Assembly (NCBI GenBank): GCA_035525285.1
Contig: DATLFB010000044.1
Location: 108,441 to 172,440, forward strand
Source: Thermoanaerobaculia bacterium
GTDB taxonomy: Bacteria; Acidobacteriota; Thermoanaerobaculia; Gp7-AA8
Length of the DNA stretch: 64,000 nucleotides
Direction: 5' to 3'
Within the stretch, counting starts at the first letter, position 1. The number at the start of each line of letters is the position of its first letter. Positions 1 to 64,000 of this stretch are shown in pieces. The position numbers were made by a program, and so were the translations under genes. The notes under the pieces are model-generated. The model ran no database searches, was not told where the DNA came from, and worked only from the letters and a program-made list of their open reading frames with translations.

Positions 1-475
1 TGCCGGCGAGCACGCGCGCGAGGAAGACGCGCTTCCGCTCGCCGCCGCTCATCTCGTCGAGGTAGCGGTCGGCGAGATGCGACGCGTCGCACATCGCGAG
101 CGCGCGCGAGGCTTCTTCCCAATCGCGATCGGTTTCCCACGCGAAGCGCCCGAGAAACGGCGCCCGGCCCGAGAGAACCACTTCGATCGCGCGCATCGGA
201 AACGCGGGATCGGGATCCTGCGGGAGATATCCGACGCGGCGCGCGTATTCCTTCGCATGCCACTGAGCGAGCGGCTTGTCTTCGAAGAGCACGTCGCCGC
301 CGTGCGGCGCGAGAACGCGCGCGACGAGCTTCAGCAGCGTCGACTTGCCCGAGCCGTTCGGGCCCGTGAGCGCGACGAGCTGCCGCTCGCCGATCGCCAG
401 CTGTACGTCGCGCACGGCGGCAACATCGGCGTAGGCGTACGAGACGGCGCGGAGCTCGAGCATCATCGTCGTCAT
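1..475 (-). CDS. ABC transporter ATP-binding protein (FecE/FepC/BtuD-like), partial; the C-terminus runs off the window edge
   Basis: I translated the minus strand from the ATG at 475-473 by hand: MTTMMLELRAVSYAYADVAAVRDVQLAIGERQLVALTGPNGSGKSTLLK...LDEMSGGERKRVFLARVLAG. This shows a Walker A (GPNGSGKST) and an ABC signature (MSGGERKRV). It is the last gene of an operon with the permease and binding protein upstream. It is absent from the ORF track only because it is truncated by the window edge. Confidence 0.75.
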   Translation of the reverse strand, partial: MTTMMLELRAVSYAYADVAAVRDVQLAIGERQLVALTGPNGSGKSTLLKLVARVLAPHGGDVLFEDKPLAQWHAKEYARRVGYLPQDPDPAFPMRAIEVVLSGRAPFLGRFAWETDRDWEEASRALAMCDASHLADRYLDEMSGGERKRVFLARVLAG

Positions 476-590
476 TGTGGACTGCGGCGACGCCAGTCGC
501 CGCTTTCTAACACGGCAGCAGGGCTGCCGTGCGCCGCGGCCCTGCCGCGGCGTTGGAAAGCGGCGACTGGCGTCGCCGCAGTCCAAAACG
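476..590. repeat. MITE-like element, first copy (TGGACTGCGGCGACGCCAGTCGCCGC ... GCGGCGACTGGCGTCGCCGCAGTCCA), filling the permease-ATPase intergenic gap
   Basis: Read directly in the sequence. Each inverted repeat is itself a hairpin (gcggcgac-nnnn-gtcgccgc). Confidence 0.85.
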
Positions 591-593
591 AGA

Positions 594-1565
594 TCACGAC
601 GACCTCCGCAGGAGCGAGAGGAAGAAGGGCACGCCGAGGATCGCGGTGAAGGCGCCGATGGGAAGCTCGGTCGTGCGCACGATCGTGCGCGAGGCGAGAT
701 CGGCGGCGACCACCAGCGTCGCGCCGCCGAGAGCGCAGAGCGGAAGGAGAAATCGGAAATCGCGGCGCCAGATCAGGCGGATGAGATGCGGCACGAGGAG
801 GCCGACGAAGCCGATGATGCCGCTCACGGCGACCGCGGCGCCGGTGATGATCGACGCGGCCGTGAAGCCGATCAGCTTCACGCGCTCGACGTCGACGCCG
901 CGCGCTTTCGCATCTTCCTCGCCGAAGACGAGCAGGCGCAGATCGTTGGCCACGAACGCGAGCACGATCATTCCGATCACGAGCAACGAGCTCACCAGCG
1001 CGACATTCGTCCACGTCGCTCCGAAGAGCGTTCCCATCATCCACTTCAGCGCGGCGGTGAGATCGCTTTGCGGCGAGAGTGAAAACGAGATGAGGATGAT
1101 CGCGGAGAAGAAGGCGTTGAGCACGAGTCCCGACAACAACAATCGCGTGGGATCGGTGTGATCGCGGCGGCGCGCGAGAGTGAAGACGGCGGCCGTCGCG
1201 AGAAGCGCGCCCGCGAAGGCAACGAGCGGTACGAGGCCGGGAATGCGGCTCCACTGGAACGCCGTCGCGACGGCCGCGCCACACGCGGCGCCGCCGGAGA
1301 CGCCGAGGATGAAGGGATCGGCGAGCGGATTGCGGAGAAGCGTCTGGAACGTGACGCCCGCGACGGCGAGCGTCGCGCCGATCGCGGCCGCGAGGAGCAC
1401 TCGCGGAAGACGCAGACGAAAGAGGATCATGCGCGCGGTCTCGTCGTTGAAGTCGAGCGCCACCGCGCCGAACGACAACGCGAGGACGATGGCGATGAGC
1501 AGGATGAACGTGAGAACGATGAGCGGTTGCGCGGTTGCGCGGTCACGCGGTTGCGCGCTTGCCAT
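594..1565 (-). CDS. FecCD-family ABC permease (BtuC/FhuB-like iron-siderophore/cobalamin importer)
   Basis: The 323-aa product is hydrophobic and multi-pass, with FecCD-like motifs (LLLSGLVLNAFFSA, GIIGFVGLLVPHLIRL). It lies in an operon with a binding protein and an ATPase. Confidence 0.85.
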   Translation of the reverse strand: MASAQPRDRATAQPLIVLTFILLIAIVLALSFGAVALDFNDETARMILFRLRLPRVLLAAAIGATLAVAGVTFQTLLRNPLADPFILGVSGGAACGAAVATAFQWSRIPGLVPLVAFAGALLATAAVFTLARRRDHTDPTRLLLSGLVLNAFFSAIILISFSLSPQSDLTAALKWMMGTLFGATWTNVALVSSLLVIGMIVLAFVANDLRLLVFGEEDAKARGVDVERVKLIGFTAASIITGAAVAVSGIIGFVGLLVPHLIRLIWRRDFRFLLPLCALGGATLVVAADLASRTIVRTTELPIGAFTAILGVPFFLSLLRRSS

Positions 1566-1568
1566 GGC

Positions 1569-1847
1569 TCACCGCAAAACCGCGAGACCGCGAGACTGCG
1601 AAACCGCATCCGGCGGTTGCACCGACTTGAACGTGAATGCCGCCGGCGACGGCCCGCGCTCTTCGAGTTGCGCGAGGCGCGTCTTCGCCTCATCGACGCC
1701 GGGGATGTGCCCCGCGGGAACCCACCACAGCGCGGCGTACGCGCCTTCGAAGTGCTCGAACCACTCCCGGCGCGCGCGCAGCAGATCCGCGTGCGCGGTC
1801 TTGTAGACGTAGTCCTTCAGGTTCACCTGGGCGATGTGATGCGTCAT
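1569..1847 (-). CDS. hypothetical 92-aa protein inside the ABC importer operon
   Basis: It overlaps the stop of the upstream binding-protein gene by 4 nt and sits 4 nt before the permease start, which suggests translational coupling. I recognise no domain. Confidence 0.45.
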   Translation of the reverse strand: MTHHIAQVNLKDYVYKTAHADLLRARREWFEHFEGAYAALWWVPAGHIPGVDEAKTRLAQLEERGPSPAAFTFKSVQPPDAVSQSRGLAVLR

Positions 1848-2710
1848 CGAGTTCTCGCATCCAGTATCGCATTGAGCGCCGCCGCGGCCAGCACCACGCG
1901 CGGGCCGGGACGCTGGAAGACGTCCTCGTCGACGGGGACGACTTCCGCGCGCAGCGACGGGACGCGCTGCATCAGCACCTTCATCTGCTGCGGCGTCACC
2001 GCGCCGCGCGGATAGAGAATGAGATCGGGCGGAGAGGCGGCGAGCGACTCGAGCGAGTACTGCGGCCAGCCCGTGACCTGCACCGCATTTTGTGCACCGG
2101 TGAGCCGCAGCAGATCGTCGGTGAACGTGTTGCGGCCGGCGACGTAGAGCGGATCGGTCCAGACGGCGAAGAGGATGCGCAGCGGGCGCTCGCGCTTGCG
2201 CGACTGGCGGAGGATGTCCTCGCGCAGACGGCGCGGCGCATCGTTTGTTCCGGAGGCGTGCAGCAACTCGCCGAGACGCCGCATGGCCGGCTCGATCTCA
2301 TGCAGGCGATCGGTGCGCACGACGTACAGAGGGATGCCCGCGGCCTCCAGCGCCTGCGCGAGATTCGGATGATTCCCTTCGGTCGATGCGATGATGAGAT
2401 CAGGCTTCAGCGCCGCGATCTTCTCGACGTTCGGCTGCATCCCGCCGACCTTCGGCAGCGCGCGCGCGGGGGGCGGGAAGTTGGAGAAATCGTCGGTCCC
2501 GGCGAGCTTGTCGCCCGCGCCGAGGGCGAAGACGATCTCGGTGAGATTGGGGGCGAGGGAAACGACGCGATGGATTTCATTCGGCAGCGTGACGGCGCGG
2601 CCGAGGTCGTCGTGTGTGGTGACCGCACGCTCAACGCAGGAGGCGAAGAGGACGCAAACGATGAACGATGAACGATGAACGATGAACGATGAGCGCGGGA
2701 CCCGATTCAT
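1844..2710 (-). CDS. periplasmic substrate-binding protein, TroA/BtuF/FecB-like (class III SBP)
   Basis: Contains HRVVSLAPNLTEIVFALGAGDKLAGTDDF, typical of cobalamin/siderophore-binding proteins. A possible lipobox (LFASC) follows the N-region. The N-terminal codons overlap a heptamer-repeat hairpin, so the start codon is uncertain. Confidence 0.8.
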   Translation of the reverse strand: MNRVPRSSFIVHRSSFIVCVLFASCVERAVTTHDDLGRAVTLPNEIHRVVSLAPNLTEIVFALGAGDKLAGTDDFSNFPPPARALPKVGGMQPNVEKIAALKPDLIIASTEGNHPNLAQALEAAGIPLYVVRTDRLHEIEPAMRRLGELLHASGTNDAPRRLREDILRQSRKRERPLRILFAVWTDPLYVAGRNTFTDDLLRLTGAQNAVQVTGWPQYSLESLAASPPDLILYPRGAVTPQQMKVLMQRVPSLRAEVVPVDEDVFQRPGPRVVLAAAALNAILDARTR

Positions 2711-2749
2711 CGTTCATCCTTCATCGTTCATCGTTCATCGTTCATCGTT
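2657..2749. repeat. mirror tandem-array hairpin: (AACGATG)x5, a 16-nt spacer, then (CATCGTT)x6
   Basis: The unit copies can be read directly in the sequence. The same unit family recurs at 22447-22540. Confidence 0.9.
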
Positions 2750-2818
2750 CGCCGCCAGCCACAAACAAAAACCGCGGCCCGAAGCCGCGGTCGTCCGAGA
2801 ACCGGCGAGCGAGGGTGT

Positions 2819-3049
2819 TTACCCTTCACCGCCCTCTTCGTCTTCGAGGTCGTTCGCCACGCCGAGGCGGTTGCAGGCGGCGGCATACATCTGCTTCGAG
2901 GCGTTGATGGCATTCTGAAGATCGGCGATGCGGTCCTTCACCTTCGCGAGCTCTTCCTCGATCTGATCCTTCAGATCGCTGACCTCCTGCCTGGTCACCG
3001 TGAGCGTGGTCTCGTAGAACTTTCGTTGCTGATCCGTCAGAACCGCCAT
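2819..3049 (-). CDS. small coiled-coil protein, 76 aa (ZapB-like in appearance only)
   Basis: A GGAGGGAG Shine-Dalgarno sits 5 nt upstream of the ATG. Coiled-coil heptads are visible (DLKDQIEEELAKVKDRIADLQNAI). It lies immediately downstream of the kinase gene. Confidence 0.5.
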   Translation of the reverse strand: MAVLTDQQRKFYETTLTVTRQEVSDLKDQIEEELAKVKDRIADLQNAINASKQMYAAACNRLGVANDLEDEEGGEG

Positions 3050-3074
3050 CTCGACTCCCTCCAGCGAATTTCTA

Positions 3075-5882
3075 TCATAGCTTGAAGTCCACGGGCACCG
3101 TGATCCACGACTTCACGCGCACGCCATCGACGGTTCCGGGCGTGAACGTGGAGCGGCGCATCGTCTGCTCCGCGGCCTCGTTGAGACCGACCGGGCGATT
3201 GACGCCGCGGATGATGCGCACTTCCATCACCTGGCCGCTCTCCGACACGAGGACGCTCGTCAGCACCGTCCCCTGGACGCGCTGCATGCGCGCGATCGGC
3301 GGATACGGCACGCTGCCGCGGCGCAGAACGCGCGGCGGAGTCAGACCGGCGGTGCCGGCGGCGACGAGCTCTCCTTCGCGAACCGCGGCGCGTGCGGGCG
3401 CCGCGGGCACGGGCGCGGGCTCCTGCTGAGCCGGCGCGGGCGCGGGCTCCTGTTGCACGGGCGCGGGTGCCGGACGCGTCGTCTCTGCCTGTTGCGGCGG
3501 CGGTTGCTGCTGCACGGGCGCCGGAGCGACCGGCTGCGGACGCACGGCAGCGGTCGTCGGCGTCTGCGTCGTTGCACTCGGTTGCTGCGCGCGCGCCTGT
3601 GCTTCGAGCCGCGCACGTTCGGCGGCGAGCCGCTTCTGCACTTCCTGATCGACGAGCGACGGATCGAGCGTCGCGGTTGCGGGCGACGTCGCCGTTGCAT
3701 CGGTCGTTGCCGGCGCAACGCCCGTTGCCGGGGCCGCGGGCGCCTGCGTTCCGGCCGACGCGGTGACCGCGGGTGCAGGCGTCGCGCTCTTGCCTTTCAT
3801 CAGCATCCACGCCACGCCGCCGAGGGCGAGGAGAACGACGGCGCCGATGACGATGATCGGCACCGCCGACGACTTCTTCCGCACCGGCTGTTCCCACGGT
3901 TCCGGCGCGGCGGACGCGGGCTCGACGCGCGCTGCGGCGGCCGGCGCAGCCGCGACGGGCACAGCCGCGATCGGTGCGGGTTTCGGCGCCGGCGCGGGCG
4001 CGGGAGTCGGAGCAACCGGCTCCGGCTCGGGCGCGGGGATCATCACCGGCTCGGTGCTCGACATGCGATGCATGTAGATCGCGAGATCGGCGCTGGTCGG
4101 CGTCGGCTTGAAGGTGTAGAGGATCTGATCGATGTCGCGCGCCATCTCGCCCGCGGTCTGATAACGCGACGCGGAATCTTTCTGCAGTGCCTTGAACACG
4201 ACCGCATCGATTTCCGGCGTGACTTCCTCGTTGAACTGCGAGGGCGGCGTGACGCGCGCCTCGCGCACCTGCTCGAGGATCGAGAGCTCGCTGTCGCCGG
4301 TGAAGAGCTTGCGATTCGTGAGCATCTCGAAGAGCACGGTCGCGAGCGCGAAGATGTCCGAGCGGCGATCGATCGAGCGGCCCCACGCCTGCTCCGGCGA
4401 CATGTACTGCAGCTTGCCCTTCAGCGCCCCGGCCTGCGTATGCGAGGCCTTCGACGCGGCCTTGGCGATGCCGAAGTCGCAGAGCTTGATGTCGCCTTCC
4501 TGCGAGATGAGCACGTTCTGCGGCGAGACGTCGCGATGCACGAGTCCCATCTCGCGCTCCTCGAAGTCCTTCTTGCGATGCGCGTAGTCGAGCGCGGAGG
4601 CGATCTTCGAGGCGATGAAGAGCGCCAGCTCGACGGCCATCGGATGATCGCGCTCTTCGCCGCGGCGCAGGATCGCCTTCAGATCGTACCCGTCGATGTA
4701 CTCCATCGCGATGTAGTACGAGTTCTGAATTTTTCCGAGGTCGTAGATGTGAATGATGTTGTTGTGATTGAGCTGCGCGGCGAGCTTCGCCTCGTCGACG
4801 AACATCTCGACGAAGTCCTGGTTGTCGGAGAGATGCGGAAGGATCTTCTTGATCGCGACGATCTTCTGGAATCCTTCCACGCCGCGCATGCGCGCCTTCC
4901 AGACTTCCGCCATTCCGCCGGTGGCGATCTTCTCGATCAGCACGTACTGGCCGAACTTGACGCCGTCCGTCGGCTCTTCTTCCTCGATGCGCGCGGCCTC
5001 CGGGGCGGCCTGCGGAAACACCGGCTGCGACACCGGCACGCGATCGGGAACGTAGGCCTGCATCCGCGCGGTGTTGAACTTCTTCTCCGGGACCGGCGCG
5101 GGTGGCGCGGCGGGAGGCGGCGCGGGTGCAGGTGCCGGCGGCGCGGGCACGGGCACATTGCCGCCGCTCGTCGTTTTGCGCGCGCTCTTCTCGAGACCGG
5201 AGAGCGTGTCGGAGAGCATCTTGTCGAGACCCGACGTCGATGTGCGCGGCGCTTTCGCCTGCTGCGCCGGCGGCGCGGCAGAGGGCGGCGGTACAGGCGC
5301 GGCCGGCTGCGCTTCCTTCCTCCGCTGCGGCATCAGGCCGGACAGCGTGTCCGCCACCATCTTGTCGACTTCGCTCGTCGATTTGCCCATCATCGTCTTT
5401 CTCGGCGCCGCCGGTTTCTCGTCTTCGAGGAGGTCGCCGAAGATCTCAGTGGAGGTCAGTCCGGGCTCGGCCGGACGAACCGTGAACTCGTCGTGCAGCG
5501 GCGCATCGGCGCGGATGCCGAGCATCTGCTGCACTTTGCCGAGGAACTCACTTTCGGAGTAGGGCTTCGGAAGGATGTCCGACGCGCCGACGCGCTGCGC
5601 GTCCGCCTTCGGACTCTTCCCGTTGTAGCCGGAGACGGTGAGAAGGATCGGCGTCTCCTGCAGCGGCTTGCGGCCGCGGATGTTGCGGATCAACTCCGTC
5701 GTGCTGACTTTGGGGACGACCGAGGAGAGGACGATGAGGCGCGGCGGCGAGCCGTCGAGAACGCGAATCGCCTCCTCTCCGTCCTTCGCGAACGTGGGGG
5801 TGAAGGGCTGGCCCGCCAGGGCCTGCCGCACGCGGTCGGTATAGCGAGGCTCGTACTCGACGACGAGAATGTTTTCAGACAT
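3075..5882 (-). CDS. multidomain membrane Ser/Thr protein kinase: N-terminal pseudo-receiver, Pro-rich linker with a repeated TSTSGLDKMLSDTLSGL motif, Hanks-type kinase, one TM helix, long Pro/Ala/Gln linker, and a C-terminal TonB_C domain
   Basis: Kinase motifs are present (ATGGMAEVWKA, HRDVSPQNVLIS, DFGIAKA). The receiver-like N-terminus lacks the phospho-acceptor Asp (LIVLSS). A hydrophobic helix (VPIIVIGAVVLLALGGVAWMLM) follows the kinase. The C-terminus (PYPPIARMQRVQGTVLTSVLVSESGQVMEVRIIRG...VPVDFKL) matches the TonB C-terminal fold. Confidence 0.85.
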   Translation of the reverse strand: MSENILVVEYEPRYTDRVRQALAGQPFTPTFAKDGEEAIRVLDGSPPRLIVLSSVVPKVSTTELIRNIRGRKPLQETPILLTVSGYNGKSPKADAQRVGASDILPKPYSESEFLGKVQQMLGIRADAPLHDEFTVRPAEPGLTSTEIFGDLLEDEKPAAPRKTMMGKSTSEVDKMVADTLSGLMPQRRKEAQPAAPVPPPSAAPPAQQAKAPRTSTSGLDKMLSDTLSGLEKSARKTTSGGNVPVPAPPAPAPAPPPAAPPAPVPEKKFNTARMQAYVPDRVPVSQPVFPQAAPEAARIEEEEPTDGVKFGQYVLIEKIATGGMAEVWKARMRGVEGFQKIVAIKKILPHLSDNQDFVEMFVDEAKLAAQLNHNNIIHIYDLGKIQNSYYIAMEYIDGYDLKAILRRGEERDHPMAVELALFIASKIASALDYAHRKKDFEEREMGLVHRDVSPQNVLISQEGDIKLCDFGIAKAASKASHTQAGALKGKLQYMSPEQAWGRSIDRRSDIFALATVLFEMLTNRKLFTGDSELSILEQVREARVTPPSQFNEEVTPEIDAVVFKALQKDSASRYQTAGEMARDIDQILYTFKPTPTSADLAIYMHRMSSTEPVMIPAPEPEPVAPTPAPAPAPKPAPIAAVPVAAAPAAAARVEPASAAPEPWEQPVRKKSSAVPIIVIGAVVLLALGGVAWMLMKGKSATPAPAVTASAGTQAPAAPATGVAPATTDATATSPATATLDPSLVDQEVQKRLAAERARLEAQARAQQPSATTQTPTTAAVRPQPVAPAPVQQQPPPQQAETTRPAPAPVQQEPAPAPAQQEPAPVPAAPARAAVREGELVAAGTAGLTPPRVLRRGSVPYPPIARMQRVQGTVLTSVLVSESGQVMEVRIIRGVNRPVGLNEAAEQTMRRSTFTPGTVDGVRVKSWITVPVDFKL

Positions 5883-5934
5883 GGAAGGGACTCATCGGCA
5901 TTTTCGGGGTTGTGAACGGCAATTTTGGCACACC

Positions 5935-6067
5935 GCGAGCCGAAGGTAAAAGGTAAAAGGAAAAAGGTAAAAGTGGCCAAGCCAGGATCCGCGCGTTTCG
6001 AGGCTCTGCCACTTTTGGCCTTTTACCTTTTACCCTTTGCCTTTTACCTTTTACCTTTTACCTTTTA
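5935..6067. repeat. mirror tandem-array hairpin with a GGTAAAA-type unit (about 4 copies), a 42-nt spacer, and TTTTACC-type units (about 7 copies)
   Basis: Read directly in the sequence (aaaggtaaaaggtaaaagg...ccttttaccttttaccctttgcc...). It lies in the rho 5' leader. Confidence 0.85.
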
Positions 6068-6231
6068 CCTCGCCCTCGCTTGCTTTTCCGAAAATCGTTT
6101 TGCATACTGTCGTCCGCACCTCGCGCGACGAACCATCCCGCTCGGCGTTGAGACCTGACTCTCCGCCACGACGTCGTCGGTTCCCAGAGACTCGAGAGGT
6201 GAAAGCTCAGTTGGCAGTTGATTGAGTTCAA

Positions 6232-7590
6232 ATGACACCAGAAGATCGCACTCCGCGTAAGCGGCGCCGGAGAAGACGCCGCGGGGGCGGCGCCGCAGCG
6301 CCGGGGCAATCACCCGCGTCCAACGGCAACGGCCCTTCACCAGGAAACGAAGCCGCTCCGCAGCAGTACGGCGGAGGCGGAGGAGGTCGGCGCCGCCGTC
6401 GCTCGCGCCGCGGCCGCAATCGCGGCGATGACCGTCCGCGGTCGCAGGAGAGCACCGCCTCTCTGCCGCCGCTCGACATCGAGCCGGGACAGCTCGTCCC
6501 CGCCAGCGGCGTGCTCTTCATCAAGCAGAACGGCGCCGGCATCCTCGTCGATCCGGCGAACAACTATCAAATGCAGCCGGGCGACGTGATCGTGCCGCGC
6601 TCGACGATCGAGAAGCTGCATCTGCAGGCGGGCCTGCTGATCGGCGGCACCGCGCGGCGCGCGGGCAACAACCTCGAGCTCGCCGGTCTCGAGACCGTCG
6701 AGGGCGTCGCGCTCGAGGAGTATCGGGAGTCGCGACGTCCCTTCTCCGAGCTCATCTCGATCGATCCGAACGAGATGTTCAAGCTCGAGACCGAGCCCGA
6801 GCGTCTGACCACGCGCGTGCTCGATCTGCTCTCGCCGATCGGCAGAGGGCAGCGATGCCTCGTCGTCGCGCCGCCGAAGGCGGGCAAGACGACCCTGCTG
6901 AAAGACATCGCCCACGGCGTGAACATGAATCACCCCGAGGTGATCCTGTTCGTGCTGCTGGTCGACGAGCGCCCCGAGGAAGTCACCGACTTCCGGCGCT
7001 CGGTCGAGCAGGGCGAGGTGGTCGCGTCGAGCTCGGACGAAACGGCGGACAGCCACATCCATCTCGCCGAGATCATCCTCGAGCGCGCACGCCGGCTCGT
7101 CGAGATCAAGAAAGACGTCGTGATTCTCTGCGACTCCATCACGCGCATGTCGCGCGCGTACAACAACGAGCAGCGAGGATCGGGAAAGATTCTCTCGGGC
7201 GGCATCGACGCGCGGACGATGGAGAAGCCGCGGCGCTTCTTCGGCGCGGCGCGCAATGCCGAGGACTGGGGATCGCTGACGATCGTCGCCACGGCGCTGG
7301 TCGACACCGGCTCGCGCATGGATGAAGTCATCTTCCAGGAGTTCAAGGGAACCGGAAACACGGAGATCATGCTCGACCGCGGATTGTTCGAGCGGCGCAT
7401 CTTCCCGGCCATGAACATCGCGCAGACCGGCACGCGCAAGGAGGAGAAGCTCCTTCCGCCCACCGTGCTGTCGAAGATTCACACGCTCCGCCGCGCGCTC
7501 GCCGGGACCGATCCGATGACGGCGATGAAGATGCTGCTCGAGCGGCTGCAGAAGTTCCCGTCGAACGAGGCGTTTTTGAAGAGCTTTTGA
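6232..7590 (+). CDS. rho: transcription termination factor Rho
   Basis: The RecA-like core is present (GQRCLVVAPPKAGKTTLLKDIAHG, VLLVDERPEEVTD) with the Q and R loops. The N-terminus carries an Arg/Gly-rich low-complexity segment before the OB fold. Confidence 0.9.
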   Translation: MTPEDRTPRKRRRRRRRGGGAAAPGQSPASNGNGPSPGNEAAPQQYGGGGGGRRRRRSRRGRNRGDDRPRSQESTASLPPLDIEPGQLVPASGVLFIKQNGAGILVDPANNYQMQPGDVIVPRSTIEKLHLQAGLLIGGTARRAGNNLELAGLETVEGVALEEYRESRRPFSELISIDPNEMFKLETEPERLTTRVLDLLSPIGRGQRCLVVAPPKAGKTTLLKDIAHGVNMNHPEVILFVLLVDERPEEVTDFRRSVEQGEVVASSSDETADSHIHLAEIILERARRLVEIKKDVVILCDSITRMSRAYNNEQRGSGKILSGGIDARTMEKPRRFFGAARNAEDWGSLTIVATALVDTGSRMDEVIFQEFKGTGNTEIMLDRGLFERRIFPAMNIAQTGTRKEEKLLPPTVLSKIHTLRRALAGTDPMTAMKMLLERLQKFPSNEAFLKSF

Positions 7591-7594
7591 GGGG

Positions 7595-7668
7595 CCGTGC
7601 TGCGTGCTACGTGCTGCGTGCTGAGGGGTTAACGCAGCACGTTGAACGCAGCACGCAGCACTCCAGAT
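7595..7668. repeat. mirror tandem-array hairpin with GTGCTGC units on one arm and GCAGCAC units on the other
   Basis: gtgctgcgtgctacgtgctgcgtgctgag ... acgcagcacgttgaacgcagcacgcagcac. It lies between the rho stop and the TonB-dependent receptor promoter. Confidence 0.85.
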
Positions 7669-7814
7669 TACCGAATCGTTGCTACACATTTTTGAACCCA
7701 ACCTTCTCCTTGACTTAGCCCAAAACCGACATCACCATTCGCACCACAGCCCAGAATCATGAGAGGATCACCCGGTCCGAAGTCTTCATTTTTCAACGTC
7801 CGTCAGGAGGATCT

Positions 7815-10800
7815 ATGTCCGTTTCACGTCGTTTGAGTTTGTTTGTGGTCCTGAGCTTGTTCGTGCTCGCGCCTGCGGCGATCGCCCAGGTCACGACAGG
7901 CAATCTCGGAGGAGAGGTGACCGCAGGGGGAGACGGCAGTGCGCTCCCCGGCGTCACGATCGAAGCAGTCCATGTTCCCACCGGAACGCGTTATGGCACG
8001 GTGAGCGGCGGCAACGGCCGGTACCTGATCCCGAACGTGCGCGTCGGCGGGCCGTACACGGTCACCGCGAATCTGTCGGGATTCCGTCCCGCCGAGGTCA
8101 CGGGCGTGAGCGTTCCGCTCGGCGGCACGACCAATGTTGCGATCAAGCTTCAGCTGGAAGCGGTGTCGGAAGCGATCACCGTGACCGCCGACGTCGATCC
8201 GATCATCAATCCGAACCGGACCGGCGCAACGTCGGCCGTGTCGGAAGAGCAGATCGAATCGCTGCCGACGGTGAATCGCAGTCTGCAGGATTTCGCGCGC
8301 ACGAATCCGTACTTCAACGTCGATCCGATCGACGCGACGTCGACGCGCATGACCGTCGCCGGCAAGAACAACCGCTACAACACCGTTCAGATCGACGGCG
8401 CGGTCAACAACGATCTGTTCGGTCTCGCCGACACGGGCACGCCGGGCGGCCAGGCGGACCTGCAGCCGATCGCGATCGATGCCATTCAGGAACTGCAGCT
8501 CGTCGTTTCACCGTATGACGTCCGCCAGGGCGGATTCACCGGCGGCGGCGTGAATGCCATCACCCGTTCCGGAACGAATGACTTCCACGGCTCCGTCTTC
8601 TACACCAAGCGCGACTCCTCGTACGTCGGCGACGGCCCTAACGAGGTCGAGGTCGACGAATTCGACTTCGAACAGTACGGCGGCCGCCTGGGAGGACCGA
8701 TCCTGCGCGACCGTCTCTTCTTCTTCGTCACCGGTGAAACGACGAAGCGTCAGGAGCCCACGGGCGTTTCCGCGGAGGCTGGCAGCCCCTCGGTGAGCGC
8801 GACGATCGCCGGTCTTGCCGCACAGGCCGCGGCGATCGCGAAGTCGAAGTATGGTTACGATCCCGGATCGCTCGGCGATTTCCCGGAGGCTCGCGACGGC
8901 GACAATCTGTTCGGCCGTCTCGACTGGAACATCGGATCGTCGCACCAACTCACGCTGCGCCACAACTACGTGGAAGGCGCCCGTGACGTCGTCTCCGACC
9001 GTTTCTTCACTCGCTTCCGCTTCGAGAGCTCGACCTACGCGTTCGCCAGCGAGACCAACTCCACGGTCGCGCAGCTGAACAGCACGTTCGGCGCAAACTC
9101 CTACAACGAGGCGCGCGTCGGACTGCAGACCATCAAAGAGCAGCGCGCGGTCCCGACGGTGTTCCCCTCCATCGAGATCGGCGGCGCACCGCGCGCCGCG
9201 CAGATCATCCTCGGCACGGAGCGTTTCTCCGGCGCCAACGCGCTCGATCAGGACATCCTCGAAGTCACCGATGACTTCACCTGGCTGCGCGGCAATCACA
9301 CCATCACCGTCGGCACCCACAACGAGTTCTTCGAGTTCAAGAACCTGTTCATGTCCGATGCGTACGGCTACTACTTCTTCCCGACCATCGCCGACTTCGA
9401 AGCCGGCAGGCCGCGCGAGTACAGCATCACGTTCGCCACGGGCAGCAATCCGCGCCGCCCGACGCAGTTCGAGGTCGCCCAGTACGGAATCTACGTGAGC
9501 GATCAGTGGCGCGTGAACGACGCCGTGGCGCTGACGATGGGCGTGCGCGCCGACATGCCGCGCTTCGCTGACACGCCGAGCCATAACCCGGCCGTCCTCG
9601 CCGCGATCGGTTTCGACACGGCCGAGACAGCGTCGGAGAGCGCAGTGATCTCGCCGCGCTTCGGCTTCAACTGGCAGCCCGGCGGCACCGGTACGCAGCA
9701 GGTTCGCGGCGGCATCGGCGTCTTTACCGGCCGCACGCCGTATGTCTGGATCTCCAACGCCTACGGCAACACGGGCGTCGAACAGGTCGCGCTGAGCTGC
9801 AGTGGCCTGGGCTGCACGCCGTTCGTGACCGATCCGCTGAACCAGCCGAGGGACTTCCCCCCCGGCACGGGCGCGTTCTCGGTCGATCTGATCGATCCCG
9901 ACTTCCAGCTCCCGCGCGTTCTCCGCGCCACGCTCGGCTACGACCGTGAGCTGTTCGCCGGCATCCGCGGCACGGCGGAAGTGGTCTGGACGAAGAACCT
10001 CGAAGATGTCTACTACCACAACGTGAACAAGGTCCAGACCGGCACGAGCCCGCTCGACGGACGTCCGCGGTACGGCAACGTCAGCACTTCCATGCGCGAT
10101 GCGATCCTGCTCACCAACACGGACAAGGGCGAGCAGCGCATTCTCTCGCTGCAGGTCAACAAGTCGTTCAGCCGCGGCTTCGCATTCTCGGCTTCCTACG
10201 CGAATCAGGACGCGAAGTCGGGCTTCGACGGAACGTCCAGCCGCGCCATTTCCAACTGGCAGTTCCACCACACCAAAGGCGACATCTTCAACGCCGAGGA
10301 ATCGCGCTCGGCGTTCGAGATCGAGCATCGCTTCACCGTGTCCACGAGCTGGAACTTCTCGACCGGCCCGGTCGGACACACGCTCGCGTTCTACTACAAC
10401 GCGCAGTCGGGCCGTCCGTACTCGCTGCTCTTCGGCACGGACATCAACGGCGACGGATACTCGACGAACGACCTGCTCTACGTCCCCGCCGCCGGCAATG
10501 TGATCATCCAGAAGAACGCCGGCTCCACGTGGTCGGCGAGCCCCGATCAGCAGTGGCTCAACTATCTCGAAGGCGCGGGGCTCGATGGGGATTGCGATTG
10601 CATTCTCGACCGCTACGCGAGCACCGAGCCGTGGTCGCGTCAGCTCGACCTGCACTACGAGCTCGGTCTCCCGGTGTACCGCGAGTTCCTCACCAACCTG
10701 ACGTTCGACGTGCTCAACGTGTTCAACATGTTCTCGAACGACAGCGGCGTCGTCCGCTTCGTGTCGAACCAGAACTTCCTGCCGGTAACGTATCAGGGTC

Positions 10801-10931
10801 AGGATGCGGCGACCGGCAAGCCGATCTATCGCGAGCGCTTCGCGAATGCTCTCGCGGTCGGCAGCCAGTTCTCGACCGCGGACATCCGCTCGCGGTGGCA
10901 GGCGCGTGTCGGCCTCCGCGTGACGTTCTAG
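7815..10931 (+). CDS. TonB-dependent outer-membrane receptor with an N-terminal carboxypeptidase-regulatory-like domain
   Basis: An AGGAGG Shine-Dalgarno precedes the start. The signal peptide is followed by NGRYLIPNVRVGGPYTVTANLSGF (CarboxypepD_reg-like). The 1038-aa product is beta-rich and ends in a C-terminal aromatic (LRVTF). Confidence 0.9.
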   Translation: MSVSRRLSLFVVLSLFVLAPAAIAQVTTGNLGGEVTAGGDGSALPGVTIEAVHVPTGTRYGTVSGGNGRYLIPNVRVGGPYTVTANLSGFRPAEVTGVSVPLGGTTNVAIKLQLEAVSEAITVTADVDPIINPNRTGATSAVSEEQIESLPTVNRSLQDFARTNPYFNVDPIDATSTRMTVAGKNNRYNTVQIDGAVNNDLFGLADTGTPGGQADLQPIAIDAIQELQLVVSPYDVRQGGFTGGGVNAITRSGTNDFHGSVFYTKRDSSYVGDGPNEVEVDEFDFEQYGGRLGGPILRDRLFFFVTGETTKRQEPTGVSAEAGSPSVSATIAGLAAQAAAIAKSKYGYDPGSLGDFPEARDGDNLFGRLDWNIGSSHQLTLRHNYVEGARDVVSDRFFTRFRFESSTYAFASETNSTVAQLNSTFGANSYNEARVGLQTIKEQRAVPTVFPSIEIGGAPRAAQIILGTERFSGANALDQDILEVTDDFTWLRGNHTITVGTHNEFFEFKNLFMSDAYGYYFFPTIADFEAGRPREYSITFATGSNPRRPTQFEVAQYGIYVSDQWRVNDAVALTMGVRADMPRFADTPSHNPAVLAAIGFDTAETASESAVISPRFGFNWQPGGTGTQQVRGGIGVFTGRTPYVWISNAYGNTGVEQVALSCSGLGCTPFVTDPLNQPRDFPPGTGAFSVDLIDPDFQLPRVLRATLGYDRELFAGIRGTAEVVWTKNLEDVYYHNVNKVQTGTSPLDGRPRYGNVSTSMRDAILLTNTDKGEQRILSLQVNKSFSRGFAFSASYANQDAKSGFDGTSSRAISNWQFHHTKGDIFNAEESRSAFEIEHRFTVSTSWNFSTGPVGHTLAFYYNAQSGRPYSLLFGTDINGDGYSTNDLLYVPAAGNVIIQKNAGSTWSASPDQQWLNYLEGAGLDGDCDCILDRYASTEPWSRQLDLHYELGLPVYREFLTNLTFDVLNVFNMFSNDSGVVRFVSNQNFLPVTYQGQDAATGKPIYRERFANALAVGSQFSTADIRSRWQARVGLRVTF

Positions 10932-10956
10932 TCCTCAGCCAACGCATCGACGGAAC

Positions 10957-10988
10957 GGCCGCCCGGCAACGGGCGGCCGTTTTTGTTT
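10957..10988 (+). terminator. rho-independent terminator after the TonB-dependent receptor gene
   Basis: A GC stem (ggccgcccg gcaa cgggcggcc) is followed by tttttgttt. Confidence 0.7.
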
Positions 10989-10998
10989 AGAGTGCGCC

Positions 10999-11832
10999 AT
11001 GCGCAAGACGATTCTCATCCTCGCACTCGTCGCCTCCGGCTGTGCGACGTCGACACCGCCGCAGGTCCAGCCGCAGCAGCAGTGCAATCCCGGCCACGCT
11101 CTGCTCAACGCAACGGTCTGGGTACAGAGCTCCGCCGAATATCGCGCCGCCGTCCTCGGCACATGGACCTCCGCGCGACGCGCGCTCGATGCGGCACTCG
11201 CCGATCCGTCGTGGAACGTCGAGGAGGGAACGAGCGATCCGGCGCAGCCGCCCGCGATCATCCTCGACGCGGACGAGACGGTCATCGACAACGCTTCCTA
11301 CGAGGCGCGCGTGATCAAGGCCGGAAAGTCGTACGACGCGGAGACATGGAAGCAGTGGGTCAGCGAGTCGGCGGCGCGCGCGGTTCCGGGCGCGGCGGAG
11401 TTCCTCGCCTGGGCGAAGAGCCGCGGCGTGACGCCGTTCTACATCACGAACCGCGATCATCCCGAGGAGGCGGAGGGAACGCTGCGCAATCTGCAGAACC
11501 TCGGCTATCCGCTCGACCCGAACGTCGACACGCTGCTACTGCGCGGCGAGCGTCCGGAGTGGAAGTCCGACAAGGGATCGCGCCGCGCGCACGTCGCGTC
11601 GAGCTATCGCGTGCTGCTGCTCTTCGGCGACGACCTCAATGACTTCGCGAACGCGCGCGACAAGAGCGCGGCCGAGCGCGAGGAGATCGTGCGCAGCAAC
11701 GCGAGCCGCTGGGGCACGCAGTGGTTCATGATCCCGAATCCGATGTACGGCTCGTGGGAACGCGCGATCACCGCAGGCACCGGCACGCCGTGCGAACAGG
11801 TGCAGAAGAAGGTGGATTCGCTGCGGCCGTAG
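10999..11832 (+). CDS. HAD class B acid phosphatase / 5'-nucleotidase, lipoprotein e(P4) family
   Basis: A lipobox (LVASGC) is present, with the HAD motifs DADETVIDN and LLFGDDLNDF. Confidence 0.8.
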   Translation: MRKTILILALVASGCATSTPPQVQPQQQCNPGHALLNATVWVQSSAEYRAAVLGTWTSARRALDAALADPSWNVEEGTSDPAQPPAIILDADETVIDNASYEARVIKAGKSYDAETWKQWVSESAARAVPGAAEFLAWAKSRGVTPFYITNRDHPEEAEGTLRNLQNLGYPLDPNVDTLLLRGERPEWKSDKGSRRAHVASSYRVLLLFGDDLNDFANARDKSAAEREEIVRSNASRWGTQWFMIPNPMYGSWERAITAGTGTPCEQVQKKVDSLRP

Positions 11833-11857
11833 AGCTCTGCATAGGTTGCATTCGCTC

Positions 11858-11965
11858 GTCATCCCGAGCGTGAGCGAGGGACCTGGGGGCTCGGGAGGGC
11901 GCATGAATGTTCGTTTCTCGCCCCGCCCAACCACCCAGGTTCCTCGCTCACGCTTCGGAATGACA
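11858..11965. repeat. large palindromic element of the GTCATYCCGAGCG...CGCTCGGRATGAC family (translates as SLTLGMT)
   Basis: gtcatcccgagcgtgagcgagggacc ... ggttcctcgctcacgcttcggaatgaca. It lies between convergent genes. The same family occurs at 47700-47770 and 60761-60854. Confidence 0.85.
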
Positions 11966-12013
11966 ACTTCTGCAGAGTTCCTTTTTGGCTCCCGAGCTGG
12001 AGCAGGTCGCGCG

Positions 12014-12865
12014 CTAAAGATCTACGCGAGACGCTTCATGAGTTCGCGCCGGCCGCGCCGAAGCGCTTCGGTGATTGCGAGTACGACTTCGCGAAACGAT
12101 CTCCGGCCACACTTCGTGAATCGCGGCCGCCCATCCCGCCGGTCCGGGGAACGGCGCGATGCGCGCGGCGGGCACGTTCGCGAGCAGCTCCGCGTCAGGC
12201 GTGCCTTCCGCGGACGGAACGACGATGGCGATGTCCGCGCGGCTCAGAAACTCGGCATCGACCGGCGTGCCGCCGAGCGCGATGGCTGCCTCGCAACGCA
12301 GTTCTTCGCGAAGGCACAGGAATGCTTTCCCTTCATCGCACGCGCGGCGGAGATGGAAGAACGTTCGTCCGCGGCGGATCGAGAATCCGAGGGACGCCGC
12401 CGCCTGCGCCACTTTCTCGACGTCCCCGCTTTCGATCACGAACGGTTCGCTGAAGCAGCGCCGCGTCGAGCGGCGGAGGATCTCGCCCGAACGGCCTGAG
12501 AGCAGCGCCGCCTCGGCTGCGGGCAACGCCGAGTACACGAGCAATCCGGCGCCGGAAAGCTCTTCGATCTCCCGGATCACATCGAGCAGCGTGTCCGCGG
12601 CGGGGCCGCACTCTTCGACGTCCCACCGGCTGCCGCTCCATCGCGCAATCGCTCCGCCGGCCTCGATGATCATCGCGTCGCGGAATCCGAGCTCCCGCGC
12701 GATGGGCTCGATCTCCTCGAGCGTCATCACCGTCACCGGAACGACCGGAACGCCCGCGCTCTGCAGCCGGCGCAGCGGCGTACGAATCGCACTGCTGTCG
12801 AGGGTGACGGGATCGAGCAGTATGCCGTCGACCGCCGTGAACACGGCGCGACTCGGGATGTCCAT
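12014..12865 (-). CDS. HAD-IIB family hydrolase (mannosyl/glucosyl-3-phosphoglycerate phosphatase-like)
   Basis: The N-terminal motif VFTAVDGILLD matches HAD motif I. It is divergent from otsA. Confidence 0.6.
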   Translation of the reverse strand: MDIPSRAVFTAVDGILLDPVTLDSSAIRTPLRRLQSAGVPVVPVTVMTLEEIEPIARELGFRDAMIIEAGGAIARWSGSRWDVEECGPAADTLLDVIREIEELSGAGLLVYSALPAAEAALLSGRSGEILRRSTRRCFSEPFVIESGDVEKVAQAAASLGFSIRRGRTFFHLRRACDEGKAFLCLREELRCEAAIALGGTPVDAEFLSRADIAIVVPSAEGTPDAELLANVPAARIAPFPGPAGWAAAIHEVWPEIVSRSRTRNHRSASARPARTHEASRVDL

Positions 12866-13018
12866 CCCGGCACGGTAGATCCAGACGGCGCCGGTCTCAA
12901 TCCGGCAAAGGGGGGAGACGTGCCGGGCTCACCTGTGACTTTCACATGGGGCCTCCCCCGCAGACCGGATGTACATCGACGCGGGCCGGTTCTAACGTGC
13001 GCCACGGAGAGAGCGAAC

Positions 13019-14581
13019 ATGTCCGATCCGAGGATTCCGCGAACGCAGCCTGCGCGCCCTGACGGCGCGGCACGTCTGCGCGCGTTCGCGGGGTCGAAAA
13101 TCCCGAAGAGCGCCCTGGTCGTGATCGCGAATCGCGAGCCGTACGCGCACGAATGGAGCGACGACGGCAGCGTCGTCGTGCAGGTCCCCGCCAGCGGTCT
13201 CGTGACCGGAATCGAGCCGATTCTGCGTGCGTGCGGCGGCACGTGGATCGCGCACGCGAGCGGATCCGCGGACCGCGCACACGCGGATGACTTCGGCCGG
13301 CTCTCCGTGCCGCCGGCTGCGCCGGAGTACACGCTGCGCCGGCTGTGGACGGACGAGGAGACCTACGAGCGGTTCTACTCCGGTCTCGCGAACGAAGGGC
13401 TATGGCCGCTCTGCCACACCGCGTATGCCCAGCCGGCGTTTCGCACGGCCGACTGGGCGGCGTATCAGAACGTGAACGAGACCTTTGCGCGCGCGGCGGC
13501 GGACGAGACGACGGCGGAAGGTCTGCTGCTCATCCAGGACTACCATTTCGCGCTCGTGCCGCGCATCGTGCGCGACGAGGCTCCTCACATCGTGACGAGC
13601 CTCTTCTGGCATGTCCCGTGGCCGGGCGCGGAGACGATCGCCATCTTCCCGTGGAAGGAGGCCCTGCTGGAGGGAATGCTCGGCGCCGACATCATCGGCT
13701 TCCACACCCAGCAGTACTGTCTCAACTTCCTCGACACGGCGCAGCGCTATCTCGAATGCCGCGTCGATCGCGAGGAGCTGTCGATCTCGTACGGCGGCCA
13801 CCGCACGCACGTGCGCCGCTATCCGATCAGCGTCGAGTGGCCCTACCGCGGCGCCTCTCGCGCGCAGGGAAACGCTCTGCGCCGCGCCCTCGGCATCCCA
13901 CTCGACACGCACGTGAGCGTCGGCGTCGATCGCGCCGATTACACGAAGGGTCTGATCGAGCGCATCGCCGCCGTCGAGCAGTTCCTCGAAGAGAATCCCT
14001 CGCTGATCGGCCGGTACGTCCTCGTGCAGCTCGCATCTCCCACGCGCACGCGCATTCGCAGATACCGGCAGGTCATGGACGATCTGCTCGAGGCCGTGAA
14101 CGCGATCAACGAGCGCTTCGGCACGGCAGACTGGAAACCGGTCCTGCTGCACATGCGAACCTTCTCTTCCGACGAGGTGAAGGAGCATTACGCGATGGCG
14201 GACAGCGCGCTCGTCACGCCGCTGCATGACGGCATGAACCTCGTCGCCAAGGAATACGCGGCGGCGTGTGAAGACGGCGACGGTGCACTCGTCCTGAGCA
14301 TTTTCGCCGGCGCCGCGAAAGAGCTCGACGGAGCGCTGCTGGTCAATCCGTACGACACGCAGCAGGTCGGCCGCGCGATTCTTCGTGCGATCCGCATGCC
14401 TCTGGCCGAACGACGCGCGCGCATGCAGACGATGCGCGAGCGCATCGCCGCCAGCTCGATCTTCGACTGGTCCGAGCGCCTGCTGACCGACATGCGTGAT
14501 GTGCAGAAGAAGCGTACGCGCTTCTGGCCGCAGCGTCCGCAGGAGGAGGAGAAACGAAGGCGCGTGGTGATCGCGGGATGA
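13019..14581 (+). CDS. otsA: alpha,alpha-trehalose-phosphate synthase (GT20)
   Basis: Contains LWPLCHT, LIQDYHFALVPRIVR, and FWHVPWPG..DIIGFHTQQYCLNFL. The ATG at 13019 is preceded by GGAGAG. The ORF-track start at 12920 is probably an upstream extension. Confidence 0.85.
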   Translation: MSDPRIPRTQPARPDGAARLRAFAGSKIPKSALVVIANREPYAHEWSDDGSVVVQVPASGLVTGIEPILRACGGTWIAHASGSADRAHADDFGRLSVPPAAPEYTLRRLWTDEETYERFYSGLANEGLWPLCHTAYAQPAFRTADWAAYQNVNETFARAAADETTAEGLLLIQDYHFALVPRIVRDEAPHIVTSLFWHVPWPGAETIAIFPWKEALLEGMLGADIIGFHTQQYCLNFLDTAQRYLECRVDREELSISYGGHRTHVRRYPISVEWPYRGASRAQGNALRRALGIPLDTHVSVGVDRADYTKGLIERIAAVEQFLEENPSLIGRYVLVQLASPTRTRIRRYRQVMDDLLEAVNAINERFGTADWKPVLLHMRTFSSDEVKEHYAMADSALVTPLHDGMNLVAKEYAAACEDGDGALVLSIFAGAAKELDGALLVNPYDTQQVGRAILRAIRMPLAERRARMQTMRERIAASSIFDWSERLLTDMRDVQKKRTRFWPQRPQEEEKRRRVVIAG

Positions 14582-15282
14582 TCGCGCAGCCGGTGCTGCT
14601 CGCGTTCGACTTCGACGGCACGCTCGCACCGATCCGCGAAGATCCCGTGGAGGTGCGGATGAACCGTGCCGCCACCGCGCTGCTCGAGGAAGCGTCGCGC
14701 ATGGAAGGAATCGTGGTGGCGATCGTGTCGGGACGCGACGCGGACGATCTCGCCGCGCGCACGCACACGCCCGGCGCGTACCTCATTGCGTCGCATGGCC
14801 TGGAGATCCGCGCGCCGGGCGGCGTGCTCGTGCGCGACGCCCCGCCGCTGCAGGCGGACCTCGATTCCGAGCTCCGCGGCGAGATCGAGGCGAGCGGCCT
14901 GCGGCTCGAGGCGAAGAAGCACGCGCTCGCACTGCACTGGCGCGGAATCCCGTTCCAGGCGATCGCGCCGGTGGCCGAGCTCTTCCGTGCATGGGCGCGC
15001 GAGGCGGATCTCGACGTAATCGAAGGCCGGTGCGTGGTCGAGGCCCGTTGCCGCGGCGGCGGGAAGGAACAGGCCCTGCGCTGGCTGGCGGGCGTCATCG
15101 GCGCCTCACGCGTCATCTACGCCGGCGACGACCTCACCGACTTCGGCGCGCTCCGTTTCGCGGCGGCGCATGGACGGGGCGTCTTCGTCGCCAGCGACGA
15201 GCGCAGCGCACCTCCCGACGTGACCGTCGTCGCGTCCTTTCGCGAGCTCTACCGCGTCATCCGTGAGGAAGTGATGATGTGA
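14578..15282 (+). CDS. otsB: trehalose-6-phosphate phosphatase (HAD-IIB)
   Basis: Contains LLAFDFDGTLAPI and YAGDDLTDF. Its start overlaps the otsA stop. Confidence 0.8.
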   Translation: MIAQPVLLAFDFDGTLAPIREDPVEVRMNRAATALLEEASRMEGIVVAIVSGRDADDLAARTHTPGAYLIASHGLEIRAPGGVLVRDAPPLQADLDSELRGEIEASGLRLEAKKHALALHWRGIPFQAIAPVAELFRAWAREADLDVIEGRCVVEARCRGGGKEQALRWLAGVIGASRVIYAGDDLTDFGALRFAAAHGRGVFVASDERSAPPDVTVVASFRELYRVIREEVMM

Positions 15283-16694
15283 CGAGCCGCGTTACCAGCA
15301 GACGTCACATGCAATTTCTCCGCGGATGGCAAAACAGAGTGTTCCGGACGTGGCCAGTCGCGGCGGCCGCGTTTGCCGGTCTGCTGCTGCTCATCGGGAC
15401 GACCGTACTCTCCACTTCGCGCAAGGCCCAGGAGATCTACACACAGCTCGATCAGCTGAACACCCATCACCGCGAGGTCGAAGGGAAACTGCGCCGGCTT
15501 CGCTCGGACGTCCATCTCTCGGGCATCTACATCCGCGACTATCTGCTCGACACCGATCGCGAGCGCGCTCCCGAGTATCGCGAGCGGCTCACGCAGCTTC
15601 GCCGCAGCCACGAGGTGACGGTGAAGGAACTGCGCGCGCTCTCGCCGCCGGAAGCGGCGCAGCGGATCGATCATCTGGAGGCGCGGCTCGGCGAGTACTG
15701 GCAGGCCTTCGAGCCGCTGTTCGACTGGTCGGTCGTCGAGAAGATCATGCGCAGCGCGCGTTTTCTGCGGCGCGAAGTGCTGCCGCGCCGCGAGGCGGTG
15801 CTGGCCATCACCCGCGACATCGAGATGCTCAACGACTCGAATCTCAGCGCGCAGCGCGCCGAGGCAGCGCGGCGGCAGAAAGCGTTCCGCAACGATCTCC
15901 TGGTGAGCCTCCGGAAAAGCCTGCTCCTCGGCCTCGTCGTCGCGCTCATCGCCGTCCTCCGCCTGCGCGCGCTCGAGCGCCGGTCCGTCGTGCAGCGGCT
16001 GCATGCCGAGCATGCCGAACACGAGATGCGCCTGCTCTCCCAGCAGCTCGTCGCGGCGCAGGAGGAAGAGCGCAAGAAACTGACCCGCGAGCTGCACGAT
16101 CACGTCGGCCAGATGCTCACCGCGCTCCGTCTGGAGCTCGGACGCGCGCAGCGCGAGCGTAGCGGCGACGACACGCGAACGAGCCGCACGCTCGCCGAAT
16201 GCAAGCGCCTCGTCGACACGATCCTGCGATCGGTACGCGATCTGGTGATGGGGCTTCGTCCGAGCATGCTCGACGACTTCGGCCTCCAGCCCGCGCTCGA
16301 ATGGCACGTGCGCGACTTCCGCCGACGCACGAACATCCGTGTCGACCTGCATCTGGACGGAAATCTCGACGCACTCCCCGATCCGCACCGCACGTGCGTC
16401 TACCGGATCGTGCAGGAGGCACTGACGAACTGCGCGCGCCACGCGCGTGCGAAGCTCGCCGGCGTCGCAGTGACGCTCGATGACGAACAGCTGGAGCTGA
16501 TCGTGTCGGACGACGGCGTCGGGCTCCCCTCGGGGCAGGCCCGCGGCGTCGGCCTCCTCGGCATCGAAGAGCGCGTGCGCGAGCTCGAGGGAACATTCGC
16601 CGTGCGCACGCGAGCGGAGGGAGGAACCGAGCTGCGCGTCAGCCTGCCCGTACCGAAATCGGAGGTCATCGAACTTGCGAGTGCTGCTGGCTGA
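15279..16694 (+). CDS. sensor histidine kinase, NarX/DesK-like (HisKA_3 plus HATPase_c)
   Basis: An N-terminal TM helix is followed by a periplasmic/4-helix sensor region. The H-box is ELHDHVGQMLTALRLEL, and the C-terminal ATPase motifs (DDGVGL, GLLGIEERV) are present. The GTG start at 15279 overlaps the otsB stop. An ATG at 15309 is an alternative start. Confidence 0.8.
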   Translation: MTSRVTSRRHMQFLRGWQNRVFRTWPVAAAAFAGLLLLIGTTVLSTSRKAQEIYTQLDQLNTHHREVEGKLRRLRSDVHLSGIYIRDYLLDTDRERAPEYRERLTQLRRSHEVTVKELRALSPPEAAQRIDHLEARLGEYWQAFEPLFDWSVVEKIMRSARFLRREVLPRREAVLAITRDIEMLNDSNLSAQRAEAARRQKAFRNDLLVSLRKSLLLGLVVALIAVLRLRALERRSVVQRLHAEHAEHEMRLLSQQLVAAQEEERKKLTRELHDHVGQMLTALRLELGRAQRERSGDDTRTSRTLAECKRLVDTILRSVRDLVMGLRPSMLDDFGLQPALEWHVRDFRRRTNIRVDLHLDGNLDALPDPHRTCVYRIVQEALTNCARHARAKLAGVAVTLDDEQLELIVSDDGVGLPSGQARGVGLLGIEERVRELEGTFAVRTRAEGGTELRVSLPVPKSEVIELASAAG

Positions 16695-17316
16695 CGATCA
16701 CGCCATCGTGCGCCGCGGCATGCGCGCGCTGCTGGAGACCGAGCCGACGGTCGAGGTCGTGGCCGAAGCCGCGGACGGCCTCGAGGCCGTGAAGTTGTGC
16801 GAGGAACATCGCCCCGACCTGCTGATCCTCGACATCGCCATGCCGAAGCTGAACGGCATCGACGTCGCGATGAGATGCCTCAAACTGCAGCCTTCCGCAC
16901 AGGCGATCATGCTCAGCATGCACGCCGACGAGTCGTACATCATGCGCTCGCTCTACGCGGGGGCGCGCGCCTACCTGCTCAAGGACGCGACCGATGAAGA
17001 CCTGCTGCCGGCCGTGCGCGCGGTGGCCGCCGGCAAGTCGTACTTCAGTCCGACCGTGACGGGCGTGCTCGCCGAGGAGTACGTGCAGCAACTGCAGGAG
17101 CGCGGCCTCACCGATTCGTATCACCTGCTCACGGACCGGGAGAAGGAAGTCCTGCAACTGCTCGCCGAGGGGCGCTCGAACAAGGAAGTCGCGGCGCTCC
17201 TCGACGTCGGCGTGTCGACGGTCGAAACGCATCGCGCGAACCTGATGCAGAAGCTCAATCTGCACAGCACGGCCGAGATCGTGTTGTACGCGGTGCGGAA
17301 GCGGCTGATCGTGTAA
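16675..17316 (+). CDS. NarL/LuxR-family response regulator
   Basis: A receiver domain (LLADDHAIVRRG...LILDIAMP) and a LuxR helix-turn-helix (EKEVLQLLAEGRSNKEVAALLDVGVSTVETHR) are present. Confidence 0.85.
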   Translation: MRVLLADDHAIVRRGMRALLETEPTVEVVAEAADGLEAVKLCEEHRPDLLILDIAMPKLNGIDVAMRCLKLQPSAQAIMLSMHADESYIMRSLYAGARAYLLKDATDEDLLPAVRAVAAGKSYFSPTVTGVLAEEYVQQLQERGLTDSYHLLTDREKEVLQLLAEGRSNKEVAALLDVGVSTVETHRANLMQKLNLHSTAEIVLYAVRKRLIV

Positions 17317-17333
17317 CGCTGTTATCCTTCGAG

Positions 17334-17381
17334 GAGGGCGGACGTCTCGTCCGCCCTGGCGGACGGGACGTCCGCCCTCCA
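17334..17381. repeat. nested palindromic element GGAGGGCGGACGTCYCGTCCGCC-N-GGCGGACGGGACGTCCGCCCTCC
   Basis: An exact inverted repeat. Each arm is itself a palindrome. The element ends 4 nt before the kinase ATG at 17386. Further copies at 50728, 59982 and 62503 lie inside coding genes. Confidence 0.9.
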
Positions 17382-17385
17382 TACC

Positions 17386-20028
17386 ATGATCGCCGCGGGA
17401 ACCCGGCTCGGCCCCTATGAGGTCTCCGCGCGCATCGGCGAAGGCGGAATGGGCGAGGTGTATCGCGCCCGCGACTCGCGGCTCGATCGCACGGTCGCGC
17501 TGAAAGTTCTTCCGTCGCGCTTTTCCTCGAACCCGAGTCTGCGTGAGCGCTTCGAGCGCGAGGCGCGCGCGATCTCTTCGCTCACGCATCCGCACATCTG
17601 CACGCTCTACGACATCGGCAGCGACGACGGCGTCGACTTCCTGGTGATGGAGTATCTCGAGGGCGAGAGCCTCGCCGATCGCATCGAGCGCGGGCCACTG
17701 CCTGTCGAGCAGGTCATCCGCTACGGCGTCGAGATCGCGGAGGCGCTGGACAAAGCGCATCGCGCGAACATCGTCCATCGCGATCTGAAGCCGGGAAACA
17801 TCATGCTCACGAAGAGCGGCGCGAAGCTGCTCGACTTCGGGCTCGCGAAGTTTGCTTCGAACACGCCCAACGATCCGAATGCGGCCACCGCGGCGATGAC
17901 GCAGCAGAAGCCGCTCACCGAGGAAGGCTCGATCCTCGGCACGTTCCAGTACATGGCGCCGGAGCAAGTGGAAGGGCGCGACGCCGACCCGCGCACCGAC
18001 CTCTTCGCCCTCGGCGCGGTGCTCTACGAGATGGCGACCGGGAAGCGTGCATTCGAAGCGAAGAGCCGCGCGAGCCTCATCGCATCGATTCTCGATCGCC
18101 AGCCGCCGCCGATCTCGACGATCGCGCCGCTCACGCCGCGCGCGCTCGAGCGCGTCGTGCAGATGTGCCTCGAGAAGGACCCCGACAACCGCTGGCAGAG
18201 CGCGCACGACGTCGCCGCGGAGCTGAAGTGGATTCGCGACTCGAGCAGCGAGACGATCGGTCCCGGCGCGCGGCGCTCACGCAACAAACGCCTGGCGCAG
18301 GCGGGCGCGCTCGTACTCGCGGGCGTCGTCGCCGGCGGCGCGATCGCGTGGCTCGCGAAGCGCGACGCTCCACCGCCGCGGCCCGTGTCGCGCTTCACGA
18401 TCAATACCACGCCGAATGCGCCGCTTTTCATGGACCGGCGCGCGCTCGCGATCTCGCATGACGGGACGAAGATCGCGTACCTCGGCTATGAATCGAAGAA
18501 GTGGCGAATCTACGTGCGGAACGCCGGAAGCCCGGGAGCTACACCTCTGGCGGGAACGGACCGTGCGCACTCTCCGGCGTTTTCTCCCGACGGGCGATGG
18601 ATCGCGTACCTCGACAACTCGGGGTTGAAGAAGATCCCGGCAAGCGGCGGCACGCCGGTACGGCTCGCACGCGCCGACGAAAGCGGACCGGGCGTGCACT
18701 GGCTCGGAGAAACGATTTTTTACGCTCCGTCGTTCAACGGCGGCCTCTGGAGCGTTCACGAGAACGGCGGAGCTCCGAAGGAAATTGCGAAAGTCGATCC
18801 CGCGAGCGGCGTGCGCGCGCTGCTGTGGCCGCACGCATTGCCCGGCGGCGAGACGGTGCTGGCGACTGCATGGACCGGCAAGTCGTTCGACGAGGCCAGG
18901 ATCGTCGCCTACTCGTTGCGCGACGGCACGTCGCGCGTCGTGGTGGACGGCGGAGCGAGCCCGCGCTACTCGCCGACGGGACATCTGCTCTATGCACGCG
19001 GCACGAATATCCTCGCCGTACAGTTCGATCCGAAGTCGCTGAAAGTGACCGGCGCGCCCGTGACCGTCGCCACCAACGTCGCATACCACCCGATCAACGG
19101 CGATCCGCACTTCGCGCTGGCGGATAACGGCGACATGATCTTCGCTGCGGGCGGCACGATCGAGCTCAAGCACACGCTCGTCTTCTTCGATCGGAAGGGA
19201 AAGTCGACACCGATCGTCCCGACGCTACGCCCTTACTACAGTCCGGTCACCTCCGCCGACGCGAAGACCGTTGCACTGATTTTGATGAGCGTTACGTACG
19301 ACATCTGGCTCCTCGAAGCGGAGCGCGACGTGCTGACGCGTGTCTCCTTCGGCGGCGACGATGTCAGTCCCACGCTCTCGCTCGATGGCCGCTACGTGTA
19401 CTGGTCATCCGGACGTCACGGCGGTTACAGCCTCTATCGCGCGCCAACCGACGGAACCGGCGGCGAGGAGCTTCTTCTCGCGTCGAAGTACGACGACTAT
19501 GCGTCTTCGGAGGCGGCCGATCACAGTTTCCTGATCTTCAATCGTCACGATAAGGGACAAAGCGACATCTGGATGCTGCCCCTCGGCACGCGCCAGCCGC
19601 GTCCGGTGCTCGCAACGGAGCACGCAGAGTGGGCGCAGAACCTCTCCCCCGACGGGCGCTGGCTCGCCTACCGCTCGGACGAGTCGGGCCAGCACGAGAT
19701 CTACGTGCGGCCGGTCCAGGGAAACGGACCGAAGCTCCAGATATCGATCGGCGGCGCGAACGGCGGCGGGTTCACTGGCGACGGGCGGGAAGTCATCTAC
19801 CGCTCGGGCTCGAAGTTCTACGCGGTCGCAATTCAGACTTCGCCCCAGCTTCGCGCGTCGAAGCCGCAGTTTCTCTTCGAGGACAAGACGGTGGAGGGGC
19901 GCTGGGATCCCACAGCGGGCAGCAATCGCATCCTGGTCATCAAATCGGGTCCCGATCCGACGACGTCGCAGATCGAGATCGTCCTGAACTGGGCCGAGGA
20001 GCTGAAGCGGCGCGTGCCTACGCGGTGA
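17386..20028 (+). CDS. Ser/Thr protein kinase with a C-terminal TolB-like (WD40-like) beta-propeller
   Basis: Kinase motifs are present (GEGGMGEVYRA, HRDLKPGNIML, DFGLAK). The C-terminal half carries repeated PD40-like segments (SPDGRWIAY). Confidence 0.85.
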   Translation: MIAAGTRLGPYEVSARIGEGGMGEVYRARDSRLDRTVALKVLPSRFSSNPSLRERFEREARAISSLTHPHICTLYDIGSDDGVDFLVMEYLEGESLADRIERGPLPVEQVIRYGVEIAEALDKAHRANIVHRDLKPGNIMLTKSGAKLLDFGLAKFASNTPNDPNAATAAMTQQKPLTEEGSILGTFQYMAPEQVEGRDADPRTDLFALGAVLYEMATGKRAFEAKSRASLIASILDRQPPPISTIAPLTPRALERVVQMCLEKDPDNRWQSAHDVAAELKWIRDSSSETIGPGARRSRNKRLAQAGALVLAGVVAGGAIAWLAKRDAPPPRPVSRFTINTTPNAPLFMDRRALAISHDGTKIAYLGYESKKWRIYVRNAGSPGATPLAGTDRAHSPAFSPDGRWIAYLDNSGLKKIPASGGTPVRLARADESGPGVHWLGETIFYAPSFNGGLWSVHENGGAPKEIAKVDPASGVRALLWPHALPGGETVLATAWTGKSFDEARIVAYSLRDGTSRVVVDGGASPRYSPTGHLLYARGTNILAVQFDPKSLKVTGAPVTVATNVAYHPINGDPHFALADNGDMIFAAGGTIELKHTLVFFDRKGKSTPIVPTLRPYYSPVTSADAKTVALILMSVTYDIWLLEAERDVLTRVSFGGDDVSPTLSLDGRYVYWSSGRHGGYSLYRAPTDGTGGEELLLASKYDDYASSEAADHSFLIFNRHDKGQSDIWMLPLGTRQPRPVLATEHAEWAQNLSPDGRWLAYRSDESGQHEIYVRPVQGNGPKLQISIGGANGGGFTGDGREVIYRSGSKFYAVAIQTSPQLRASKPQFLFEDKTVEGRWDPTAGSNRILVIKSGPDPTTSQIEIVLNWAEELKRRVPTR

Positions 20029-21382
20029 CGCGGCCGACGAGATCGTACGGATGCGCGTCGGTGATCGTGACGCGCGCGAACGCGGGCAGCGCCTTCGGCA
20101 ACAGCTCGATGCCATCGTTGATCAGCAGTCTTCCGTCGATCTCCGGCGCCTGCCCAACGATGCGTCCCTCGAGCAGGTGCTCGGTCTCTTCGCACGCGCC
20201 GGTGATGAGCGCGTCGAACGTCTGGCCGACTCTCATCTCGTTGCGCGAGAGGGCGATCTTCTGCTGCAGCTCCATCAATTTTGCGCGACGTCTTTCGGCG
20301 GTCTTGCGCGTCGGCGTGTCCGTCATGCGCGCGGCGAGCGTCGAGTCTTCCTGCGAGTAGACGAACGCGCCCATGTTGTCGAACTGCGCCCACTCGACGA
20401 AGTCGTAGAGCTCGCCGAAGTCCTTCGGCGTCTCGCCGGGATGTCCGGTGATGAACGTCGTGCGCAGGGTGATGTCCGGCACGAGCTCGCGCATGCGCGC
20501 GATCATCTCGCGATACTCCTTCGGCGAGCCGGGGCGGCGCATGCGTCCGAGGACGTTCGCGGTCACGTGCTGGAGCGGGATGTCGCAGTACGACGCGAAA
20601 CGCGGCTCGCGGCCCATCAGCTCGAAGAGCGACCAGTCGAGCGAGCCGGGATACGCATAGAGAAAACGGATCCACCGAAAGCCGGTCTCGCGCAGCAGCG
20701 TCTCGACGAGCTTCGTCAGCCCGTTCGCGATGCCGATGTCTTCGCCGTAGCGCGTGGTGTCCTGCGCGACGAGTGCGAGCTCCTTCACGCCGGCCCGCTG
20801 CAGCGTGTGCGCCTCGCGCAGCAGCGAGTCGATGCCACGCGAGCGGAACTTGCCGCGCATCTGCGGAATCGCGCAGAACGTGCACGGATTCGAGCACCCC
20901 TCGGACACTTTCAGATACGCGTGCGCGGTGCCTTGCGTGAGCACGCGCGGGAGGTCTTCGTAAAGCCGCACCGACATCTTCCGGCGCGTTGGCGCGGCGT
21001 CATCGACGACACCCGTGACGGCTTCCGTGATCTTCTCGAGATGATCGAGGCCGACGAAGGCATCGATCTCCGGAATCGACTCCTGCAGGTCGCCGCGGTA
21101 CTTCTGGACCATGCAGCCGGTGACGATGAGACGCTCGACGCCGCGGCCCTTCTTCTCCGCGATCTCGAGGATCGTGTCGATCGATTCCTGCTTCGCCGCG
21201 TCGATGAAGCCGCACGTGTTCACGATCACCACGTCGGCCTCTTCGAGGTCGTTGGTGATGACGACGTGCCCGGCATCCGCCTGCAGCTGCCCGAGCATGA
21301 TCTCGGCATCGACGAGATTCTTGGGGCAGCCGAGGGAGATCATTCCGACACGGCGGACGCGTTCTGCGGGGACTGCGGTCAT
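20018..21382 (-). CDS. rimO: ribosomal protein S12 methylthiotransferase RimO (radical SAM MTTase with TRAM domain)
   Basis: Contains the MISLGCPKNLVDAE motif, a CxxxCxxC radical-SAM cluster (CSNPCTFCAIP), and a C-terminal TRAM domain. Confidence 0.8.
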   Translation of the reverse strand: MTAVPAERVRRVGMISLGCPKNLVDAEIMLGQLQADAGHVVITNDLEEADVVIVNTCGFIDAAKQESIDTILEIAEKKGRGVERLIVTGCMVQKYRGDLQESIPEIDAFVGLDHLEKITEAVTGVVDDAAPTRRKMSVRLYEDLPRVLTQGTAHAYLKVSEGCSNPCTFCAIPQMRGKFRSRGIDSLLREAHTLQRAGVKELALVAQDTTRYGEDIGIANGLTKLVETLLRETGFRWIRFLYAYPGSLDWSLFELMGREPRFASYCDIPLQHVTANVLGRMRRPGSPKEYREMIARMRELVPDITLRTTFITGHPGETPKDFGELYDFVEWAQFDNMGAFVYSQEDSTLAARMTDTPTRKTAERRRAKLMELQQKIALSRNEMRVGQTFDALITGACEETEHLLEGRIVGQAPEIDGRLLINDGIELLPKALPAFARVTITDAHPYDLVGRVTA

Positions 21383-21420
21383 GAGGACGGTCCAACACGG
21401 AAAAGCACCGCCTGCTTCCA

Positions 21421-21480
21421 GTCACGCAGGGGCGGGCTTCAGCCCGCCCTCGACCGGCTAAAGCCGGTCGCTACGTTTCA
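21421..21480. repeat. pair of hairpins GGGCGGGCTTCAGCCCGCCC plus GACCGGCTAAAGCCGGTC (AACGTAGCG/GCGGGCTTYAGCCCGCC family)
   Basis: Related copies occur at 49040-49075 and 56455-56486. Confidence 0.7.
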
Positions 21481-21545
21481 TCACCACCGGATCGTTGTCC
21501 GCGACCTGCACGTTTCCTGCGAATCTGCGCAGGATCGGGTATGCC

Positions 21546-22448
21546 TCATTCCTCGAGAATTTTCCAGATTTTCCCCGCACTTCCGTGCTCCAGGACATTT
21601 CGTCGCAGCGCGTGATTCATGACGATGGAGTCGAGAAGAACGAGCTCATCATCGTCGGTCGGATCGGCGAGCGTGATTCCGAGCGTGCGCGCGACTTCTT
21701 CGACCGTCCGGTCGTGCATCGCGGCGATCGATTCGGAGACCGGTTTCGCGGGATTCACTTCATGCGCGATCGCGAGCGCGTTGCCCCGGAGGATGAACGT
21801 CGCGCAGCGCTGACCGGCGAGCCACTCGAGCGCCGCGGCGAGCGTGACGAGGTGCCAGTTGCGGTGCCGGCGATAGAGCTTCGCGATTCCTCGATTGCGC
21901 TCGCCGGCGGGCTTGTAGACGTTCGGCTGCACTTCCCAGATCAGCGCGACGCCGTGCGCGCTGTCGAACGTGCCCGACGTCTCGCCGACGGATCCGGGGA
22001 TCGTGTGCTGCTGCCCCTCGCTCTGTCCGATCGCGATCGCGTCCTCGAGCTCGCGCGCGACGACGTCGAAGGAGATGGTCTCCGCGCGCCCGCCGAAGTG
22101 CGCGTTGCGTCCGAGGACCAGGATGCCGCGATCCGCGTCGCGCAGAGGAATCGCGGCGCCCGATGCGCGTCCTTCCGCTTCGCGCGGATGCCACAGGCTC
22201 GCCGTCGGCTTTCCCGCGAGCCACAGAGGATGATTACGGCGCAGAAAGCGTTCGACCACACGCGCGCGAATCGTCAGCGTGTCTTCAGGCCGCAGCTCGG
22301 CGACGGATGCCGCGTCCTCGGCGATGTCGGAAAACACCTCGAGGACCTCGTCGCCCAGCCCGAGGTAGAGGTCGTAGAGCGCAGCCTTGGTCGCGGGTTG
22401 GACGCCGTGGGTGTTGAGGATGCGGTCGATGTGAGAGGGGAAAGGCAT
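21546..22448 (-). CDS. conserved hypothetical protein, 300 aa
   Basis: A long ORF in the same orientation between rimO and dusB. No motif recognised. Confidence 0.5.
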   Translation of the reverse strand: MPFPSHIDRILNTHGVQPATKAALYDLYLGLGDEVLEVFSDIAEDAASVAELRPEDTLTIRARVVERFLRRNHPLWLAGKPTASLWHPREAEGRASGAAIPLRDADRGILVLGRNAHFGGRAETISFDVVARELEDAIAIGQSEGQQHTIPGSVGETSGTFDSAHGVALIWEVQPNVYKPAGERNRGIAKLYRRHRNWHLVTLAAALEWLAGQRCATFILRGNALAIAHEVNPAKPVSESIAAMHDRTVEEVARTLGITLADPTDDDELVLLDSIVMNHALRRNVLEHGSAGKIWKILEE

Positions 22449-22540
22449 CAGCGATGAACGATGAACGATGAACGATGAACGATGAATTATGAACGATGAA
22501 TGACGTGCGATCGTTCATCGTTCATCGTTCATCGTCATGC
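22447..22540. repeat. mirror tandem-array hairpin of the GATGAAC/GTTCATC unit family (second copy of the 2657-2749 family)
   Basis: gatgaacgatgaacgatgaacgatgaac...cgttcatcgttcatcgttcatcgtcat. Confidence 0.9.
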
Positions 22541-23551
22541 CGCGATCCGTAGCCGCGCCTCGTCCAGCAACCGCTGCACATCCGAAACCGCGGCAATGTC
22601 CTGCAGCCCCATCCGGATGTCCTTCCCGTGCGGGATGCCTTTCGAGAACCACCCGATCACCGTGCGCGCCTTGTGGAGCTTCCACTTGTCGATCTGCGGG
22701 GCGGCGTCGATCTTCGCGAGATAGCGCTGCATCGCGTCGATGCGGCGGTCGATCTCGTTGTGGAGGACAGGCAATCCTGCCTGTCCGGACGGGCAGGATT
22801 GCCCGTCCTCCACATGCGCGTGAATATCTCGGAAGATGAACGGATTGTGCAGCGCGGCGCGGCCGATCATCACGCCGTCGACACCCGTGGTCTCGAACAT
22901 GCGCAGCGCATCCGCGGGCGACTTCACGTCGCCGTTGCCCCACACCGGAATCGTCAGCTCGCTCTTCACGCGGGCGATGTAGCTCCAGTCGCTCGCGCCG
23001 GTGTAGGCCTCGTTGCGCGTGCGGCCGTGAATCGCGATCGCGGCGACGCCGATCTCTTCGAAGCGCTTCAGCAGCGGGATGACGTCATCGCTCTCCCACC
23101 CCTTGCGCACTTTCACCGTGACCGGGATCTTCACCGCGGCCTTGATCTTCTCCACCACGCGCGCGGCTTTGTCGAAGTCCTTGAGCAGCGCCGATCCCGC
23201 GCCGCTGTTGACGATCTTGCGGACCGGGCAGCCCATGTTCACGTCGACGATGTCGACGCCCTCGGCCTCGACGATCGCGGCCGCGTCGTCCATCCGCTCC
23301 GGATCGCCGCCGTAGATCTGAATCGCGACCGGACGCTCGCTCTCGTTGAAGGCGAGCATCTGATGGCTGCGATCGTTCTTCCGCGTCAGCCCCTCGGCCG
23401 AGACGAACTCGGACACGACGAGTCCCACGCCGCCGAGCTCCTTGATCAGCGACCGGTAATACGTGTCGGTGACCTCGGCCATCGGGGCGAGCGCCAGCGG
23501 CGAGTCGATGTGGACGCCGCCGATCGAGAACGAACGCTTCAGATATTCCAT
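22535..23551 (-). CDS. dusB: tRNA-dihydrouridine synthase (DusB-like)
   Basis: Contains LAPMAEVTD, VAIQIYGGDP, and VDVNMGCP, matching the FMN-binding TIM barrel. Confidence 0.85.
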   Translation of the reverse strand: MEYLKRSFSIGGVHIDSPLALAPMAEVTDTYYRSLIKELGGVGLVVSEFVSAEGLTRKNDRSHQMLAFNESERPVAIQIYGGDPERMDDAAAIVEAEGVDIVDVNMGCPVRKIVNSGAGSALLKDFDKAARVVEKIKAAVKIPVTVKVRKGWESDDVIPLLKRFEEIGVAAIAIHGRTRNEAYTGASDWSYIARVKSELTIPVWGNGDVKSPADALRMFETTGVDGVMIGRAALHNPFIFRDIHAHVEDGQSCPSGQAGLPVLHNEIDRRIDAMQRYLAKIDAAPQIDKWKLHKARTVIGWFSKGIPHGKDIRMGLQDIAAVSDVQRLLDEARLRIAA

Positions 23552-23598
23552 CCTGGAACCGAGTTTAACGTCGGCGGCAGGAGTTACAATCCCGGCTC

Positions 23599-24153
23599 AT
23601 GCGTAAGCTCATCCTCGCCACTACCCTCGTCCTCGCCGCCTCCACCGCCAGCGCCGTGACCGTCGCCGGCGCAAACATCGAAGACTCCGTCAGCGTCAAC
23701 AACCAGAATCTCGTGCTCAACGGCGCTGGACTGCGCAAGAAGTTCGTGGTCAAGGTCTACGTCGGCGCGCTCTACCTGCCTTCAAAGCAGACGAACGCGG
23801 CCGCGATCATCGCCGCCGACACGCCGCGCCGCATGGTCATGCACTTCGTGTACGACGTCGAGAAAGGCAAGATCGCCGAGGCGTGGGGAGAGGGACTGAC
23901 CGCGAACACGCCGAACGCGTCGCCGGAAGTGAAGACCGCGTTCAAGACCCTCGCCTCGTGGATGGAGGACATGAAGGACGGTCAGCGCATCACGATGACC
24001 TACGTCCCCGGCATCGGCACGACCGTCGAGGTGAACGGAAAGAGCAAAGGCACCCTCGGCGGAAAAGCCGTCGCGGACGCGATCCTGAACACGTGGATCG
24101 GCCCGAAGCCGGGCCCGGGCGGGGATTTCAAGAAGGGCGTGCTGGGGCAGTAG
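23599..24153 (+). CDS. chalcone-isomerase-like (CHI-like) family secreted protein
   Basis: A signal peptide is followed by VLNGAGLRKKFVVKVYVGALYL, typical of bacterial CHI-like proteins. Confidence 0.65.
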   Translation: MRKLILATTLVLAASTASAVTVAGANIEDSVSVNNQNLVLNGAGLRKKFVVKVYVGALYLPSKQTNAAAIIAADTPRRMVMHFVYDVEKGKIAEAWGEGLTANTPNASPEVKTAFKTLASWMEDMKDGQRITMTYVPGIGTTVEVNGKSKGTLGGKAVADAILNTWIGPKPGPGGDFKKGVLGQ

Positions 24154-25123
24154 TCCGCGCGCGCAGTCCCTTCTCCCCGCCACGCGGAGAGAAGGTGGCC
24201 CTGAGCGAAGCGAAGGGCCGGATGAGGCGCCCCTCACCCTGGCCCTCTCCCCGCACGCGGGGAGAGGGGACTGGGGGTCGCCACGAAGAACACCTTCGCC
24301 CGAGGATCGCGACGCGCTCGCCGCCGATCTTCGCCCCACCGTGGAACGCCGATTGGAAATCGGCGTTCCTCTCCGGCCGGCAGACGAAGAACATCTTCAC
24401 CCGATCCGATTCGACCCATTCCTGGTCGTGATACGGATCGAAGTCGATCACGTCCACCGGCGTCAGTTGCGCTTCGGCGAGCGAGGAGACGATCTCCCGC
24501 TCGCTGTACGCGCGCTGGCGATGCTGCTCGCGGATCGCGATGCGCTCGCCGCCGATCTTCGCCCATCCGGTCACCATCGCCTTCGCGATCTTCTCGCGCG
24601 CGCGGTACGACGTCGCCATCTCGAGGTGAAAGTCCGGACCGTCGGCGATGAACGGATCGGCGATGCCCCAGATCGCGGGGTAGATGTCGGGATGGTTCAT
24701 GTCGAAGAGCAGCAGCGAGTCGTGGTCCATCACGCCGCGCATCGCGCGGAATGCGGCCACGAGCTCGTTGCGGTCGAGCAGATGATTGAGGCTGTCGTAC
24801 AGACAGGTGATGCGCGCGAAGCGCCGACGCAGCGGCAGGGCGCGGAGATCCGCCGCGATCACCTGTGGCGCGCGCGTGCGCGCGAGCCGTAGCATCGGCA
24901 GCGACGCGTCGATGCCGACGGACATCCAGCCCCGCTCGCGAAACCAGCGCAGCGCGAGTCCCGTTCCGCACGCGACGTCGAGATGCGTGCGTTTCGCCGT
25001 CGGATATTTCGCGAGCACCTGCTCGAGCGTGGCGCGGACAGCCTTGAAGAAACGCTCGCCGAGGGACTGGTCGTACGCGTAGGCAAACGCGCCGTAGGCT
25101 TCACCAGCGGTAGAAGCCTTCAC
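24128..25123 (-). CDS. class I SAM-dependent methyltransferase
   Basis: Contains LDVACGTGLALRWF (motif I) and LLLFDMNHP. The ORF-track start at 25465 is a spurious extension across hbd. The GTG at 25123 overlaps the hbd stop by 23 nt, so the true start and the true C-terminal end are both uncertain (an internal direct repeat and hairpins complicate the end). Confidence 0.55.
   Translation of the reverse strand: MKASTAGEAYGAFAYAYDQSLGERFFKAVRATLEQVLAKYPTAKRTHLDVACGTGLALRWFRERGWMSVGIDASLPMLRLARTRAPQVIAADLRALPLRRRFARITCLYDSLNHLLDRNELVAAFRAMRGVMDHDSLLLFDMNHPDIYPAIWGIADPFIADGPDFHLEMATSYRAREKIAKAMVTGWAKIGGERIAIREQHRQRAYSEREIVSSLAEAQLTPVDVIDFDPYHDQEWVESDRVKMFFVCRPERNADFQSAFHGGAKIGGERVAILGRRCSSWRPPVPSPRVRGEGQGEGRLIRPFASLRATFSPRGGEKGLRARTTAPARPS
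24172..24290. repeat. two tandem GC-rich hairpins (CTCTCCCCGC-ACGCGG-GGAGAG type)
   Basis: cccttctccccgccacgcggagagaagg and ccctctccccgcacgcggggagagggg. They lie in the convergent 3' region of the CHI-like and methyltransferase genes. Confidence 0.7.
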
Positions 25124-25946
25124 CCGTCTTCTTTCCGAGTTTCCCCTGCGCGACGAGATCGCGCAGGAGATGCGGCGGCTCGAAACGCGGTCCGAGAGTG
25201 GAGGCGAGGTATTCGGCGATGCTGAGACGGACGTCGAGGCCGACCAGATCGCTGAGGCGCAGCGGTCCCATCGGATGGTTGTAGCCGAGAACCATCGCGC
25301 GATCGATGTCTTCGGCGGACGCGACACCTTCCTCGAGCATGCGCATCGCCTCGAGACCGATGGCGATGCCGAGGCGCGAGGTCGCGAAGCCGGGGCTGTC
25401 GCGCACGACGATCGGCGTCTTTCCCATCCTTTCGGCGACGTTGCGCACCGTATCGACCGTCGCATCGGCCGTCCGCTCGCCGCGCACGATCTCGACGAGT
25501 TGCATCACGTGCGGCGGATTGAAGAAATGCATACCGAGGAAGCGATCGCGGCGCTCGACGGTGCCGGCGAGCTTCGAGATCGAGAGTGAGGACGTGTTCG
25601 TGGCGAGGATCGTCTCCGGTCCGCAGAAGAGATCCGCCTGCGCGAAGAGATCCTTCTTCAGGTCGAAGCTCTCCGGCACCGCCTCGATGATCAGATCCGC
25701 GCTGTTGACGGCCGGCTCGAGGTCGGGCACGAGCTGCAGGCGCGCCATCGCCTCGCTCGCCGCCGTCTCGGTGATCTTCTCTTTCTCCACGCCCTTTCGG
25801 AGAGTCGAGTCGATCGCGGCCTTCGCCGCGTCGAGCGCGCCCGCGTCGATGTCGAAGACGACCGTGTCGAAGCCGGCGAGCGCGGAGAGGTACGCGATGC
25901 CGCGGCCCATCGTTCCGGAGCCGAGGATGGAGATCTGGCGGATCAT
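25101..25946 (-). CDS. hbd: 3-hydroxyacyl-CoA / 3-hydroxybutyryl-CoA dehydrogenase
   Basis: A Rossmann motif (ISILGSGTMGRGIA) and a C-terminal 3HCDH domain are present. Start placed at MIRQISILG. The upstream 40 codons in the ORF track cross a repeat element. Confidence 0.85.
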   Translation of the reverse strand: MIRQISILGSGTMGRGIAYLSALAGFDTVVFDIDAGALDAAKAAIDSTLRKGVEKEKITETAASEAMARLQLVPDLEPAVNSADLIIEAVPESFDLKKDLFAQADLFCGPETILATNTSSLSISKLAGTVERRDRFLGMHFFNPPHVMQLVEIVRGERTADATVDTVRNVAERMGKTPIVVRDSPGFATSRLGIAIGLEAMRMLEEGVASAEDIDRAMVLGYNHPMGPLRLSDLVGLDVRLSIAEYLASTLGPRFEPPHLLRDLVAQGKLGKKTGEGFYRW

Positions 25947-25965
25947 GAAGGGGGAGTCTATCTCG

Positions 25966-26074
25966 GTTGCCCGGCTGCCCGGTTTCCCGGCGACGCCGTC
26001 CGGGTGGCGGCGCCAGACGTTGCTGAGGCGCCGGCTCCCGCGCGGCGCCGCCGGGAAGCCGGGCAACCGGGAAG
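25966..26074. repeat. octamer mirror-array element (CCGGTTGC-type units on one arm, GCAACCGG-type on the other)
   Basis: ggttgcccggctgcccggtttcccgg ... ccgggaagccgggcaaccgggaagcc. The same family occurs at 27730-27810, 31121-31212, and as a single arm at 59378-59411. Confidence 0.85.
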
Positions 26075-26077
26075 CCT

Positions 26078-26923
26078 CTACTCCTCGCCCGCCGCCCGAA
26101 TCAAATCCGCGTTGTCCTTACACTCCGACCACTCGGCGAGCTGCAGCGCGGTCGCGCCGCCGTCGGACTCGAGATCGGTCTTCGCACCGGCGCGAAGAAG
26201 CGCGCGCACGGCGTCGGTGGCGGTGCACTTGTCGGCGATCCGCATCAGCGCGGTCGTGTGGATGTCGTCCTGCGCGTTCACGTCGGCGCCGGCCTCGATG
26301 AGATACAGAACGATCGCCGGATGGCCGAACATCGCCGCACGGACGATCGCCGGCGCGCCGCCGGCCATCGTGTCCACGTCGTAGCCCGCCTGCACGAACA
26401 GCTTCACCGCGTCGAGATCGCCGGTCACCGCGCTGGAGACGAGGAACTCGGGGCCCGGCGCGGCGAAGCCCATCTCGCGCAGTTTGCGGATCGCCTCGCG
26501 CTGCTTTTCCGTCACCGGCTGAGGCCCCGGCTCCACCGGCGCCTGATCGGGATCGCCGCCGATGTCCCACAGCTCGCTGAGAATCTTCCACTTGCCGTCT
26601 TCACGCACGAACTCGATGTGTCCCGCGGATTCGGTCTCGGCGACGTTCGCAACGACGATCAACGTGGCGTCATCGCCGTCGAAGATCTCCTTGTGCATGC
26701 GGAGATCCTCTTTCGGCGAGATCACGTTCAGCGACGACAGCGCCTCTTCCTTCGACTTGTCGCGCAGCATGCGCGCCTTTCCGGCGGAGAGATGTTTCTT
26801 CGCCGCGGCGAGATCGCCGTCGTCGATCGCCTTCACGTACGACTTGTACAGAGGAAAGAGGACGTCTTCGCCGAGCGCGGGCAGCGCGATCAGAAGCGCG
26901 AGTGCGGCAGCGAGGAGTCTCAC
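26078..26923 (-). CDS. secreted ankyrin-repeat protein
   Basis: A signal peptide (MRLLAAALALLIALPALG) precedes C-terminal ankyrin repeats (TALMRIA...ALLRAGAKTD, ATALQLAE). Confidence 0.7.
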   Translation of the reverse strand: MRLLAAALALLIALPALGEDVLFPLYKSYVKAIDDGDLAAAKKHLSAGKARMLRDKSKEEALSSLNVISPKEDLRMHKEIFDGDDATLIVVANVAETESAGHIEFVREDGKWKILSELWDIGGDPDQAPVEPGPQPVTEKQREAIRKLREMGFAAPGPEFLVSSAVTGDLDAVKLFVQAGYDVDTMAGGAPAIVRAAMFGHPAIVLYLIEAGADVNAQDDIHTTALMRIADKCTATDAVRALLRAGAKTDLESDGGATALQLAEWSECKDNADLIRAAGEE

Positions 26924-27687
26924 ACCGCCTTCATCGCGAGCGAGAGGATCTCGCGGTGCGTGAAGTAGTTCACCGCCGGATCGTCGAGGTGGAACGTGTA
27001 GGTGAAGCGCTCGTCGTTGTCGGCGATGAAGGTGAAGTGGAAGTAGCGGTTCTCCGTCCCTTCACCGAACTCCTTGATGTTCGCCGCGTGCCCGCGATCC
27101 TCCTCGGCCTTCAGCACGCGATAGAGCTTGTGCGCGCTGATCGGCAGGTCGTCCGGCGGGTAGTGGATGAACTGGATCGCATAGATCGACTTCGGATCGA
27201 TCTCGCGCTGCGGGTAGTCCTGCATCGCGTCGCCCGCGACGCCGGTGAACCACGTCTCGTCTTCCTTGAAGAGGACCAAGTTCGCGGAGTTCTCGGTCAT
27301 GGGCAGCGCGCCGCGGTCGAGGTGGATGTGCTGTTCGGGGTCGGTCGCGTCACGCAGCTGCGTGAGGAGATCGATCAGGTACTGGAGGCCTTCCTTCGTG
27401 CCGGTGAAGGCGACTTCGTCGTCCTCGTCGGAGATCCAGATGTCGAGCCACGCATCCTTCGGAAGCTTGACGCGGCCTTCGAGCGCATCGCGCGTGATGG
27501 CGGCAAAGCCGAGGCGCTTCGCGGCGGCGAGCAGGAACTCGTTGCAGTGCGGATCTTCGATCAGATGCTGCCGCGCGTACTCGATCGCCGCCTCATAGGC
27601 GCCCTTGCGGCCGAAGTCGTGGCTCAGATCGAACGGGCCGATGAGCTGGTCGAGAAGCTGCGCGTGGCGCTCTGCGGGTTTGGACAT
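26920..27687 (-). CDS. hypothetical cytoplasmic protein, 255 aa; its stop overlaps the ankyrin gene start (ATGA)
   Basis: A long ORF translationally coupled to the ankyrin gene. No domain recognised. Confidence 0.55.
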   Translation of the reverse strand: MSKPAERHAQLLDQLIGPFDLSHDFGRKGAYEAAIEYARQHLIEDPHCNEFLLAAAKRLGFAAITRDALEGRVKLPKDAWLDIWISDEDDEVAFTGTKEGLQYLIDLLTQLRDATDPEQHIHLDRGALPMTENSANLVLFKEDETWFTGVAGDAMQDYPQREIDPKSIYAIQFIHYPPDDLPISAHKLYRVLKAEEDRGHAANIKEFGEGTENRYFHFTFIADNDERFTYTFHLDDPAVNYFTHREILSLAMKAV

Positions 27688-27729
27688 AGGTCAGCGTGTA
27701 AACCACCGGCAGCGTACCATATGTTCCGC

Positions 27730-27810
27730 GGGTTGCCCGGTAACCCGGTTGCCCGGTTTCCCAGTGTGTTTTTCTCCGGGCAACCGGGCGACTGGGCAAC
27801 CGGGCAACCA
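27730..27810. repeat. octamer mirror-array element (CCGGTTGC/GCAACCGG family)
   Basis: gggttgcccggtaacccggttgcccggtttcccagtgtg...ccgggcaaccgggcgactgggcaaccgggcaacc. Confidence 0.85.
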
Positions 27811-27814
27811 CACC

Positions 27815-28384
27815 TCACCCCACTGTGCGATCCCGCGCCCTCCAGTCCTTTTCCATGTCCGCGAGGAAGCTCGACAGATCGTCCGCGTGCTCCTCTTCGA
27901 CCGCCAGGATCGACTCGAGCATCCGGCGCGTGGTGATGTCGTCGTCGCCGATGTAGCGGATCATTTCCGTGTAGGAATCGATGGCCACGCGCTCGGCGAC
28001 GAGGTCTTCGCGGATCATCTCGACGAGAGTGTTTCCCTCCACGTACTCGGAGTGCGAGCGCGTCAGCAGCCCGTCGGGACTGAAGTTCGGCGAGCCGCCG
28101 AGCTGCACGATGCGCGCGGCGATCTGATCGGCGTGTCCCTGCTCTTCATTCGCATGCGTGAGGAATTCCGAGGCGATCGGATCGGCGTGGATGCCCTGGG
28201 CCATGAAGTAGTGGCGCTTGTAGCGGAGCACGCAGACGATCTCGGTCGCGAGCGCCTCGTTGAGGATCCTGATCACCGTCTCGCGGTTCGCGCGGTAGCC
28301 ATCGGTGACAGCGCCCGTCTCGATGTGCTGCCGGGCCCGGCGGCGCAACTCCTGGACGTCGGTGAGGAACGGCTTGTCGGTCAT
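27815..28384 (-). CDS. bacterioferritin-like (ferritin-like diiron) protein
   Basis: It aligns by eye to Bfr (LNEALATEIVCVLRYKRHYFMAQG, EEQGHADQIAARIVQLGG, ILAVEEEHADDL). Confidence 0.75.
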   Translation of the reverse strand: MTDKPFLTDVQELRRRARQHIETGAVTDGYRANRETVIRILNEALATEIVCVLRYKRHYFMAQGIHADPIASEFLTHANEEQGHADQIAARIVQLGGSPNFSPDGLLTRSHSEYVEGNTLVEMIREDLVAERVAIDSYTEMIRYIGDDDITTRRMLESILAVEEEHADDLSSFLADMEKDWRARDRTVG

Positions 28385-29104
28385 GTACTTCTACCTCCGG
28401 CCGCGTCCGTTGCAAACCTCAATCCGCTCCGCGGGTGCGGGTGGGTGTCGGACGTGATCGCCGCTGCACGACCGCTCGGTCGATCAGGTGCTGCGCGCGC
28501 GGCGGGTCATTGTTTCGACCCCCGGCGTCGTGCTTGGCACCGTCATCTATAATTGTCTGGCGCAACGATGGCTGTATCCCGAAGCGCTCTGGACTGGATG
28601 GCATATTGGCGAACGCAATTCCCTCAGATGTGGACCGGATCTACCGTGACTGGAACTGGTATAGGAAGCTTTGGTGGTTCCTTCATTACCTAATCGGTAG
28701 CATCGGCGTTGTTGCATCGATAACGGCAGCAAATAAGCCTCAGTTCTTGCAGGCGTTTCCTGACGTCCTGAGCGGCATTGCGTGGCTGTCGGCTCTATGT
28801 GTAACGCTGCTTGTCTTTCTGGAGCCGAAGAAGCGTGCGCGCGCTTATGCCGCGGCATGGCGGCTGCTGAATACAGAGACAGGGAGATTCCGTAACGCGC
28901 CAGCCAACACCCCACCAGCTAGCCTTTTTGACGTCATCGCGCAAGGCGAAGAGTTCATCGCGAAGCTCGATGGGTAGTTATTGCGATCATCCGTACCACG
29001 ATCCGAACGGGTCGCGTGTTTCATGGCTACTGAGTTCCGCAGACGTCGGTGAGGAACGGCTGACCAGTCCTCCCCGCCGCGCCTGTTGCAAACCGTCAAT
29101 CCGC
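28354..29104. mobile_element. low-GC islet of about 0.6 kb flanked by imperfect direct repeats of about 65 bp that duplicate the bfr 5' end and upstream region
   Basis: GACGTCGGTGAGGAACGGCT...GTTGCAAACC(T/G)TCAATCCGC occurs at 28354-28427 and again at 29042-29104. The DNA between the copies is visibly more AT-rich than its neighbours (roughly 52% versus about 68% GC). Confidence 0.6.
28603..28977 (+). CDS. small two-helix membrane protein encoded in the low-GC islet
   Basis: Two hydrophobic helices are present (WWFLHYLIGSIGVVASITAA and GIAWLSALCVTLLVFL). The start is uncertain (TTG at 28603 or GTG at about 28627). The ORF-track start at 28435 reads through the duplicated bfr upstream region and is unlikely. 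Confidence 0.4.
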   Translation: MLANAIPSDVDRIYRDWNWYRKLWWFLHYLIGSIGVVASITAANKPQFLQAFPDVLSGIAWLSALCVTLLVFLEPKKRARAYAAAWRLLNTETGRFRNAPANTPPASLFDVIAQGEEFIAKLDG

Positions 29105-30226
29105 GCCGAAGCGAGTGCGGCTCGCATCATATCTGCGCCCGCGCCATTCGAGCCGGCGCCGGACTCCCGTCAGCCAGAGCGAACGCAGCAGTATCCAGCT
29201 CCACACGCAGGTCATGAGCGGGTGGCCCAACATAGCGTTGTCGAGGCGAGAGCACCGTAGCGCGATGAAAAGAATGGAGCGACTGACACCGATGATCAGA
29301 ATCGTCGTGATGGCAACCCAGTCACCAGACAGTGCAAGGACGTATGGCAGCAAGTGAAAGATTCCGGTTAGGACTAGGAAGAAGAGAGCGATCGCGTAGT
29401 TGCGATTGAGAACCGCGAACATGTTCTTCGTGAAGCCGCGGACGATCTCGCCGAGGCCGTGGTACATCCGGACAGAGACGAAGTCGTCCGCGAGCACCAC
29501 TTCTGTGCGGAATCCGCTACGCCGGAAGAGTGAGCCCAACGCGACGTCGTCGACCACAGCCGCCTTCAGCGCTTCGTGCCCGCCGACCGTTACGTAGTCG
29601 TCGCGGCGCATGAGATTGCCCGTGCCGGCGCCAATGCCAAGGAACGGAATGCGGCTGTGGTTGACCAGCCAGAGGGGAATCATCGTGAACGCGAAGACGG
29701 CGAGGTTCGGCATCGCGATGTGCTCCCAGAAACCGTGCATCTCGAAACGCGGGAGGAGCGTGATCATCGGCAGATCGCGCTCCTCGAGGTGCGCGACCGC
29801 CGCCGCGATTGCGTCCGGCTCGTAGATCACATCGGCGTCGATGAACAGCAACAGCTCGCCGCGCGCGCGGGCACTCCCCTGCTGCAGCGCCCATGGCTTT
29901 CCGAGCCAGCCCGCCGGCGTCTCTTCGCCGTGGAGGATTGTGAGGCGCGAGTCTTCCTGGGCAACACGCGCGAGGATCTCGCCGGTCGCGTCGGTCGAGC
30001 GGTCGTCGATCACAATCACCTCGAGCGCGGGGTACGTCTGCGCGAGCAGCGCACGCACGGTGCGCTCGACGGCGCGCTCTTCATTCCGCGCGGGAACGAT
30101 CACCGAGACGAGCGGCGTGCGCTCGGGCATCCGGGGGCGGAGGCGTGGAACGAGGAGCAGATTGAGGATGGTGCGGCCGAGGGCGAGGAGCCAGGTAAAG
30201 AGGATGAGCCAAGCTAGCGCGCGCAT
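29096..30226 (-). CDS. membrane glycosyltransferase family 2
   Basis: Contains VSVIVPARNEE and VIVIDDRSTD (DxD), with multiple C-terminal TM helices. Confidence 0.8.
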   Translation of the reverse strand: MRALAWLILFTWLLALGRTILNLLLVPRLRPRMPERTPLVSVIVPARNEERAVERTVRALLAQTYPALEVIVIDDRSTDATGEILARVAQEDSRLTILHGEETPAGWLGKPWALQQGSARARGELLLFIDADVIYEPDAIAAAVAHLEERDLPMITLLPRFEMHGFWEHIAMPNLAVFAFTMIPLWLVNHSRIPFLGIGAGTGNLMRRDDYVTVGGHEALKAAVVDDVALGSLFRRSGFRTEVVLADDFVSVRMYHGLGEIVRGFTKNMFAVLNRNYAIALFFLVLTGIFHLLPYVLALSGDWVAITTILIIGVSRSILFIALRCSRLDNAMLGHPLMTCVWSWILLRSLWLTGVRRRLEWRGRRYDASRTRFGAD

Positions 30227-30227
30227 G

Positions 30228-30322
30228 AGGTTCGAGGTTCGAGGTTCGAGGTTCGAGGTCAGAATGAAGAGGCAGTCTCTCTCTTCATTCGTCCTTCGAA
30301 CCTCGCACCTCGAACCTCGGCT
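30228..30322. repeat. mirror tandem-array hairpin: (GAGGTTC)x5, a spacer, then GAACCTC units
   Basis: gaggttcgaggttcgaggttcgaggttcgaggtc...ccttcgaacctcgcacctcgaacctcgg. Confidence 0.9.
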
Positions 30323-30328
30323 TCTAGC

Positions 30329-31045
30329 TTACGCTCCTGCTCTTCGCGCCGCTTCGACCGCGTACGGCGAGTCGGGGAACTCGGTCGTGATGCGGCGATA
30401 CGCTTCGCGCGACTTCGCCGCATTGCCCTGCACGTCGTACGCGTGTGCGAGCAGGATCAGCAGCGTGTCGCCCGGCAGCACCGGCTCGCTCTTGCCGATC
30501 TCCGCGTTCAGCTCCGCGGCCACCTGCGCGGCTTCGCCGCTGTCGATGCGCAGCTGATAGAGGCTGTAGCGCGCCGAGCCGGCGAGCACGTGATCGCCGT
30601 GATCGTCGATGAACTCCGTGAGCATCTTCTTCGCGGCGGCGAGGTCGCCCTTCGACGCGGCGATGCGCGCGAGATAGAGGCTCCCGACGTCGGCGGCGTC
30701 GGTGCCGCCGTGCTTCGCCGCGATGTCCTTGAACATCCGCTCGGAGGCCGCGGTGCGCTCCTGCTCGGTCTTGAACTTCGGGCCGGGCTGCGGCTGCTGG
30801 TTCGGCTGCTGCGCCGTCTCGACCGTTGCGTCGGCGGTCTCAATCGCCGCGGCCAGCGCCTGCTGCGCCTTCTCCTCGCGCGAGGAGCGGTAGAAGTAGA
30901 TGCCGTAGACGATCACCGCGACGGCGAGGATGCCGCCCGCGATGCTGTAGAGGAGGCGCTGGTTCTGCTGCGCCCGGGCCGAAAGCGCGCCGATCTCATC
31001 GACGAACTTGTCGTGCTTGAGGTCATGCCGGTGTTGACGATCCAT
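30329..31045 (-). CDS. membrane-anchored tetratricopeptide-repeat protein (YfgM-like)
   Basis: One TM helix (LLYSIAGGILAVAVIVYGIYFY) is followed by TPR-like helices. Start placed at MDRQ. Confidence 0.6.
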   Translation of the reverse strand: MDRQHRHDLKHDKFVDEIGALSARAQQNQRLLYSIAGGILAVAVIVYGIYFYRSSREEKAQQALAAAIETADATVETAQQPNQQPQPGPKFKTEQERTAASERMFKDIAAKHGGTDAADVGSLYLARIAASKGDLAAAKKMLTEFIDDHGDHVLAGSARYSLYQLRIDSGEAAQVAAELNAEIGKSEPVLPGDTLLILLAHAYDVQGNAAKSREAYRRITTEFPDSPYAVEAARRAGA

Positions 31046-31120
31046 GGGAGAGAAAAGCCTCCGTGCGAAGAGCGGGAACTCTGGTTCGTCCGCGCGCAAC
31101 CGTCAACGTCTCAGGAGGAT

Positions 31121-31212
31121 TCCCGGTTGCCCGGTTGCCCGGTTGCCCGGTTGCCCGGTAGCCCGGTAAGCGGCACACTGGGAAACCGGGCGACTGGGCA
31201 ACCGGGCAACTC
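31121..31212. repeat. octamer mirror-array element (CCGGTTGC/GCAACCGG family), in the opposite orientation to the copy at 27730
   Basis: cccggttgcccggttgcccggttgcccggttgcccggtagcccggtaagcggcacactgggaaaccgggcgactgggcaaccgggcaac. The core cacactggg here is the reverse complement of cccagtgtg at 27760. Confidence 0.85.
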
Positions 31213-31251
31213 GTGCCCAAGCGGTACAATCGTTGCACCCGGAGCGAGACT

Positions 31252-32433
31252 ATGACCGCGCCGCGCGCGTTATCGTTCACGATCCTCGCCGTTTTCCTGA
31301 CCGCCAGCGCCTTCGCGGCCCCGCGCCGCGTCGCGGACGAGCATCCGACGGCGACGGTGCTCTGCTATCACATCGTCGAGGCGCCCGCCGCGCCGAAGAT
31401 GCACATCACGCGCGACGTGTTCCGTCAGCATCTCCGCTATCTCGAGATGACCGGCTACAACGTGATTCCGCTGCGCGAGCTGTACGAGTACGTCACCGGC
31501 AAGCGCGCGTCGATTCCGAAGAACGCGGTGGTGATCACGATCGACGACGGCTGGCGCAGTACGTACACGGAGGCCTTCCCCGAGCTGCAGAAGCGCAAAT
31601 TTCCGTTCACCGTCTTCATTTATCCGAAGATCATCGGGAAGACCGCGAACGCCTTGTCGTGGACGCAGATCCGGGAGATGGCCGAGGCGGGCGTCGACAT
31701 TCAAAGCCATTCGCTCTCGCATCCCTATCTGACGAAGCGCCACCATCGCTCGTTCGACGACGAGGGCTACGCGAAGTGGGTGACCCGCGAGCTCGCCGAG
31801 AGCAAGCGCATTCTCGAGAAGGAGACCGGACGGAAGGTGCAGTTCCTCGCCTATCCGTACGGCGACTATGACGCGCGCCTCGCGAAGTACGTGACGAAGG
31901 CCGGCTACTCCGCCGCGCTGACGTGCAACTTCGGGCGGGTGAAGAAAGGCAGCAACCCGCTGGAGATGCGCCGGTTCGTGATCGATGACCGCATGGATTT
32001 CGCCGCCTTCCGCCGTTACCTCGGCGCCTCGCCGCTGCAGATCGCCGCGATGACGCCGAAGCCGGGCCCTCTCCTCGATCCCGGCGTTTCGGTGGTGTCC
32101 GCGAAGATCCCCGCACACGAGGCGCTCGATCCGAAGTCCGTCGGCATGGCTCTGCTCAGCCTCGGCGCCGCGAAGCCGTACTCGTACGACGCGCGCACCG
32201 GCGAGGTCACGCTCACTCTCAGCGACGCGATCGGCTCTCTGCCGTCGAAGTTTCACCGCGCGGTGGTGTGGGGCACGGAGCTGAAGACCGGCAAGCGCGT
32301 GGAAGCGACGTGGGTCTTCCGCGTGGGACCGCCGCCAACGCCGCCGCCTTCCGCACCGCCCGCGGCGCCCGCCGCCGCGGTCACGGCCGCTGCCGCGAGC
32401 GCAGACCCTCTCGGCGGCTCGCCGAAACGCTGA
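31252..32433 (+). CDS. polysaccharide deacetylase (NodB homology) family protein
   Basis: A signal peptide is followed by VLCYHIV, TIDDGW, and a metal-binding HSLSHP motif. Confidence 0.8.
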   Translation: MTAPRALSFTILAVFLTASAFAAPRRVADEHPTATVLCYHIVEAPAAPKMHITRDVFRQHLRYLEMTGYNVIPLRELYEYVTGKRASIPKNAVVITIDDGWRSTYTEAFPELQKRKFPFTVFIYPKIIGKTANALSWTQIREMAEAGVDIQSHSLSHPYLTKRHHRSFDDEGYAKWVTRELAESKRILEKETGRKVQFLAYPYGDYDARLAKYVTKAGYSAALTCNFGRVKKGSNPLEMRRFVIDDRMDFAAFRRYLGASPLQIAAMTPKPGPLLDPGVSVVSAKIPAHEALDPKSVGMALLSLGAAKPYSYDARTGEVTLTLSDAIGSLPSKFHRAVVWGTELKTGKRVEATWVFRVGPPPTPPPSAPPAAPAAAVTAAAASADPLGGSPKR

Positions 32434-32434
32434 G

Positions 32435-32728
32435 TCACTTCGGCAGCTTGATCTTCGGCTTCTCCTCGCGCGCGCGGTAGAGAATCGCGATCTTCCCGAC
32501 CGTCCCCACGAGCTGCGAGTCCGTCTCTCCCGCGAGCTTCTCCGCGAGCGCGCGCCGCGCGTCGCCTTCGTCGAGATCGACGCGAGCCTTGATCAGCTCA
32601 TGCGCCTCGAGCGACTTCTTCGTCTCCGCGATGACAGCCGGCGTGAGGCCACCTTTGCCGAGGCGGACGATCGGCGAGAGCGGATGAGCGAGGCCTTTGA
32701 GGAACTGGCGCTGTCTGGTGGTGAGCAC
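32435..32728 (-). CDS. yhbY: RNA-binding protein YhbY (CRM domain)
   Basis: LTTRQRQFLKGLAHPLSPIVRLGKGGLT...GKIAILYR matches the CRS1/YhbY fold. Confidence 0.8.
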   Translation of the reverse strand: MLTTRQRQFLKGLAHPLSPIVRLGKGGLTPAVIAETKKSLEAHELIKARVDLDEGDARRALAEKLAGETDSQLVGTVGKIAILYRAREEKPKIKLPK

Positions 32729-32775
32729 GGGGGAATCTTATCGAGCTGGCGCGCCGCAGAGATAAAATCCTGCGC

Positions 32776-33009
32776 ATGGGCCGCAAGCTGGAAGAGATCG
32801 CGTCAGAGGCGTTGGGGATGAATATCGAGTCTCGCGCCGCGCTCGCGAAGCAATTGCTCGACAGCCTCGATGACCTCACTGCTGACGAACATGATCGCCT
32901 GTGGGCGGAAGAAGCCGCTCGGCGTTATCAGCAGTTGAAAGCCGGAACCGCCACGTCAACCGCGTCGGAGGATGTCTTCGCGAGACTGGACGCGCGACCG
33001 CGTAAATGA
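32776..33009 (+). CDS. putative addiction-module antitoxin (TIGR02574-like)
   Basis: ESRAALAKQLLDSL...DRLWAEEAARRYQQLKAGTATSTASEDVF matches the putative addiction-module-component family. Confidence 0.55.
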   Translation: MGRKLEEIASEALGMNIESRAALAKQLLDSLDDLTADEHDRLWAEEAARRYQQLKAGTATSTASEDVFARLDARPRK

Positions 33010-33139
33010 AGTCGCGGTTCCACGAAGCCGCTGACGCAGAGCTCACGGAAGCCGTTTTGTACTATGACGGCAAGGCCTCCGGGCTGGGCGACCGGTTTCT
33101 GGCAGAGGTCAAGGCCGCTACTCGGACGATCGAGCAATA
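33008..33139 (+). pseudogene. truncated RelE/ParE-family toxin remnant (44 codons, then stop)
   Basis: MKSRFHEAADAELTEAVLYYDGKASGLGDRFLAEVKAATRTIEQ* matches the N-terminal third of ParE-like toxins that pair with this antitoxin family. The C-terminal two thirds are missing. Confidence 0.45.
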
Positions 33140-33766
33140 ACGCGCAGGACTGGAGCGCGATCGGCGCCGTGGCCGACAGCGTGAAGATCATGGCCTACGA
33201 CTACCACTGGAGCACCAGCGCGCCGGGACCGATCTCGCCGCTCACGTGGCTCGCGGACGTCGCGAAGTACGCCGCAGGCACGCTTCCGGGCGGGAAAGGC
33301 GATCATCGGACTGCCGTGGTACGGCTATGACTGGCTCGGCAACGCCGGCGTGGGAGTGACGTACGCGCAGGCGATGACGCAGGCGCAGGTTGCGGGCGCG
33401 ACCGTGAGCCGCGACGTGAACGGCGAGCAGACGTACACGTACAGCAGCCACACGGTGTTCTTCCAGGATGCGACGAGCTATCGCCGGAAGGTCGACGCGG
33501 TGCTCGCCGCGAATCCCGCCGTCGGCGGCTTCGCGCACTGGCGCGTGGGCGCCGAAGATCCGGCGACGTGGGAGATCGTCGGAACCGTGCAGCGCACGGG
33601 CTCGACGCCGATCGAGGAGCCGGCGAAAGACTTCGCGATCAACGGCCCGAGCGCGATGAGCGTCGAGGCCGGCGCGGAGGCGGCGGCGGGCTTCGGGTAC
33701 AGCGGGATCAACGGATTCGCCGACGCGGTCTCAGTGACACGATGGAGAAATCGAAAGCTGCCGTAG
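33140..33766 (+). pseudogene. 3' fragment of a GH18 (chitinase-like) glycoside hydrolase gene, with a frameshift near 33296
   Basis: KIMAYDYHW...PGGK is read in one frame and AIIGLPWYGYDWLGNAGVGVTYAQ in the next. There is no N-terminal catalytic region and no start codon. It abuts the toxin remnant. Confidence 0.5.
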
Positions 33767-33817
33767 CTCAGCAGCAAGGCCCTGTTCGGGACGTGGTCGC
33801 ACCCTGGTTTGATCCGC

Positions 33818-34447
33818 TCACGGCAGCAGGTGATGCTCGACGAGATACCGCACCAGATCCGCGTTGCTCGACATGTTCATCTTCTCGAGCAGGCGGGCGC
33901 GGTAGGTGCCGACGCTCTTGACGCTCAGCGACATGATCGCGGCGATCTCCTTGAGACTCTTCCCCTGACCGATGAGGCGCAGGACCTCGAGCTCGCGCGT
34001 GGAGAGGCGTTCGTGAAGCTCCCGTGGCTGGTCGGACGACAACGACATCGCGATGCGCTCGGCGACGGAGGCACTGATGTATCTACCGCCATCGCTCACG
34101 CGATCCACCGCCGCGAGCAGGTCGGCCGGCGCCGTGTCTTTCGTTACATAACCGGCTGCGCCGTTGCGCAGCGCGCGCAGCGCATAGTCCTCCTCCTGGT
34201 GCATCGTCAGCACGATCACTGGGATCTCCGGCCAGTCGCGACGGATCTGAACGAGCAGGTCGAGACCGCCGCGATCCGGCAGGGACAGGTCGAGCAAAAC
34301 CAGATCCCACCGCTCGCGGGTCAGACTCTCCAGCGTCTCCCGTGCGCTCGACGCTTCACCGAAATGGAACGGCGCCGCCGATCTGGCGAGGATCTGCCTG
34401 ACACCCTGGCGAAAAATGGCGTGGTCGTCGACACACAGAATTCTCAT
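33818..34447 (-). CDS. NarL/LuxR-family response regulator
   Basis: Receiver domain (ILCVDDHAIFRQG...DLVLLDLSLPD) and LuxR helix-turn-helix are present. Confidence 0.85.
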   Translation of the reverse strand: MRILCVDDHAIFRQGVRQILARSAAPFHFGEASSARETLESLTRERWDLVLLDLSLPDRGGLDLLVQIRRDWPEIPVIVLTMHQEEDYALRALRNGAAGYVTKDTAPADLLAAVDRVSDGGRYISASVAERIAMSLSSDQPRELHERLSTRELEVLRLIGQGKSLKEIAAIMSLSVKSVGTYRARLLEKMNMSSNADLVRYLVEHHLLP

Positions 34448-35811
34448 GACTGGAAAGGGTTCCCCGAAACCGGAAGAATGACTCTGACGAGCGTGCCTTT
34501 TCCCTCGCCGGATTCGATCGACACATGTCCACCGAGGAGAAGGGCCCGTTCGCGGATGCCGACGAGTCCGAGCGACTCCGGCGCGGCCACCCTGGCGGGA
34601 TCGATGCCCCGGCCATTGTCGCGGATTTCGAGCCGGATCGATTGATCGTCGCCACTCAGACGTACCTCGACGGTGGACGCAGCGGCGTGACGGACGACGT
34701 TCGCCAGCGCCTCGCGCACGATGCGCAGGATCGTCGAGGCGGTCAGCTGGTCCACGTCGACCGTTTGCGGCGCAACCAGCGAAGCAGAAAGTCCTGCTTT
34801 CTCATTGAGCCTGCGGACCTGATGCTCCAGCGCGGCTTGCAGACCGAGGTCATCGAGGACCAGAGGGCGCAGCTCGGCCGCGATCCGGCGCACCAACTCG
34901 ATCAGCGAATCGATCGACGAACACAGCGAATTCGCCACCGCCGGTGCGATCCGATCGGCGGGGAAATTCCGGATGTCCATTTTGAGGATCGTCAACGCGT
35001 GCCCCAGCTCGTCGTGAATCTCGCGGGAGATCGTGACGCGCTCCTCCTCCTGCACGGAAAGCAGCTTCCTCGACAGCCGGCGCAGCTCATCATGAGAACG
35101 TTGCAGGTCGGAAGCGCGAAGCTCGACATCATCGATCATCGTATTGAAGGACATCGAGAGCCGCCGGACCTCCGCACTGCCGGCGATCCGGACACGTTCG
35201 CGAGTCCGGCCGGAGGTGATGCTCTCCGCGGTCGCCGCGACCGCTCGCAGCGGCCGCGTCAGGTACGTCGAGATGCCGATCACCGCCAGCACGCCAACCC
35301 CGAGGACCAGGACGCTCATCAGGACCACGGCGATGCGAGCGTTGCGGATCTCCCGTTTCAAACGCTGCAACGACATGCCGACGTAAAGACGGGCGATGGA
35401 CCGGCCGTCGTGAATCGTCTTCATCCCTTCGTACATGGAACCGTCGGCGGAGATTGCCGCACCGTCATTCGTCCTGCGCATTGCCGGCGGCGACGCACGC
35501 TCGCCATGGAACTGGGTGATGATTTCATCCGTGCCGGCGACCACGATGTAAACGACATCCTCGTCGCGCATCGTCGCGCTGAGCGCTTCCTCCAGAGCGT
35601 CGGCGTCCCGGAGGTAGACAGCCGGATGGATCGTGAAGGCGGTCAGATCGAGGATTGCGCTCATCTTGTACGACATCAGCGCGATCGCCTCGCGCTCGAG
35701 ACGCGCGGGGAAATGGAATCCCACGAACGAGAGGAGAATCACCAGAAGCAGTCCCATGGCAACGGACAGCTGTACACGGAACGAAAGCGCCGGCCGCGGA
35801 AGCTGCGTCAC
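34444..35811 (-). CDS. sensor histidine kinase (HisKA_3 / HATPase_c)
   Basis: A TM helix, a periplasmic region and a HAMP-like segment precede the H-box EIHDELGHALTILKMD. C-terminal ATPase motifs are present. Confidence 0.8.
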   Translation of the reverse strand: MTQLPRPALSFRVQLSVAMGLLLVILLSFVGFHFPARLEREAIALMSYKMSAILDLTAFTIHPAVYLRDADALEEALSATMRDEDVVYIVVAGTDEIITQFHGERASPPAMRRTNDGAAISADGSMYEGMKTIHDGRSIARLYVGMSLQRLKREIRNARIAVVLMSVLVLGVGVLAVIGISTYLTRPLRAVAATAESITSGRTRERVRIAGSAEVRRLSMSFNTMIDDVELRASDLQRSHDELRRLSRKLLSVQEEERVTISREIHDELGHALTILKMDIRNFPADRIAPAVANSLCSSIDSLIELVRRIAAELRPLVLDDLGLQAALEHQVRRLNEKAGLSASLVAPQTVDVDQLTASTILRIVREALANVVRHAAASTVEVRLSGDDQSIRLEIRDNGRGIDPARVAAPESLGLVGIRERALLLGGHVSIESGEGKGTLVRVILPVSGNPFQS

Positions 35812-36233
35812 CGCGTCATCTCCACGATCCTGACGGACGCCGGTCGCAATCCCGCGGTAATGTAACCGATGGCCCCGGGATGATCCGCGACAAAGTCGAT
35901 CACGTCATCATCCGACTGCAGCTCGACGGGTGGCACGCCGCGCCCGGAAAAGATCTTGCGATGCCAGTACCGCAGCATGAACGCCGGTTCCTTGTCATAA
36001 ACAGCCTTGAGAAATCGCGCTCGCACCACTGCACGGATGGGCTGGTCCACGGGCAGGATCCGCGTCCCGTCGTCCCATCTGGTCCTGGTCTTGAGATAGA
36101 TCTCCGCCAGCCGTGCCCGGGAGATCGAGGTGACCTTCACGCCCGGATGAACGATGAGCTGAAAACGCGCCGGCGCAGGCACATCGCGCGCTGCGGCCAA
36201 TGGAGCCAGCAGAACCAACAGAGCCCCTGCCAT
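35808..36233 (-). CDS. periplasmic PBP-like (phosphate-binding-like) domain protein
   Basis: Signal peptide is MAGALLVLLAPLAAA. Contains LIVHPGVKVTSISRARLAEIYLKTRTRWDDG. The ORF-track N-terminal extension from 36596 overlaps the outer-membrane protein gene, and I rejected it. Confidence 0.5.
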   Translation of the reverse strand: MAGALLVLLAPLAAARDVPAPARFQLIVHPGVKVTSISRARLAEIYLKTRTRWDDGTRILPVDQPIRAVVRARFLKAVYDKEPAFMLRYWHRKIFSGRGVPPVELQSDDDVIDFVADHPGAIGYITAGLRPASVRIVEMTR

Positions 36234-36259
36234 GGTCGTCCGCAACGCGCTGCCGCTCC

Positions 36260-37342
36260 TCAGAAACTCGCCGCGAGACTCAGGATCGCGTAACGGGTGC
36301 GGTACGGTGGATCCGTGATCGTCACCGGGACGTCCTCGACGAGCAGACCGGAATTCGAATGACCCTCGACCTTCACGACCACGGCCGGTGCGACGGCGTA
36401 GTTGACAGCCAGGGCATAGTCGCGGTCGATCTGGCGATTGACCACGACCCGTCCGGCCGCGAGATAGAGCCTCGACTGCTCGACGCGTGCATGGATGCTC
36501 CAGCGCGGATGAACCTGCGCGCCGGCCTGCACATAGGCAGACCGGTAGGCGCCGATGTCCCCATCGACTTCCAGGGCTTCGGCCGCCACCGACCATCGAT
36601 CGAAGTCCGCCTCGATGGAGGCGTGAGTACCGGAATACACCGCCACCGTTCCGGGCGGCCGGAAGAGCAGATTGCTCACGTCGGCCCGATAGTGACCCGC
36701 GCCGAACCGAAGACCGACGATGGGAGTATTGATCCAGAGCTGGCCGCCGACGGCATCATCGACGTCCGCCCGGGTCTCGAAATCTTCCTGGACGAAGTCC
36801 CACTCTCCGTAGTAGAGATCGGCATCGAAGCTCCACGAGCCGAATGCCGGAATCGAAGCCGACAGGACGGCTCCTTCAACGGTCTCATTGCTGTACTGTC
36901 CTTCGCCGTAAACCCCGGTGGCCGGCCGGTAAAAGGGAAAGGTCGTGCCGGCGTCCCGTGACTCGTTGTAGATGCCGAGAGGAATCGGAATCCGGCCGAC
37001 CTTCAGAGAGAATTTCTCCGTCAGCTCCCGCTGGTAAAAGGCCCAATCGATCTCGACGTCATCCTTGAGCTTCGCCACCGGACTGTCGCCAAGGCGCTCG
37101 TGGCTGAACTGCACGATCAGCACGTTGCGCGGGCTTTGCTGGTAGCGAAACTGGAGGGCCAGATCGCGGTAGTCGCTCGTTCCGTCCTCGCCGATCCCCA
37201 GGATCTGATGACCGTCGCTGCGGGCGTAGGCCTGTGACAGATATCCATGCACGGAGAGTCTCGTCAGCTCCTCTCCTCGCGATACGCGTGCCATCGATAA
37301 CACGGCGATCACCGACATGCACGCCGCACTCATTCGGCTCAT
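36260..37342 (-). CDS. outer-membrane beta-barrel (porin-like) protein
   Basis: A signal peptide and an alternating beta pattern are present, with a C-terminal SLAASF. It is the first gene of a minus-strand operon with the binding protein, kinase and regulator. Confidence 0.55.
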   Translation of the reverse strand: MSRMSAACMSVIAVLSMARVSRGEELTRLSVHGYLSQAYARSDGHQILGIGEDGTSDYRDLALQFRYQQSPRNVLIVQFSHERLGDSPVAKLKDDVEIDWAFYQRELTEKFSLKVGRIPIPLGIYNESRDAGTTFPFYRPATGVYGEGQYSNETVEGAVLSASIPAFGSWSFDADLYYGEWDFVQEDFETRADVDDAVGGQLWINTPIVGLRFGAGHYRADVSNLLFRPPGTVAVYSGTHASIEADFDRWSVAAEALEVDGDIGAYRSAYVQAGAQVHPRWSIHARVEQSRLYLAAGRVVVNRQIDRDYALAVNYAVAPAVVVKVEGHSNSGLLVEDVPVTITDPPYRTRYAILSLAASF

Positions 37343-37584
37343 CGAGCCCTCCTCTCACACGGGTCGACGTGATCACGCATACCACGAAGTTCCACATCAC
37401 CGACACCGGACTTCCTTTTTTCCTACGCAGCGATGCTTCATATTCGCCTGTTCGTGAGATCGTCGCGTCACTATCCTGTCACGACCGGCTCAGAGCGTGA
37501 CCCAAGTGTACCCATTCGCCGGGTCAGTTTCTGATTGCTTCGGTGAGATGAATGCCCACAAGTAAAGAAAGGAAAAAGCTCGCG

Positions 37585-39180
37585 ATGCGTAAGACCCTTT
37601 TGTTCCTTTGTACGGTCCTGCTTGCCGTTCCCATGTTCGCCGCGAACGGAGGCAACCAGGATCTCGAACGTTACATCGTCGTGTTCAAAAACGGGCTCGG
37701 TCCCGACGCGCACGCCGCGCTCCGCGGATCCGGGGCGATCACCGCGCTGGAACTGCCGGATCATCGAGCGGCTGCCGCGTACATGAGGCCGCAGGCGGCC
37801 GAGGCGCTGGCGAGAAACCCGAACGTCGAGCTCGTCGAAGTCGATGCGAAACGGTATCCGCTCGCGTGGACGAACACCAGCTCGGGCGGGGAGACGACGC
37901 CGTACGGCATCAAAGCGGTGGAAGCGAACCTTTTCAGCGCCGGTGCCGGGATCGGCTCGTGTACCGTCTGCATCATCGACTCCGGGTACTTCATTCAGCA
38001 CGACGATCTTCAGGATTCACCAGTCGTCGGAGCCCCGCAGGGGACCGAGAATGTGTTCGAAGATGGTTGCGGTCACGGCAGCCACGTTGCCGGCACGATC
38101 TCGGCGATCACCGGCAATGGCGTGGGCGTGTCGAGCGTCAACGGCGGCCGGAACCTCAATCTGGTCATCTCCCGCGTGTTCGACAACAACTGCTCCTGGG
38201 CCTTCGCCTCGAGCCTGATCAAGGCGCTCGACGCCTGCAAGGCCAAGCGCGGCTCGAACAAGATGGTCGTGAGCATGAGCCTCGGCGGAAGCTTCAAGAG
38301 CCGCACCGAGGATCAGGCGTTTGCGAAGGCCTACAACGAAGGCATTCTCTCCATCGCCGCCGCTGGCAACGGCGGCAACACACAGACCTCGTATCCGGCG
38401 GGCTACACGTCGGTCGTGTCCGTCGCCGCGATCGACGCCAACGAAGCTCTCGCCAGCTTCTCGCAGCGCAACAAGGACGTCGAGATCGCCGCACCCGGCG
38501 TCTCGGTCCTCTCGACCGTTCCCTGGAAGGGATCCTCGATCACCGTTGACTCAGTCAAATACCTCGGCAGCCACATCGCCAGTTCCGCCACCACCGACGG
38601 CGTCTCGGGCGCGCTGGTCAGCGGCGGCCTCTGCGACACGGTCGGAAGCTGGAGCGGGAAAACCGTCCTCTGTCAGCGCGGCACGATCAGCTTCAAGCAG
38701 AAGATCGACAACGTCACCGCCGGCGGCGGCGTCGCGGCTGTGATCTACAACAACGTCTCCGGGGGATTCGCCGGCACGTGCGACGACGGTTCGGGCACGA
38801 CCTGCTCCGGCGTCGGCATCGGCATCAGCAAGGAAGACGGCGAATTTCTGGTGGGGAACAAGCTCGGACTGACGGGTACGACCGTGGCGTCGCTCAGCAC
38901 CGACTGCGGCGACGGCAAGGCGGTCGCTTGCGGTTATGAGGCATGGGACGGGACGTCAATGGCCACCCCGCACGTTTCGTCCGTCGCGGCGCTGATCTGG
39001 AGTCATGACACCTCAAAGACCAACGCCCAGGTCCGCGATACAATGAACAAGACGGCGAAGGATCTCGGCTCCGCCGGCCGCGACAACAGCTTCGGCTACG
39101 GCCTCGTGAAAGCGCTCCGCGCGAGGGATTGCCTGCTGGGCACTGGCCCGTGCACACCGTCCACCGCTCCTCTCCCGTAG
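37585..39180 (+). CDS. secreted subtilisin-like serine protease (S8) with I9 propeptide and PA-domain insertion
   Basis: Signal peptide ends ...FAANG. An I9-like segment (YIVVFKNG) is followed by the catalytic D/H/S motifs ([19 protein letters not shown]). The PA-like insert is at about 360-440 aa. Confidence 0.85.
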   Translation: MRKTLLFLCTVLLAVPMFAANGGNQDLERYIVVFKNGLGPDAHAALRGSGAITALELPDHRAAAAYMRPQAAEALARNPNVELVEVDAKRYPLAWTNTSSGGETTPYGIKAVEANLFSAGAGIGSCTVCIIDSGYFIQHDDLQDSPVVGAPQGTENVFEDGCGHGSHVAGTISAITGNGVGVSSVNGGRNLNLVISRVFDNNCSWAFASSLIKALDACKAKRGSNKMVVSMSLGGSFKSRTEDQAFAKAYNEGILSIAAAGNGGNTQTSYPAGYTSVVSVAAIDANEALASFSQRNKDVEIAAPGVSVLSTVPWKGSSITVDSVKYLGSHIASSATTDGVSGALVSGGLCDTVGSWSGKTVLCQRGTISFKQKIDNVTAGGGVAAVIYNNVSGGFAGTCDDGSGTTCSGVGIGISKEDGEFLVGNKLGLTGTTVASLSTDCGDGKAVACGYEAWDGTSMATPHVSSVAALIWSHDTSKTNAQVRDTMNKTAKDLGSAGRDNSFGYGLVKALRARDCLLGTGPCTPSTAPLP

Positions 39181-39203
39181 TCAGATCCATTCGTGAAATC
39201 GCA

Positions 39204-39234
39204 GACGCCCGGCGGAAACGCCGGGCGTTTTTTG
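39204..39234 (+). terminator. rho-independent terminator
   Basis: gacgcccggcg-gaaa-cgccgggcg followed by tttttt. Confidence 0.8.
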
Positions 39235-39516
39235 TTGGTGCGCTTTCATGGGAGCCGCTGCAACCGCAGCTTCTCGATCGCCGACGATTCACTTCCGATG
39301 TTCCGACAGGAGCGCTTCCAATCGAGGGGTTGCGATATGACCCGCCTGAGCGTGTATTGACCCACTTTTGCGGCTCATTCATGCAAAAAGAATTAACTTC
39401 TGACCCTTGCGGATTTCTTCGTCGCAGCCAAATCGTTTCTTTACAAGCACATGCTTTATGGCGTGATGCTTGCCTCGGGCGGGACCTCGTCTGAAAGTAG
39501 ATGGAGGGTAAAAGGA

Positions 39517-41100
39517 ATGAGAAGGCTTTTCATTACGGTGATCCTGTTGGGCGTCGTTCCGGCAATCGCGCAGAATGGCAACGCGAATGGGCGCGCGCTG
39601 GAGGCGTCGATGGCACACTTCAACGCGAATGCACGGGCGTATGGGCTTACGAATCCGCAGGCGGAGTTGAAGGTGCGTAATGCTCTCCGCGATTCGCTCG
39701 GCCAGACACACGTTCGCTTCGATCAATACTACGAAGGCGTCCGTGTGTTCGAAGGGCAGGCGATCAGTCACGTCGACGGCAAAGGCCGCGTATCCTCGGT
39801 CACGAACGCCATCCGCGGCAACTTGAGAATCAGTACGACGCCGTCGGTCTCGGAATCGACTGCAACGGCGAAGGCGCTTGCAGCGGTCAATGCCCTCGGC
39901 GGAGCGTCGGCCACCGCAACGCTCGAGATTCTGCCCGAGGGACAGCGCAGTTCCATCGACCGCCTGGTCTGGCACGTGGTCGTCGAGGTGGAGAACGACG
40001 CCCAGGACCGCGGCCAGTGGGATTACTTCGTCGATGCAAACAGCGGCGACGTGGTGTGGTCGTTCGACTCGCTCGAGACGAGCAACGCCACGGGAACCGG
40101 CCGCACGCAGTATCTCGGCGACCAGAGCGCCAGCCTCGACCTCGTCAGCGGCACTTATTATCTGCGCGACGTCTCGCGCAGCAGCGGTAACTACACGTGT
40201 GACAAGAACAACAAGACCAACGCGCCGCAGTGCACGGTCTTCTCCAATACGTCGGGCATCTTCGGCGATGGCGTGCTCGATGGAAGCAACCGAGGGACGA
40301 GCGCGGCGGACGCGCACGTCGGCCTGCAGTACACCTGGGACTACTACAAACTGGTCCTCGGCCGCAATGGAATCGACGGTTCCGGCACGAGGAGCTATTC
40401 GCGCGTGCACTACGGCAGCAACTACAACAACGCCTTCTGGAGCGATAGCTGCTTCTGCATGACGTACGGCGACGGCTCGGGCACGCCGGGCGGAACGTCC
40501 GGTTTCCTTCCCCTCGTCTCGATCGACGTCGCCGGGCACGAGATGACCCACGGCGTGACCAGTACGACCGCCGATCTGACGTATTCGGGAGAGTCGGGCG
40601 GTCTCAACGAGTCGACTTCCGATATCTTCGGAACGATCGTCGAGTTCTATGCGAACAGCGCGAAGGACGCTCCCGACTATCTGATCGGCGAAATGATCTA
40701 TCCCTCGAACTGGAACACGGACGGAACCTGGAAGAACCTTTCCTCGCCGAAGGCCCTTCGCTACATGACGCAGCCGTCGCTCGACGGAAAGAGCCCGAAC
40801 TGCTGGTCCAGCGGGATCGGCAGTCTGGACGTCCACTACTCATCGGGCCCGAACAATCACATGTTCTATCTTCTGTCCAAGGGCGGCACCAGCGCCTGCA
40901 ATGGGAACGTCGTGGGCGCCATCGGCAACGACGCCGCGGCCAGAATCTGGTACCGCGCGCTGACCGTGTATATGACTTCGTCGACGAACTATGCCGGCGC
41001 GCGCCAGGCCGCTTTGAAAGCAGCGACCGATCTGTATGGGACGGGCTCGACCCAATACAACGGCGTGGCGGCGGCATTCTCTGCGATCAACGTGAACTGA
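39517..41100 (+). CDS. secreted thermolysin-like metalloprotease (M4) with FTP/PepSY propeptide
   Basis: A GGAGGG Shine-Dalgarno precedes the start. Signal peptide ends ...AIAQNG. Propeptide contains HVRFDQYYEGVRVFEG. The catalytic motifs HEMTHGV and ESGGLNESTSDIFG are present. Confidence 0.85.
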   Translation: MRRLFITVILLGVVPAIAQNGNANGRALEASMAHFNANARAYGLTNPQAELKVRNALRDSLGQTHVRFDQYYEGVRVFEGQAISHVDGKGRVSSVTNAIRGNLRISTTPSVSESTATAKALAAVNALGGASATATLEILPEGQRSSIDRLVWHVVVEVENDAQDRGQWDYFVDANSGDVVWSFDSLETSNATGTGRTQYLGDQSASLDLVSGTYYLRDVSRSSGNYTCDKNNKTNAPQCTVFSNTSGIFGDGVLDGSNRGTSAADAHVGLQYTWDYYKLVLGRNGIDGSGTRSYSRVHYGSNYNNAFWSDSCFCMTYGDGSGTPGGTSGFLPLVSIDVAGHEMTHGVTSTTADLTYSGESGGLNESTSDIFGTIVEFYANSAKDAPDYLIGEMIYPSNWNTDGTWKNLSSPKALRYMTQPSLDGKSPNCWSSGIGSLDVHYSSGPNNHMFYLLSKGGTSACNGNVVGAIGNDAAARIWYRALTVYMTSSTNYAGARQAALKAATDLYGTGSTQYNGVAAAFSAINVN

Positions 41101-41479
41101 TCGCTGCTCTCCGCGAAACGAGGAGGGGCTCCCAATGGGAGCCCCTTGTCGTCTGCGCGTACCGCGCCGGGCGTTTCTCACTTCCCCGCCATGATACTTC
41201 CTGTTTTCTTACACGTGCCGTGATGAGCCCTGACGGCGGCGCTCAGTACGGCGGTCGTGTATTGGCGCACAAATGGACCCACTTGCGCATCCATTGATCC
41301 ACCATATCGTGCATTTTCGGGCCAAATAGCGCAACGCCTGACCCATCTCGCCGACGTCGTGAAAATGCTCGATGCGCCTAAGTGAGTGTGGCTCAATGAG
41401 TTGGATGCTTTTTCACCGAATGGGCGCCGCATCCGCTAAGTCGAATCGCCCGAAAGCAACGTGGAAGGAGCATCAATTC

Positions 41480-43123
41480 ATGAAACGAGTCCTCATCATG
41501 GCCCTGGCAGTATTGATGACGCCAGTTGTATTCGCGTCGAACGGAGAGATCCGGCGGAACAGCCGGGCGATCAAAGATCAGTACATCGTCGTGTTCAGGG
41601 CCGGCGCTGTGCGTGATGTGCCGGCGGCCGCGGCGGAGATGGCGCGGATGAACGGCGGCCGGCTGGGCCATGTGTACAGCCGGGCGTTGCAGGGATTTTC
41701 CGTCGAACTGTCCGAAGGCCGGGCCCGCGCGCTCGCGAAGGATCCCCGCGTGGAGTACGTGGAAGAGGACGGCCAGGTGACGCTCGGGGCGACGCAGAGC
41801 AACGCCACCTGGGGACTCGACCGCATCGACCAGCGCGATCTGCCGCTGAGCGGTAGCTATACGTACAACTACACCGGCTCGGGAGTGAAGGCCTACATCA
41901 TCGACACCGGGATCCTGGCCTCGCACAACGAGTTCGGCGGCCGGGTGGTCAGCGGTTACACCGCCATCAGCGACGGCCGGGGCACGACCGACTGCAACGG
42001 CCACGGCACGCACGTCGCGGGCACGGTGGGCGGCGCGACGTACGGCGTGGCCAGGAGCGTGACTCTCGTTCCGGTGCGCGTGCTGGACTGCAACGGATCG
42101 GGCACGAATTCCGGCGTGATCGCGGGCGTCGACTGGGTCACGTCCAATCACGGCGCGGGCCAGCCCGCCGTCGCGAACATGTCGCTGGGCGGCGGGGCCA
42201 GCTCGGCGCTCGATACCGCCGTCAACAACTCCATCAACGACGGCGTGACCTACGCCGTGGCGTCGGGCAACGACAATAAAGACGCCTGCAACTACTCGCC
42301 GGCGCGCGTGGCTGCCGCGATCACCGTCAACTCCAGCACCTCGTCGGACGCGCGCTCCTCGTTCTCGAACTGGGGCACGTGCACGGACATCTTCGCTCCG
42401 GGCTCGAGCATCACTTCCGCGTGGTACACGAGCAACACCGCGACGAACACGATCAGCGGCACGTCGATGGCCACGCCTCACGTGGCCGGCGTCGGTGCGC
42501 TGTATCTCCAGTCCAACACAAGCGCCTCGCCATCGACGGTCTGGGCGGCGATCCGCGACAGCGCGACACTGAACAAGATCACCAGCGCCGGGAGCGGCTC
42601 GCCGAACCGCCTGCTCTACTCGCTTCTCAGCAGCGGCGGAGGCGGCACGACCACGCAGCTTCTGAGCAACCCGGGATTCGAGTCGGGCAACAACGGCGCC
42701 TGGACCACGACCTCCGGCGTGATCACGAATTCCACCTCGCGCACGCCGCAGGCCGGCTCGTGGTACGCATGGCTCTGCGGCTACGGTTCCTCGCATACCG
42801 ATTACGCCTACCAGCAGATCTCGATCCCGTCGGGTGCCACCGCGGCGACTCTGAATTTCTATCTGAAGATCGACACGGCCGAGACGACCACGAGCACGGC
42901 GTACGACAAGATGTCGGTGCAGATTCTCAACTCCTCCGGGAGCCTTCTGGCGACTCTGGCGACGTATTCGAATCTGAACAAGAGCTCGTCCTATTCGCTC
43001 AAATCCTTCGACCTCCTCGCGTACAAGGGGCAGACCATCCGGGTCCGCTTCTACGCGACGGAGGACAGCATCTACCAGACTTCGTTCCTCGTCGACACGA
43101 CATCACTGAACGTGACCCAGTAA
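41480..43123 (+). CDS. secreted subtilisin-like serine protease (S8) with a C-terminal beta-sandwich domain
   Basis: A GGAAGGAG Shine-Dalgarno precedes the start. Signal peptide ends ...FASNG. I9 segment (YIVVFRAG), then HGTHVAGT and [11 protein letters not shown]. About 170 extra C-terminal residues. Confidence 0.85.
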
Positions 43124-43191
43124 GTCAATCAACAACCGACTGACCCGCCTGAAGCGGCAGTCAACAGTCAACAGCAGGAGGATGTATCGCT

Positions 43192-44451
43192 ATGCACGGG
43201 AAAAAGTCCAGGTTGATCGTCATCTCCATCGTGGTTCTCTCCGCCGTCATCTCATCTGCACTCTGGGCGCAGTCACGTTCCGACGATCGTGAATTCACCC
43301 CGCGTGTCCGTCAGGAAGTGACTCTGCCGGTCATCGTGGTCCTGCGCGACGACGTGACGGTTCAGGCCAGTACGCCAGTCGACGTGATGCTCGATGAACG
43401 GGCCGTCGCCGCGCCCGAGGCCTGGTCCTATCTGAGCGCATCGGTGGTGGGCAGCGTCCGGTCGCTGGAGAATAGTCACGGATTCAAGGCCGAGCACGTC
43501 TACAGCGCGGCCCTGCGCGGTTTCTCGGCCCGGTTGTCGGCCCGGCAGATCGAGGCGCTGGAGCTCGATCCTCGCGTCGATTACATCGAGCCCGATGGAA
43601 CGATGCACATCATCGCCCAGACTCTTCCCTGGGGCATCGACAAGATCGACGCCGACGTCAGCTCCACTCTGGCCGGCAACGGCAGCGGAGCGATCACGAA
43701 CGTCAACGCCTATGTCATCGATACGGGCATCGATACCCACACGGATCTCAACCTGGTCGGGCACGTGAATTTCGCCGGCGGTCCGAACAAGGACTGCAAC
43801 GGTCACGGCACGCATGTGGCCGGAACGGTGGCGGCGAAGGACAACACGCAGGACGTGGTCGGCGTGGCGCCGGGCGCACCGCTGACCGGCGTGAAAGTCC
43901 TCGGCTGCGGCGGGAGCGGCACGACCTCGGGCGTGATCAAAGGCGTCGACTGGGTCACCGCGAACGCCAAAAAGCCGGCCGTGGCGAACATGTCCCTCGG
44001 CGGCAGTGCGAGCACGGCTCTCGATGACGCCGTTCGCAACTCGGCGAACAGCGGCGTGTTCTACGCCCTGGCCGCCGGCAATGACGGTGCCGACGCCTGC
44101 AACTCGTCGCCGGCACGCGCCGGTGCGGGAACCAATAACGGCATCATGACCGTTGCCGCGACCGACAGCGCCGACAAGGAAGCCTCCTGGAGCAACTACG
44201 GCAACTGCGTCGACATCTGGGCGCCCGGCGTGAGCATCCTCTCCACGAAGAAGGGCGGCGGCACCACCACGCTGTCCGGTACGTCGATGGCTTCGCCGCA
44301 CGGCGCGGGCGGCGGCGCGCTGTATCTCTCATCGCATACGGGTGCCAGCCCGTCCACGGTCGAAGGCGCGCTCAAGAGCGCGGCCACGACCACGGCCAAC
44401 AAGAGCAAAGACGGCCGGACCATCACCCGCGAGAATGTCGGCAGCTTCTGA
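43192..44451 (+). CDS. secreted subtilisin-like serine protease (S8)
   Basis: An AGGAGG Shine-Dalgarno precedes the start. A signal peptide is followed by HGTHVAGT and GTSMASPHGAG. Confidence 0.85.
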   Translation: MHGKKSRLIVISIVVLSAVISSALWAQSRSDDREFTPRVRQEVTLPVIVVLRDDVTVQASTPVDVMLDERAVAAPEAWSYLSASVVGSVRSLENSHGFKAEHVYSAALRGFSARLSARQIEALELDPRVDYIEPDGTMHIIAQTLPWGIDKIDADVSSTLAGNGSGAITNVNAYVIDTGIDTHTDLNLVGHVNFAGGPNKDCNGHGTHVAGTVAAKDNTQDVVGVAPGAPLTGVKVLGCGGSGTTSGVIKGVDWVTANAKKPAVANMSLGGSASTALDDAVRNSANSGVFYALAAGNDGADACNSSPARAGAGTNNGIMTVAATDSADKEASWSNYGNCVDIWAPGVSILSTKKGGGTTTLSGTSMASPHGAGGGALYLSSHTGASPSTVEGALKSAATTTANKSKDGRTITRENVGSF

Positions 44452-44591
44452 TTCTGACCACGTCGAATACACGTACCCCATCGAGCGGCGGCTCCCGCGA
44501 AGGAGCCGCCGCAGGGGCCTGTGGATCCGGCGGAAGCGAGGAAGAACGGCGCACCGTGCCGGCTCCCCACAACTGAGAGAGGAGCACATTA

Positions 44592-45731
44592 ATGAAGCGA
44601 TTCACGACCATCGTCCTGACATTTTTCTTCACCGTTCCCATCCTGGCCGGCAACGGCGATTTTCGCCGCGCCGGCGGAAAAGCAATCAAGGGTCAATACA
44701 TCGTAGTGCTCGAAGATCACGTCGCCGACGTTCGCGGTGCGGCGGCCGTGCTCTCGCGCATGCACGGCGGCGACGTCGGCTACGTTTATGAGAGCGCGCT
44801 GCGAGGCTACTCGGTGCGAATGCCGGAAATGGCCGCGCGCGGACTGGCCCACGACCCGTACGTCAAGTACGTCGAAGAGGACGGCGAGGTGTCGATCAAC
44901 ACGACCCAGACGTCGCCCGTCTGGGGCCTGGACCGGATCGATCAGCGCAATTTGCCTTTGAGCAATTCGTTCACGTACACGTACACGGGAAGCGGGGTTC
45001 GCGTGTACGTCATCGATACCGGCATTCGAACGTCTCACGGCGAGTTCGAAGGCCGTGCTTCACGGGTCTACGACGCCTTTGGCGGCAACGGCAGCGATTG
45101 CAACGGTCACGGAACGCACGTGGCCGGGACGGTGGGCGGAAAGACCTATGGCGTTGCCAAGAAGGCCTATCTTCGCGCCGTGCGCGTTCTCGACTGCGGC
45201 GGATCCGGTACGTGGTCTCAGATCATTGCGGGCGTGGACTGGGTGAGGGCCAATCACATCAAGCCGGCCGTTGCAAACATGAGCCTGGGCGGCGGAGCCA
45301 ACAGCTCGGTCGACACGGCCGTCAATAATCTGATCAACGCCGGAGTCACCGTGGTCGTCGCCGCGGGAAACAGCAACGCCAATGCCTGTAACTACTCGCC
45401 CGCTCGCGTAGGAGCGGCAATCACGGTCGGCTCGACTACGTCGACGGACGCCCGCTCTTCGTTCTCCAACTACGGCTCGTGCCTTGATCTTTTCGCACCC
45501 GGCTCGAGCATCAAGTCGGCGTGGTACACGAGCGACACGGCGACGAACACGATCAGCGGAACATCGATGGCATCCCCTCACGCAGCCGGCGTCGCGGCGC
45601 AGTATCTCCACCGTTTCGGCAACCAGTCTCCGTCCACGGTGCGCAATGCGCTGGTCAACAACGCAACGAGCGGAGTTTTATCGAGTATCGGAAGCGGATC
45701 GCCGAACCGCCTTCTCTTCACCAATTACTAA
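44592..45731 (+). CDS. secreted subtilisin-like serine protease (S8), close paralog of 41480-43123
   Basis: Signal peptide ends ...LAGNG. I9 segment (YIVVLEDHV), then GHGTHVAGT and GTSMASPHAAG. Confidence 0.85.
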   Translation: MKRFTTIVLTFFFTVPILAGNGDFRRAGGKAIKGQYIVVLEDHVADVRGAAAVLSRMHGGDVGYVYESALRGYSVRMPEMAARGLAHDPYVKYVEEDGEVSINTTQTSPVWGLDRIDQRNLPLSNSFTYTYTGSGVRVYVIDTGIRTSHGEFEGRASRVYDAFGGNGSDCNGHGTHVAGTVGGKTYGVAKKAYLRAVRVLDCGGSGTWSQIIAGVDWVRANHIKPAVANMSLGGGANSSVDTAVNNLINAGVTVVVAAGNSNANACNYSPARVGAAITVGSTTSTDARSSFSNYGSCLDLFAPGSSIKSAWYTSDTATNTISGTSMASPHAAGVAAQYLHRFGNQSPSTVRNALVNNATSGVLSSIGSGSPNRLLFTNY

Positions 45732-45818
45732 AGCGAGGGCTGCGATGAGCGGCGCGCCCGCGGGCCGCGTCGAGGCGGGGGTTCCCATCGAGAGAGCCGC
45801 CGCCAGGGAGGGGCACTG

Positions 45819-46427
45819 GTGGATCTGATGAATGCGCAAGCGCAGTCCCAGCAGCGCCCCCACAGCGTTCTCGATGTCCGGCTTTCCGCGGGAAGCGACG
45901 AGCGGTATGCCGTGTCCTTCGCCCTGGCGGGCGGGGCCGGCCCGCACGAGCCGGACCATTCCATCGACCTGGCGTGCTTCCGTTTCACGCTGCACTACTA
46001 CGCCCGCGTCCTGTACGAGCTCGTGCGGCACGAGAAGTCCGTCCGAAACCTGCCGCGCATGATGGGACGAATCTCGGCCACGGCCATCGATCCGGCCTCC
46101 AATCTCTTCGAGATCGCCGGCGTTCGGGCGGTGTTGGCGCCGGTCGTCGCCGATCGGATCTCCGCCGTTCTGTCTCTGCGACCCTGTGGTCTGCGCGTGT
46201 ACGAGATCGACGGCGACCTGTCGCGTTTGCGCGGCTCGAAACTGGCCACCTCCGCAGTCGCGGTTTGTCAGGCCGCGCTCCGTCACCTCTCACCGGCGAA
46301 CATCGAAGCATTGCCGGTGGCGCTGGCGAACATGAACGCCTCCTACGAAATGACGCATCGGTTCGGGGATCCGAACAGCCAGTACGAAGTCCCGGGTAAC
46401 GCATATTACGCAACCGCCTTTGTATGA
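45819..46427 (+). CDS. hypothetical cytoplasmic protein, 202 aa, inside the protease island
   Basis: A GTG start is preceded by GGGAGGGG at a 5-nt spacing. There is no signal peptide and no recognised domain. Confidence 0.45.
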   Translation: MDLMNAQAQSQQRPHSVLDVRLSAGSDERYAVSFALAGGAGPHEPDHSIDLACFRFTLHYYARVLYELVRHEKSVRNLPRMMGRISATAIDPASNLFEIAGVRAVLAPVVADRISAVLSLRPCGLRVYEIDGDLSRLRGSKLATSAVAVCQAALRHLSPANIEALPVALANMNASYEMTHRFGDPNSQYEVPGNAYYATAFV

Positions 46428-46494
46428 CTTCCGGCGTCTGTCCGGCTCATCGGCATCAATCACATCGAAACGACCCGGTAGAGAGGAGAAATTG

Positions 46495-47676
46495 ATGACA
46501 ACGCGCTTTTCTGCTCTGGTGGCTTTCGCAGCAGTGTTTTTCGCGGGCAGTGCTTTCGCAGGGGACGTAGGCGGAACTGTCTACTCCAATCCGGGAACCA
46601 TCACGTTGCGGCTGGAGTGGGGCTCGAATTTCGGGAGCTCAAAAGAAATCAACAAGACCGGCGACGGATCGTATGCATTCGGCGTGAACATCCGCAACAA
46701 CACCAAATACCGCGTGATCGGGAAATCGGCGCCGACCGGCTGGGCCTGCAAGGGCAAGCAGATCGACAAGTACATCACCTCCGCGGCAGCGACGAAGACG
46801 CATGTCTATTGCGGATCGTCGAGCTCCGCGGGCATCCGGGTCGGTTCCTGGAATCTCGAGTGGTACGACAGCGCTGATGCCGTCGACAAGAAGAAGGCGA
46901 TCGCCGCGCTCATCAATCAGTACAACTTCGACGTCGTGATCGCCAATGAAGTGCTGGACGAGGCCTCCTGGAACGACTTCATCACCAATTACCTCGGCAA
47001 CGCTTCCAATTGGGATTACCGGATCTCCCAGGCCGGCTGCTCGCTGCGACAGGTCACGATGTGGAAGAAGAGCAGCGTGACGTTCGAGTCGGGGTATGAC
47101 CTGAACTGCGCCACGACGAACTGCATCATCGACGAGAACAGCGCCACGTGGGACGACTGCGGCGGACGGCGACCCTATGTCGCGAATTTCGCGGTGAACA
47201 ATTCAACCGTCAAATTCACCACGGCCACGATCCACTTCAAGGCTTACACGACGACCACCGACTGCCAACTGCGCAAAGACCAGGTGGATACGTTCGTGCA
47301 ATGGGTGGACTGGGCCGGCATGGGCTCGAAGAACTTCGTCGCCGCCGGCGACTACAACGATCAACTTGCCGGCACCGGCAACTGCAGCTCGATCGACACC
47401 CTCGCGTCGATGGAATCGCATTCCGGCTTCTGGTTCGCGACCGCTCAGCCGGGCTATTTCTATTCGCACATGATGGGCAATGGTCTGGTGACCTACGACA
47501 CGAAGAGCTTCCAGAACACCATCGACCACTTCTGGGTGACCAACAGCCTGTTCGATCTTCTCGAGACCACGGTCGACACCTACGGCAACCGGGCCAACGC
47601 CGTGCAGGCGAACATGTATTTTTCGGCGGCGGGAGAGCCGGATCACAACCCACCGTACATCGTGATCAAGAAGTAG
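46495..47676 (+). CDS. secreted endonuclease/exonuclease/phosphatase (EEP) family protein
   Basis: A GAGAGGAG Shine-Dalgarno precedes the start. The signal peptide is MTTRFSALVAFAAVFFAGSAFA. EEP motifs are present (VGSWNLEW, DVVIANEV, DHNPP). Confidence 0.75.
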   Translation: MTTRFSALVAFAAVFFAGSAFAGDVGGTVYSNPGTITLRLEWGSNFGSSKEINKTGDGSYAFGVNIRNNTKYRVIGKSAPTGWACKGKQIDKYITSAAATKTHVYCGSSSSAGIRVGSWNLEWYDSADAVDKKKAIAALINQYNFDVVIANEVLDEASWNDFITNYLGNASNWDYRISQAGCSLRQVTMWKKSSVTFESGYDLNCATTNCIIDENSATWDDCGGRRPYVANFAVNNSTVKFTTATIHFKAYTTTTDCQLRKDQVDTFVQWVDWAGMGSKNFVAAGDYNDQLAGTGNCSSIDTLASMESHSGFWFATAQPGYFYSHMMGNGLVTYDTKSFQNTIDHFWVTNSLFDLLETTVDTYGNRANAVQANMYFSAAGEPDHNPPYIVIKK

Positions 47677-47699
47677 CGCCAGGGAACCTCTGCACGAGT

Positions 47700-47770
47700 G
47701 TCATTCCGCGCCGCGAAGACGGCGAGGAATCCCCCGAATCAGGGGATTCCTCGCTCACGCTCGGAATGAC
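47700..47770. repeat. perfect long palindrome GTCATTCCGCGCCGCGAAGACGGCGAGGAATCCCC-CGAATCA-GGGGATTCCTCGCTCACGCTCGGAATGAC (SLTLGMT family)
   Basis: It lies between convergent gene ends (the EEP gene and dsbD) and is a likely bidirectional terminator. Confidence 0.9.
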
Positions 47771-47789
47771 ACATTGACCCGCCGGTCAG

Positions 47790-49556
47790 CTATCGGGGAG
47801 AGGGGACTGAGCGCACGCGCGCGAGGAAGTCCGCGGGGGGCTCGAAGCCGCTGAGCCGCAGGTCGGTCAGCTCGCGCCCGCTCGAGTCGAGGAAGACGAG
47901 CGTCGGGACGCCGAGGATTCCGTACTCCTTCGTCAATCGCTTCGTGGTCTCGTCGTCGGGTGCGGTGAGATCCGCCTTCACGCGTACGAAGCGATCCAGC
48001 TCCGCCACCACCGCGGCGTCGGTGAACGTATTCGCGTCGAGCTCCTTACACGGCAGGCACCAGTCGGCGTAGAAGTCGATCACCACCGGCTTGTTCGCCG
48101 CCTTCGCGGCCGCGAGCGCTTTCGCGTCGTACTTCTCCCACTGCACTTCGACCGCGTGCTTCTTCGGAATCGCGAATGCCACGCCGGAGACGAGCAGGAG
48201 GATCGAGATCGCGATCCGCCACACGCGCGCGCCCTGCGCACGGCCTGAGAAGAAGAGGAACGCCGCGCCGACGAGCAGGCTCGCGGCGACGCCGTACTGG
48301 AACGCGAAGTCGCCGATGATCGGGCGGACGAAGTAGAACGCCATCGCGATGAGGATGAAGCCCATCGCCTTCTTCACCTGCACCATCCATTCGCCCGAGC
48401 GCGGCAGCGCGGTCATGCCCGATGAGAAGATGCCGAGCAGCAGATACGGCACGCCGAGTCCGAGGGCGAGAACGAAGAACATGAGGAAGCCGAGGAACGG
48501 ACTCTGGAGGCTGCTCACGAGCGCGATCAGCGAGATCACGAACGGTCCGACGCACGGCGCGGCGACGATGCCGATCAGCAGTCCCATGGTCAGCGCGCCG
48601 GCCAGTCCCGCCTGTCCGCCGGAGCGGCTGGTGATGAACTGCGGCACGCGGATCTCGAAGAGCCCGAACATCGACGACGCCATCACGAGCATCAATCCGG
48701 CGAAGAAGAAGAGGACGCCGGGATGCTGCAGCCAGGCGCCGAAGAGTTTTCCGGACAGCGCGGAGAAGACGCCGAGCACGGAGTACGTGACGGCGATGCC
48801 GAGCACGTAGAGCGACGAGAGCGCGGCGCGGCGTCCGGTGCTGCTGCCGCTCTGCGAGCTGAAGTAGCCGATCGTGATCGGGATCAGCGGATAGACGCAT
48901 GGGGTGAGATTCAGCGCGAGGCCGAGGACGAAGATCGCGAGGAGCGTGAGCGGCAGCCCGCGCTCGGCAAGCGTCCCTTTGACGTCGCTCGAGAAAAGGC
49001 TCGATTTCGCCTTCGCACCCTTCGGCGCCGCACTGAGCGGCGTAAACGTAGCGGCGGGCTTCAGCCCGCCGGCGGGCGCCGCGGTGATCTTCGCGAGATC
49101 GATGGTCGCGATCGCATCCGCGGGCGGCAGGCAGACGCGATCGCTGCAGGCCTGATAGCGCAGCTTCGCGGTGAGCGCCGTCGCGCCGGCATCGAGCGTG
49201 GCGGTGAACGGAATCGCGATCGTGCCGTCGTACACCGCGAGCTCTTTTCCGCCGGTGAACTCGAACGCCTTCATCGCGTGCGCCGGGTATTCGAGCTTCG
49301 CGTCGCTCGCGCCGGCGAACGTCAGGACCGTCGGAATCGCGAACTCTTCGAGCGGCGTGGCCGAGTTGACGTGCCACCCCTCCGCGATCTTCGCGGTGAC
49401 GGTTCCCTCGATCGCGTCGCCGTCACGCTTCTGCAGCGCGCCGTCGATCGTCACCTTCGGCGACGCATCGCCGCCGGGAAAATCGAGCTGGGCGGCGGCG
49501 GAGACGGCGGTGAGGAGGAGGAGAAGAAAGACGAGACTTCGGTGTGTCAACGTCAC
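47790..49556 (-). CDS. dsbD: thiol:disulfide interchange protein DsbD
   Basis: An N-terminal periplasmic alpha domain, a cytochrome-c-biogenesis-type TM core, and a C-terminal thioredoxin domain with WCLPCK are present. Confidence 0.85.
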   Translation of the reverse strand: MTLTHRSLVFLLLLLTAVSAAAQLDFPGGDASPKVTIDGALQKRDGDAIEGTVTAKIAEGWHVNSATPLEEFAIPTVLTFAGASDAKLEYPAHAMKAFEFTGGKELAVYDGTIAIPFTATLDAGATALTAKLRYQACSDRVCLPPADAIATIDLAKITAAPAGGLKPAATFTPLSAAPKGAKAKSSLFSSDVKGTLAERGLPLTLLAIFVLGLALNLTPCVYPLIPITIGYFSSQSGSSTGRRAALSSLYVLGIAVTYSVLGVFSALSGKLFGAWLQHPGVLFFFAGLMLVMASSMFGLFEIRVPQFITSRSGGQAGLAGALTMGLLIGIVAAPCVGPFVISLIALVSSLQSPFLGFLMFFVLALGLGVPYLLLGIFSSGMTALPRSGEWMVQVKKAMGFILIAMAFYFVRPIIGDFAFQYGVAASLLVGAAFLFFSGRAQGARVWRIAISILLLVSGVAFAIPKKHAVEVQWEKYDAKALAAAKAANKPVVIDFYADWCLPCKELDANTFTDAAVVAELDRFVRVKADLTAPDDETTKRLTKEYGILGVPTLVFLDSSGRELTDLRLSGFEPPADFLARVRSVPSPR

Positions 49557-50398
49557 CGTCCCATCGCGAGCCGCTTCTCGATCCCCGGGAGTACCGAGTC
49601 GACGGTGCGGATCAGCGGCGAGTTCGGATACGTCGTCTTGAAGCTGCGGAACTCATTCGCCGCGTTGAGCCAGTTGCCCTGCTGCATGTAGATCTGACCC
49701 GCCAGGATGCGCGCGCGCTCGACCGACTCCCCGACCTTGCTGTGCGAAGTCAGCTCGCGGATCGTTTTCAGTGCCTCGTTGAATTTGTTCTGCACCGTGA
49801 ACGAGAGCGCGAGGTGATAGTAGGCTTCGTCGCGAATGACGACCGGGATGTTCTTCTCGGTGATGAGCTTCCGGAGCCGGAGCTCGCCCTTGTCGTACGC
49901 GCCGCGCGTCACGTACTCCTTCGCGAGCGCGAGGCGCTGCACCGGATCCTTCGCGAAGGACGCCTCGTTCTTCGCGCGCTTCAGGAAGTCGTCGTACTTC
50001 GTGCGCGTGTCCTTCAGCGACTTCACGAAGTCGGTCGGCGGCGCGTAGCCGCGGATCAATCCGGCGATGGAGAGGTCGTGTGTGACGAGGACGAAGGTCG
50101 GCAGCGAAGTCACCCCGAACTTGCGCGAGTACTCCGTCCCTTCCTTCCCATCCTCGGTGTCGAGACGGAGGAGGACGATGTCTTTGGTCGCTGCCTGGAA
50201 GACCGCGGAGGGGAAGACTTCACGCTCGAAGCGATGGCACCAGCCGCACCACTGCGCGAACATGTCGATCAGGATGAGCTGATTCTTCTCCCTGGCGACC
50301 TTCTGCGCCGCGGCAACGCTCTTGTGCCACGTGCCGGCAAAGGTCTGCGGCGCGAGCAGGAGCGCGAGTACGGCGGCGAGGGTGATCTTTCGGGTCAA
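49553..50398 (-). CDS. periplasmic thioredoxin-fold protein with a TPR-like C-terminal half
   Basis: Signal peptide present. Contains WCGWCHRFE (CxxC). Its stop overlaps the dsbD start. Confidence 0.75.
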   Translation of the reverse strand: MTRKITLAAVLALLLAPQTFAGTWHKSVAAAQKVAREKNQLILIDMFAQWCGWCHRFEREVFPSAVFQAATKDIVLLRLDTEDGKEGTEYSRKFGVTSLPTFVLVTHDLSIAGLIRGYAPPTDFVKSLKDTRTKYDDFLKRAKNEASFAKDPVQRLALAKEYVTRGAYDKGELRLRKLITEKNIPVVIRDEAYYHLALSFTVQNKFNEALKTIRELTSHSKVGESVERARILAGQIYMQQGNWLNAANEFRSFKTTYPNSPLIRTVDSVLPGIEKRLAMGR

Positions 50399-50456
50399 AC
50401 GAGATCCTCCGTGGCGTCCGAAACGGCCACGATCCTTTCACCTATTCCGCTGAGGA

Positions 50457-51272
50457 TCAGCGACCGACTCCCTGTGACGTTTCGGTCGCTTCTTTTTTCT
50501 TCTCTTTTGCATGTTGCCGCGCGGCGTCGACGAATGCCCCGAACAACGTCGAGGCGCTGCCCTCCCCGCTCATGTCCTCCGGGTGCCACTGCACGCCGAC
50601 GTAGAACGGATGCCGCGGGTCCTCGAGCCCTTCGATGATGCCGTCGGGCGCGTGCGCGGTGACGGTCAGGCCCTCGCCGACGCGGCCGATGGCCTGATGG
50701 TGCGAGGAGTTCACGTTGAGCTCGAGAGGAGGGCGGACGTCCCGTCCGCCGTCGCCCAGGCGGACGGGACGTCCGCCCTCCATTCCGCCGAGGATCTTCG
50801 CCAGCTTCGTGCCGCCCTCGATGATCACGTCGTGCCGCGCGCGGTCTTCCGGCACGCTGGCGTGCGCGATCTCCGTTTCGACCTGCGCGGCGATGTCCTG
50901 CACGAGCGAGCCGCCCGCGGCGACGTTCATGACCTGCACGCCGAGGCAGATGCCGAGGACGGGGATGCCGCGGTCGCGCGCGGCTTTCGCGAGGGAGACG
51001 TCGTTGCTCTGGCGGCGCGGGTCCATCGGCTCGACCGTGGGATGGCGGTCTTCGCCGTACAGCGCGGGGTCGCAGTCGTCGCCTCCCGCGAGCAGCACGC
51101 CGTCGAGCTCGCTCACGAGCTCAGCCGCGTTCTCGGGCTGCGGCGGGATGAGCACAGGAATCGCGCCGGCGCGCCGCAGCGCGTCGACATAGGTGAGATA
51201 GATGAAGGCACGCTCGCGCTTGCCTGGCGGGCTCTGGACGTCGGATCCGATTCCGATGATGGGCTTGATCAT
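50457..51272 (-). CDS. gamma-glutamyl-gamma-aminobutyrate hydrolase family protein (peptidase C26, class I glutamine amidotransferase-like)
   Basis: Contains GICLGVQ (Cys nucleophile) and HHQAIGRVG...VGVQWHPE. An in-frame copy of the 54-bp nested palindrome sits at 50728-50781. Confidence 0.75.
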   Translation of the reverse strand: MIKPIIGIGSDVQSPPGKRERAFIYLTYVDALRRAGAIPVLIPPQPENAAELVSELDGVLLAGGDDCDPALYGEDRHPTVEPMDPRRQSNDVSLAKAARDRGIPVLGICLGVQVMNVAAGGSLVQDIAAQVETEIAHASVPEDRARHDVIIEGGTKLAKILGGMEGGRPVRLGDGGRDVRPPLELNVNSSHHQAIGRVGEGLTVTAHAPDGIIEGLEDPRHPFYVGVQWHPEDMSGEGSASTLFGAFVDAARQHAKEKKKEATETSQGVGR

Positions 51273-51365
51273 GACTTCGATGATATTGCGAAATTCACGC
51301 TGACTCCGAGGCGTTTTCGGAGGCTCAACCAACAATGACGACAACCCAACGTTTCTTCACGAGAC

Positions 51366-52319
51366 TTGCCACCGCTCTGTTCGCCTTCGCCGCTGCTCCA
51401 TGCGGGCGCGACCGGCACGCAGATCCAACTCGACGCGCTGCCGTCGTACGTCGACCGCGTGTTCGTCCCCGTGGTTCCGCAGACGGAGAACACGCTCGCC
51501 ATCGAGAACCTTGCCATCGACCAGGTGCTCGAGGCGCCGCCCGGATTCGACGTGCGCGCGAAGAATGGCGCGGTCGTGATCGCGCCGGCGGCGGGCGAGC
51601 GCTCCGGCTACGCGCGCGTGCGCGGCGGCGGACGCGAGCTCACGCTGACGCTGGTGAGTCTCGTGCCGTACGCGGAGATGAAGAACGGACGTCTCGACGG
51701 CTATCGGGTCGGCGAATACAACGCCGAGCCGCTGCGCGGCCTCGAACAGTACGAGCGGCCGAAGGGATTCATCCGCCTCACCGATGCGAACTCGGCGCTG
51801 TGGGTCTCCGATCACTACCGGATGCGCGATTTCCAGTGCAAGCTCGATGGAACGACGAAGTTCCTCATCCTCCGCTCCGAGGCGCTGGTGAAGCTGGAGA
51901 TTCTGCAGCATGAGCTGGAGACAAAGCACGGACTGGCGTTCGATCGTTTCACGGTGATGTCGGGCTACCGCACGCCGTACTACAACTCGCGCATCGGCAA
52001 CGAGACGAGCTACTCGCGTCATCTCTACGGCGACGCGATGGACATCTACATCGACCAGGACCGCAACGGCAGCATGGACGACGTGAATCGCGACGGCCGC
52101 ATCGACGCCGGCGACGCGCGCTTCATCCTCCGCGTGGCCGAGCAGATCGACAACTCGCGCGAGTGGGGCTGGCTCAAGGGCGGCGCGGGCGTGTATCACG
52201 CAAACGCCGCGCACGGACCGTACCTGCACGTCGACGCGCGCGGCTACGTGGCGCGCTGGGGTCCGGTGGAAGAACCGGCGACGCTGCGCGCGTCGTCGCG
52301 CGCGGCGGCGGCGCGGTAA
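51366..52319 (+). CDS. peptidase M15A / DUF882 (YcbK-like) zinc D,D-carboxypeptidase-like protein
   Basis: Contains SGYRTPYYNSRIGNETSYSRHLYGDAMDI. A signal peptide is encoded in a different frame starting at 51335, so a frameshift is possible (see findings). Confidence 0.65.
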   Translation: MPPLCSPSPLLHAGATGTQIQLDALPSYVDRVFVPVVPQTENTLAIENLAIDQVLEAPPGFDVRAKNGAVVIAPAAGERSGYARVRGGGRELTLTLVSLVPYAEMKNGRLDGYRVGEYNAEPLRGLEQYERPKGFIRLTDANSALWVSDHYRMRDFQCKLDGTTKFLILRSEALVKLEILQHELETKHGLAFDRFTVMSGYRTPYYNSRIGNETSYSRHLYGDAMDIYIDQDRNGSMDDVNRDGRIDAGDARFILRVAEQIDNSREWGWLKGGAGVYHANAAHGPYLHVDARGYVARWGPVEEPATLRASSRAAAAR

Positions 52320-52340
52320 GACGTGCGATAATCGCTCGCG

Positions 52341-52919
52341 ATGACGGTATCGTTCCACGACGTCAGATCCTCGTACGCCGAGTACGTCGCGTTCGAGAAT
52401 TCGAGCAATGTCAGGCACGAATTCCTCGATGGTCGGATCTACGCGATGGCGGGTGGGACGCCGGAGCATGCGGCGCTGGCGATGGCCTTCGGTGGTCAGT
52501 TGTACGCGCAACTCCTCGGCGGGCCCTGCCGTTCCTATCCTTCGGACCTGCGCATCCTCACGCGCTCCAGTCTCGCGACCTACCCCGACCTTGCGGTGAT
52601 CTGCGGATCACCCCTCCGCGATGTCAGCGATACGCTCGCAGCTACGAATCCGACGATGATTGTCGAGGTCCTCAGCCCTAGCACCGAGGAGTACGACACC
52701 ACCGAAAAGTTCGAGCACTACAAAACGCTCCCATCGCTGCAGCAATACGTGCTCGTGTCTCACCGCGAACGCGCCATTGAAGTCTGGACAGGTGAGAGAA
52801 GCGGCACGTGGCAGAAAACCACCGTGCGCGAAGGCGAGATCGCCGATCTCGTCCTCGGCTTGCGCCTCGACGTCCGCGAGCTCTACGACGCAGCCGCCGT
52901 CCTGCCTGCTCGAACGTAA
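52341..52919 (+). CDS. Uma2-family (DUF820) putative endonuclease
   Basis: Contains EFLDGRIYAMAGGTPEHA, PDLAVICG, and TMIVEVLSPSTEEYDTTEKFEHYKTLPSLQQYVLV. Confidence 0.75.
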   Translation: MTVSFHDVRSSYAEYVAFENSSNVRHEFLDGRIYAMAGGTPEHAALAMAFGGQLYAQLLGGPCRSYPSDLRILTRSSLATYPDLAVICGSPLRDVSDTLAATNPTMIVEVLSPSTEEYDTTEKFEHYKTLPSLQQYVLVSHRERAIEVWTGERSGTWQKTTVREGEIADLVLGLRLDVRELYDAAAVLPART

Positions 52920-52930
52920 CCCTGACGTTC

Positions 52931-53626
52931 CTACCCGAGAAACTTGTAGCCGAGTCCGTGCACCGTGACGATGAACGCCGGCCGCGCGGGATTCGACTCC
53001 AGCTTCTGGCGCAGCGAGGCGATGTGCACGTCGACGGTGCGCGTGACCGGCGTCGCGTCGTAGCCCCACACCTTCTCCAGCAGCTCGTCGCGCGAGAGCA
53101 CGGCGCCGCGATGATCGACGAGGTAGCGCAGGAGCTTGAGCTCGAGTCCGGAGAGCTCGATCGGCGCACCGGCGCGCCTCACTTCCGCGCGGCGGAAGTC
53201 AGCTTCGACGTCGCCGAACGCGTAGACGTCCGCGCTGCTCGAGGCGATCGTGCGCGAGCGGCGCAGCAGCGCTTCGATGCGCGCGAGCAGCTCCGCCATC
53301 TCGAACGGCTTGGTCACGTAGTCGTCGGCGCCGAGCTTCAGCCCGAGCACGCGATCGATCACCTGCCCGCGCGCGGTGAGCATGAGGATCGGCGTCTGCA
53401 CGCCGCGCTGGCGGAGATCGCGGCAGACGTCGAAGCCGTTCTTCTTCGGCAGCGCGACGTCGAGCAGGATGCAGTCGAACGAGCGGTTCGTCGCCGTTTC
53501 GAGCGCCGCTTCGCCGTCCGTCGCGACCGTCGTGTCGTAGCCCTCGCTCGCGAGGCGGTCCTGCATCGTGAGGATCAGGCTCTCCTCGTCTTCGACGAGC
53601 AGGATGCGGCGCTGCACTTCACCCAC
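52931..53626 (-). CDS. OmpR-family response regulator
   Basis: A receiver domain (ILLVEDEESL...CILLDVALP) and a winged-helix domain (LLEKVWGYDATPVTRTVDVHIASLRQKL) are present. Confidence 0.85.
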   Translation of the reverse strand: MGEVQRRILLVEDEESLILTMQDRLASEGYDTTVATDGEAALETATNRSFDCILLDVALPKKNGFDVCRDLRQRGVQTPILMLTARGQVIDRVLGLKLGADDYVTKPFEMAELLARIEALLRRSRTIASSSADVYAFGDVEADFRRAEVRRAGAPIELSGLELKLLRYLVDHRGAVLSRDELLEKVWGYDATPVTRTVDVHIASLRQKLESNPARPAFIVTVHGLGYKFLG

Positions 53627-55247
53627 GATGCGTCTCCGCCGGCAGGTGGATCGTGAAGGCCGCGCCGCTGCGCCGTTTGCGATCGACGTCGACGGAGCCG
53701 CCGTGCGCGCGCGCGATCTGCTGCACGATCGCCAGGCCGAGGCCCGCGCCGCGCACGCGGGTGCTGTTGCGGCCGCGATAGAAGGGCTCGAAGAGACGCG
53801 CGGTGTCGCGGCCGTCGATGCCGGGCCCGCGGTCCTCGACGGTGATCGCGACGCCGCTGCCGTTGCGCGACACGCGCACGCCCACCCACCCGCCGCTGCC
53901 GCCGTGACGGATCGCGTTCGCGACGAGGTTCTGGATCGCGCGGGTGAGCGCCTGCGCGTCGCCGCGCACGCGCGGCAAATCCGTTTCGACCTGCGTCTCG
54001 ATGGTCACTTCCGCGTCGAGGGCACGGCATTGCTCCACCGCCTCGCCGACGATCGCCTCGACGTCGACCGGCTCGTGCGACGCGCGCGCGTTGGCGCGCG
54101 CCTGGATGCCCGCGAAATCGAGGACCTGCGCGACCATGTCGCCGAGGCGCGCGGATTCCTTCACGATCACGTCGCCGTAGCGCGTGAGCTTCTCGCCGTC
54201 GGCAACGATGCCGTCCTTGAGGTTCTCGCCCGCCGCGCGCAACGCGGCGATCGGCGTGTTCAGCTCGTGCGTCATCGCCGCGACGAATTGCGCCTGCTGC
54301 GCGCGCAGGCGATCCGCGCGGCGCAGCAGCGCGAGCAGCAGCGCGACGGTGGCCGCGAGAATGAAGAGGATGCCGAAGCTGAGCGCGAGGTTGCGGCGGC
54401 GCGCGGAGGCGACGAGTGTCTCGAGCGCCGCATCGCGCCGGCGCACGAGAAGACGCCACGGCTCCATCGGCGGTCGATTCGGCGCCATCGCGCGCAGCGG
54501 CACGGGGCGCACCGCGGGCTCGAATGCGACGAACGGCACTTCGACGTCAGGCAGCGTGCGTCCGTCGGGCCACGACGGGTCGGAGCGGAACAGCAACTCC
54601 GTGCCGCGCATCACCGCGACGTCGTACGAGTCGGTTCCCGTCGCGAAGTGCTGCGCCGCGAGCTGCGGCAGGATCACGTCGACGAGCTGCGCGCGATCGA
54701 GCTGCACGAAGATCGCCGGGCGATCGTCACGCATCTCCTCGAACCCTGCCGGCGGCGGTCCGCGCCTCGGCGCAATCAACAATCCCGGCACGTCGGCCAC
54801 GAACGGCGGCGGCCAGCGCGCCGGTCCTGCCATCGATTCAATCTGCCGCCGCAAGCCCGCGAGCGCCTCCGGCCACGTGCTCTCGACGAGCTGCAGCGAG
54901 TCGAGATCGAGCATGCGCACGGAGTCCCGCTGGATGACGTAGATGTTCGCGATGAGCCGCGGATGCACGGCGATGCTCGCCCAATCCCCGTAACGCTGCC
55001 CGAGATCGCCGCCCTCGGGACGCGCGAAGCTCTCGAACACCTCCCCGATCTCCGCGCGGAGCTCCTCGGTGAAACGGCGCGCGGCGAAGTCGATGTTCGC
55101 GCGCATCCGCTCGCGCTCCGCGTCGCTGACGCGATCGATCCAGCCGTACTGCAGCACGGCCAGCACGCCGAGGCCGGCGACCAGAAGCACGAGCAGTGCG
55201 GCGAGCAGCGCGTTCGTGCCGCGCGAAGGACCCCCCGATGAACCCAT
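53619..55247 (-). CDS. sensor histidine kinase (HisKA / HATPase_c), Cpx/Bae-like
   Basis: Two TM helices flank a periplasmic region of about 250 aa. The H-box is FVAAMTHELNTPIAAL, and ATPase motifs are present. Confidence 0.8.
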   Translation of the reverse strand: MGSSGGPSRGTNALLAALLVLLVAGLGVLAVLQYGWIDRVSDAERERMRANIDFAARRFTEELRAEIGEVFESFARPEGGDLGQRYGDWASIAVHPRLIANIYVIQRDSVRMLDLDSLQLVESTWPEALAGLRRQIESMAGPARWPPPFVADVPGLLIAPRRGPPPAGFEEMRDDRPAIFVQLDRAQLVDVILPQLAAQHFATGTDSYDVAVMRGTELLFRSDPSWPDGRTLPDVEVPFVAFEPAVRPVPLRAMAPNRPPMEPWRLLVRRRDAALETLVASARRRNLALSFGILFILAATVALLLALLRRADRLRAQQAQFVAAMTHELNTPIAALRAAGENLKDGIVADGEKLTRYGDVIVKESARLGDMVAQVLDFAGIQARANARASHEPVDVEAIVGEAVEQCRALDAEVTIETQVETDLPRVRGDAQALTRAIQNLVANAIRHGGSGGWVGVRVSRNGSGVAITVEDRGPGIDGRDTARLFEPFYRGRNSTRVRGAGLGLAIVQQIARAHGGSVDVDRKRRSGAAFTIHLPAETHRG

Positions 55248-55405
55248 TTGCCGGCGAGTCTAACGCGGTGCGCGCGGCGCCGCGCGGCGTCGCATCCACG
55301 TTTTACGTTTCTTACGAAGTTCTTGCGACGTCATGAAGTTCCCGGCGCGCGATGAGGCCATATTGCGATGCATCCGAAACGGGACAAACGAAAGGAAACG
55401 AAAAC

Positions 55406-55873
55406 ATGAAACGCCTCATCATCCTCACTCTCTCGGTTCTCCTCGTGGCCGCCGGCGCGTTCGCCGCGCCGCCGCCGCCCCAGCAACAGGGCCCGGGCGC
55501 GCCGTCTCCTCCGGGCGGAGGTCCTCGCGGCGATGAGATCCTCGCCGATTACCTCGATCTCACCGCCACTCAGATCGAATCGTGGAAGACGATCCAGACC
55601 GAGCTCCGCGCGGCCGTCGAGCCGCTTCGCGAGCAGGAGCGCGCGCTGCACGAGCAGCTCCGCACCGCGCTCGACGGAACCGACGCGAATGCGATCGGCA
55701 GCCTGATGCTGCAGATCCGCGCGATCGGCGATCAGGTCAAGGCCGCGCGCGAAGCGGCCGACGCAAAGTTCGTGGCGCTGCTGACGACCGAGCAGAAAGC
55801 GAAGTTCGAGGCCTTCCAGGCGGCGGTCGAATTTCTCCGCCAGAATGGGCCGGGAGGTGGCCCGCCCCGCTAA
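55406..55873 (+). CDS. periplasmic Spy/CpxP-like protein (LTxxQ motifs)
   Basis: Signal peptide MKRLIILTLSVLLVAAGAFA. Contains LTATQIESWKTIQ and LTTEQKAKFEAFQ. Confidence 0.7.
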   Translation: MKRLIILTLSVLLVAAGAFAAPPPPQQQGPGAPSPPGGGPRGDEILADYLDLTATQIESWKTIQTELRAAVEPLREQERALHEQLRTALDGTDANAIGSLMLQIRAIGDQVKAAREAADAKFVALLTTEQKAKFEAFQAAVEFLRQNGPGGGPPR

Positions 55874-55948
55874 ACTTCACGGCAATCGTGCGGGCGGCGG
55901 CCGATCGACGCGGATGGCCGCCGCCCGAACGAGGCAGGCATAGACACC

Positions 55949-56458
55949 ATGCGAATCAAATTCGTTCTTCCTCTCCTTTTCATCGCCGTCGGCGCGCTCG
56001 CGCAGCCGATGGAGCCGCCGCGCGGCGGCGGCCGGCGCGGGCCGGAGCTCCTTCCGCCGCCGGGCTGGTGGCACGATCCGTATCTCTCTGAGAGCGTGAA
56101 CCTGACCGACGAGCAGACCGACAAGCTCGACGACCTGCAGGACGCCGCGCGCGCCGAATCCAGACAACTCGAACGAGACGTGCGCAAAGCGGACGACGAG
56201 CTGCGCGCCGCGCTGAATGACCGCAACGCCAGCGTCGAGCGCATCGTCGCCGCTGGCAATCGCGTCGCGACGCTGCGCGATCAGATGCTGCGCAAGCAGA
56301 TCGTGGCGCTCGCCAATCAGCGCGCGATCCTCACGCATGCGCAATGGACCGCGCTGCAGAAGCAACTCGACGAACGGCGCGGCCCGCCGATGCACGATCG
56401 CGGCGGCTTCCGCCCGGGCGGTCCGCCACGCGGCGGAGGCATGCGGCCGCCGCGGTAA
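55949..56458 (+). CDS. periplasmic Spy/CpxP-like protein (LTxxQ motifs), second copy
   Basis: A signal peptide is followed by LTDEQTDKLDDLQ and LTHAQWTALQKQ. Confidence 0.7.
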   Translation: MRIKFVLPLLFIAVGALAQPMEPPRGGGRRGPELLPPPGWWHDPYLSESVNLTDEQTDKLDDLQDAARAESRQLERDVRKADDELRAALNDRNASVERIVAAGNRVATLRDQMLRKQIVALANQRAILTHAQWTALQKQLDERRGPPMHDRGGFRPGGPPRGGGMRPPR

Positions 56459-56459
56459 A

Positions 56460-56805
56460 ACGTAGCGGCGGGCTTTAGCCCGCCTACGGGGCCGACCGGC
56501 TGAAGCCGATCGGAGATCGGCGGACCGGCCGACTGAAAGTCGGCGTTCCGTTTTCGAGTAGCGCGGCCTTCCAGGCCGCCGTGTCGCTGGCTTCCAGCCA
56601 GCGATGTCGCCGGCAGGATGCCGGCGTTACGGCGGGCAGGATGCCCGCGCTACAACTCCCGCTTGGGCAACGGTCATGGAACGCCGACATGCTGTCGGCC
56701 GGTCCGCCGACTTCCAGTCGGCGGGTTTTGACGCCGATCGGAAATCGGCGGACCGGCCGACTGAAAGTCGGCGTTCCGTTTCGAGAAAAAGGTAGGCGGT
56801 CGCTA
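56460..56805. repeat. hairpin-dense non-coding region with two direct copies of about 55 nt
   Basis: GCCGATCGGA(G/A)ATCGGCGGACCGGCCGACTGAAAGTCGGCGTTCCGTTT occurs at 56506-56556 and 56733-56790. At least five more stem-loops lie between them. One (ccgccgacttccagtcggcgg + gttttg) looks like a terminator. Confidence 0.8.
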
Positions 56806-56810
56806 CGTTC

Positions 56811-57701
56811 TCACGCGCGTTTCTTTTTCTTCATCGCCGCGCGTTTGCTCGCGCGGCGCGGCGGCTTGCGGGCGGCCGTGCCGCCGCCGAGGGAGCGGCT
56901 GAGGACGGCGAGGAGATCGACGACTTCCGCGCCCGGCTCTTCCGGCTTCATGCCTTCCGGCGCGCGGATCACGTCCTCGCCCTTGCGTTGCTTCGCGGCG
57001 ACGAGCTTCTCGAGCCGCTCCTCATAGTCGTCGAGCAGCTCCCCCGGATCGAGCTTGCGCGACTTCTTCGCGATCTGGCTCTCGAATTTCTTCACGTCCG
57101 CGGCCGTCGCCTTCGCTTTCTTCGGCAATCCGATCTGCTCCGGCGTGCGGACTTCGTCGTGGAAGCGCAGCGTCTCCGCGCGCAGGATCCCATCCTCGGC
57201 CAGGATCGCCACGAGATACTCCTTCGCGCGCATCACGAACGTCGCGATGCCCGCGTATCCCTTCTTCTCCATCACTTCGGCGAGCAGTCGATACGCTTTG
57301 TTCGAGCCGCCGGAGGGAACGAGGAAATAGCCGCGCTCGAAGTAAACGGGATCGAGCGCATCGGCATCGACGAAGAGCTGCAGATCGATCTCGCGCGACT
57401 TGCGCGGCTCGATCGCCTCGAGCTCTTCATCCGTGACGACGACGTACTTGTCCTTCTCGATCGCGTAGCCGCGCACGATGTCGTCCGCGTCGAGCTCCTT
57501 CTCGTCTTTCGAACAGATGTAGCGCCGCTCGACCGTCGCGCCGTCGGGTCCGACCATGCGCAGCGCGGTGCCGCCGGAACGCGTCGCGGCGTAGAGCGCG
57601 ACGGGAACGGTGACCAGGCCGAACGTGATCGTGCCGGTCCAGAACGAGCGAATGCCGCCCGGTGCGCTGCCTTCTTCGACGTCTTCGAGCTCCTCAGCCA
57701 T
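56811..57701 (-). CDS. ku: Ku protein (non-homologous end joining)
   Basis: FWTGTITFGLVTVPVALY matches the Ku core, with a Lys-rich C-terminal tail. Confidence 0.85.
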   Translation of the reverse strand: MAEELEDVEEGSAPGGIRSFWTGTITFGLVTVPVALYAATRSGGTALRMVGPDGATVERRYICSKDEKELDADDIVRGYAIEKDKYVVVTDEELEAIEPRKSREIDLQLFVDADALDPVYFERGYFLVPSGGSNKAYRLLAEVMEKKGYAGIATFVMRAKEYLVAILAEDGILRAETLRFHDEVRTPEQIGLPKKAKATAADVKKFESQIAKKSRKLDPGELLDDYEERLEKLVAAKQRKGEDVIRAPEGMKPEEPGAEVVDLLAVLSRSLGGGTAARKPPRRASKRAAMKKKKRA

Positions 57702-58482
57702 GTTTCCTCTTTCCCGCGCCCGCGAGACTCGCCTCGAGGACGTCGGCGAGCTGCTCTTCGCGCTTCGGCTTCCGCGGGCGGAAGACTTTCATCTTCACCT
57801 TCCCACCCTCGGCCTTCGTTTCGACGAGCTCCATCACCCGCGCGCGGTACTCATCCCGATATTGCGAGGGATCGAGCTCGCCGTGCAGCGCTTCGAGCAG
57901 CTGCGCGGCCATGTCGAGCTCGCGCTTCTGCATCGGACGTCCGCCCGGCGGCTTCAGCGCGTCGGCGGCGATGATCTCGTCCGCGTGCCGCAGGACGATG
58001 AGCATCAGATGGCCCTCCTCTTCGCGCAGCGCACCCGCGTACGCGCGGTCGCGCATCACCCACTTCGCGATCGCCTGTTTGTTTTTCTTCCTCAGCGCCT
58101 CGGCGAGCGCAAAGTAGGCCTTCGTGTTGCCGTCGGGTCCGAGGTAGTACGCGCGCTCGTACCAGCGTTGATCGACGTCCGCGGGATCGACGAAACGCGT
58201 GATCGCGATGTCGCGCGATTCTTCCGGCTCGAGCGTTTCCAGCTCCTCGTCCTCGAGGACGACCATCCGCCCGCGCGACACCGGATACGCTTTCCTCACC
58301 TCGGCGTACTCGACCGGCTTGCCGCTCTCCGAGCTCACGAGTTGCTGCTTGACGGGTTGCTTGTCGGTCTTGTGCAACAGGCGGAAGTGCACCGTGCGAT
58401 CGGTGACTCCGGAGTAGAGCTTCACCGGCACCTCGATCGAGCCAACATGAATGACGCCTTTCCACATCGCGCGTGCGGCCAT
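57694..58482 (-). CDS. ku: Ku protein, second paralog; its stop overlaps the first Ku start by 8 nt
   Basis: MAARAMWKGVIHVGSIEVPVKLY is the Ku N-terminus. I chose the ATG at 58482. The ORF-track start at 58584 runs into a palindromic element. Confidence 0.8.
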   Translation of the reverse strand: MAARAMWKGVIHVGSIEVPVKLYSGVTDRTVHFRLLHKTDKQPVKQQLVSSESGKPVEYAEVRKAYPVSRGRMVVLEDEELETLEPEESRDIAITRFVDPADVDQRWYERAYYLGPDGNTKAYFALAEALRKKNKQAIAKWVMRDRAYAGALREEEGHLMLIVLRHADEIIAADALKPPGGRPMQKRELDMAAQLLEALHGELDPSQYRDEYRARVMELVETKAEGGKVKMKVFRPRKPKREEQLADVLEASLAGAGKRKHG

Positions 58483-58514
58483 GCCGAGGATCATTGCAAA
58501 TGGAACGCCGCCTG

Positions 58515-58592
58515 TGTGGAGTGCGGCGACGCCAGTCGCCGCTTCTCTACGCGCATACAACAGCGGCGACTGGCGTCGCCGCACTCCACATC
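58515..58592. repeat. MITE-like element with terminal inverted repeats of about 30 bp (TGGAGTGCGGCGACGCCAGTCGCCGC...GCGGCGACTGGCGTCGCCGCACTCCA)
   Basis: The same inverted repeats, with a longer internal spacer, occur at 476-590 between the ABC ATPase and permease genes. Confidence 0.85.
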
Positions 58593-60765
58593 ACTTCACC
58601 CAGATCCGCGAACTGTCCCGCCTGCCCTGCGCGTCGATCGCCGTAATCACGTGCATGCCGGGCGCGAGCGGCCACTCGAGCGAGCCGCCGGGCGATGACG
58701 AGCCGATGCGGCGGTCGTCGATGTGCCAGGCGACGCGCGTCGCGGCAAGCGCGCGGAGGCGCAGGGTCTGGAACTCGCTGCGCAGCGTGGGATCGATCAG
58801 GTACGTCGCGCCGTCCGGCGGATTTGCGATCTCGAGCGGAGCGCGGTGCATCGTCGCGGTCTGCGCGCGCTGCGGCGGCAGCCAGCCGCGATATTCGGCG
58901 GGCCAGTCGATCCAATGGTCGTGATGCCACGAACAGAATCGCGGCGCGGCGTCGACGGGCAGCCATTCCTTGCGCAGCGAGTCGCACCACTGCGTCGGAC
59001 GCGCACCGGAGAGCGCGCAGATCTCGACGGACTCGACATCGGCAGTCGGCGCGACGATCGGCGTCGAGTCGCCGATGGGCAGCGTGCCCCGCGCGCGTTT
59101 CATCGCCGCGAGCATCACCGCGTGAAAGACCGGCGCGGCGCCGGTGACGCCGGTCGAGCCGCGCAGCGGCCGCAGGTCGAAGTTGCCGACCCACACGCCG
59201 ACGGTGACGTCTTTCGTGTAGCCGATCGTCCAGTTGTCGCGATACGACTGCGAGGTTCCCGTCTTCACGGCGACGGGAAACGGGAAGTCGAGACTGCCGC
59301 CGGTGCCGAAGGCGTAGGCGCGCGCTTCGGGGTCGGCGAGGATGTCGGTGATCCAGAACGCGGTGCGCTTCGCGAAGGGTTGCCCGGTTGCCCGGTTGCC
59401 CGGTTGCCCGGCGAAGAGTGAATAGGCTTTGACGAGTTGCTCTAAGGTCACCTCGGCGTCGCCGAGTGTCAGGCCGAGGCCGTAGTAGTCCGCGGTGCGC
59501 TGCAGATCCGTGAATCCCGCGTTGCGCAGCAATCGCAGCAGCGCCTCGGGGCCGAGTTTCGAGAGCATCGCTACCGCGGGGACGTTCTGCGATCCCGCGA
59601 GCGCCGCGCGGATGCGGAGCGGGCCGCGATAGCGGCCGTCGTAGTTGCGCGGCGAGTAGACGATGCCTTCCTCGGCGGTCGGGAAGTGCGAGGGAACATC
59701 GGCGAGGACGGTCGCGGGCGTCTCGCCGCTCTCGAACGCGAGTGCGTACGTGAACGGCTTCAGCGCCGATCCCGGCTGGCGCGGCGTGGTGACGCCGTCG
59801 ATCGCACCGCCGAAGCCCTCGCCGAAGTAGTCGCCGGAGCCTTCCCATGCGAGCCACTCGCCGCTCGCGTTGTCGAGCACGGCGACCGCGACGCTCGACG
59901 CGCCGTGGCGGAGGAGCTCTTTCCTGTGCGCGTCGATGATGCCGATGACGTCGCGTTGCAGGTCTGCGTCGAGCGTGGTGAGGAGGGCGGACGTCTCGTC
60001 CGCCCCGCGGGGGGCGGACGAGGACGTCCGCCCTCCAAGGACACGCTCGACGAAGTGCATCGCCAGCACGGGCTGCGCGCCGCGCACGAACCGCAAGCGC
60101 TCCGCGCGCGCGAGCGCGAGCTCCTGCGGCGTCAACTGCATCCGCGCGAGCACGTGCAGTTGCCTCGCGCGCGCGCGCTGCGCGTCGCGCCGCGGATTGA
60201 ACGCGCCCGGCCGCTGCGGCAGCGACGCGAGAAACGCGGCCTGCGCGGGCGTGAGGTTCTCCGGCGCGCAGCCGAAGTACGCGCGGCTCGCGCGCGCGGC
60301 GCCGGTGATGCGGTTTCCGTACGGCGCGAGGTTGAGGTACATCGCGAGGATCTCGCGCTTCGTGTAGCGATGTTCGAGCCGGAGGGCGACGACGCTTTCG
60401 CGCCACTTCGAGCGCAGCGAGCGGTCGCGCGATTGCAGGATCAGCTTCGCGACCTGCTGCGTGATCGTCGAGCCGCCTTCGACGACGCGCATCGCGCGCA
60501 CGTTGTGTGCCGCGGCGCGGGACACCGCAATCGGATCGATGCCGATGTGCGAGAAGAATCGCCGATCCTCGGCCGCGAGCGTCGCGTCGACGATGCGCGG
60601 AGGGAGCGCATCCGCGCTCAGCCATTCCGTCCGGTTGCCGCTCGCGCCGAGGGACTCGTAGAGGACTTCGCCGTGACGGTCGACGATCGTGACGTGACGC
60701 GGAGTTTCGATGTGCGGGATCGGGCCGAGGCGGAGCCACGCCACGAACGCGATCACCGCTGTCAT
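58591..60765 (-). CDS. pbpC: penicillin-binding protein 1C (GT51 transglycosylase, transpeptidase, PbpC C-terminal domain)
   Basis: Contains EDRRFFSHIGIDP...GGSTITQQVAK (GT51) and a transpeptidase core. It lies directly downstream of the alpha-2-macroglobulin gene. Start placed at MTAVIAFV (60765). In-frame repeat copies sit at 59378-59411 and 59982-60036. Confidence 0.85.
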   Translation of the reverse strand: MTAVIAFVAWLRLGPIPHIETPRHVTIVDRHGEVLYESLGASGNRTEWLSADALPPRIVDATLAAEDRRFFSHIGIDPIAVSRAAAHNVRAMRVVEGGSTITQQVAKLILQSRDRSLRSKWRESVVALRLEHRYTKREILAMYLNLAPYGNRITGAARASRAYFGCAPENLTPAQAAFLASLPQRPGAFNPRRDAQRARARQLHVLARMQLTPQELALARAERLRFVRGAQPVLAMHFVERVLGGRTSSSAPRGADETSALLTTLDADLQRDVIGIIDAHRKELLRHGASSVAVAVLDNASGEWLAWEGSGDYFGEGFGGAIDGVTTPRQPGSALKPFTYALAFESGETPATVLADVPSHFPTAEEGIVYSPRNYDGRYRGPLRIRAALAGSQNVPAVAMLSKLGPEALLRLLRNAGFTDLQRTADYYGLGLTLGDAEVTLEQLVKAYSLFAGQPGNRATGQPFAKRTAFWITDILADPEARAYAFGTGGSLDFPFPVAVKTGTSQSYRDNWTIGYTKDVTVGVWVGNFDLRPLRGSTGVTGAAPVFHAVMLAAMKRARGTLPIGDSTPIVAPTADVESVEICALSGARPTQWCDSLRKEWLPVDAAPRFCSWHHDHWIDWPAEYRGWLPPQRAQTATMHRAPLEIANPPDGATYLIDPTLRSEFQTLRLRALAATRVAWHIDDRRIGSSSPGGSLEWPLAPGMHVITAIDAQGRRDSSRIWVK

Positions 60766-60925
60766 CCCGAGCGCAGCGAGGGACCTGGGGGTCAGGGCGG
60801 CGCGAGCACGGCGCCACCCGCCCGCCCGGGTCCCTCGCTCACGCTCGGGATGACGTGGGGTCACTTCTCCACCTCCACCGGGGTCACTTCTCCACCTCCA
60901 CGTGGGGTCACTTCTGCACCTCCAC
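60761..60925. repeat. SLTLGMT-family palindrome (60761-60854) followed by 3 tandem copies of a GGGGTCACTTCTCCACCTCCAC unit of about 23 bp (60855-60925)
   Basis: gtcatcccgagcgcagcgagggacc...ggtccctcgctcacgctcgggatgac, then gtggggtcacttctccacctccaccg repeated three times. Confidence 0.85.
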
Positions 60926-63900
60926 CGTCACCGTGCCCGTCCTTCCGAATACCTCCGGCTCGTACATTTCCTCCGCGTGCGTCGGGGCGGTGATGAAAGT
61001 GCCCGCGGTCGTGGCGCGCACGAGGTACGAGTATTCGTGCTCGCCTTCGCCGAGGCGGGTGGCGAAGAGGTTGACGCGATCGTCGTGGCGCTCGACGTGA
61101 TCGAAGCCGCCGCGCTCCCACCAGGTCCACCAGTCGCCGCCCCCGTCCGACCGCATCTGCGTTTCCGCGAGCTGCGCAGCGGTCGTCGCGAACCACGTTT
61201 CCACCGGCTCGGTGCCCGCGGGAATCGGATCGGTCACCGCGACGTAGCGGCGCTCCTTCGTGTTGCGGATGCGCAGCGTGACGAGGATCAGATCGCCCGC
61301 CTTGAACGTCGTCGACGGTTCGCCGCCGCTCTGCAGCGCGTACGAACGCTCGACGCGGAAACCGCTGTCGAGCGCCTGCAGGCACTGGATGTTTCGCGCG
61401 TAGCGCAGCCGCAGCATGTAGAAGAGCGTGCCCGTGCCTTCGCGCGTGAAGACGACGGGAAGCGTTCCGCTGCGACGCAGCACGTCCTGCATCGAGAACT
61501 CTTTCCGCCTCGCCTCGGTCGAGCGGCCCTTGAACGTCTCGGTCGCGATCGTTTCGGTTCCGAGCGCAACGGTCGCGACGAAGTCGGGGATCTCTGACTC
61601 GTACTTGCGGTAGTAGTCGACGAGCGCTTCCATCGCCCACGCGTTTTCCTGCGTGTTGCCCCACCGCCCTTCCTTCCGCACGCGCATCATCCAGCGCACC
61701 ATGCGCTTCACCATCTCTTCTTCGGATCCATGACGCACCAGCGTGCCGAGAGTCATCGCGGTCGAGCGCACGTTCGAGTTCCAGAACCAGAGCAGATACG
61801 GATCGCTGAGCTCGTTCACGAACGCGTGTCCTCCCTCGGGGAGGATCGAGTTCATGATGCGGCGCTTCAGATCCGTCACGCGCGGACCGCTCGTCTCCTT
61901 TTTGGCAATCATCGCGTCGAGTAGATGCGTGAGTCCGAACACCGGCATCCGATCGCGATACTCGTAGATGCGATTGAGGTTGCTGTCGACGTTGCGCCCG
62001 CCCTCGGCGAGCACCTTCAGCGCGAACGCCTGCCACGCGTTGTATGCCGGACGCCACCCCTCGTTGTTCGGCGGCGCCTGTCCAAGGACTCCTTCGAGGA
62101 ACGCGTAGGCCCGATCCATCATCGTCTGGTCGACGCGATAGCCGAGCTTCGCGCCGCGCTGGAAGACGTGCATCACGTAGCTCGTGAGATACGGCGGGGA
62201 CGGACCCCAGCACTCGCCCGGCCAGAACGAGAACCCGCCGTCGCCGCACTGGAACTTGCGCAGCTCGTCGAGATTCGTCTGGACGGCCTCTTTTTGTTTG
62301 GCCGGATCGATTCCCGGCAGCGAGAACGCATCGCCGAGATCGGTGACGAGCATCAACGCCAGCGCGCGCGACGAGCGCTGCTCCGCGCAGCCGTACGGAT
62401 ACTCGACGAGATACTGCGCGCCTTCGGCGAGACCGACCATCGCGGTCGACGAGAGATCCACGCGCAATCCGCCGAAGCCGGGAACGACGTCCGTCGGAAT
62501 CTGGAGGGCGGACGTCCCGTCCGCCAAGCGGACGGGACGTCCGCCCTCCGGGACTTCGCCATACGCGGCAACGGTCTCCGGCGACACGATCACGCGCACC
62601 GGGATCACGTCTTCGAACGCGTCGGCCTCGCGCCCCATCTTCACGCGCATGCGAATGCGCGCGACGCCGACGCTCTTCGCTTCGGCATCGAAGCGGACTT
62701 CGTTTGCGGAGCCGGGCTTCACGTCGACCGTCGAACTGCCACCGATCGCGATCACGTTCGGATCGAGCGACTCGATCGTGACAGTCGCCTTGCCGCCCTT
62801 TTTGAGCTGGTTGTGCACGACCGCGCCGAAATGCGCTTTGTCGCCGGCGGTGAGGAACCGCGGCCAGGCCGGCGTGAGCATCAGCGGCTTGTTGACGCGG
62901 ATCTCGTTCGACGCCCAGCCGAAGCGCGACTCGCGGTCGCCGGCAACGGCCATGATGCGATACGTCGTGAGCGACTCGGGGAGCGTGACTTCGGTGCGCG
63001 CGCGGCCCTTCGCATCGGTGATGAGCGATCCGAGCCAGAACGCGAGCACGCGGAAGTCCTTGCGCACCACGCCCGGACCCGCGTCGCGTCCGCCGCCACC
63101 GCCCTCGCCCCCACCCTTCGGCGTGAGCACGCGGCGGCTGACGATGCGCTGGCGCGAGTCTTCGTTCGCGACCTGCAACGCCTTGTCGAGATAGATCGAC
63201 TCGAGCACGTCGGGCGTCCTGTAGTTCGTCAGCGACAGCACGCCGTAGTCGACGGCCCACAACGTGACCTCCGACTGCGATGGCTTGCCGCCCGCGTCGC
63301 GCACGTTGACTTCGATCTTCGCCTTCGACGCGGGACGGAACTCGTCGCGATCGGCTTTCACGTTCACGGCGAGACGCTTCGATGCGTCTTCGACCTGCAA
63401 TTCGACATAGCCGAGGCGGAACGCGGGCTTGCCGGGATCGCTGCCGTCCTTCCCATCATTAATATCCGGATCTTTCTTCGTGCGTCCTTTGACGAGCAAC
63501 ACCGAGACGAACACGTTCGGGATGTCGCGCTCGGTGAGCGGCACGCTCACCGTTTGCTGCGTCGAGGTCAGCGTGAATGTCGTCCACGTGCGGACGCCTT
63601 CGCGCTCGGTGGTGAGCAGCGCGGTCGCCGTTTCCCACGGCGACTTGATCATGATCCGCGCGGTCTCGCCGGGGCGATACGTCGTCTTTTCGGGCACGAG
63701 ATCGATGCGGTTGTGATCGAAGCGCTCCCAGGCGGTGTAGCCCTCGCCGAGGGCGTAGAAGCCGACGCGCGTCGTCGTCGAGCGCCCGGCGTTCTCCGCG
63801 TGCCCGATGATCACGTAGCGGCCGCCTTCCTTCAGCGGGATGTGCAGCGGCACGGGCTTCGTCTCGCTGGTGATCGTCCACTCACCCGCGGGAATCTCTT

Positions 63901-64000
63901 TCCGCTCCGTTTCCCATTCGTAGAATCCGTGCCCCTCGGCCCTGCGCACGCTGACCCACTGGATGCGCTTGAGCTCCACGGTGACCTTCACGCCCGCATC
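60908..64000 (-). CDS. bacterial alpha-2-macroglobulin (YfhM-like), partial; the N-terminus lies beyond the window
   Basis: The thioester motif GCAEQ is present (EYPYGCAEQRSS), with MG-domain-like repeats. There is no stop before position 64000. It sits in the conserved pairing with pbpC. Confidence 0.85.
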   Translation of the reverse strand, partial: DAGVKVTVELKRIQWVSVRRAEGHGFYEWETERKEIPAGEWTITSETKPVPLHIPLKEGGRYVIIGHAENAGRSTTTRVGFYALGEGYTAWERFDHNRIDLVPEKTTYRPGETARIMIKSPWETATALLTTEREGVRTWTTFTLTSTQQTVSVPLTERDIPNVFVSVLLVKGRTKKDPDINDGKDGSDPGKPAFRLGYVELQVEDASKRLAVNVKADRDEFRPASKAKIEVNVRDAGGKPSQSEVTLWAVDYGVLSLTNYRTPDVLESIYLDKALQVANEDSRQRIVSRRVLTPKGGGEGGGGGRDAGPGVVRKDFRVLAFWLGSLITDAKGRARTEVTLPESLTTYRIMAVAGDRESRFGWASNEIRVNKPLMLTPAWPRFLTAGDKAHFGAVVHNQLKKGGKATVTIESLDPNVIAIGGSSTVDVKPGSANEVRFDAEAKSVGVARIRMRVKMGREADAFEDVIPVRVIVSPETVAAYGEVPEGGRPVRLADGTSALQIPTDVVPGFGGLRVDLSSTAMVGLAEGAQYLVEYPYGCAEQRSSRALALMLVTDLGDAFSLPGIDPAKQKEAVQTNLDELRKFQCGDGGFSFWPGECWGPSPPYLTSYVMHVFQRGAKLGYRVDQTMMDRAYAFLEGVLGQAPPNNEGWRPAYNAWQAFALKVLAEGGRNVDSNLNRIYEYRDRMPVFGLTHLLDAMIAKKETSGPRVTDLKRRIMNSILPEGGHAFVNELSDPYLLWFWNSNVRSTAMTLGTLVRHGSEEEMVKRMVRWMMRVRKEGRWGNTQENAWAMEALVDYYRKYESEIPDFVATVALGTETIATETFKGRSTEARRKEFSMQDVLRRSGTLPVVFTREGTGTLFYMLRLRYARNIQCLQALDSGFRVERSYALQSGGEPSTTFKAGDLILVTLRIRNTKERRYVAVTDPIPAGTEPVETWFATTAAQLAETQMRSDGGGDWWTWWERGGFDHVERHDDRVNLFATRLGEGEHEYSYLVRATTAGTFITAPTHAEEMYEPEVFGRTGTVTVEVQK

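Follow-up and report, generated by a model that had tools for sequence, protein, structure and literature searches.

Two near-perfect palindromes in the window (the whole stretch of 64,000 nucleotides analysed here) are true copies of a widespread hairpin repeat family of soil Acidobacteriota (Thermoanaerobaculia). In all likelihood they are copies of a REP family arranged as inverted doublets of REP hairpins, similar to REPINs and BIMEs, which goes together with a REP-associated tyrosine transposase (RAYT) and would be spread by it. The system is a REP/BIME (REPIN)-RAYT system that carries a GGAGT tag instead of GTAG, and not a target-duplicating MITE.

Results

Two hairpin doublets in the window

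The original prediction had placed palindromes at two loci, and near-perfect palindromes are found at both, at 476-587 (element 1) and 58515-58590 (element 2). The starts given earlier are exact, and the ends, set at 590 and 58592, have been moved to 587 and 58590; an unrepeated core is present in each element as proposed, with lengths of about 47 nt and about 18 nt in place of the 45 bp and 14 bp first given. Each repeat had also been described as a hairpin in its own right, which agrees with the folding of every arm as an 8-bp hairpin. The arms consist of TNT-GGA(G/C)T followed by the hairpin GCGGCGAC-GCCA-GTCGCCGC. The 20-nt core has four copies in the window, where chance predicts 0.18, and none of 100 shuffles reached four. 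In a repeat search of the window, the arms of element 1 were recovered as inverted repeat I2 (56 nt, 88% complementary) and those of element 2 as I15 (38 nt, 89% complementary). The RNA fold of element 1 has an energy of -108 kcal/mol (z -14.4) and that of element 2, in which a 20-nt spacer separates the two hairpins, of -72.6 kcal/mol (z -9.6); no part of the window matched an Rfam covariance model at its gathering score. The parts of both elements are collected in Table 1.

Table 1. Parts of the two elements and of the adjoining genes, in window coordinates
Feature	Position	Strand	Description	Evidence
ABC ATPase gene	461..475	-	start region	
Element 1	476..587		four-hairpin REP doublet (REPIN/BIME-like), long class, 112 nt	repeat search, fold and full-length alignment
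Element 1, left terminus	476..483	+	TGT-GGACT (family consensus TNT-GGAGT); 5' tag unpaired within the unit	
Element 1, REP hairpin 1	484..503	+	GCGGCGAC-GCCA-GTCGCCGC	core match; 8-bp stem covariation
Element 1, inner hairpin 2	511..531		CACGGCAGC-AGG-GCTGCCGTG	fold; position conserved in long class
Element 1, inner hairpin 3	532..552		CGCCGCGGC-CCT-GCCGCGGCG	fold; long-class alignment
Element 1, REP hairpin 4	560..579	-	core inverted	core match
Element 1, right terminus	580..587	-	AGTCC-AAA, inverted tag; has the change complementing the C of the left tag	
FecCD-family permease	594..596	-	stop codon TGA, 6 nt from element 1	
ku	58480..58482	-	start codon, 32 nt from element 2	262-aa NCBI protein P0121
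Element 2	58515..58590		two-hairpin REP doublet, short class, 76 nt	repeat search and fold
Element 2, left terminus	58515-58522		TGT-GGAGT	
Element 2, REP hairpin	58523..58542	+	core	core match
Element 2, inverted REP hairpin	58563..58582	-	TGTTGTAT follows on the transcribed minus strand	core match; terminator-like in consensus scan
Element 2, right terminus	58583-58590		ACTCC-ACA	
pbpC	58591..58593	-	stop codon TGA, 0 nt to the element 2 terminus	same stop position in orthologues L109 and L111

The gene contexts are those first described, an ABC importer operon and the interval between pbpC and ku. All the genes that flank the two elements lie on the minus strand, and both elements are found within co-directional gene pairs. 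Element 1 is placed between two genes of the importer operon, after the stop of the FecCD permease and before the start of the ABC ATPase, the first ATG of which (475-473) adjoins the element, with a second ATG (463-461) corresponding to the start used by an orthologue from an empty site. Element 2 is located between the pbpC stop and the ku start. The repeat is translated (…RRRQSPLLYARREAATGVAAL…) in the longest ku ORF (GTG at 58584; window 58494-58584), which runs through element 2, and the RAYT ORF at locus L177, described below, likewise has translated repeat (WSAATPVAAL) at its tail. Repeats of this kind can mislead the calling of starts and stops, and they have entered both of these ORF calls, at the 5' end for ku and at the tail for the RAYT.

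A hairpin repeat family shared by Thermoanaerobaculia genomes

Further copies, for which a search had been proposed together with the original prediction, are present in hundreds of places in related genomes. The exact 20-mer was found at more than 104 loci in contigs representing one genome per species, at least 96 of these in Thermoanaerobaculia/Acidobacteriota MAGs. Among the matches listed, SMAG_U3224 has 42 loci, SMAG_U3305 16, SMAG_U12094 12, KAL bin4 11 and MFD09212.bin.1.4 8, with 7 more in other Thermoanaerobaculia/Acidobacteriota MAGs; 8 of the matches listed belong to other taxa and are mostly devoid of the tag. An exact 25-mer that includes the tag is present in 118 metagenome stretches, some of them on contigs of 300-660 kb from single assemblies. 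The window belongs to a Thermoanaerobaculia MAG; its genes share only about 75% DNA identity with those of the other MAGs, and the repeat core is identical. Short-read assemblies are broken by these repeats, as seen from the many 20-mer matches at contig ends, and the Logan contig that carries the permease gene of the window ends about 30 nt beyond the gene, at the start of the element.

The unit is composed of TNT-GGA(G/C)T, GCGG-NNNN, a loop that is mostly GCCA, NNNN-CCGC and T(T/C)T(C/G), the stem being GC and 8 bp long. The T's flanking the tag (positions -3 and -1) are kept in 83-94% of unit ends, and the tag is GGAGT in most units and GGACT in a minority; the invariance of GGA(G/C)T, which the search patterns demanded, is no independent result. 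Units are found mostly as doublets with their tags pointing outward, and between genes. The genome loci gave 55 complete doublets, a number that rose to 147-154 with the metagenome loci included. They fall into two length classes, one of 60-73 nt with two hairpins (mode about 70), in which the units are separated by a short spacer, and one of 100-112 nt with four hairpins (mode about 105), in which two further hairpins separate them. The short-class spacers show no conservation, and element 1 aligns end to end with members of the 105-nt class (L138, L195 and L190). Many seeming singletons turned out to be paired with a hairpin of a different inner stem, and single units as well as three- and four-hairpin mosaics of a BIME-like kind also exist.

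The inner four base pairs of the stem occur as CGAC/GTCG, CAGC/GCTG, TAGC/GCTA, CAAC/GTTG, TGAC/GTCA, TGGC/GCCA and CGGC/GCCG, and every one of these variants is compensated. Over 38 distinct units, pairing is kept in 99.3% of the cells; 35 cells, belonging to three pairs, are changed on both sides, and none of 500 shuffles matched this. In long-class elements whose interiors are near-identical, the outer hairpins may differ in stem, each of them paired within itself and unmatched to the other arm. As the arms differ yet each is self-paired, what is conserved is the individual hairpin and not the complementarity between the termini.

Pairing between the two outer tags (the GGACT/AGTCC variants) was considered as well and rejected, with only 3 double changes and 13 single ones (Fisher p 0.012, a value confounded by relatedness). 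Integron attC sites and CRISPR arrays were also set aside, the repeats being devoid of GTTRRRY core sites and of regular spacing and their neighbours being housekeeping genes.

A repeat-flanked RAYT gene in related contigs

A regular-expression search for HUH motifs detected no RAYT in the 64-kb window or in the first 104 genome loci. A profile HMM made from 60 RayT-family proteins gave nothing significant in the genome loci, the best hit (E 0.31) being later recognized as the N-terminal part of the relic at L014 described below, and a protein database search with a RAYT consensus listed 120 PF01797 proteins, none labelled Thermoanaerobaculia and none from the fingerprint contigs. In the metagenome loci, the RayT-family HMM had one clear match (E 2e-11), at locus L177, which is part of a 422-kb contig. 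The ORF at 1275-1850 of this locus is intact and codes for 191 aa, with a YFVTAGTY segment, the HUH motif SNHYHLVV and the tyrosine motif RYTHENAVHHG, and both motifs align with those of a typical RayT protein. The best NCBIfam match of the protein is NF047646, REP-associated tyrosine transposase (REP_Tyr_transpos), covering positions 6-146 of 146 with 75.8 bits (E 3e-21), just under the cut-off of 80; it scores 23.5 bits against Pfam Y1_Tnp (cut-off 23), and its comparison with solved structures gave no significant sequence match.

The L177 gene is flanked by two complete doublets, at about 1143-1226 and 1807-1880, each with one CAAC-stem and one CGAC-stem arm in identical order. The ORF ends in codons provided by the right-hand doublet, the outer end of which adjoins the stop codon of a convergent neighbour. 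A tblastn search with the L177 protein disclosed a second, decayed homologue in the Thermoanaerobaculia MAG SMAG_U3224 (L014, minus strand, about 4079-3575). This homologue keeps SNHYHLV, is frameshifted and has no tyrosine segment; a cluster of REP-like hairpins stands in place of its N-terminal part, and the 3' end of the homologue enters REP units beside a doublet at 3453-3543. Judged from sequence, REPs flanking a predicted RAYT gene in these related contigs represent the REPtron arrangement. About 1.5 Mb of sequence, all of it chosen for carrying the repeat, yielded only two RAYT loci, of which one is a pseudogene, so that the association rests on position and not on numbers.

Clustering of all the ORFs near the elements in this 1.5 Mb showed signalling paralogues as the only recurring genes, and no recurrent transposase-like gene. 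The transposases found by HMM and regular-expression searches of the same loci were Y1 proteins only, with no DDE-encoding parent IS bearing the same termini.

Probable mobility without target-site duplication

The view of a mobile-looking element with conserved inverted termini and a variable interior, put forward at the outset, is upheld: the element is dispersed, non-autonomous, and present or absent at an orthologous site. In the case of SMAG_U12094, five unlinked copies of about 105 nt share 94-98% identity in their interiors. The permease/ATPase junction is empty at L106 (permease 90% identical), where TAATG forms an overlapping stop and start, and is occupied in the window by the 112 nt of element 1.

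MITEs are descended from IS elements that encode DDE transposases, and their insertion leaves a duplicated target. A classical MITE, that is, an IS deletion derivative whose terminal inverted repeats are recognized by a DDE transposase and whose target is duplicated on insertion, would agree with the inverted termini of about 30 nt, the variable interior, the dispersed copies and the presence or absence at one junction, and element 1 is bordered by TGATCTCG on its left side and TGATGCTCG on its right, which resemble an imperfect duplication of 8-9 nt. The test for target-site duplications in 54 elements did not find any: the flanks gave a local alignment score of 9.65 against 9.24 for the null, and abutting 2-5-mers were at chance level. 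The duplication at element 1 is therefore rejected as a general rule, and a defining feature of MITEs is removed. An IS with matching ends, the other mark by which a MITE was to be recognized, was not found in the 1.5 Mb around the copies. The differing inner stems within one element, the existence of single units and mosaics, the signalling paralogues as the only gene family recurring beside the elements and the Y1 enzyme as the only transposase nearby all speak against a MITE as well, and we consider such an origin extremely improbable. The first interpretation as a MITE has therefore been abandoned in favour of the alternative offered with it, a REP-type element, which is the one that fits an adjoining transposase of the Y1/HUH REP-associated tyrosine type.

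Other palindromes and turnover at orthologous sites

In addition to the GGAGT elements, the window and its relatives contain other palindromes. A second palindromic family (GAGGAGGGCGGACGTC...GACGTCCGCCCTCC) is found in the window at 59966-60020, inside pbpC, and at 17331-17385, 50726-50786 and 62501-62554. The pbpC copy constitutes a 14-residue in-frame insertion (SSSAPRGADETSAL) in the protein of the window, which the L111 orthologue does not have, and another copy lies inside an alpha-2-macroglobulin ORF. Hairpins made of tandem 7-8-mers are located at 27723-27816, 31109-31223, 59370-59419, 2643-2755, 22443-22511, 5935-6079 and 30233-30319; in each, an array of (GGTTGCCC)n, (AACGATG)n, (AAGGTAAA)n or (CGAGGTT)n in one arm faces its own reverse complement in the other, and the hairpin often occupies the entire intergenic gap. 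The one at 59370-59419, inside pbpC, encodes GQPGNRATGQP at a place where the orthologue has unrelated residues. An inverted-repeat family (CGTCATCCCGAGCGTGAGCGAGGGACC...) at 11857-11959 and 60814-60855 is shared with the MAG loci L016, L017, L058 and L100, and the region 56501-56781, between a small gene and a second ku gene, is a composite of related hairpins (GCCGATCGGAGATCGGC, GCCGACTGAAAGTCGGC) in direct and inverted copies (D19, I4, I8). At L052 (2160-2330), a four-hairpin GGAGT element is nested in a larger unrelated palindrome (GGAGCGCCGGCG ... CGCCGGCGCTCC); a few GGAGT elements have extended inverted similarity in their flanks. The direct repeats D3-D8 of the window correspond to three tandem paralogous genes for subtilisin-like (S8) peptidases (41372-45728).

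Some orthologous sites are filled differently in different genomes. The permease/ATPase junction of L107 (84% identical), which lies on a 5.08-Mb contig, is filled by a different palindrome, made of tandem heptamers. After the pbpC stop, the palindrome of L109 belongs to the family and differs in its stems; that of L111 is unrelated and follows TGTGGAGC. Between two divergent genes, L052 and L064 have family members with four and two hairpins, respectively, and L049 has a heptamer-repeat hairpin at the orthologous site. The heptamer hairpins (GTTGCTG)n...(CAGCAAC)n of L107 (3985-4085) and L049 (3955-4045) stand at orthologous intergenic sites of GGAGT elements (in the window, L052 and L064), which means that palindrome families turn over at one site. 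As other palindrome families can replace GGAGT elements, a site-level process or selection may operate besides transposition.

In this regard, a general palindrome-making process, such as template switching or hairpin-primed repair at gene ends, which would also be the source of the tandem-heptamer hairpins and would need no dedicated transposase, could be invoked, since many unrelated families of intergenic palindromes, some made of tandem 7-8-mers, exist in the window and its relatives and sometimes stand where GGAGT elements are found elsewhere. Such a process leaves unexplained both how one 25-30-nt sequence, its tag and loop fixed, comes to be shared by species with a gene identity of only about 75%, and the REPtron arrangement, and it is a very improbable origin for the GGAGT family.

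Placement directly after stop codons

The elements often begin right after the stop of a gene. Of 109 element ends, 28 have a stop triplet before TNT, against about 2.5% expected from base composition; these stops are real gene ends, and the abutment recurs in the independent metagenome set. Where a unique unit end has a stop no more than 40 nt away (130 cases), the distance from stop to GGAGT is exactly the 3 nt of TNT in 50, the next counts being 16, 10 and 5 at 4, 5 and 6 nt. Several convergent gene pairs (L020, L082 and L092) have their two stops directly against the opposite ends of a single element, with a gap of at most 1 nt on one side at L096 and L047. Three of the five near-identical, and presumably recent, copies of SMAG_U12094 abut a stop.

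It is conceivable, if doubtful, that REP insertion is aimed directly 3' of the stop codon (T-R-R followed by TNT-GGAGT), by a short-target rule like that of IS200/IS605 elements. The abutment of recent-looking copies is a slight argument for targeting over slow compaction; the same pattern could arise if spacer DNA were slowly deleted or if selection acted once the elements had inserted.

The same placement has to be weighed in relation to the hosts. The hairpins might be regulatory signals of the host (stop-proximal terminators, protectors of mRNA 3' ends or binding sites of a host protein), selected and homogenized by recombination or gene conversion, with the RAYTs being coincidental. Besides the 50 of 130 unit ends located exactly 3 nt past a stop, this proposal draws on the TTTC or TCTC that follows the hairpin, on the one arm flagged as terminator-like, on the conserved GCCA loop, suggestive of sequence-specific recognition, and on the different palindromes that fill orthologous sites in different species. 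In a terminator consensus scan, one arm of element 2 and no arm of element 1 passed, and the counts were at the level of shuffled sequences; the stem is there, and the consensus tail is only TTTC/TCTC, a U-tract that seems too short for a canonical intrinsic terminator. Moreover, the window copies lie inside co-directional gene pairs, one of which is translationally coupled in a relative. The identical 25-mers at hundreds of non-orthologous sites require a copying mechanism, and neither the near-identical copies of about 105 nt at unlinked loci nor an intact RAYT sandwiched by two complete elements and a second one invaded by elements agree with host signals and a coincidental transposase. We therefore regard a purely host-derived origin as unlikely. 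A host function and mobilization by a RAYT are compatible and not mutually exclusive.

Discussion

REP/REPIN-RAYT systems are recognized by a set of features, most of which are found here: a high-copy, mostly extragenic, GC-rich palindrome of 20-40 nt, a conserved unpaired tag, inverted doublets, sub-families with compensated stems, the absence of target-site duplications, and a flanking Y1/HUH gene, seen outside the window at L177 and L014. The tag departs from this pattern, being GGAGT (GGACT in a minority) and neither GTAG nor CGTC. Of the features of a MITE, the family has the terminal inverted repeats.

A number of reports describe systems with which this family can be compared. The REPtron arrangement is known from E. 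coli and other bacteria (PMC3333891, PMC8266576), and RAYTs are recognized by such a repeat-flanked arrangement (PMC3733652, PMC3116915). The REP/BIME repeats of E. coli and their TnpA-REP (RayT) (PMC3333891, PMC8266576, PMC3479197) share with the present family the short GC-rich extragenic palindromes behind a conserved unpaired motif, the inverted pairs of units with variable linkers, the Y1/HUH gene flanked by repeats and the lack of target duplication. They differ in the tag, which is GTAG in E. coli and TNT-GGAGT here, and in the stem, which is bulged in E. coli, whereas here its 8 bp are perfectly palindromic around a 4-nt loop, as in the "second group" REPs of PMC8266576. The host is also different, belonging to the Acidobacteriota, and the RAYT is a divergent one, just under the NCBIfam cut-off, with an activity that is predicted from its sequence.

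In the case of the REPIN-RAYT systems of Pseudomonas (PMC3116915, PMC3337134, PMC5581495), two inverted REPs likewise make up one hairpin-forming unit that seems to replicate as a whole, near-identical whole copies are found at unlinked loci, the family persists across related species and a RAYT lies beside the repeats. In contrast with those systems, the spacers of the short class are not conserved here, the arms often have different compensated stems and the four-hairpin form is common. The GTAG and CGTC superfamilies of REPs (PMC3733652) are similar in their tagged stem-loops with stems of 6-9 bp, in the sub-families with alternative complementary stem residues, in the head-to-head dimers with tags outside and 20-100 bp apart, and in their location mainly downstream of genes with occasional intragenic copies; the present tag is neither of the two, GGAG differing from GTAG at position 2. 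In that survey, no GTAG or CGTC repeats are listed for the Acidobacteria, where the tyrosine transposases are flanked by long TIRs (PMC3733652). Bacterial MITEs, such as those of the Correia/NEMIS type, are also small, non-coding and dispersed, have inverted termini and are often co-transcribed with genes; unlike them, the present elements lack target duplications (54 elements) and a parent IS in the 1.5 Mb around the copies.

By analogy with TnpA-REP and the IS200/IS605 enzymes, the RAYT would bind the folded, single-stranded hairpin together with its 5' tag, and would then cut and rejoin the bound REP in the manner of IS200/IS605-type enzymes. Units or whole doublets might thereby spread without generating duplications.

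As the genes around both window copies form co-directional pairs, the two elements are probably transcribed within them. Their very stable stem-loops may then act as barriers to mRNA decay, slowing it in the 3'-to-5' direction, or as partial terminators. Element 1 would, in addition, break the translational coupling between permease and ATPase that is seen in a relative. Located at a junction that is coupled in this relative, its stem-loop of -108 kcal/mol likely alters the relative expression of the subunits of the ABC importer.

All together, our results extend the range of REP-RAYT systems to the Thermoanaerobaculia (Acidobacteriota), a hardly cultured soil lineage, the new points being the GGAGT tag, the perfect-palindrome hairpin and the divergent RAYT. 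If insertion is indeed targeted to stop codons, the gene ends would offer a safe harbour to the element and the hairpin would be placed so as to act on mRNA 3' ends. The abutment on stop codons and the turnover of palindrome families at individual sites could provide a clue to how these elements choose or keep their sites.

What the first reader, a model, noticed from the sequence alone, without database searches (positions are those of the whole stretch)
2657..31212. Five or more families of 'mirror tandem-array' hairpins share one architecture but use different 7-8 nt units
I see the same design at 2657-2749 and 22447-22540 (AACGATG), 5935-6067 (GGTAAAA), 7595-7668 (GTGCTGC), 30228-30322 (GAGGTTC), and at 25966, 27730 and 31121 (CCGGTTGC). 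Each has 4-6 tandem copies of a short unit, a spacer of 10-40 nt, then 4-6 copies of the reverse-complement unit. Each would fold into a stem of 30-45 bp. Most sit where genes end, so they may act as bidirectional terminators. One shared architecture with unrelated unit sequences suggests a common generating mechanism, possibly a mobile or templated element, rather than independent evolution. I do not know this as a described repeat class.
Basis: seen in the sequence. Interest (0 to 1): 0.7.

Follow-up and report, generated by a model that had tools for sequence, protein, structure and literature searches.

The report
Mirror-image heptamer-repeat hairpins between genes
The window really carries nine long DNA hairpins whose two arms are mirror-image runs of a 7- or 8-base unit; they belong to a repeat family found across one group of uncultured soil Acidobacteria, appear to be copied between gene junctions and reshaped over time, and are not ordinary transcription terminators.

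Summary
Each folds at -46 to -93 kcal/mol.

They are not assembly artefacts. I found 107 distinct examples in 2 Mb from about 130 related genomes, including multi-megabase contigs and complete chromosomes. Density is 6-9 per 100 kb inside the clade and 0-1 outside it.

- **Anatomy:** the period is 7 (about 75%) or 8. The 5' arm is G-rich in 90 of 102.
- **Position:** they sit in tight gene junctions, a median 4.5 nt after a stop codon. They also lie between divergent promoters and across start codons.
- **Terminator reading not supported:** there is no U-tract (3/106), no enrichment between convergent genes and no sense-strand wobble bias.
- **Evolution:** orthologous junctions keep a hairpin while the unit changes. 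In one 92%-identical pair both arms differ in period, 7 versus 8.
- **Paralogy:** hairpins at different junctions of one genome share units, arm variants and even loops, sometimes inverted.

My best reading is a REPIN-like family of palindromic repeat elements, remodelled by slippage. The mobilising mechanism is unknown. The closest precedent is the inverted GGGAATC heptamer arrays of Xanthomonas.

The parts
1523..1607 (.). Mirror array GCGGTTGC x5 / 8 nt / ACCGCGAA x4.6. It straddles the ATG (1565) of the FecCD permease gene 594-1565(-), and one arm encodes residues 2-14.
   Evidence: fold -53.5 kcal/mol, z -4.25
2657..2750 (.). Mirror array AACGATG x5.1 / 13 nt / TTCATCG x6.4. It straddles the ATG (2710) of the periplasmic binding lipoprotein gene 1844-2710(-). 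The 3' arm encodes SSFIVHRSSFIV of the signal peptide. A canonical terminator (2792-2770, minus strand) lies just upstream.
   Evidence: fold -69.1, z -10.4
5943..6070 (.). Mirror array AAGGTAA x4.4 / 45 nt (itself partly palindromic) / CCTTTTA x7.4. It lies between the divergent kinase gene (start 5882) and the rho-like gene (start 6232), about 10 nt upstream of the rho-like -35 box.
   Evidence: fold -56.2, z -6.5
7596..7661 (.). Mirror array CGTGCTG x4 / 8 nt / ACGCAGC x4.3, 5 nt after the rho-like stop codon (7590) and 153 nt before the TonB-dependent receptor gene.
   Evidence: fold -45.9, z -4.9
22452..22535 (.). Mirror array CGATGAA x7 / 9 nt / ATCGTTC x3.7. It fills the junction from the Dus stop codon (22535-22537, whose TGA is the first TGA of the array) to 3 nt before the ATG at 22448.
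   Evidence: fold -46.9, z -8.1
25964..26076 (.). Degenerate mirror array of the CGGTTGCC type. The arms continue into a non-repeat inner palindrome (50-nt arms, 82% complementary). It lies 1 nt after the stop of the ankyrin gene (26078) and 18 nt before the ATG (25946) of 3-hydroxyacyl-CoA dehydrogenase.
   Evidence: fold -93.2, z -7.5
27731..27809 (.). Mirror array GGTTGCCC x4 / 13 nt / CCGGGCAA x4.2, 5 nt after a stop (27815) and 43 nt before the ATG at 27687. It is a paralogue of 31122-31210.
   Evidence: fold -61.3, z -6.2
30227..30319 (.). Mirror array GAGGTTC x4.7 / 36 nt (inner palindrome) / TCGAACC x3.4, 9 nt after a stop (30329) and abutting the ATG at 30226.
   Evidence: fold -60.1, z -8.7
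31122..31210 (.). Mirror array CCCGGTTG x5.8 / 12 nt / GGGCAACC x3.9, between divergent predicted starts at 31099 and 31213. With 27731-27809 it shares a 27-nt arm-variant string and a 10-nt loop string in inverted orientation.
   Evidence: fold -77.3, z -8.7
59378..59411 (-). Lone GGTTGCCC x4.2 array of the same unit family, without a mirror arm, in frame inside ORF 58591-60927(-), where it encodes GQPGNRATGQP.

Best explanation
These are members of a clade-specific population of palindromic repeat elements, 65-190 bp long. Each arm is 3-10 tandem copies of a 7-nt (less often 8-nt) unit, and the 5' arm is G-rich on either strand.

**Shown**
- The hairpins occur throughout one Thermoanaerobaculia clade and are almost absent from its outgroups.
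- They sit in very short gene junctions (stop to hairpin to SD/start), between divergent promoters, or across start codons.
- Orthologous junctions keep a hairpin across species while its unit changes.
- Hairpins at different junctions of the same genome are paralogues that share units, arm variants and loops, in either orientation.
- Occupied and empty states of one junction are scattered across related genomes.

**Inferred**
- Whole hairpins are copied to new junctions, or over resident hairpins, by a DNA-level process. This would resemble REPIN/MITE spread but depend on structure rather than sequence. Candidates are an unidentified trans-acting enzyme or replication template-switching.
- Resident copies are then remodelled by slipped-strand gain and loss of units. 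Arm-to-arm templated correction (quasipalindrome template switching) would keep the two arms complementary, so each genome drifts to its own unit families.
- The hairpins are tolerated where they are because a self-closing stem leaves the stop codon and the next SD/start adjacent at its foot.
- A G-rich arm is always transcribed first in either orientation, so no C-rich unstructured RNA is exposed to Rho.
- On mRNA they would act as very stable intercistronic or 5' stem-loops, with REP-like effects on 3'-end protection, RNase III processing or translation starts. They would not act as intrinsic terminators.
For: **Real and clade-wide**
- 107 distinct mirror arrays in 2.03 Mb. 66% of all period-7 arrays with at least 3.5 copies are mirrored.
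- Density is 6.3-8.7 per 100 kb in the clade and 0-1 per 100 kb in outgroups of similar G+C.
- They are present on 5-6.6 Mb contigs and chromosomes. Copies are identical in independent assemblies of the same species.

**Position**
- Median 4.5 nt after the upstream stop. Closer to the stop than to the next start in 29 cases against 9, p=0.0017. Both distances are 15 nt or less in 16 of 38.
- Empty orthologous junctions are only 1-25 nt long.

**Persistence with unit turnover**
- The junction upstream of the rho-like gene is occupied in at least 18 genomes with at least 14 different units.
- The Dus-stop junction is occupied in at least 12 lineages with about 10 units.
- Orthologous pairs share the unit in 5/5 cases at 99% or higher flank identity, 4/6 at 85-90%, 2/14 at 80-85% and 2/22 at 70-80%.
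- L101 has period 7 (GTTGTCG) and L103 period 8 (GGTTGTCR) at the same site, in both arms. These genomes are 92% identical.

**Paralogy within genomes**
- The same unit recurs in 16/86 pairs within a locus, against 3.8% between loci.
- Shared loops: L093 792 vs 6086, 15/15 in inverted orientation; L024, 22/25; L095, 10/10; window 27731 vs 31122, 10/10 inverted. Each has p about 0.003-0.007. The window pair also shares a 27-nt arm-variant string.

**Gain and loss**
- The L101 hairpin is replaced by 12 nt in L103.
- At the kinase-stop junction, 4 occupied genomes are scattered among 32 empty ones in a tree built from the flanks.

**DNA level rather than RNA selection**
- Sense and antisense folds are equally stable, 26 vs 35, p=0.28.
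- The hairpin at the rho-like site lies upstream of both promoters.

**Polarity**
- The 5' arm has G>C in 90/102, p=6e-16.
Against: - No hallmark of a known transposition mechanism was found. There is no target-site duplication beyond chance (1.47 vs 1.39), and no conserved flanking tag (at most 0.23 bits per position).
- A motif regex found no HUH/Y1 transposase ORF in the 2 Mb sampled. This is a weak test, because such genes are usually single-copy and whole genomes were not available.
- Loop similarity was significant in only 4 of 12 same-family intragenomic pairs.
- One junction (3HCDH stop) looks locally seeded. Its 'empty' relatives carry two tandem copies of the same ARGGATG heptamer across the ATGA stop/start overlap. 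This argues for in-situ birth there, or for remnants left after deletion.
- Only about 10% of unit variants are mirrored in the opposite arm. I counted 34 compensated pairs against about 12 by my own rough estimate, so arm-to-arm correction is not fast.
- The flank tree is short and poorly resolved.
- The data set is anchored on two loci, so site counts are not independent.
- No expression data exist. All RNA-level consequences, the Rho argument and the coupling argument are inference.
Confidence: 0.5

Rival explanations
1. Purely in-situ origin. Each hairpin is born at its own junction by slippage of a local heptamer followed by a fold-back (template-switch) inverted duplication. It is then kept by slippage and arm-to-arm correction, and nothing moves between loci. 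Recurrence of a unit would reflect common seeds such as the ATGA stop/start overlap.
For: - At the 3HCDH-stop junction, 'empty' genomes carry AAGGATGAAGGATGA or GACGATGAAGGGTGA where others carry AACGATG or AGGGATG arrays. The first units encode the last codons and the stop. Unit-to-empty-site similarity ranks 0-2 of about 50 controls for these sites.
- AACGATG arrays occur at three different junctions that all contain GATGA.
- The L054 unit TGAGTCC matches the junction TGAGTCATG in L125.
- There is no target-site duplication and no flank tag.
Against: - Across 22 sites with empty orthologues, units resemble the empty junction no better than control units do (0.728 vs 0.713, p=0.68).
- Loops, which are not part of any seed, are shared between hairpins at different junctions of one genome, twice in inverted orientation.
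- At about 80% flank identity, units follow the genome more than the site: 18.6% within a locus against 9-14% for orthologous pairs.
- The two-unit 'seeds' could equally be remnants left by deletion.
Confidence: 0.25
2. Selected RNA elements. The hairpins exist because they work as factor-independent (I-shaped, possibly bidirectional) terminators or as 3'-end stabilisers, and their position is conserved by selection.
For: - They sit tightly next to stop codons (median 4.5 nt; 29:9 nearer the stop than the start).
- Position persists across species while the sequence turns over.
- In L007 a REP-like palindrome occupies the site where L008 has a mirror array, which hints that the two are interchangeable.
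- The stems are very stable.
Against: - Only 3 of 106 have a T-tract, although the organism has canonical terminators.
- Convergent regions are occupied least: 11/292, against 64/939 codirectional and 30/279 divergent.
- The hairpin at the rho-like site lies upstream of both promoters, so neither mRNA should contain it.
- Hairpins are missing from the same junction in many relatives.
- There is no excess of G-U tolerance on the sense strand.
- Many lie 0-15 nt from the next start codon, or across it, with no room for a promoter.
Confidence: 0.12
3. Protein-binding arrays. A DNA- or RNA-binding protein with a 7-nt footprint binds the repeats, and each genome's unit co-evolves with its protein. 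A cold-shock/OB-fold type protein, as discussed for TAACTGA repeats, would be one example.
For: - The period is strict, 7 or 8.
- Unit families are genome-specific.
- Some unit words are enriched: GTTG, GGTTG, GCAGA.
- CspB binding one heptamer per protein is cited in PMC4679880.
Against: - One genome carries several unrelated units; the window has at least 5.
- Units change between 92%-identical genomes.
- Binding does not explain the obligatory mirror arm.
- No candidate protein was identified.
Confidence: 0.08
4. Assembly artefact of short-read metagenome assembly.
For: The source is a MAG contig. Palindromes and tandem repeats can be mis-assembled.
Against: - Identical hairpins appear in four or more independent assemblies of one species, and in JGI as well as ENA and NCBI records.
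- They are present in multi-megabase contigs and complete chromosomes.
- They are imperfect, with site-specific variants inherited between 90%-identical genomes.
- One arm is translated into a conserved signal-peptide motif in many homologues.
Confidence: 0.01

Closest known systems
Inverted pairs of tandem GGGAATC heptamers in Xanthomonas campestris and X. axonopodis (Rehm et al. 2015, PMC4692102)
   Same: - Tandem heptamers, mostly about 4 units.
- 70-75 cases per genome in which two arrays lie close together in convergent orientation on opposite strands, able to form stem-loops. I read 'convergent' as the G-rich strand coming first, which is an inference.
- About 90% are intergenic, and they lie close to the end of the 5' neighbouring ORF (28 nt on average).
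[quoted passage not shown]
- Function is unknown.
   Different: - Xanthomonas has one genome-wide, G-quadruplex-capable unit (GGGNATC). Here there are 71 distinct units, few with G-runs, and several per genome.
- Here about two thirds of the arrays are mirrored, against about 40% there.
- In Xanthomonas divergent regions are under-represented. Here they are not.
- The paralogy of whole hairpins, and arms inside coding starts, were not described there.
REPINs: REP doublets forming hairpins, mobilised by RAYT transposases (Bertels & Rainey 2011, PMC3116915)
   Same: - Extragenic hairpins of about 70-110 nt made of two inverted repeats plus a less conserved spacer.
- Genome-specific families.
- Insertion next to or into resident copies.
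- Long persistence, and non-autonomous spread inferred from sequence populations.
   Different: - The arms here are tandem 7-8-mers, not a 20-25 nt imperfect REP palindrome.
- There is no GTAG/CGTC-type tag.
- No RAYT was found (a weak test).
- The window does contain a separate, more REP-like palindrome family.
Heptamer simple-sequence repeats: cyanobacterial STRR, TAACTGA direct repeats of Beggiatoaceae, and the general excess of heptanucleotide SSRs in prokaryotes (PMC4679880; Mrazek 2007 as cited there)
   Same: - The period is 7.
- They are intergenic, often directly next to start codons.
- Polymerase slippage with a footprint of about 7 nt has been proposed as the cause.
   Different: Those are direct arrays. 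Only one inverted case is reported among 170 TAACTGA sets, and there is one unit per lineage. Here the mirror arm is the rule.
Intrinsic (including bidirectional) terminators
   Same: A G+C-containing stem-loop close to a stop codon.
   Different: - The stems are 24-40+ bp instead of about 5-14.
- There is no U-tract.
- They are not enriched between convergent genes.
- Some lie upstream of promoters or across start codons.
Quasipalindrome template-switch mutagenesis and slipped-strand mispairing (established mutational mechanisms; from my own knowledge of work by Ripley and by Lovett, not retrieved here)
   Same: These would produce exactly the two kinds of change seen here: gain and loss of units, and concerted change of both arms.
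   Different: They are mechanisms, not an element class. They do not explain copies at new junctions that share loops.

Membership tests
Intrinsic terminator | A run of U/T immediately 3' of the stem | tested here: not met
   At least 5 T in the first 8 nt after the stem in 3/106, and at least 5 A before the stem in 4/106. None of the window hairpins is picked up by the terminator scan, which does find 2792-2770(-) and 10968-10981(+).
Intrinsic terminator | Short G+C-rich stem (about 5-14 bp) with a 3-8 nt loop | tested here: not met
   Mean 34 Watson-Crick pairs and median 24 nt between arms. Window stems have 24-40 pairs.
Intrinsic terminator | Located at the ends of transcription units and enriched between convergent genes | tested here: not met
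   Occupancy is 11/292 convergent, 64/939 codirectional and 30/279 divergent intergenic regions. The divergent count is inflated by the anchored rho-like site. The hairpin at that site lies upstream of both promoters.
REPIN / REP | Two inverted repeats plus a spacer forming one long hairpin, extragenic | tested here: met
REPIN / REP | Each arm is a REP: a 20-40 nt imperfect palindrome of fixed sequence, present in high copy number | tested here: not met
   The arms are tandem 7-8-mers with no internal palindrome, and there are 71 distinct units.
REPIN / REP | Conserved terminal tetranucleotide (GTAG or CGTC) | tested here: not met
   No flank or stem-foot position exceeds 0.23 bits. The definition comes from PMC3733652.
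REPIN / REP | Cognate RAYT (Y1 HUH transposase) gene in the genome, flanked by the repeats | tested here: inconclusive
   A regex for HUH plus Y..NP motifs found no ORF in 2.03 Mb. No whole genome was available, and the regex is not an HMM.
REPIN / REP | Within-genome families of paralogous copies | tested here: met
   Same unit in 16/86 within-locus pairs against 3.8% between loci. Shared loops in 4 of 12 pairs. Shared arm variants.
Xanthomonas-type inverted heptamer SSR arrays | Tandem heptamer arrays occurring as close convergent pairs on opposite strands | tested here: met
   82 of 112 pairs have period 7. The 5' arm is G-rich in 90/102. The description comes from PMC4692102.
Xanthomonas-type inverted heptamer SSR arrays | Intergenic, and closer to the 5' neighbouring ORF than to the next ORF | tested here: met
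   Median 4.5 nt from the stop; 29:9 nearer the stop than the start.
Xanthomonas-type inverted heptamer SSR arrays | One dominant G-quadruplex-capable unit (GGGNATC / GGGGAYT) | tested here: not met
   71 canonical units, the commonest (AACGATG) seen only 6 times. Units are 38% G with few G-runs.
MITE | Target-site duplication flanking terminal inverted repeats | tested here: not met
   The longest flank direct repeat averages 1.47, against 1.39 +/- 0.13 for permuted partners.
MITE | Derived from an autonomous IS with the same ends | not tested
   No IS with matching ends was looked for beyond the loci held. Whole genomes were not available.
Integron attC site | Follows promoterless mobile cassettes next to an integron integrase | tested here: not met
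   The flanking genes are syntenic housekeeping genes conserved across the clade (rho-like, Dus, 3HCDH, FecCD/PBP).
Contingency-locus SSR (phase variation) | Copy number varies between near-identical strains | tested here: not met
   All 5 orthologous pairs at 99% or higher flank identity are identical in unit. The copies inspected are identical in sequence. The sample is small.
CRISPR array | Direct repeats separated by unique spacers of similar length | tested here: not met
   The units are contiguous 7-8-mers without spacers, and the second block is the reverse complement.

The most novel reading that the evidence does not exclude
A mobile-element class defined by structure, not sequence. 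These would be palindromes with tandem-heptamer arms, copied by an as yet unknown structure-specific mechanism into stop-to-start junctions. Two properties would make them nearly invisible to the host. The closed stem keeps the stop codon and the next start adjacent. The G-first polarity hides them from Rho in either orientation. They would therefore persist for long periods while their sequence drifts genome by genome, and would occasionally be co-opted, as in the SSFIVHRSSF lipoprotein signal peptide.
Probability: 0.2. Interest if true: 0.8.

Novelty: new variant of a known kind. Interest (0 to 1): 0.6.

Why it matters
- **A dynamic repeat population in an uncultured lineage.** Extrapolating the measured density gives a few hundred elements per genome in a widespread soil lineage with no genetics. 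Anatomy alone allowed strong statements about how they evolve.
- **A link between two literatures.** The unexplained excess of heptamer repeats in bacteria has been treated apart from REPIN-type hairpin elements, and these hairpins belong to both.
- **A natural experiment.** The same gene junction carries a hairpin with a different sequence, or none, in dozens of genomes. That is a useful setting for studying concerted evolution of palindromes, tolerance of very stable stem-loops between translationally coupled genes, and Rho avoidance.
- **Annotation.** The hairpins overlap real start codons and encode parts of signal peptides. They will confuse gene callers and terminator predictors.

Tried and rejected
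- **Exact-protein look-up** of the rho-like protein: not on record. The source genome appears only once, so no strain-level comparison of the window itself was possible.
- **Pfam call with a wrong frame** for 25101-25945. The correct start is the ATG at 25946.
- **Rfam**, whole window at gathering thresholds: no family.
- **Viral contigs**, for GGTTGCCC x3 and for the AACGATG mirror pattern: 0 hits.
- **RNA-level selection test** (G-U tolerance on the sense strand): no bias, 26 vs 35.
- **U-tract test:** negative.
- **Local-seed test** of units against empty orthologous junctions: negative overall, p=0.68, and positive only at the 3HCDH-stop site.
- **Target-site duplication and terminal-tag tests:** negative.
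- **HUH/Y1 transposase motif regex** on 2 Mb: nothing.
- **Mirrored-variant count:** only a modest excess, 34 pairs against about 12 by my rough estimate.
- **Sigma-54 reading** of the conserved TGGCAC next to the left arm at the rho-like site: rejected because no -12 TTGC element follows (reading).
- **Integron attC** was considered because of the position after stop codons and the GTT/AAC words. I rejected it because the genes are syntenic housekeeping genes, and because by my own reading the GTT/AAC words lie in the opposite arm order to attC cores.
- **The idea that units generally carry a stop codon:** rejected on inspection. Many units lack T or A.

Full report

Yes. Reading the listed sites shows, at each one, a run of a 7- or 8-nt unit, a short unrelated stretch, then a run of the reverse-complement unit. 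Tandem Repeats Finder reports both arms at every site, and the inverted-repeat scan reports arms of 26-50 nt at 82-100% complementarity.

Pairing TRF arrays with a reverse-complement partner within 130 nt gives nine mirror arrays in the window:
- 2657-2750 (AACGATG)
- 5943-6070 (AAGGTAA)
- 7596-7661 (CGTGCTG)
- 22452-22535 (CGATGAA)
- 25964-26076 (degenerate CGGTTGCC)
- 27731-27809 (GGTTGCCC)
- 30227-30319 (GAGGTTC)
- 31122-31210 (CCCGGTTG)

One hundred dinucleotide-preserving shuffles give none. All nine fold into a single long hairpin, -45.9 to -93.2 kcal/mol, z -4.3 to -10.4, with no shuffle as stable. A tenth array (59378-59411, GGTTGCCC x4) has no mirror arm and lies in frame inside a gene.

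**2. Source, and the artefact question**

The periplasmic binding protein encoded at 1844-2710(-) is 100% identical to a protein of a 'MAG TPA: Thermoanaerobaculia bacterium' on a 180,677-bp contig.

I fetched 80 loci around homologues of the rho-like gene from species-representative genomes. I fetched another 80 around homologues of the 3-hydroxyacyl-CoA dehydrogenase from metagenome contigs, plus five syntenic contigs. Together with the window this is 2.03 Mb.

The same detector finds 112 mirror arrays, 107 of them distinct. Three lines of evidence rule out assembly artefacts:
- Arrays occur on contigs of 1.5-6.6 Mb, including records labelled 'chromosome: 1'.
- They are base-for-base identical in independent assemblies of the same species: L002-L005, L099/L101 and L029/L130.
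- One arm is translated into a conserved peptide in many homologues.

Density is 6.3-8.7 per 100 kb where the marker protein is at least 68-71% identical to the window's. It is 0-1 per 100 kb in more distant Acidobacteriota of similar G+C. The window has 14 per 100 kb, all in its first half.

**3. Anatomy**

- **Period:** 7 in 82 pairs, 8 in 24, 9 in 3, 6 in 2 and 10 in 1.
- **Mirroring:** among all arrays with at least 3.5 copies, period 7 dominates (188) ahead of period 8 (55). About two thirds of each are mirrored.
- **Size:** median copy number is 4.4 and 4.3 per arm, the median gap is 24 nt (range 0-130), and the median total length is 93 nt. Folds average 34 Watson-Crick pairs and -57 kcal/mol.
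- **Inner core:** several hairpins have a non-repeat palindrome inside the arrays. Examples are 25965-26014/26027-26076, 30233-30271/30281-30319 and 5955-6030.
- **Polarity:** the left arm has G>C in 90 of 102 informative cases (p=6e-16). Because the element is a palindrome, the 5' arm is G-rich on either strand. The same skew extends about 10 nt into the flanks.
- **Units are not random:**
 - GTTG occurs in 31 units against 8.3 expected, and GGTTG in 16 against 2.4.
 - The 62 distinct heptamers form a one-mismatch network with 114 edges. Composition-matched shuffles give 32 on average and 48 at most.

**4. Where they sit, and the terminator idea**

I called genes by GC3, Pfam and translation. 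The nine window copies fall into three groups.

Five abut a stop codon:
- 7596: 5 nt after the rho-like stop.
- 22452: the Dus TGA is the first TGA of the array.
- 25964: 1 nt after a stop.
- 27731: 5 nt after a stop.
- 30227: 9 nt after a stop.

Four of these also end 0-43 nt before the next start codon. The exception is 7596, at 153 nt.

Two straddle a start codon:
- 1523-1607: ATG at 1565 of the FecCD permease.
- 2657-2750: ATG at 2710 of the binding lipoprotein. A canonical terminator, 2792-2770(-), lies just upstream of this copy.

Two lie between divergent genes (5943-6070 and 31122-31210).

Clade-wide, 64 are between codirectional genes, 30 between divergent genes, 11 between convergent genes and 4 inside genes. 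The baseline is 939, 279 and 292 intergenic regions. The divergent count is inflated because the rho-like site is sampled in every locus of the first set.

In codirectional junctions the hairpin starts a median 4.5 nt after the stop. It is nearer the stop than the next start in 29 of 38 unambiguous cases (p=0.0017). It fills the junction, with both distances 15 nt or less, in 16 of 38.

Five results argue against a terminator role:
- Only 3 of 106 have a T-tract after the stem.
- Convergent regions are the least occupied class.
- Sense-strand RNA is no more stable than antisense (26 vs 35, p=0.28). There is thus no sign of G-U tolerance on the transcribed strand.
- At the rho-like site the right arm ends a few nucleotides before a clade-conserved promoter (TTGCtT/TTGCaT, 17 nt, cATACT/gATACT) that is followed by a conserved leader. 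The kinase gene starts on the other side, so the hairpin is upstream of both promoters.
- The same junctions lack a hairpin in many relatives.

Rfam has no family for any of them.

**5. Evolution at orthologous junctions**

Four junctions could be followed across many genomes.

- **Kinase / rho-like divergent region:**
 - TRF-detectable mirror arrays occur in at least 18 genomes with at least 14 units. These include AAGGTAA, GAACGCA, CGGTAGT, GAATGCA, GGTTGGC, GTTGCTG, GTCGGCG, GTCGCTGG, GGTGTCC, GAAGGCA, AATTCAG, GTGTGAA, GGTTATC, GGTTGCTG, AAGAGTG and GCTGGTT.
 - Folding shows degenerate versions in others, and none in L013, L015, L018, L022 and L072.
- **Dus stop to next gene:**
 - In 'empty' genomes the stop and the next start are 1-14 nt apart.
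 - In at least 12 lineages a hairpin fills exactly that gap. Units include CGATGAA, GAGTGCT/GAGTCCT, AGTCGCAG, GTGAAGA, GGACTGA, GTTCTTA/GTTGTTA, AAAGAGA, GCGCAGAT, AATTGAA and CAGAGAT.
- **3HCDH stop to next gene:**
 - The junction is occupied with AACGATG, AGGGATG, GGTTAAC or AGGCTCAA.
 - It is empty in about 20 genomes, including the window.
- **Kinase stop to the 76-aa gene:**
 - Four genomes are occupied, with related units GTTGTCA, GGTTKTY, GTTGGCA and CGTTGTC. The hairpin is inserted between the stop and the SD. Thirty-two genomes are empty.
 - In a neighbour-joining tree of 900 nt of flanks, the four are scattered among the empty ones. That tree is short and weakly resolved.

Orthologous occupied pairs share the unit (same period, at most 1 mismatch) at these rates:

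| Flank identity | Pairs sharing the unit |
|---|---|
| 99% or higher | 5/5 |
| 85-90% | 4/6 |
| 80-85% | 2/14 |
| 70-80% | 2/22 |

Three close comparisons are especially informative:
- L101 and L103 (92% identical) have GTTGTCG (period 7) and GGTTGTCR (period 8) at the same site, with the extra base in every unit of both arms.
- L101 has a 93-nt hairpin where L103 has 12 unrelated nucleotides between two divergent start codons.
- L008 has a GCGGATG hairpin after the rho-like gene where L007 (90% identical) has a palindrome of a different, REP-like family.

Copies are identical between strains at 99.5-100% identity, so these are not hypermutable contingency repeats.

**6. Paralogy within genomes**

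Hairpins at different junctions of the same locus share the unit in 16 of 86 pairs (18.6%). For hairpins from different loci the figure is 3.8%. It is 9-14% for orthologous junctions at 70-85% flank identity. At that divergence units follow the genome at least as much as the site.

Examples of units recurring within one locus:
- L093: three of three hairpins are built from CTGAGTG/CTGAGTC.
- L095: two of two from AGTCGCAG/AGTCTCAG.
- L069: two pairs.
- L016, L024 and L012: one pair each.
- The window: AACGATG twice and xxGGTTGC five times.

The loops, which are not repeats, are shared in four of twelve such pairs:
- L093 792 vs 6086: 15/15 in inverted orientation.
- L024 5626 vs 9739: 22/25.
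- L095: 10/10.
- Window 27731 vs 31122: 10/10 in inverted orientation.

Each has p about 0.003-0.007 against shuffled loops. The window pair also shares a 27-nt string of arm variants, AACCGGGCGACTGGGCAACCGGGCAAC.

Whole hairpins have therefore been copied between junctions. The alternative is that sequence has been exchanged between resident hairpins.

I found no mechanistic signature:
- No target-site duplication (1.47 vs 1.39 +/- 0.13).
- No conserved terminal tag (at most 0.23 bits).
- No HUH/Y1-motif ORF in the 2 Mb held (a crude regex on fragments).
- No copies on viral contigs.

**7. Are units seeded from local sequence?**

At the 3HCDH-stop junction, 'empty' genomes carry AAGGATGAAGGATGA (L122) or GACGATGAAGGGTGA (L093) across the ATGA stop/start overlap. 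Occupied genomes carry AACGATG or AGGGATG arrays whose first units encode the last codons and the stop. For these hairpins, similarity to the empty junction ranks 0-2 of about 50 control units.

This pattern fits birth by slippage of a local heptamer. It fits equally well a two-unit remnant left by deletion.

Over all 22 hairpins with empty orthologues there is no such similarity (0.728 vs 0.713, p=0.68). Local seeding is therefore not the general rule.

Arm-to-arm correction is supported by the period-7-versus-8 case. Otherwise the support is modest: 34 mirrored compensated variants among 707 deviating positions, against about 12 by my own rough estimate. Copy numbers of the two arms correlate weakly (rho 0.25, p=0.01).

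**8. Coding overlap**

The binding lipoprotein starts inside the hairpin at 2657-2750. Its N-terminus, MNRVPRSSFIVHRSSFIVCVLFASC, contains SSFIVHR, which is the translation of three CATCGTT units.

The same motif appears in homologues that are only 67-73% identical: RSSFIVHRSSF, FILHPSSFIL, SSLIVHRSSF, RSSFILHRSS, RSSFIVHPSSF and SSFLFHPSS. Others lack it.

This hairpin is old. It spans the start codon, and one arm has become part of a signal peptide. The GC3 caller also found 24 codirectional cases where the downstream ORF can run into the hairpin.

**9. Most likely mechanism**

My best reading, at confidence about 0.5, is a clade-specific family of palindromic repeat elements.
- They are copied at the DNA level between gene junctions, much like REPINs or MITEs. 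The signal is structural, not a fixed sequence.
- Resident copies are remodelled by slipped-strand gain and loss of units and by occasional arm-to-arm templated correction. Each genome thus drifts to its own unit families while junction occupancy is inherited.

The tolerance arguments and the RNA-level consequences are inference:
- A self-closing stem inserted between a stop and the next SD/start leaves the two adjacent at its foot.
- G-first polarity in either orientation never exposes a C-rich, unstructured RNA to Rho.
- On mRNA the hairpins would be very stable intercistronic or 5' stem-loops.
- Between divergent promoters they could extrude as cruciforms under negative supercoiling.

The rivals are:
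- purely in-situ birth at each junction (0.25);
- selected terminators or stabilisers (0.12);
- arrays of binding sites for a protein with a 7-nt footprint (0.08);
- assembly artefact (about 0.01).

**10. Comparison with what is known**

- **Xanthomonas GGGAATC arrays** are the closest precedent. There are 183-186 arrays per genome, 70-75 cases of convergent inverted pairs able to form stem-loops, about 90% intergenic, on average 28 nt from the 5' neighbouring ORF. They lie between the same genes in two species but differ in length and sequence, and their function is unknown (PMC4692102). Those share one G-quadruplex-capable unit and avoid divergent regions. The present ones have many units and do not.
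- **REPINs** share the hairpin-of-two-inverted-repeats design, genome-specific families and non-autonomous spread (PMC3116915). Their arms are REP palindromes with a GTAG-type tag and a cognate RAYT (PMC3733652). Those features were either not met or not testable here.
- **Heptamer direct repeats** (TAACTGA, STRR) and the general excess of heptanucleotide repeats share the period. They also share the proposed polymerase-slippage origin (PMC4679880).
- I found no paper on such hairpins in Thermoanaerobaculia.

**11. Verdict**

- This is a new variant of a known but barely studied kind.
- Interest is 0.6. The comparative pattern is unusually clean and raises testable questions. These concern palindrome maintenance, the period of 7, Rho avoidance and translational coupling. 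Function and the mobilising mechanism remain unknown.

Noticed in passing
window 472-591, 56470-56790, 58515-58590; L007 4283-4343: A second, unrelated palindrome family. These are compound palindromes built from 18-20-nt mini-hairpins with 7-8 bp GC stems and loops such as GCCA, TTCCA, GGATG and TGAAA; one example is GCGGCGACGCCAGTCGCCGC. They are often bracketed by TGTGGAG...CTCCACA and lie mostly at 3' ends or between convergent genes. In L007 one occupies the junction where the 90%-identical L008 has a mirror array.
   Followed up: partly
window 22759-22814, inside Dus 22535-23551(-): A palindrome of that REP-like family lies in frame inside the dihydrouridine synthase gene. The window protein has a 10-residue insertion, within HVEDGQSCPSGQAGLPVLHN, that is absent from about 35 orthologues. 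Intragenic REPs are reported in PMC3733652.
   Followed up: partly
window ~6085-6231 and the same region in L006-L072: A clade-conserved promoter-like motif (TTGCtT/TTGCaT, 17 nt, cATACT) is followed by a conserved leader of about 130 nt (GCACCTCGCGCGACGATC...GGGCGTTGAGA...CTCTCCGCC...GTCGTCGG) upstream of the rho-like gene. It may be an autoregulatory leader. There is no Rfam match.
   Followed up: no
window 59378-59411: A lone GGTTGCCC x4.2 array of the same unit as three of the hairpins. It lies in frame inside ORF 58591-60927(-) and encodes GQPGNRATGQP.
   Followed up: partly
window 60853-60927: A 23-24-nt direct repeat (GGGGTCACTTCTCCACCTCCACC) x3, TRF score 119-125, at the junction of two minus-strand ORFs.
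   Followed up: no
window 3075-5882(-): An unusual domain combination in one 935-aa protein: response-regulator receiver, then Ser/Thr protein kinase, then a C-terminal TonB_C domain. The gene is conserved next to the rho-like gene across the clade.
   Followed up: no
window 6232-7590(+): The 'rho-like' protein matches the ATP-synthase alpha/beta nucleotide-binding domain. Its match to the Rho RNA-binding domain only just clears the threshold (28.5 bits against a cut-off of 27), so it may not be a canonical Rho.
   Followed up: no
window 1565-1844 versus L002-L005 10846-11560: Relatives carry a DUF3291 gene between the binding-protein and FecCD genes. The window has only about 280 nt there, including the hairpin 1523-1607.
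   Followed up: no
L007 2308-2728; L008 9684-9822: Nested or duplicated composite upstream of the rho-like gene. An outer GGCAGAA/TTCTGCC hairpin encloses one (L008) or two (L007) copies of an inner GAACGCA/TGCGTTC hairpin. The two units differ by one base.
   Followed up: partly
window 32000-64000: All nine mirror arrays lie in the first 32 kb. The second half of the window has none, apart from the lone intragenic array. The reason was not examined.
   Followed up: no

Follow-up and report, generated by a model that had tools for sequence, protein, structure and literature searches.

A pseudo-receiver, a Hanks-type kinase and a periplasmic TonB_C arm in one conserved protein of Thermoanaerobaculia: a candidate receptor kinase of the diderm envelope

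The window, that is, the whole stretch of 64,000 nucleotides analysed here, derives from a Thermoanaerobaculia bacterium and carries near its beginning a gene for an unusual protein kinase. The gene is on the minus strand, running from an ATG at 5882-5880 to a TGA at 3077-3075 (ORF list and translation), and encodes 935 amino acids; a longer N-terminus is ruled out by an in-frame stop three codons upstream of the ATG. The protein is 100% identical to the NCBI entry 'TonB family protein [Thermoanaerobaculia bacterium]'. The gene, its parts and its neighbours are as follows, with the basis of each assignment in brackets:

about 1-2710, minus strand: ABC importer with Peripla_BP_2, FecCD permease and ABC ATPase (domain search)
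2770..2792, minus strand: intrinsic terminator closing the unit of the kinase and the small gene (10-bp stem with 7 GC pairs, then TTTTGTTTG)
2819..3049, stop included, minus strand: 76-aa single-helix protein with an acidic tail (GGAGGG upstream; start 26 nt after the kinase stop)
3075..5882, stop codon included, minus strand: whole gene of the pseudo-receiver/Hanks kinase/TM/TonB_C protein (ORF list, translation)
3078..3383, minus strand: TonB_C domain plus a family-specific N-terminal extension (REGELV..G..GL.PP), aa 834-935 (Pfam, NCBIfam)
3384..3797, minus strand: periplasmic spacer rich in Ala/Thr/Pro/Gln, aa 696-833 (composition, conservation)
3798..3866, minus strand: single TM helix, aa 673-695 (only Kyte-Doolittle window above 1.6; AF2 helix)
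4113..4967, minus strand: Hanks-type Ser/Thr kinase domain, aa 306-590 (Pfam Pkinase; PknB the closest solved structure)
5193..5225, minus strand: linker motif B copy 2, DKMLSDTLSGL, aa 220-230 (conservation; predicted helix)
5334..5366, minus strand: linker motif B copy 1, DKMVADTLSGL, aa 173-183 (conservation; predicted short helix)
5433..5456, minus strand: linker motif A, TSTEIFGD, aa 143-150 (conservation in the homologue alignment)
5517..5882, minus strand: Asp-less (pseudo-)receiver, aa 1-122 (Pfam Response_reg, PleD alignment, Foldseek)
6232-7590, plus strand: rho, between the kinase and the receptor
7815-10931, plus strand: TonB-dependent receptor with CarboxypepD_reg, Plug and barrel (domain search)

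A preliminary description had read the 935-aa product as a receiver-like N-terminus joined to a Hanks kinase, a TM helix and a TonB_C domain. These domain calls stand: Response_reg, Pkinase and TonB_C each exceed their Pfam cut-offs. Long spurious ORFs arise in high-GC genomes, and several database relatives are visibly frameshifted fragments, as would be expected if two or three genes had been joined here by a frameshift or by chimeric assembly. Against such an artefact, all domains share a single frame, with start and end conserved among homologues, and the full-length architecture recurs: the same four Pfam hits are found in more than 120 full-length homologues from independent 90%-identity clusters, and the architecture is also present in 304 species-level genomes or loci and in 58 divergent 50%-identity clusters. 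On the strength of this recurrence we reject a fusion artefact, the chance of which is negligible, and regard the locus as one gene rather than two merged ORFs. The named full-length homologues all belong to Thermoanaerobaculia or Acidobacteriota, and the kinase-TonB_C protein is conserved across one class of Acidobacteria. Low-GC branches of the family have GC contents of 31-47%. Full-text literature searches and look-ups in kinome papers gave no description of the combination of kinase, TonB_C and pseudo-receiver.

The N-terminal domain matches Response_reg over residues 5-117 (38.7 bits against a cut-off of 30.2, E 1.3e-9), and its model (AF2, pLDDT about 80) is recognized by Foldseek as a receiver fold, with TM 0.89 to RR468 and 0.83 to the FrzS pseudo-receiver 2i6f. 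Mean column identity over 30 homologues is 0.93. In an alignment with PleD, S53 (in LIVLSS) takes the position of the acceptor Asp (PleD D53) and E9-Y10 replaces the DD pair, while K106 is retained; the acceptor Asp is lost in nearly all of 69 divergent relatives. The 935-aa protein thus lacks the phospho-acceptor Asp and the acidic Mg2+-binding pair. Since the fold is kept and these residues are lost, we file the domain as a pseudo-receiver, in agreement with the earlier reading of the N-terminus as receiver-like and Asp-less. The same combination of a kept fold, a lost acceptor Asp and acidic pair and a retained Lys is seen in the D2 adaptor domain of PleD and in FrzS of M. xanthus, which has an Asp-less receiver domain (PMC1974792). 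Unlike those, the present domain sits N-terminal to a Hanks kinase, has Ser at the acceptor position and precedes the conserved TLSG motifs, which are acidic and amphipathic. A search with residues 1-303 alone returned fragments and frameshifted copies of the kinase-TonB_C family, then generic receivers and nothing else; by this measure the N-terminal module is family-specific.

Two kinds of short motif mark the linker between pseudo-receiver and kinase. Motif A has T143, S144, F148, G149 and D150 invariant in the homologue alignment (A1), and its pattern [ST][ST]x[DE][IL]F[GSA][DE] (short form TSx[DE][IL]FG[DE]) is present in most divergent relatives. Motif B occurs twice. D173, M175, D178, T179, L180 and G182 are invariant in the first copy and D220, D225, T226, L227 and G229 in the second (alignment A1); a short helix is predicted at 170-180 with low pLDDT (AF2), and another at 219-227. 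The family-wide pattern is [DE]xxLxxTLSG[LVM]. The preliminary description's doubled motif is therefore present and conserved in two copies, which are not identical: residues 167-183 read STSEVDKMVADTLSGL and residues 214-230 read TSTSGLDKMLSDTLSGL. Across the 69 divergent relatives, conservation reaches 0.91 for T226 and 1.00 for L227: the TLSG motif is under selection, and the doubled motif is an ancient hallmark of the family rather than a chance repeat. A loose similarity links the motif to the tail with which CheZ binds CheY (QVDDLLDSLGF, a verified sequence), but the match needs a gap and we take it as a lead only.

The kinase domain is strongly supported. Pkinase (PF00069) matches residues 313-575 with 142.4 bits against a cut-off of 31.7 (E 2e-41), and among solved structures M. 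tuberculosis PknB is the nearest relative (E 3e-49). The whole signature is there, as had been claimed: the G-loop G322/G323, K345, E364, HRD449-451, N456, DFG469-471, SPE495-497, D509 and R573, all conserved at 0.99 or above in the 69 divergent relatives. T482 of the activation loop aligns with PknB T171, and mean column identity is 0.95 (30 homologues). The kinase is accordingly predicted to be catalytically complete. Sister proteins keep receiver and kinase and lack TonB_C, and one of them carries TPR instead, a pattern that reads as the module swapping typical of receptor-kinase sensor domains.

C-terminal to the kinase, the protein has the layout of TonB. The TM segment coincides with an AF2 helix at 675-695 and is preceded on its N-terminal side by a Lys/Arg cluster; as the sole hydrophobic helix it agrees with the single-pass, N-in/C-out topology proposed earlier. 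The helix is variable, with column identity of about 0.5 compared with 0.93-0.95 for pseudo-receiver and kinase, and it contains no His, either here or in 68 of 69 relatives. The spacer is as long and as Pro/Ala/Gln-rich as had been described: residues 768-833 are 29% P, 26% A and 17% Q, and the family-wide median length of 166 aa is comparable to or above that of TonB. Within it lies a clade-conserved helix (aa 738-767, window 3582-3671; 741-765 in the AF2 model). TonB_C (PF03544) matches residues 859-935 with 58.7 bits against 24.6 (E 7.8e-16) and NCBIfam tonB_Cterm (TIGR01352) gives 48.5 bits against 27.1, so that the domain passes profile search in two databases; phmmer also matches the arm with solved TonB C-terminal domains. 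YP860-861, G871, G883, F933 and the C-terminal strand are conserved, and pLDDT is about 90 (AF2). Identity is 27-48% to the kinase-linked TonB_C of six other branches and only 30% over 76 residues to a canonical TonB; the kinase-linked domains are mostly closer to each other than to a canonical TonB, which suggests a distinct subfamily. A full-length AF2 model built from 30 near-identical sequences has receiver and TonB_C modelled with confidence, the kinase mis-modelled and the linkers disordered. Given this low confidence for the kinase and the linker motifs, the model lends no support to intramolecular docking and is no guide to contacts between domains.

The 76-aa protein encoded directly downstream is the sole neighbour conserved across the kinase-TonB_C family: it follows the kinase in 73 of 80 related loci with 67-94% identity and is also present in all five distant lineages. 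AF2 predicts one helix at 6-62 (pLDDT 89). There are 1140 relatives, and among those listed the length is 75-112 aa, nearly always 76. No curated family matches it in Pfam, NCBIfam or PDB, where only sub-threshold coiled-coil noise was returned. The JGI label "ElaB/YqjD/DUF883" was rejected, the match being weak (E 9e-4, below cut-off) and the membrane anchor absent. Downstream of the small gene, 44 of 71 related loci have a hairpin and T-run similar to the terminator at 2770..2792, as against 10 of 219 random controls. Kinase and partner are thus predicted to form a separate two-gene transcription unit that ends in this terminator. We also considered whether the gap between kinase and importer, or the rest of 1-12000, contains a riboswitch or another known RNA, and discarded the idea: Rfam in E-value mode gave only sub-threshold "miRNA" hits on long hairpins. 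The gap between kinase and importer holds a protein gene and a terminator, not a known RNA.

How, then, is the protein to be understood? The preliminary description placed it between a TonB-dependent receptor and an ABC importer and implied a functional link with both. The two flanks are indeed at 7815-10931 and about 1-2710; rho, the small gene and the terminator lying in between had gone unmentioned. Further neighbours of the kinase gene include a phosphatase gene. Gene order in the close clade is highly conserved (rho in 59 of 59 loci, a TBDR-like gene in 48 of 50, PBP in 49 of 49, FecCD in 35 of 43), and in the receptor the CarboxypepD_reg domain is followed by a TonB-box-like stretch, SEAITVTAD. 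Both observations would favour a protein that reports ligand occupancy of this very receptor, tied to the importer, in the manner of FecA/FecR with a kinase output. In concept the likeness to FecR/FecA is real, as a single-pass inner-membrane protein could relay the status of an outer-membrane receptor to a cytoplasmic regulator. However, the receptor lies beyond rho on the opposite strand, its position is taken by a different paralogue in 13 of 48 close-clade loci (<50% identity, about 25-36% in the listed loci), and the terminator separates the kinase unit from the importer. Domain search finds only CarboxypepD_reg, Plug and barrel in the receptor, with no STN signalling domain, and no FecR hit in the kinase; there is no ECF sigma factor either, the output here would be Ser/Thr phosphorylation, and the periplasmic domain is TonB_C. 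In five of five distant lineages, rho, receptor and importer are absent from the vicinity of the kinase gene, and the flanks are unrelated housekeeping genes. We therefore reject synteny as functional evidence, and with it the implied link; signalling by the neighbouring receptor in particular is very improbable. The close-clade arrangement looks like local, lineage-specific gene order rather than function, and could still be a lineage-specific functional link. The more general notion of a protein that signals across the envelope through a Ser/Thr kinase stands, as do the domain calls and the topology.

The layout of N-in TM anchor, Pro-rich spacer and TonB_C, with its YP motif and terminal beta-strand, is shared with TonB of the E. 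coli type and would also suit an energy-transducing TonB or TolA-like paralogue under the control of its own cytoplasmic kinase and pseudo-receiver. In one distant lineage (locus L081) an exbB-exbD-exbD-tonB cluster even lies divergently upstream. That cluster, though, has its own canonical 242-aa TonB with His in the TM, and in the other four distant loci with called genes exbB and exbD are absent. Around the kinase gene, neither exbBD nor a second TonB_C occurs in the window, and 79 of 80 loci likewise lack them; exbBD is not adjacent in the other loci examined either. The TM helix is unconserved (about 0.5), with no His on the SxxxH face in 68 of 69 relatives, and sister proteins have dropped TonB_C and kept the kinase. 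Some functional TonB homologues may do without the canonical TM His, so its absence weakens the transducer reading rather than excluding it. The cytoplasmic signalling region, moreover, spans about 670 aa as against about 10 residues in TonB, and the TonB_C, extended by an N-terminal segment, appears to form a subfamily apart. TM and genomic context together lead us to reject canonical TonB, and a kinase-regulated transducer is improbable. The database name "TonB family protein" is misleading, as key features of an energy-transducing TonB are missing from the protein. The topology is shared with GltJ/AgmX and GltG of the M. xanthus Agl-Glt gliding machinery: GltJ, part of a working envelope machine, has an extensive regulatory region in the cytosol, a single TM helix, a flexible spacer and a TonB_C domain, and its linker motifs are switch elements (PMC11135422). 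Its cytosolic modules are ZnR and GYF in place of receiver and kinase and its partners are the AglRQS motor and MglA/AglZ; Pfam finds neither ZnR nor GYF in the 935-aa protein, and there are no glt/agl neighbours.

The closest solved relatives of the kinase domain are those of the PASTA receptor kinases (M. tuberculosis PknB, S. pneumoniae StkP, S. aureus PknB/Stk1), with which it shares an RD-type catalytic loop, the aligned activation-loop Thr and the order of kinase, juxtamembrane linker, single TM helix and extracytoplasmic ligand-binding domain. The differences are several: the sensor is a TonB_C that sits in a diderm periplasm at the end of a long Pro-rich spacer, the kinase is preceded by a pseudo-receiver and about 180 aa of motif-bearing linker, and a small helical partner is obligatory. 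Pfam finds no PASTA repeats, and NCBIfam NF033483 (Stk1/PknB) scores 315 bits against a cut-off of 450 and matches only from kinase through TM (311-714). A diderm analogue of the PASTA kinases acting in envelope growth or division, with TonB_C bound to peptidoglycan or an outer-membrane lipoprotein and the partner as a DivIVA/GpsB-like coiled-coil substrate, would agree with the closeness to PknB, StkP and PknA, with the column identity of 0.93-0.95 in pseudo-receiver and kinase, with a location amid housekeeping genes (rho here; accD/folC, pyr, rib and ruvC elsewhere) and with a partner that is a single long helix like small coiled-coil division proteins. We consider it rather unlikely: Pfam finds no SPOR or LysM domains any more than PASTA, a Pro-rich spacer of this length points to contact with the outer membrane rather than with the wall, the kinase gene has no division or cell-wall genes as regular neighbours, and the partner matches no known division family.

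Our preferred reading is that of a receptor-type, PknB-like Hanks kinase that spans the diderm envelope, with the TonB-like arm as sensor or anchor and not as energy transducer. In its general form, as a receptor kinase, we hold this to be probable; the statement as a whole is about evenly poised, and TonB boxes as the ligand of the arm are a possibility that we hold with some doubt. Pseudo-receiver, motif-bearing linker and kinase would lie in the cytoplasm, anchored by one non-specific TM helix, and the spacer of about 140 Pro/Ala/Gln/Thr-rich residues would carry TonB_C toward the outer membrane. By likeness to other TonB_C domains, the arm would serve as sensor or anchor, docking by beta-strand pairing on TonB-box-like segments of outer-membrane proteins generally and not of the neighbouring receptor specifically. 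Docking or clustering could unite kinase domains for trans-autophosphorylation on T482, as in PknB. The two conserved linker motifs, TLSG and TSxEIFGD, may, like the small helical partner, be phospho-acceptors, docking elements or both, and the Asp-less receiver may be a phosphorylation-independent module for regulation or dimerisation. The protein itself would not be an ExbBD-energised transducer. Peptidoglycan or a lipoprotein as the TonB_C ligand fits the anatomy equally well as TonB boxes. A more detailed version is speculative and rather unlikely to hold in full: a motorless TonB-like arm would read the exposure of TonB boxes on substrate-loaded receptors and convert it to Ser/Thr phosphorylation, with the receiver gating the kinase by binding its own TLSG motifs and the 76-aa partner carrying the output.

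Receptor Hanks kinases are understood mainly in monoderms, where PASTA domains sense cell-wall fragments; how diderms would employ them to read the outer membrane is, to our knowledge, little understood. The present family is a defined and widely conserved candidate, in which a spacer long enough to cross the periplasm bears TonB_C, the kinase's sole extracytoplasmic domain. It offers four experimental handles, namely the TonB_C arm, the two linker motifs, the pseudo-receiver and the dedicated partner protein. If the arm binds TonB boxes, the "loaded receptor" signal would be readable by a protein other than TonB and fed into phosphorylation networks. Were the detailed version to prove true, Thermoanaerobaculia would possess a third trans-envelope signalling device, beside FecR/ECF and two-component systems.

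The 935-aa open reading frame of the kinase gene (window 3075..5882, minus strand) is intact in both the ORF list and its translation. Its start is fixed by an in-frame stop three codons 5' of the ATG, and the N-terminus of the product, MSENILVVEYEPRY, is kept in 70 related loci. Pfam makes three domain calls on the protein, each exceeding the curated cut-off, and NCBIfam concurs on the C-terminal one (tonB_Cterm).

Layout of the kinase protein by residue, with mean column identity among 30 close homologues (TM helix and linkers, about 0.5-0.6)
5-117, Response_reg (Pfam, above cut-off), the pseudo-receiver; 0.93
173-183, linker motif copy DKMVADTLSGL
220-230, linker motif copy DKMLSDTLSGL
313-575, Pkinase (Pfam, above cut-off); 0.95
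673-695, the sole hydrophobic helix, preceded by Lys/Arg
696-833, spacer, high in Ala, Thr, Pro and Gln
859-935, TonB_C (Pfam, above cut-off); 0.82

Aligned with PleD, the receiver has Ser53 at the position of the phospho-acceptor Asp and Glu9-Tyr10 at the acidic pair, and it retains Lys106; by superposition, the model matches the fold of receivers, the FrzS pseudo-receiver of Myxococcus among them. The kinase domain has a complete set of catalytic residues, and its activation-loop Thr482 lines up with PknB Thr171. PknB/Stk1 is the nearest NCBIfam model, and the score falls under that model's cut-off because the protein lacks PASTA repeats (none in domain profile searches). The preliminary description had proposed an Asp-less receiver, a doubled motif, a complete Hanks-type kinase, one TM helix, a Pro/Ala/Gln-rich linker and a TonB_C domain within a single real frame, and this anatomy stands.

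Nearly all of 69 divergent relatives have lost the acceptor Asp of the receiver and carry Ser, Thr, Ala, Asn, Val or Glu instead; three low-GC members retain it, but with Asn-Tyr at the DD pair. Two motifs in an otherwise variable linker are hallmarks of the family: TSx[DE][IL]FG[DE], directly after the receiver, and [DE]xxLxxTLSG[LVM], present in one to three copies per protein. The doubled motif, conserved family-wide, is therefore an ancient element under selection; the linker motifs have low confidence in the full-length AF2 model. The spacer between TM helix and TonB_C varies across relatives around a median of 166 residues. The kinase-linked TonB_C domains have a common N-terminal extension (GDLV..G.PGV.PP) and are mostly 38-53% identical between lineages, the exception being the family protein P0439 (27-36%); with the canonical 242-aa TonB of locus L081, which is encoded beside exbB-exbD-exbD, they share only 30-35%.

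The protein is 100% identical to the GenBank entry "TonB family protein [Thermoanaerobaculia bacterium]". The same four Pfam hits recur in at least 120 further clusters at 63-83% identity, and a scan of one genome per species yielded 304 loci. With this recurrence, an assembly artefact as the source of the gene is next to inconceivable, and the gene is not two joined ORFs, a possibility the preliminary description had wanted checked. The 80 loci retrieved of the 304 are all from Thermoanaerobaculia or Acidobacteriota MAGs, and these two taxa account for every family member bearing an organism name; the family also has branches on contigs of 31-47% GC. In a search of 1.84 billion representatives clustered at 50% identity, the 150 best matches include 58 clusters with pseudo-receiver, kinase and TonB_C, 26 with kinase and TonB_C whose N-terminus is too diverged for the narrow receiver profile, and 32 with pseudo-receiver and kinase without TonB_C. 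All nine checked proteins lacking TonB_C by the family profile also lack it by Pfam, one having TPR instead. These sisters (P0419, P0429, P0434, P0451, P0462, P0478, P0480, P0485 and P0389) share the same PknB-like kinase and, in most, the pseudo-receiver (by profile or Pfam); their C-terminal 200-250 residues have no Pfam match, apart from the one TPR. At its sensor end, the family seems to be modular.

The genes around the kinase, and the terminator that follows its small neighbour, are as follows.

Features surrounding the kinase gene in the window
extending past the window start, ABC ATPase
594-1565, minus, FecCD permease
1844-2710, minus, Peripla_BP_2 protein
2792-2770, minus, strong intrinsic terminator downstream of the small gene
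3049..2819, minus, small gene of 76 aa, its ORF start 26 nt past the kinase stop, GGAGGG upstream
6232-7590, plus, rho, between kinase and receptor
7815-10931, plus, receptor (CarboxypepD_reg/Plug/barrel)

The small gene and its terminator were missing from the earlier account of the locus. The gene immediately follows the kinase in 73 of 80 related loci (67-94% identity) and in all five distant lineages opened, where the products are 77-84 aa; the three of these that were translated are clear homologues. Identity between loci is higher for the small partner than for the kinase. Its predicted structure is one long helix (residues 6-62, pLDDT 89) followed by a disordered acidic tail. The partner matches no curated family and has 1140 database relatives, of which the 120 listed are 75-112 aa long, nearly all 76; GenBank names it 'hypothetical protein' and JGI, from a weak match, 'ElaB/YqjD/DUF883'. 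Of 71 related loci, 44 have a terminator-like hairpin after the small gene, as do 10 of 219 random controls; kinase and small gene therefore form a separate transcription unit.

The preliminary description named the receptor and the ABC importer correctly, omitted rho, and implied a functional tie of the kinase to the flanking receptor and importer. The receptor does carry a TonB-box-like peptide, VSEAITVTADVD, and within the close clade, the related loci with near-constant flanks, gene order speaks for such a tie: two blocks on opposite strands, one of acid phosphatase, receptor and rho, the next of kinase, small gene, binding protein and permease, are near-invariant (rho 59/59, receptor-like gene 48/50, binding protein 49/49, permease 35/43). 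However, rho intervenes between kinase and receptor, and in 13 of 48 close-clade loci the receptor slot is filled by a paralogue of <50% identity (those listed are at about 25-36%). Pfam finds no STN domain on the receptor and no FecR domain in the kinase protein, and no sigma factor is found among the neighbouring genes. Near the kinase, rho, receptor and importer are absent in 5/5 distant lineages, where housekeeping genes unrelated to these take their place: accD (in three), folC, genes for pyrimidines and riboflavin, and yebC-ruvC. That the kinase is coupled specifically to the receptor and importer beside it is thus quite improbable, and on these grounds we treat the flanks as what seems to be lineage-specific gene order and not a component of the system. 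In the distant lineages L081, L084 and L085, accD lies directly 3' of the kinase and small-gene pair (followed by folC in L084), an adjacency absent from the window's clade.

L081, a distant high-GC lineage, has a canonical exbB-exbD-exbD-tonB cluster (5757-8201, minus strand), coming after yebC and ruvC and divergently upstream of the kinase orthologue (10001-13894). Its 242-aa TonB, with a Lys/Pro-Glu/Pro spacer, was used as an internal control. Whereas the TM helix of this TonB contains His, that of the kinase family is variable and His-less in 68 of 69 divergent relatives; exbBD is absent from the surroundings of the gene in the window, and there are sister kinases without TonB_C. A true energy-transducing TonB or TolA paralogue is improbable in view of these differences, which lead us to argue for a kinase that uses TonB_C as its sensor rather than a TonB to which a kinase is attached. 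Beyond the demonstrated anatomy, topology signals, intact catalytic site, conservation pattern and two-gene unit, the protein is probably a receptor-type Hanks kinase with TonB_C as its extracytoplasmic module, on a spacer that would be long enough for the outer membrane. GltJ of Myxococcus, with a large cytosolic regulatory region, one TM helix, a flexible spacer and TonB_C, is a working precedent (PMC11135422), and the kinase protein has the same layout.

By homology, TonB_C would dock on a TonB-box-like beta-strand, its default ligand, and docking or clustering could lead to trans-autophosphorylation in the manner of PknB. Obvious candidates for phospho-acceptors or docking sites are the Thr of TLSG, the TSxEIFGD motif and the helical partner, and the Asp-less receiver may be a phosphorylation-independent regulatory module, as the Asp-less receiver of FrzS is (PMC1974792). 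Given a loose likeness between the TLSG motif and the tail by which CheZ binds CheY (the CheZ sequence was verified), the motif may bind the pseudo-receiver; we offer this as a lead only. That a motor-less TonB arm senses how far TonB boxes are exposed and signals through a Ser/Thr kinase is a tentative proposal, which we consider rather unlikely. A PknB-like growth or division kinase, its arm binding peptidoglycan or a lipoprotein, is possible but rather unlikely. The readings differ chiefly in the ligand, TonB box versus wall or lipoprotein.

Elsewhere in the window, tandem heptamers at 2654-2752 form a long hairpin in which (GAACGAT)n is opposite (ATCGTTC)n, the 42-nt arms being 93% complementary. 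Its 15-nt loop contains the ATG annotated for the gene of the periplasmic binding protein, and the first 19 codons of that gene (..SSFIVHRSSFIV..) come from the repeat. Initiation of translation could be blocked by the hairpin, or the real start codon may be located further downstream. A second heptamer hairpin, which has (GGTAAAA)n opposite (TTTTACC)n and 31-39-nt arms, occupies the divergent promoter region between kinase and rho (5935-6079); Rfam in E-value mode gave it a sub-threshold 'miRNA' match only. Together with two long palindromes, at 472-591 between FecCD permease and ABC ATPase (56-nt arms, 88% complementary) and at 11862-11959 after the acid phosphatase gene (38-nt arms, 82% complementary), these hairpins suggest a family of intergenic elements in this genome. 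The region 12014-15282 holds a trehalose-type cluster, with 553-aa and 234-aa ORFs that look like otsA and otsB; a divergent 283-aa ORF directly downstream of the class-B acid phosphatase has a HAD-like look and no Pfam hit. A histidine kinase, a LuxR-type response regulator and a second Hanks kinase follow in succession (15279-20028, plus strand). The Hanks kinase, of 880 aa, carries fused PD40/TolB-like beta-propeller repeats and is thus a further receptor kinase whose periplasmic domain comes from the Tol/TonB world.

Full-text literature searches on TonB with kinases or Thermoanaerobaculia, and look-ups in kinome papers, yielded no description of the kinase architecture or of the partner protein; family sequences are already public under the automatic name "TonB family protein". 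Each part falls into a known family, and single-pass receptor kinases are known as a general principle. What appears to be undescribed is the combination itself, its obligate partner, the linker motifs and conservation across the class.
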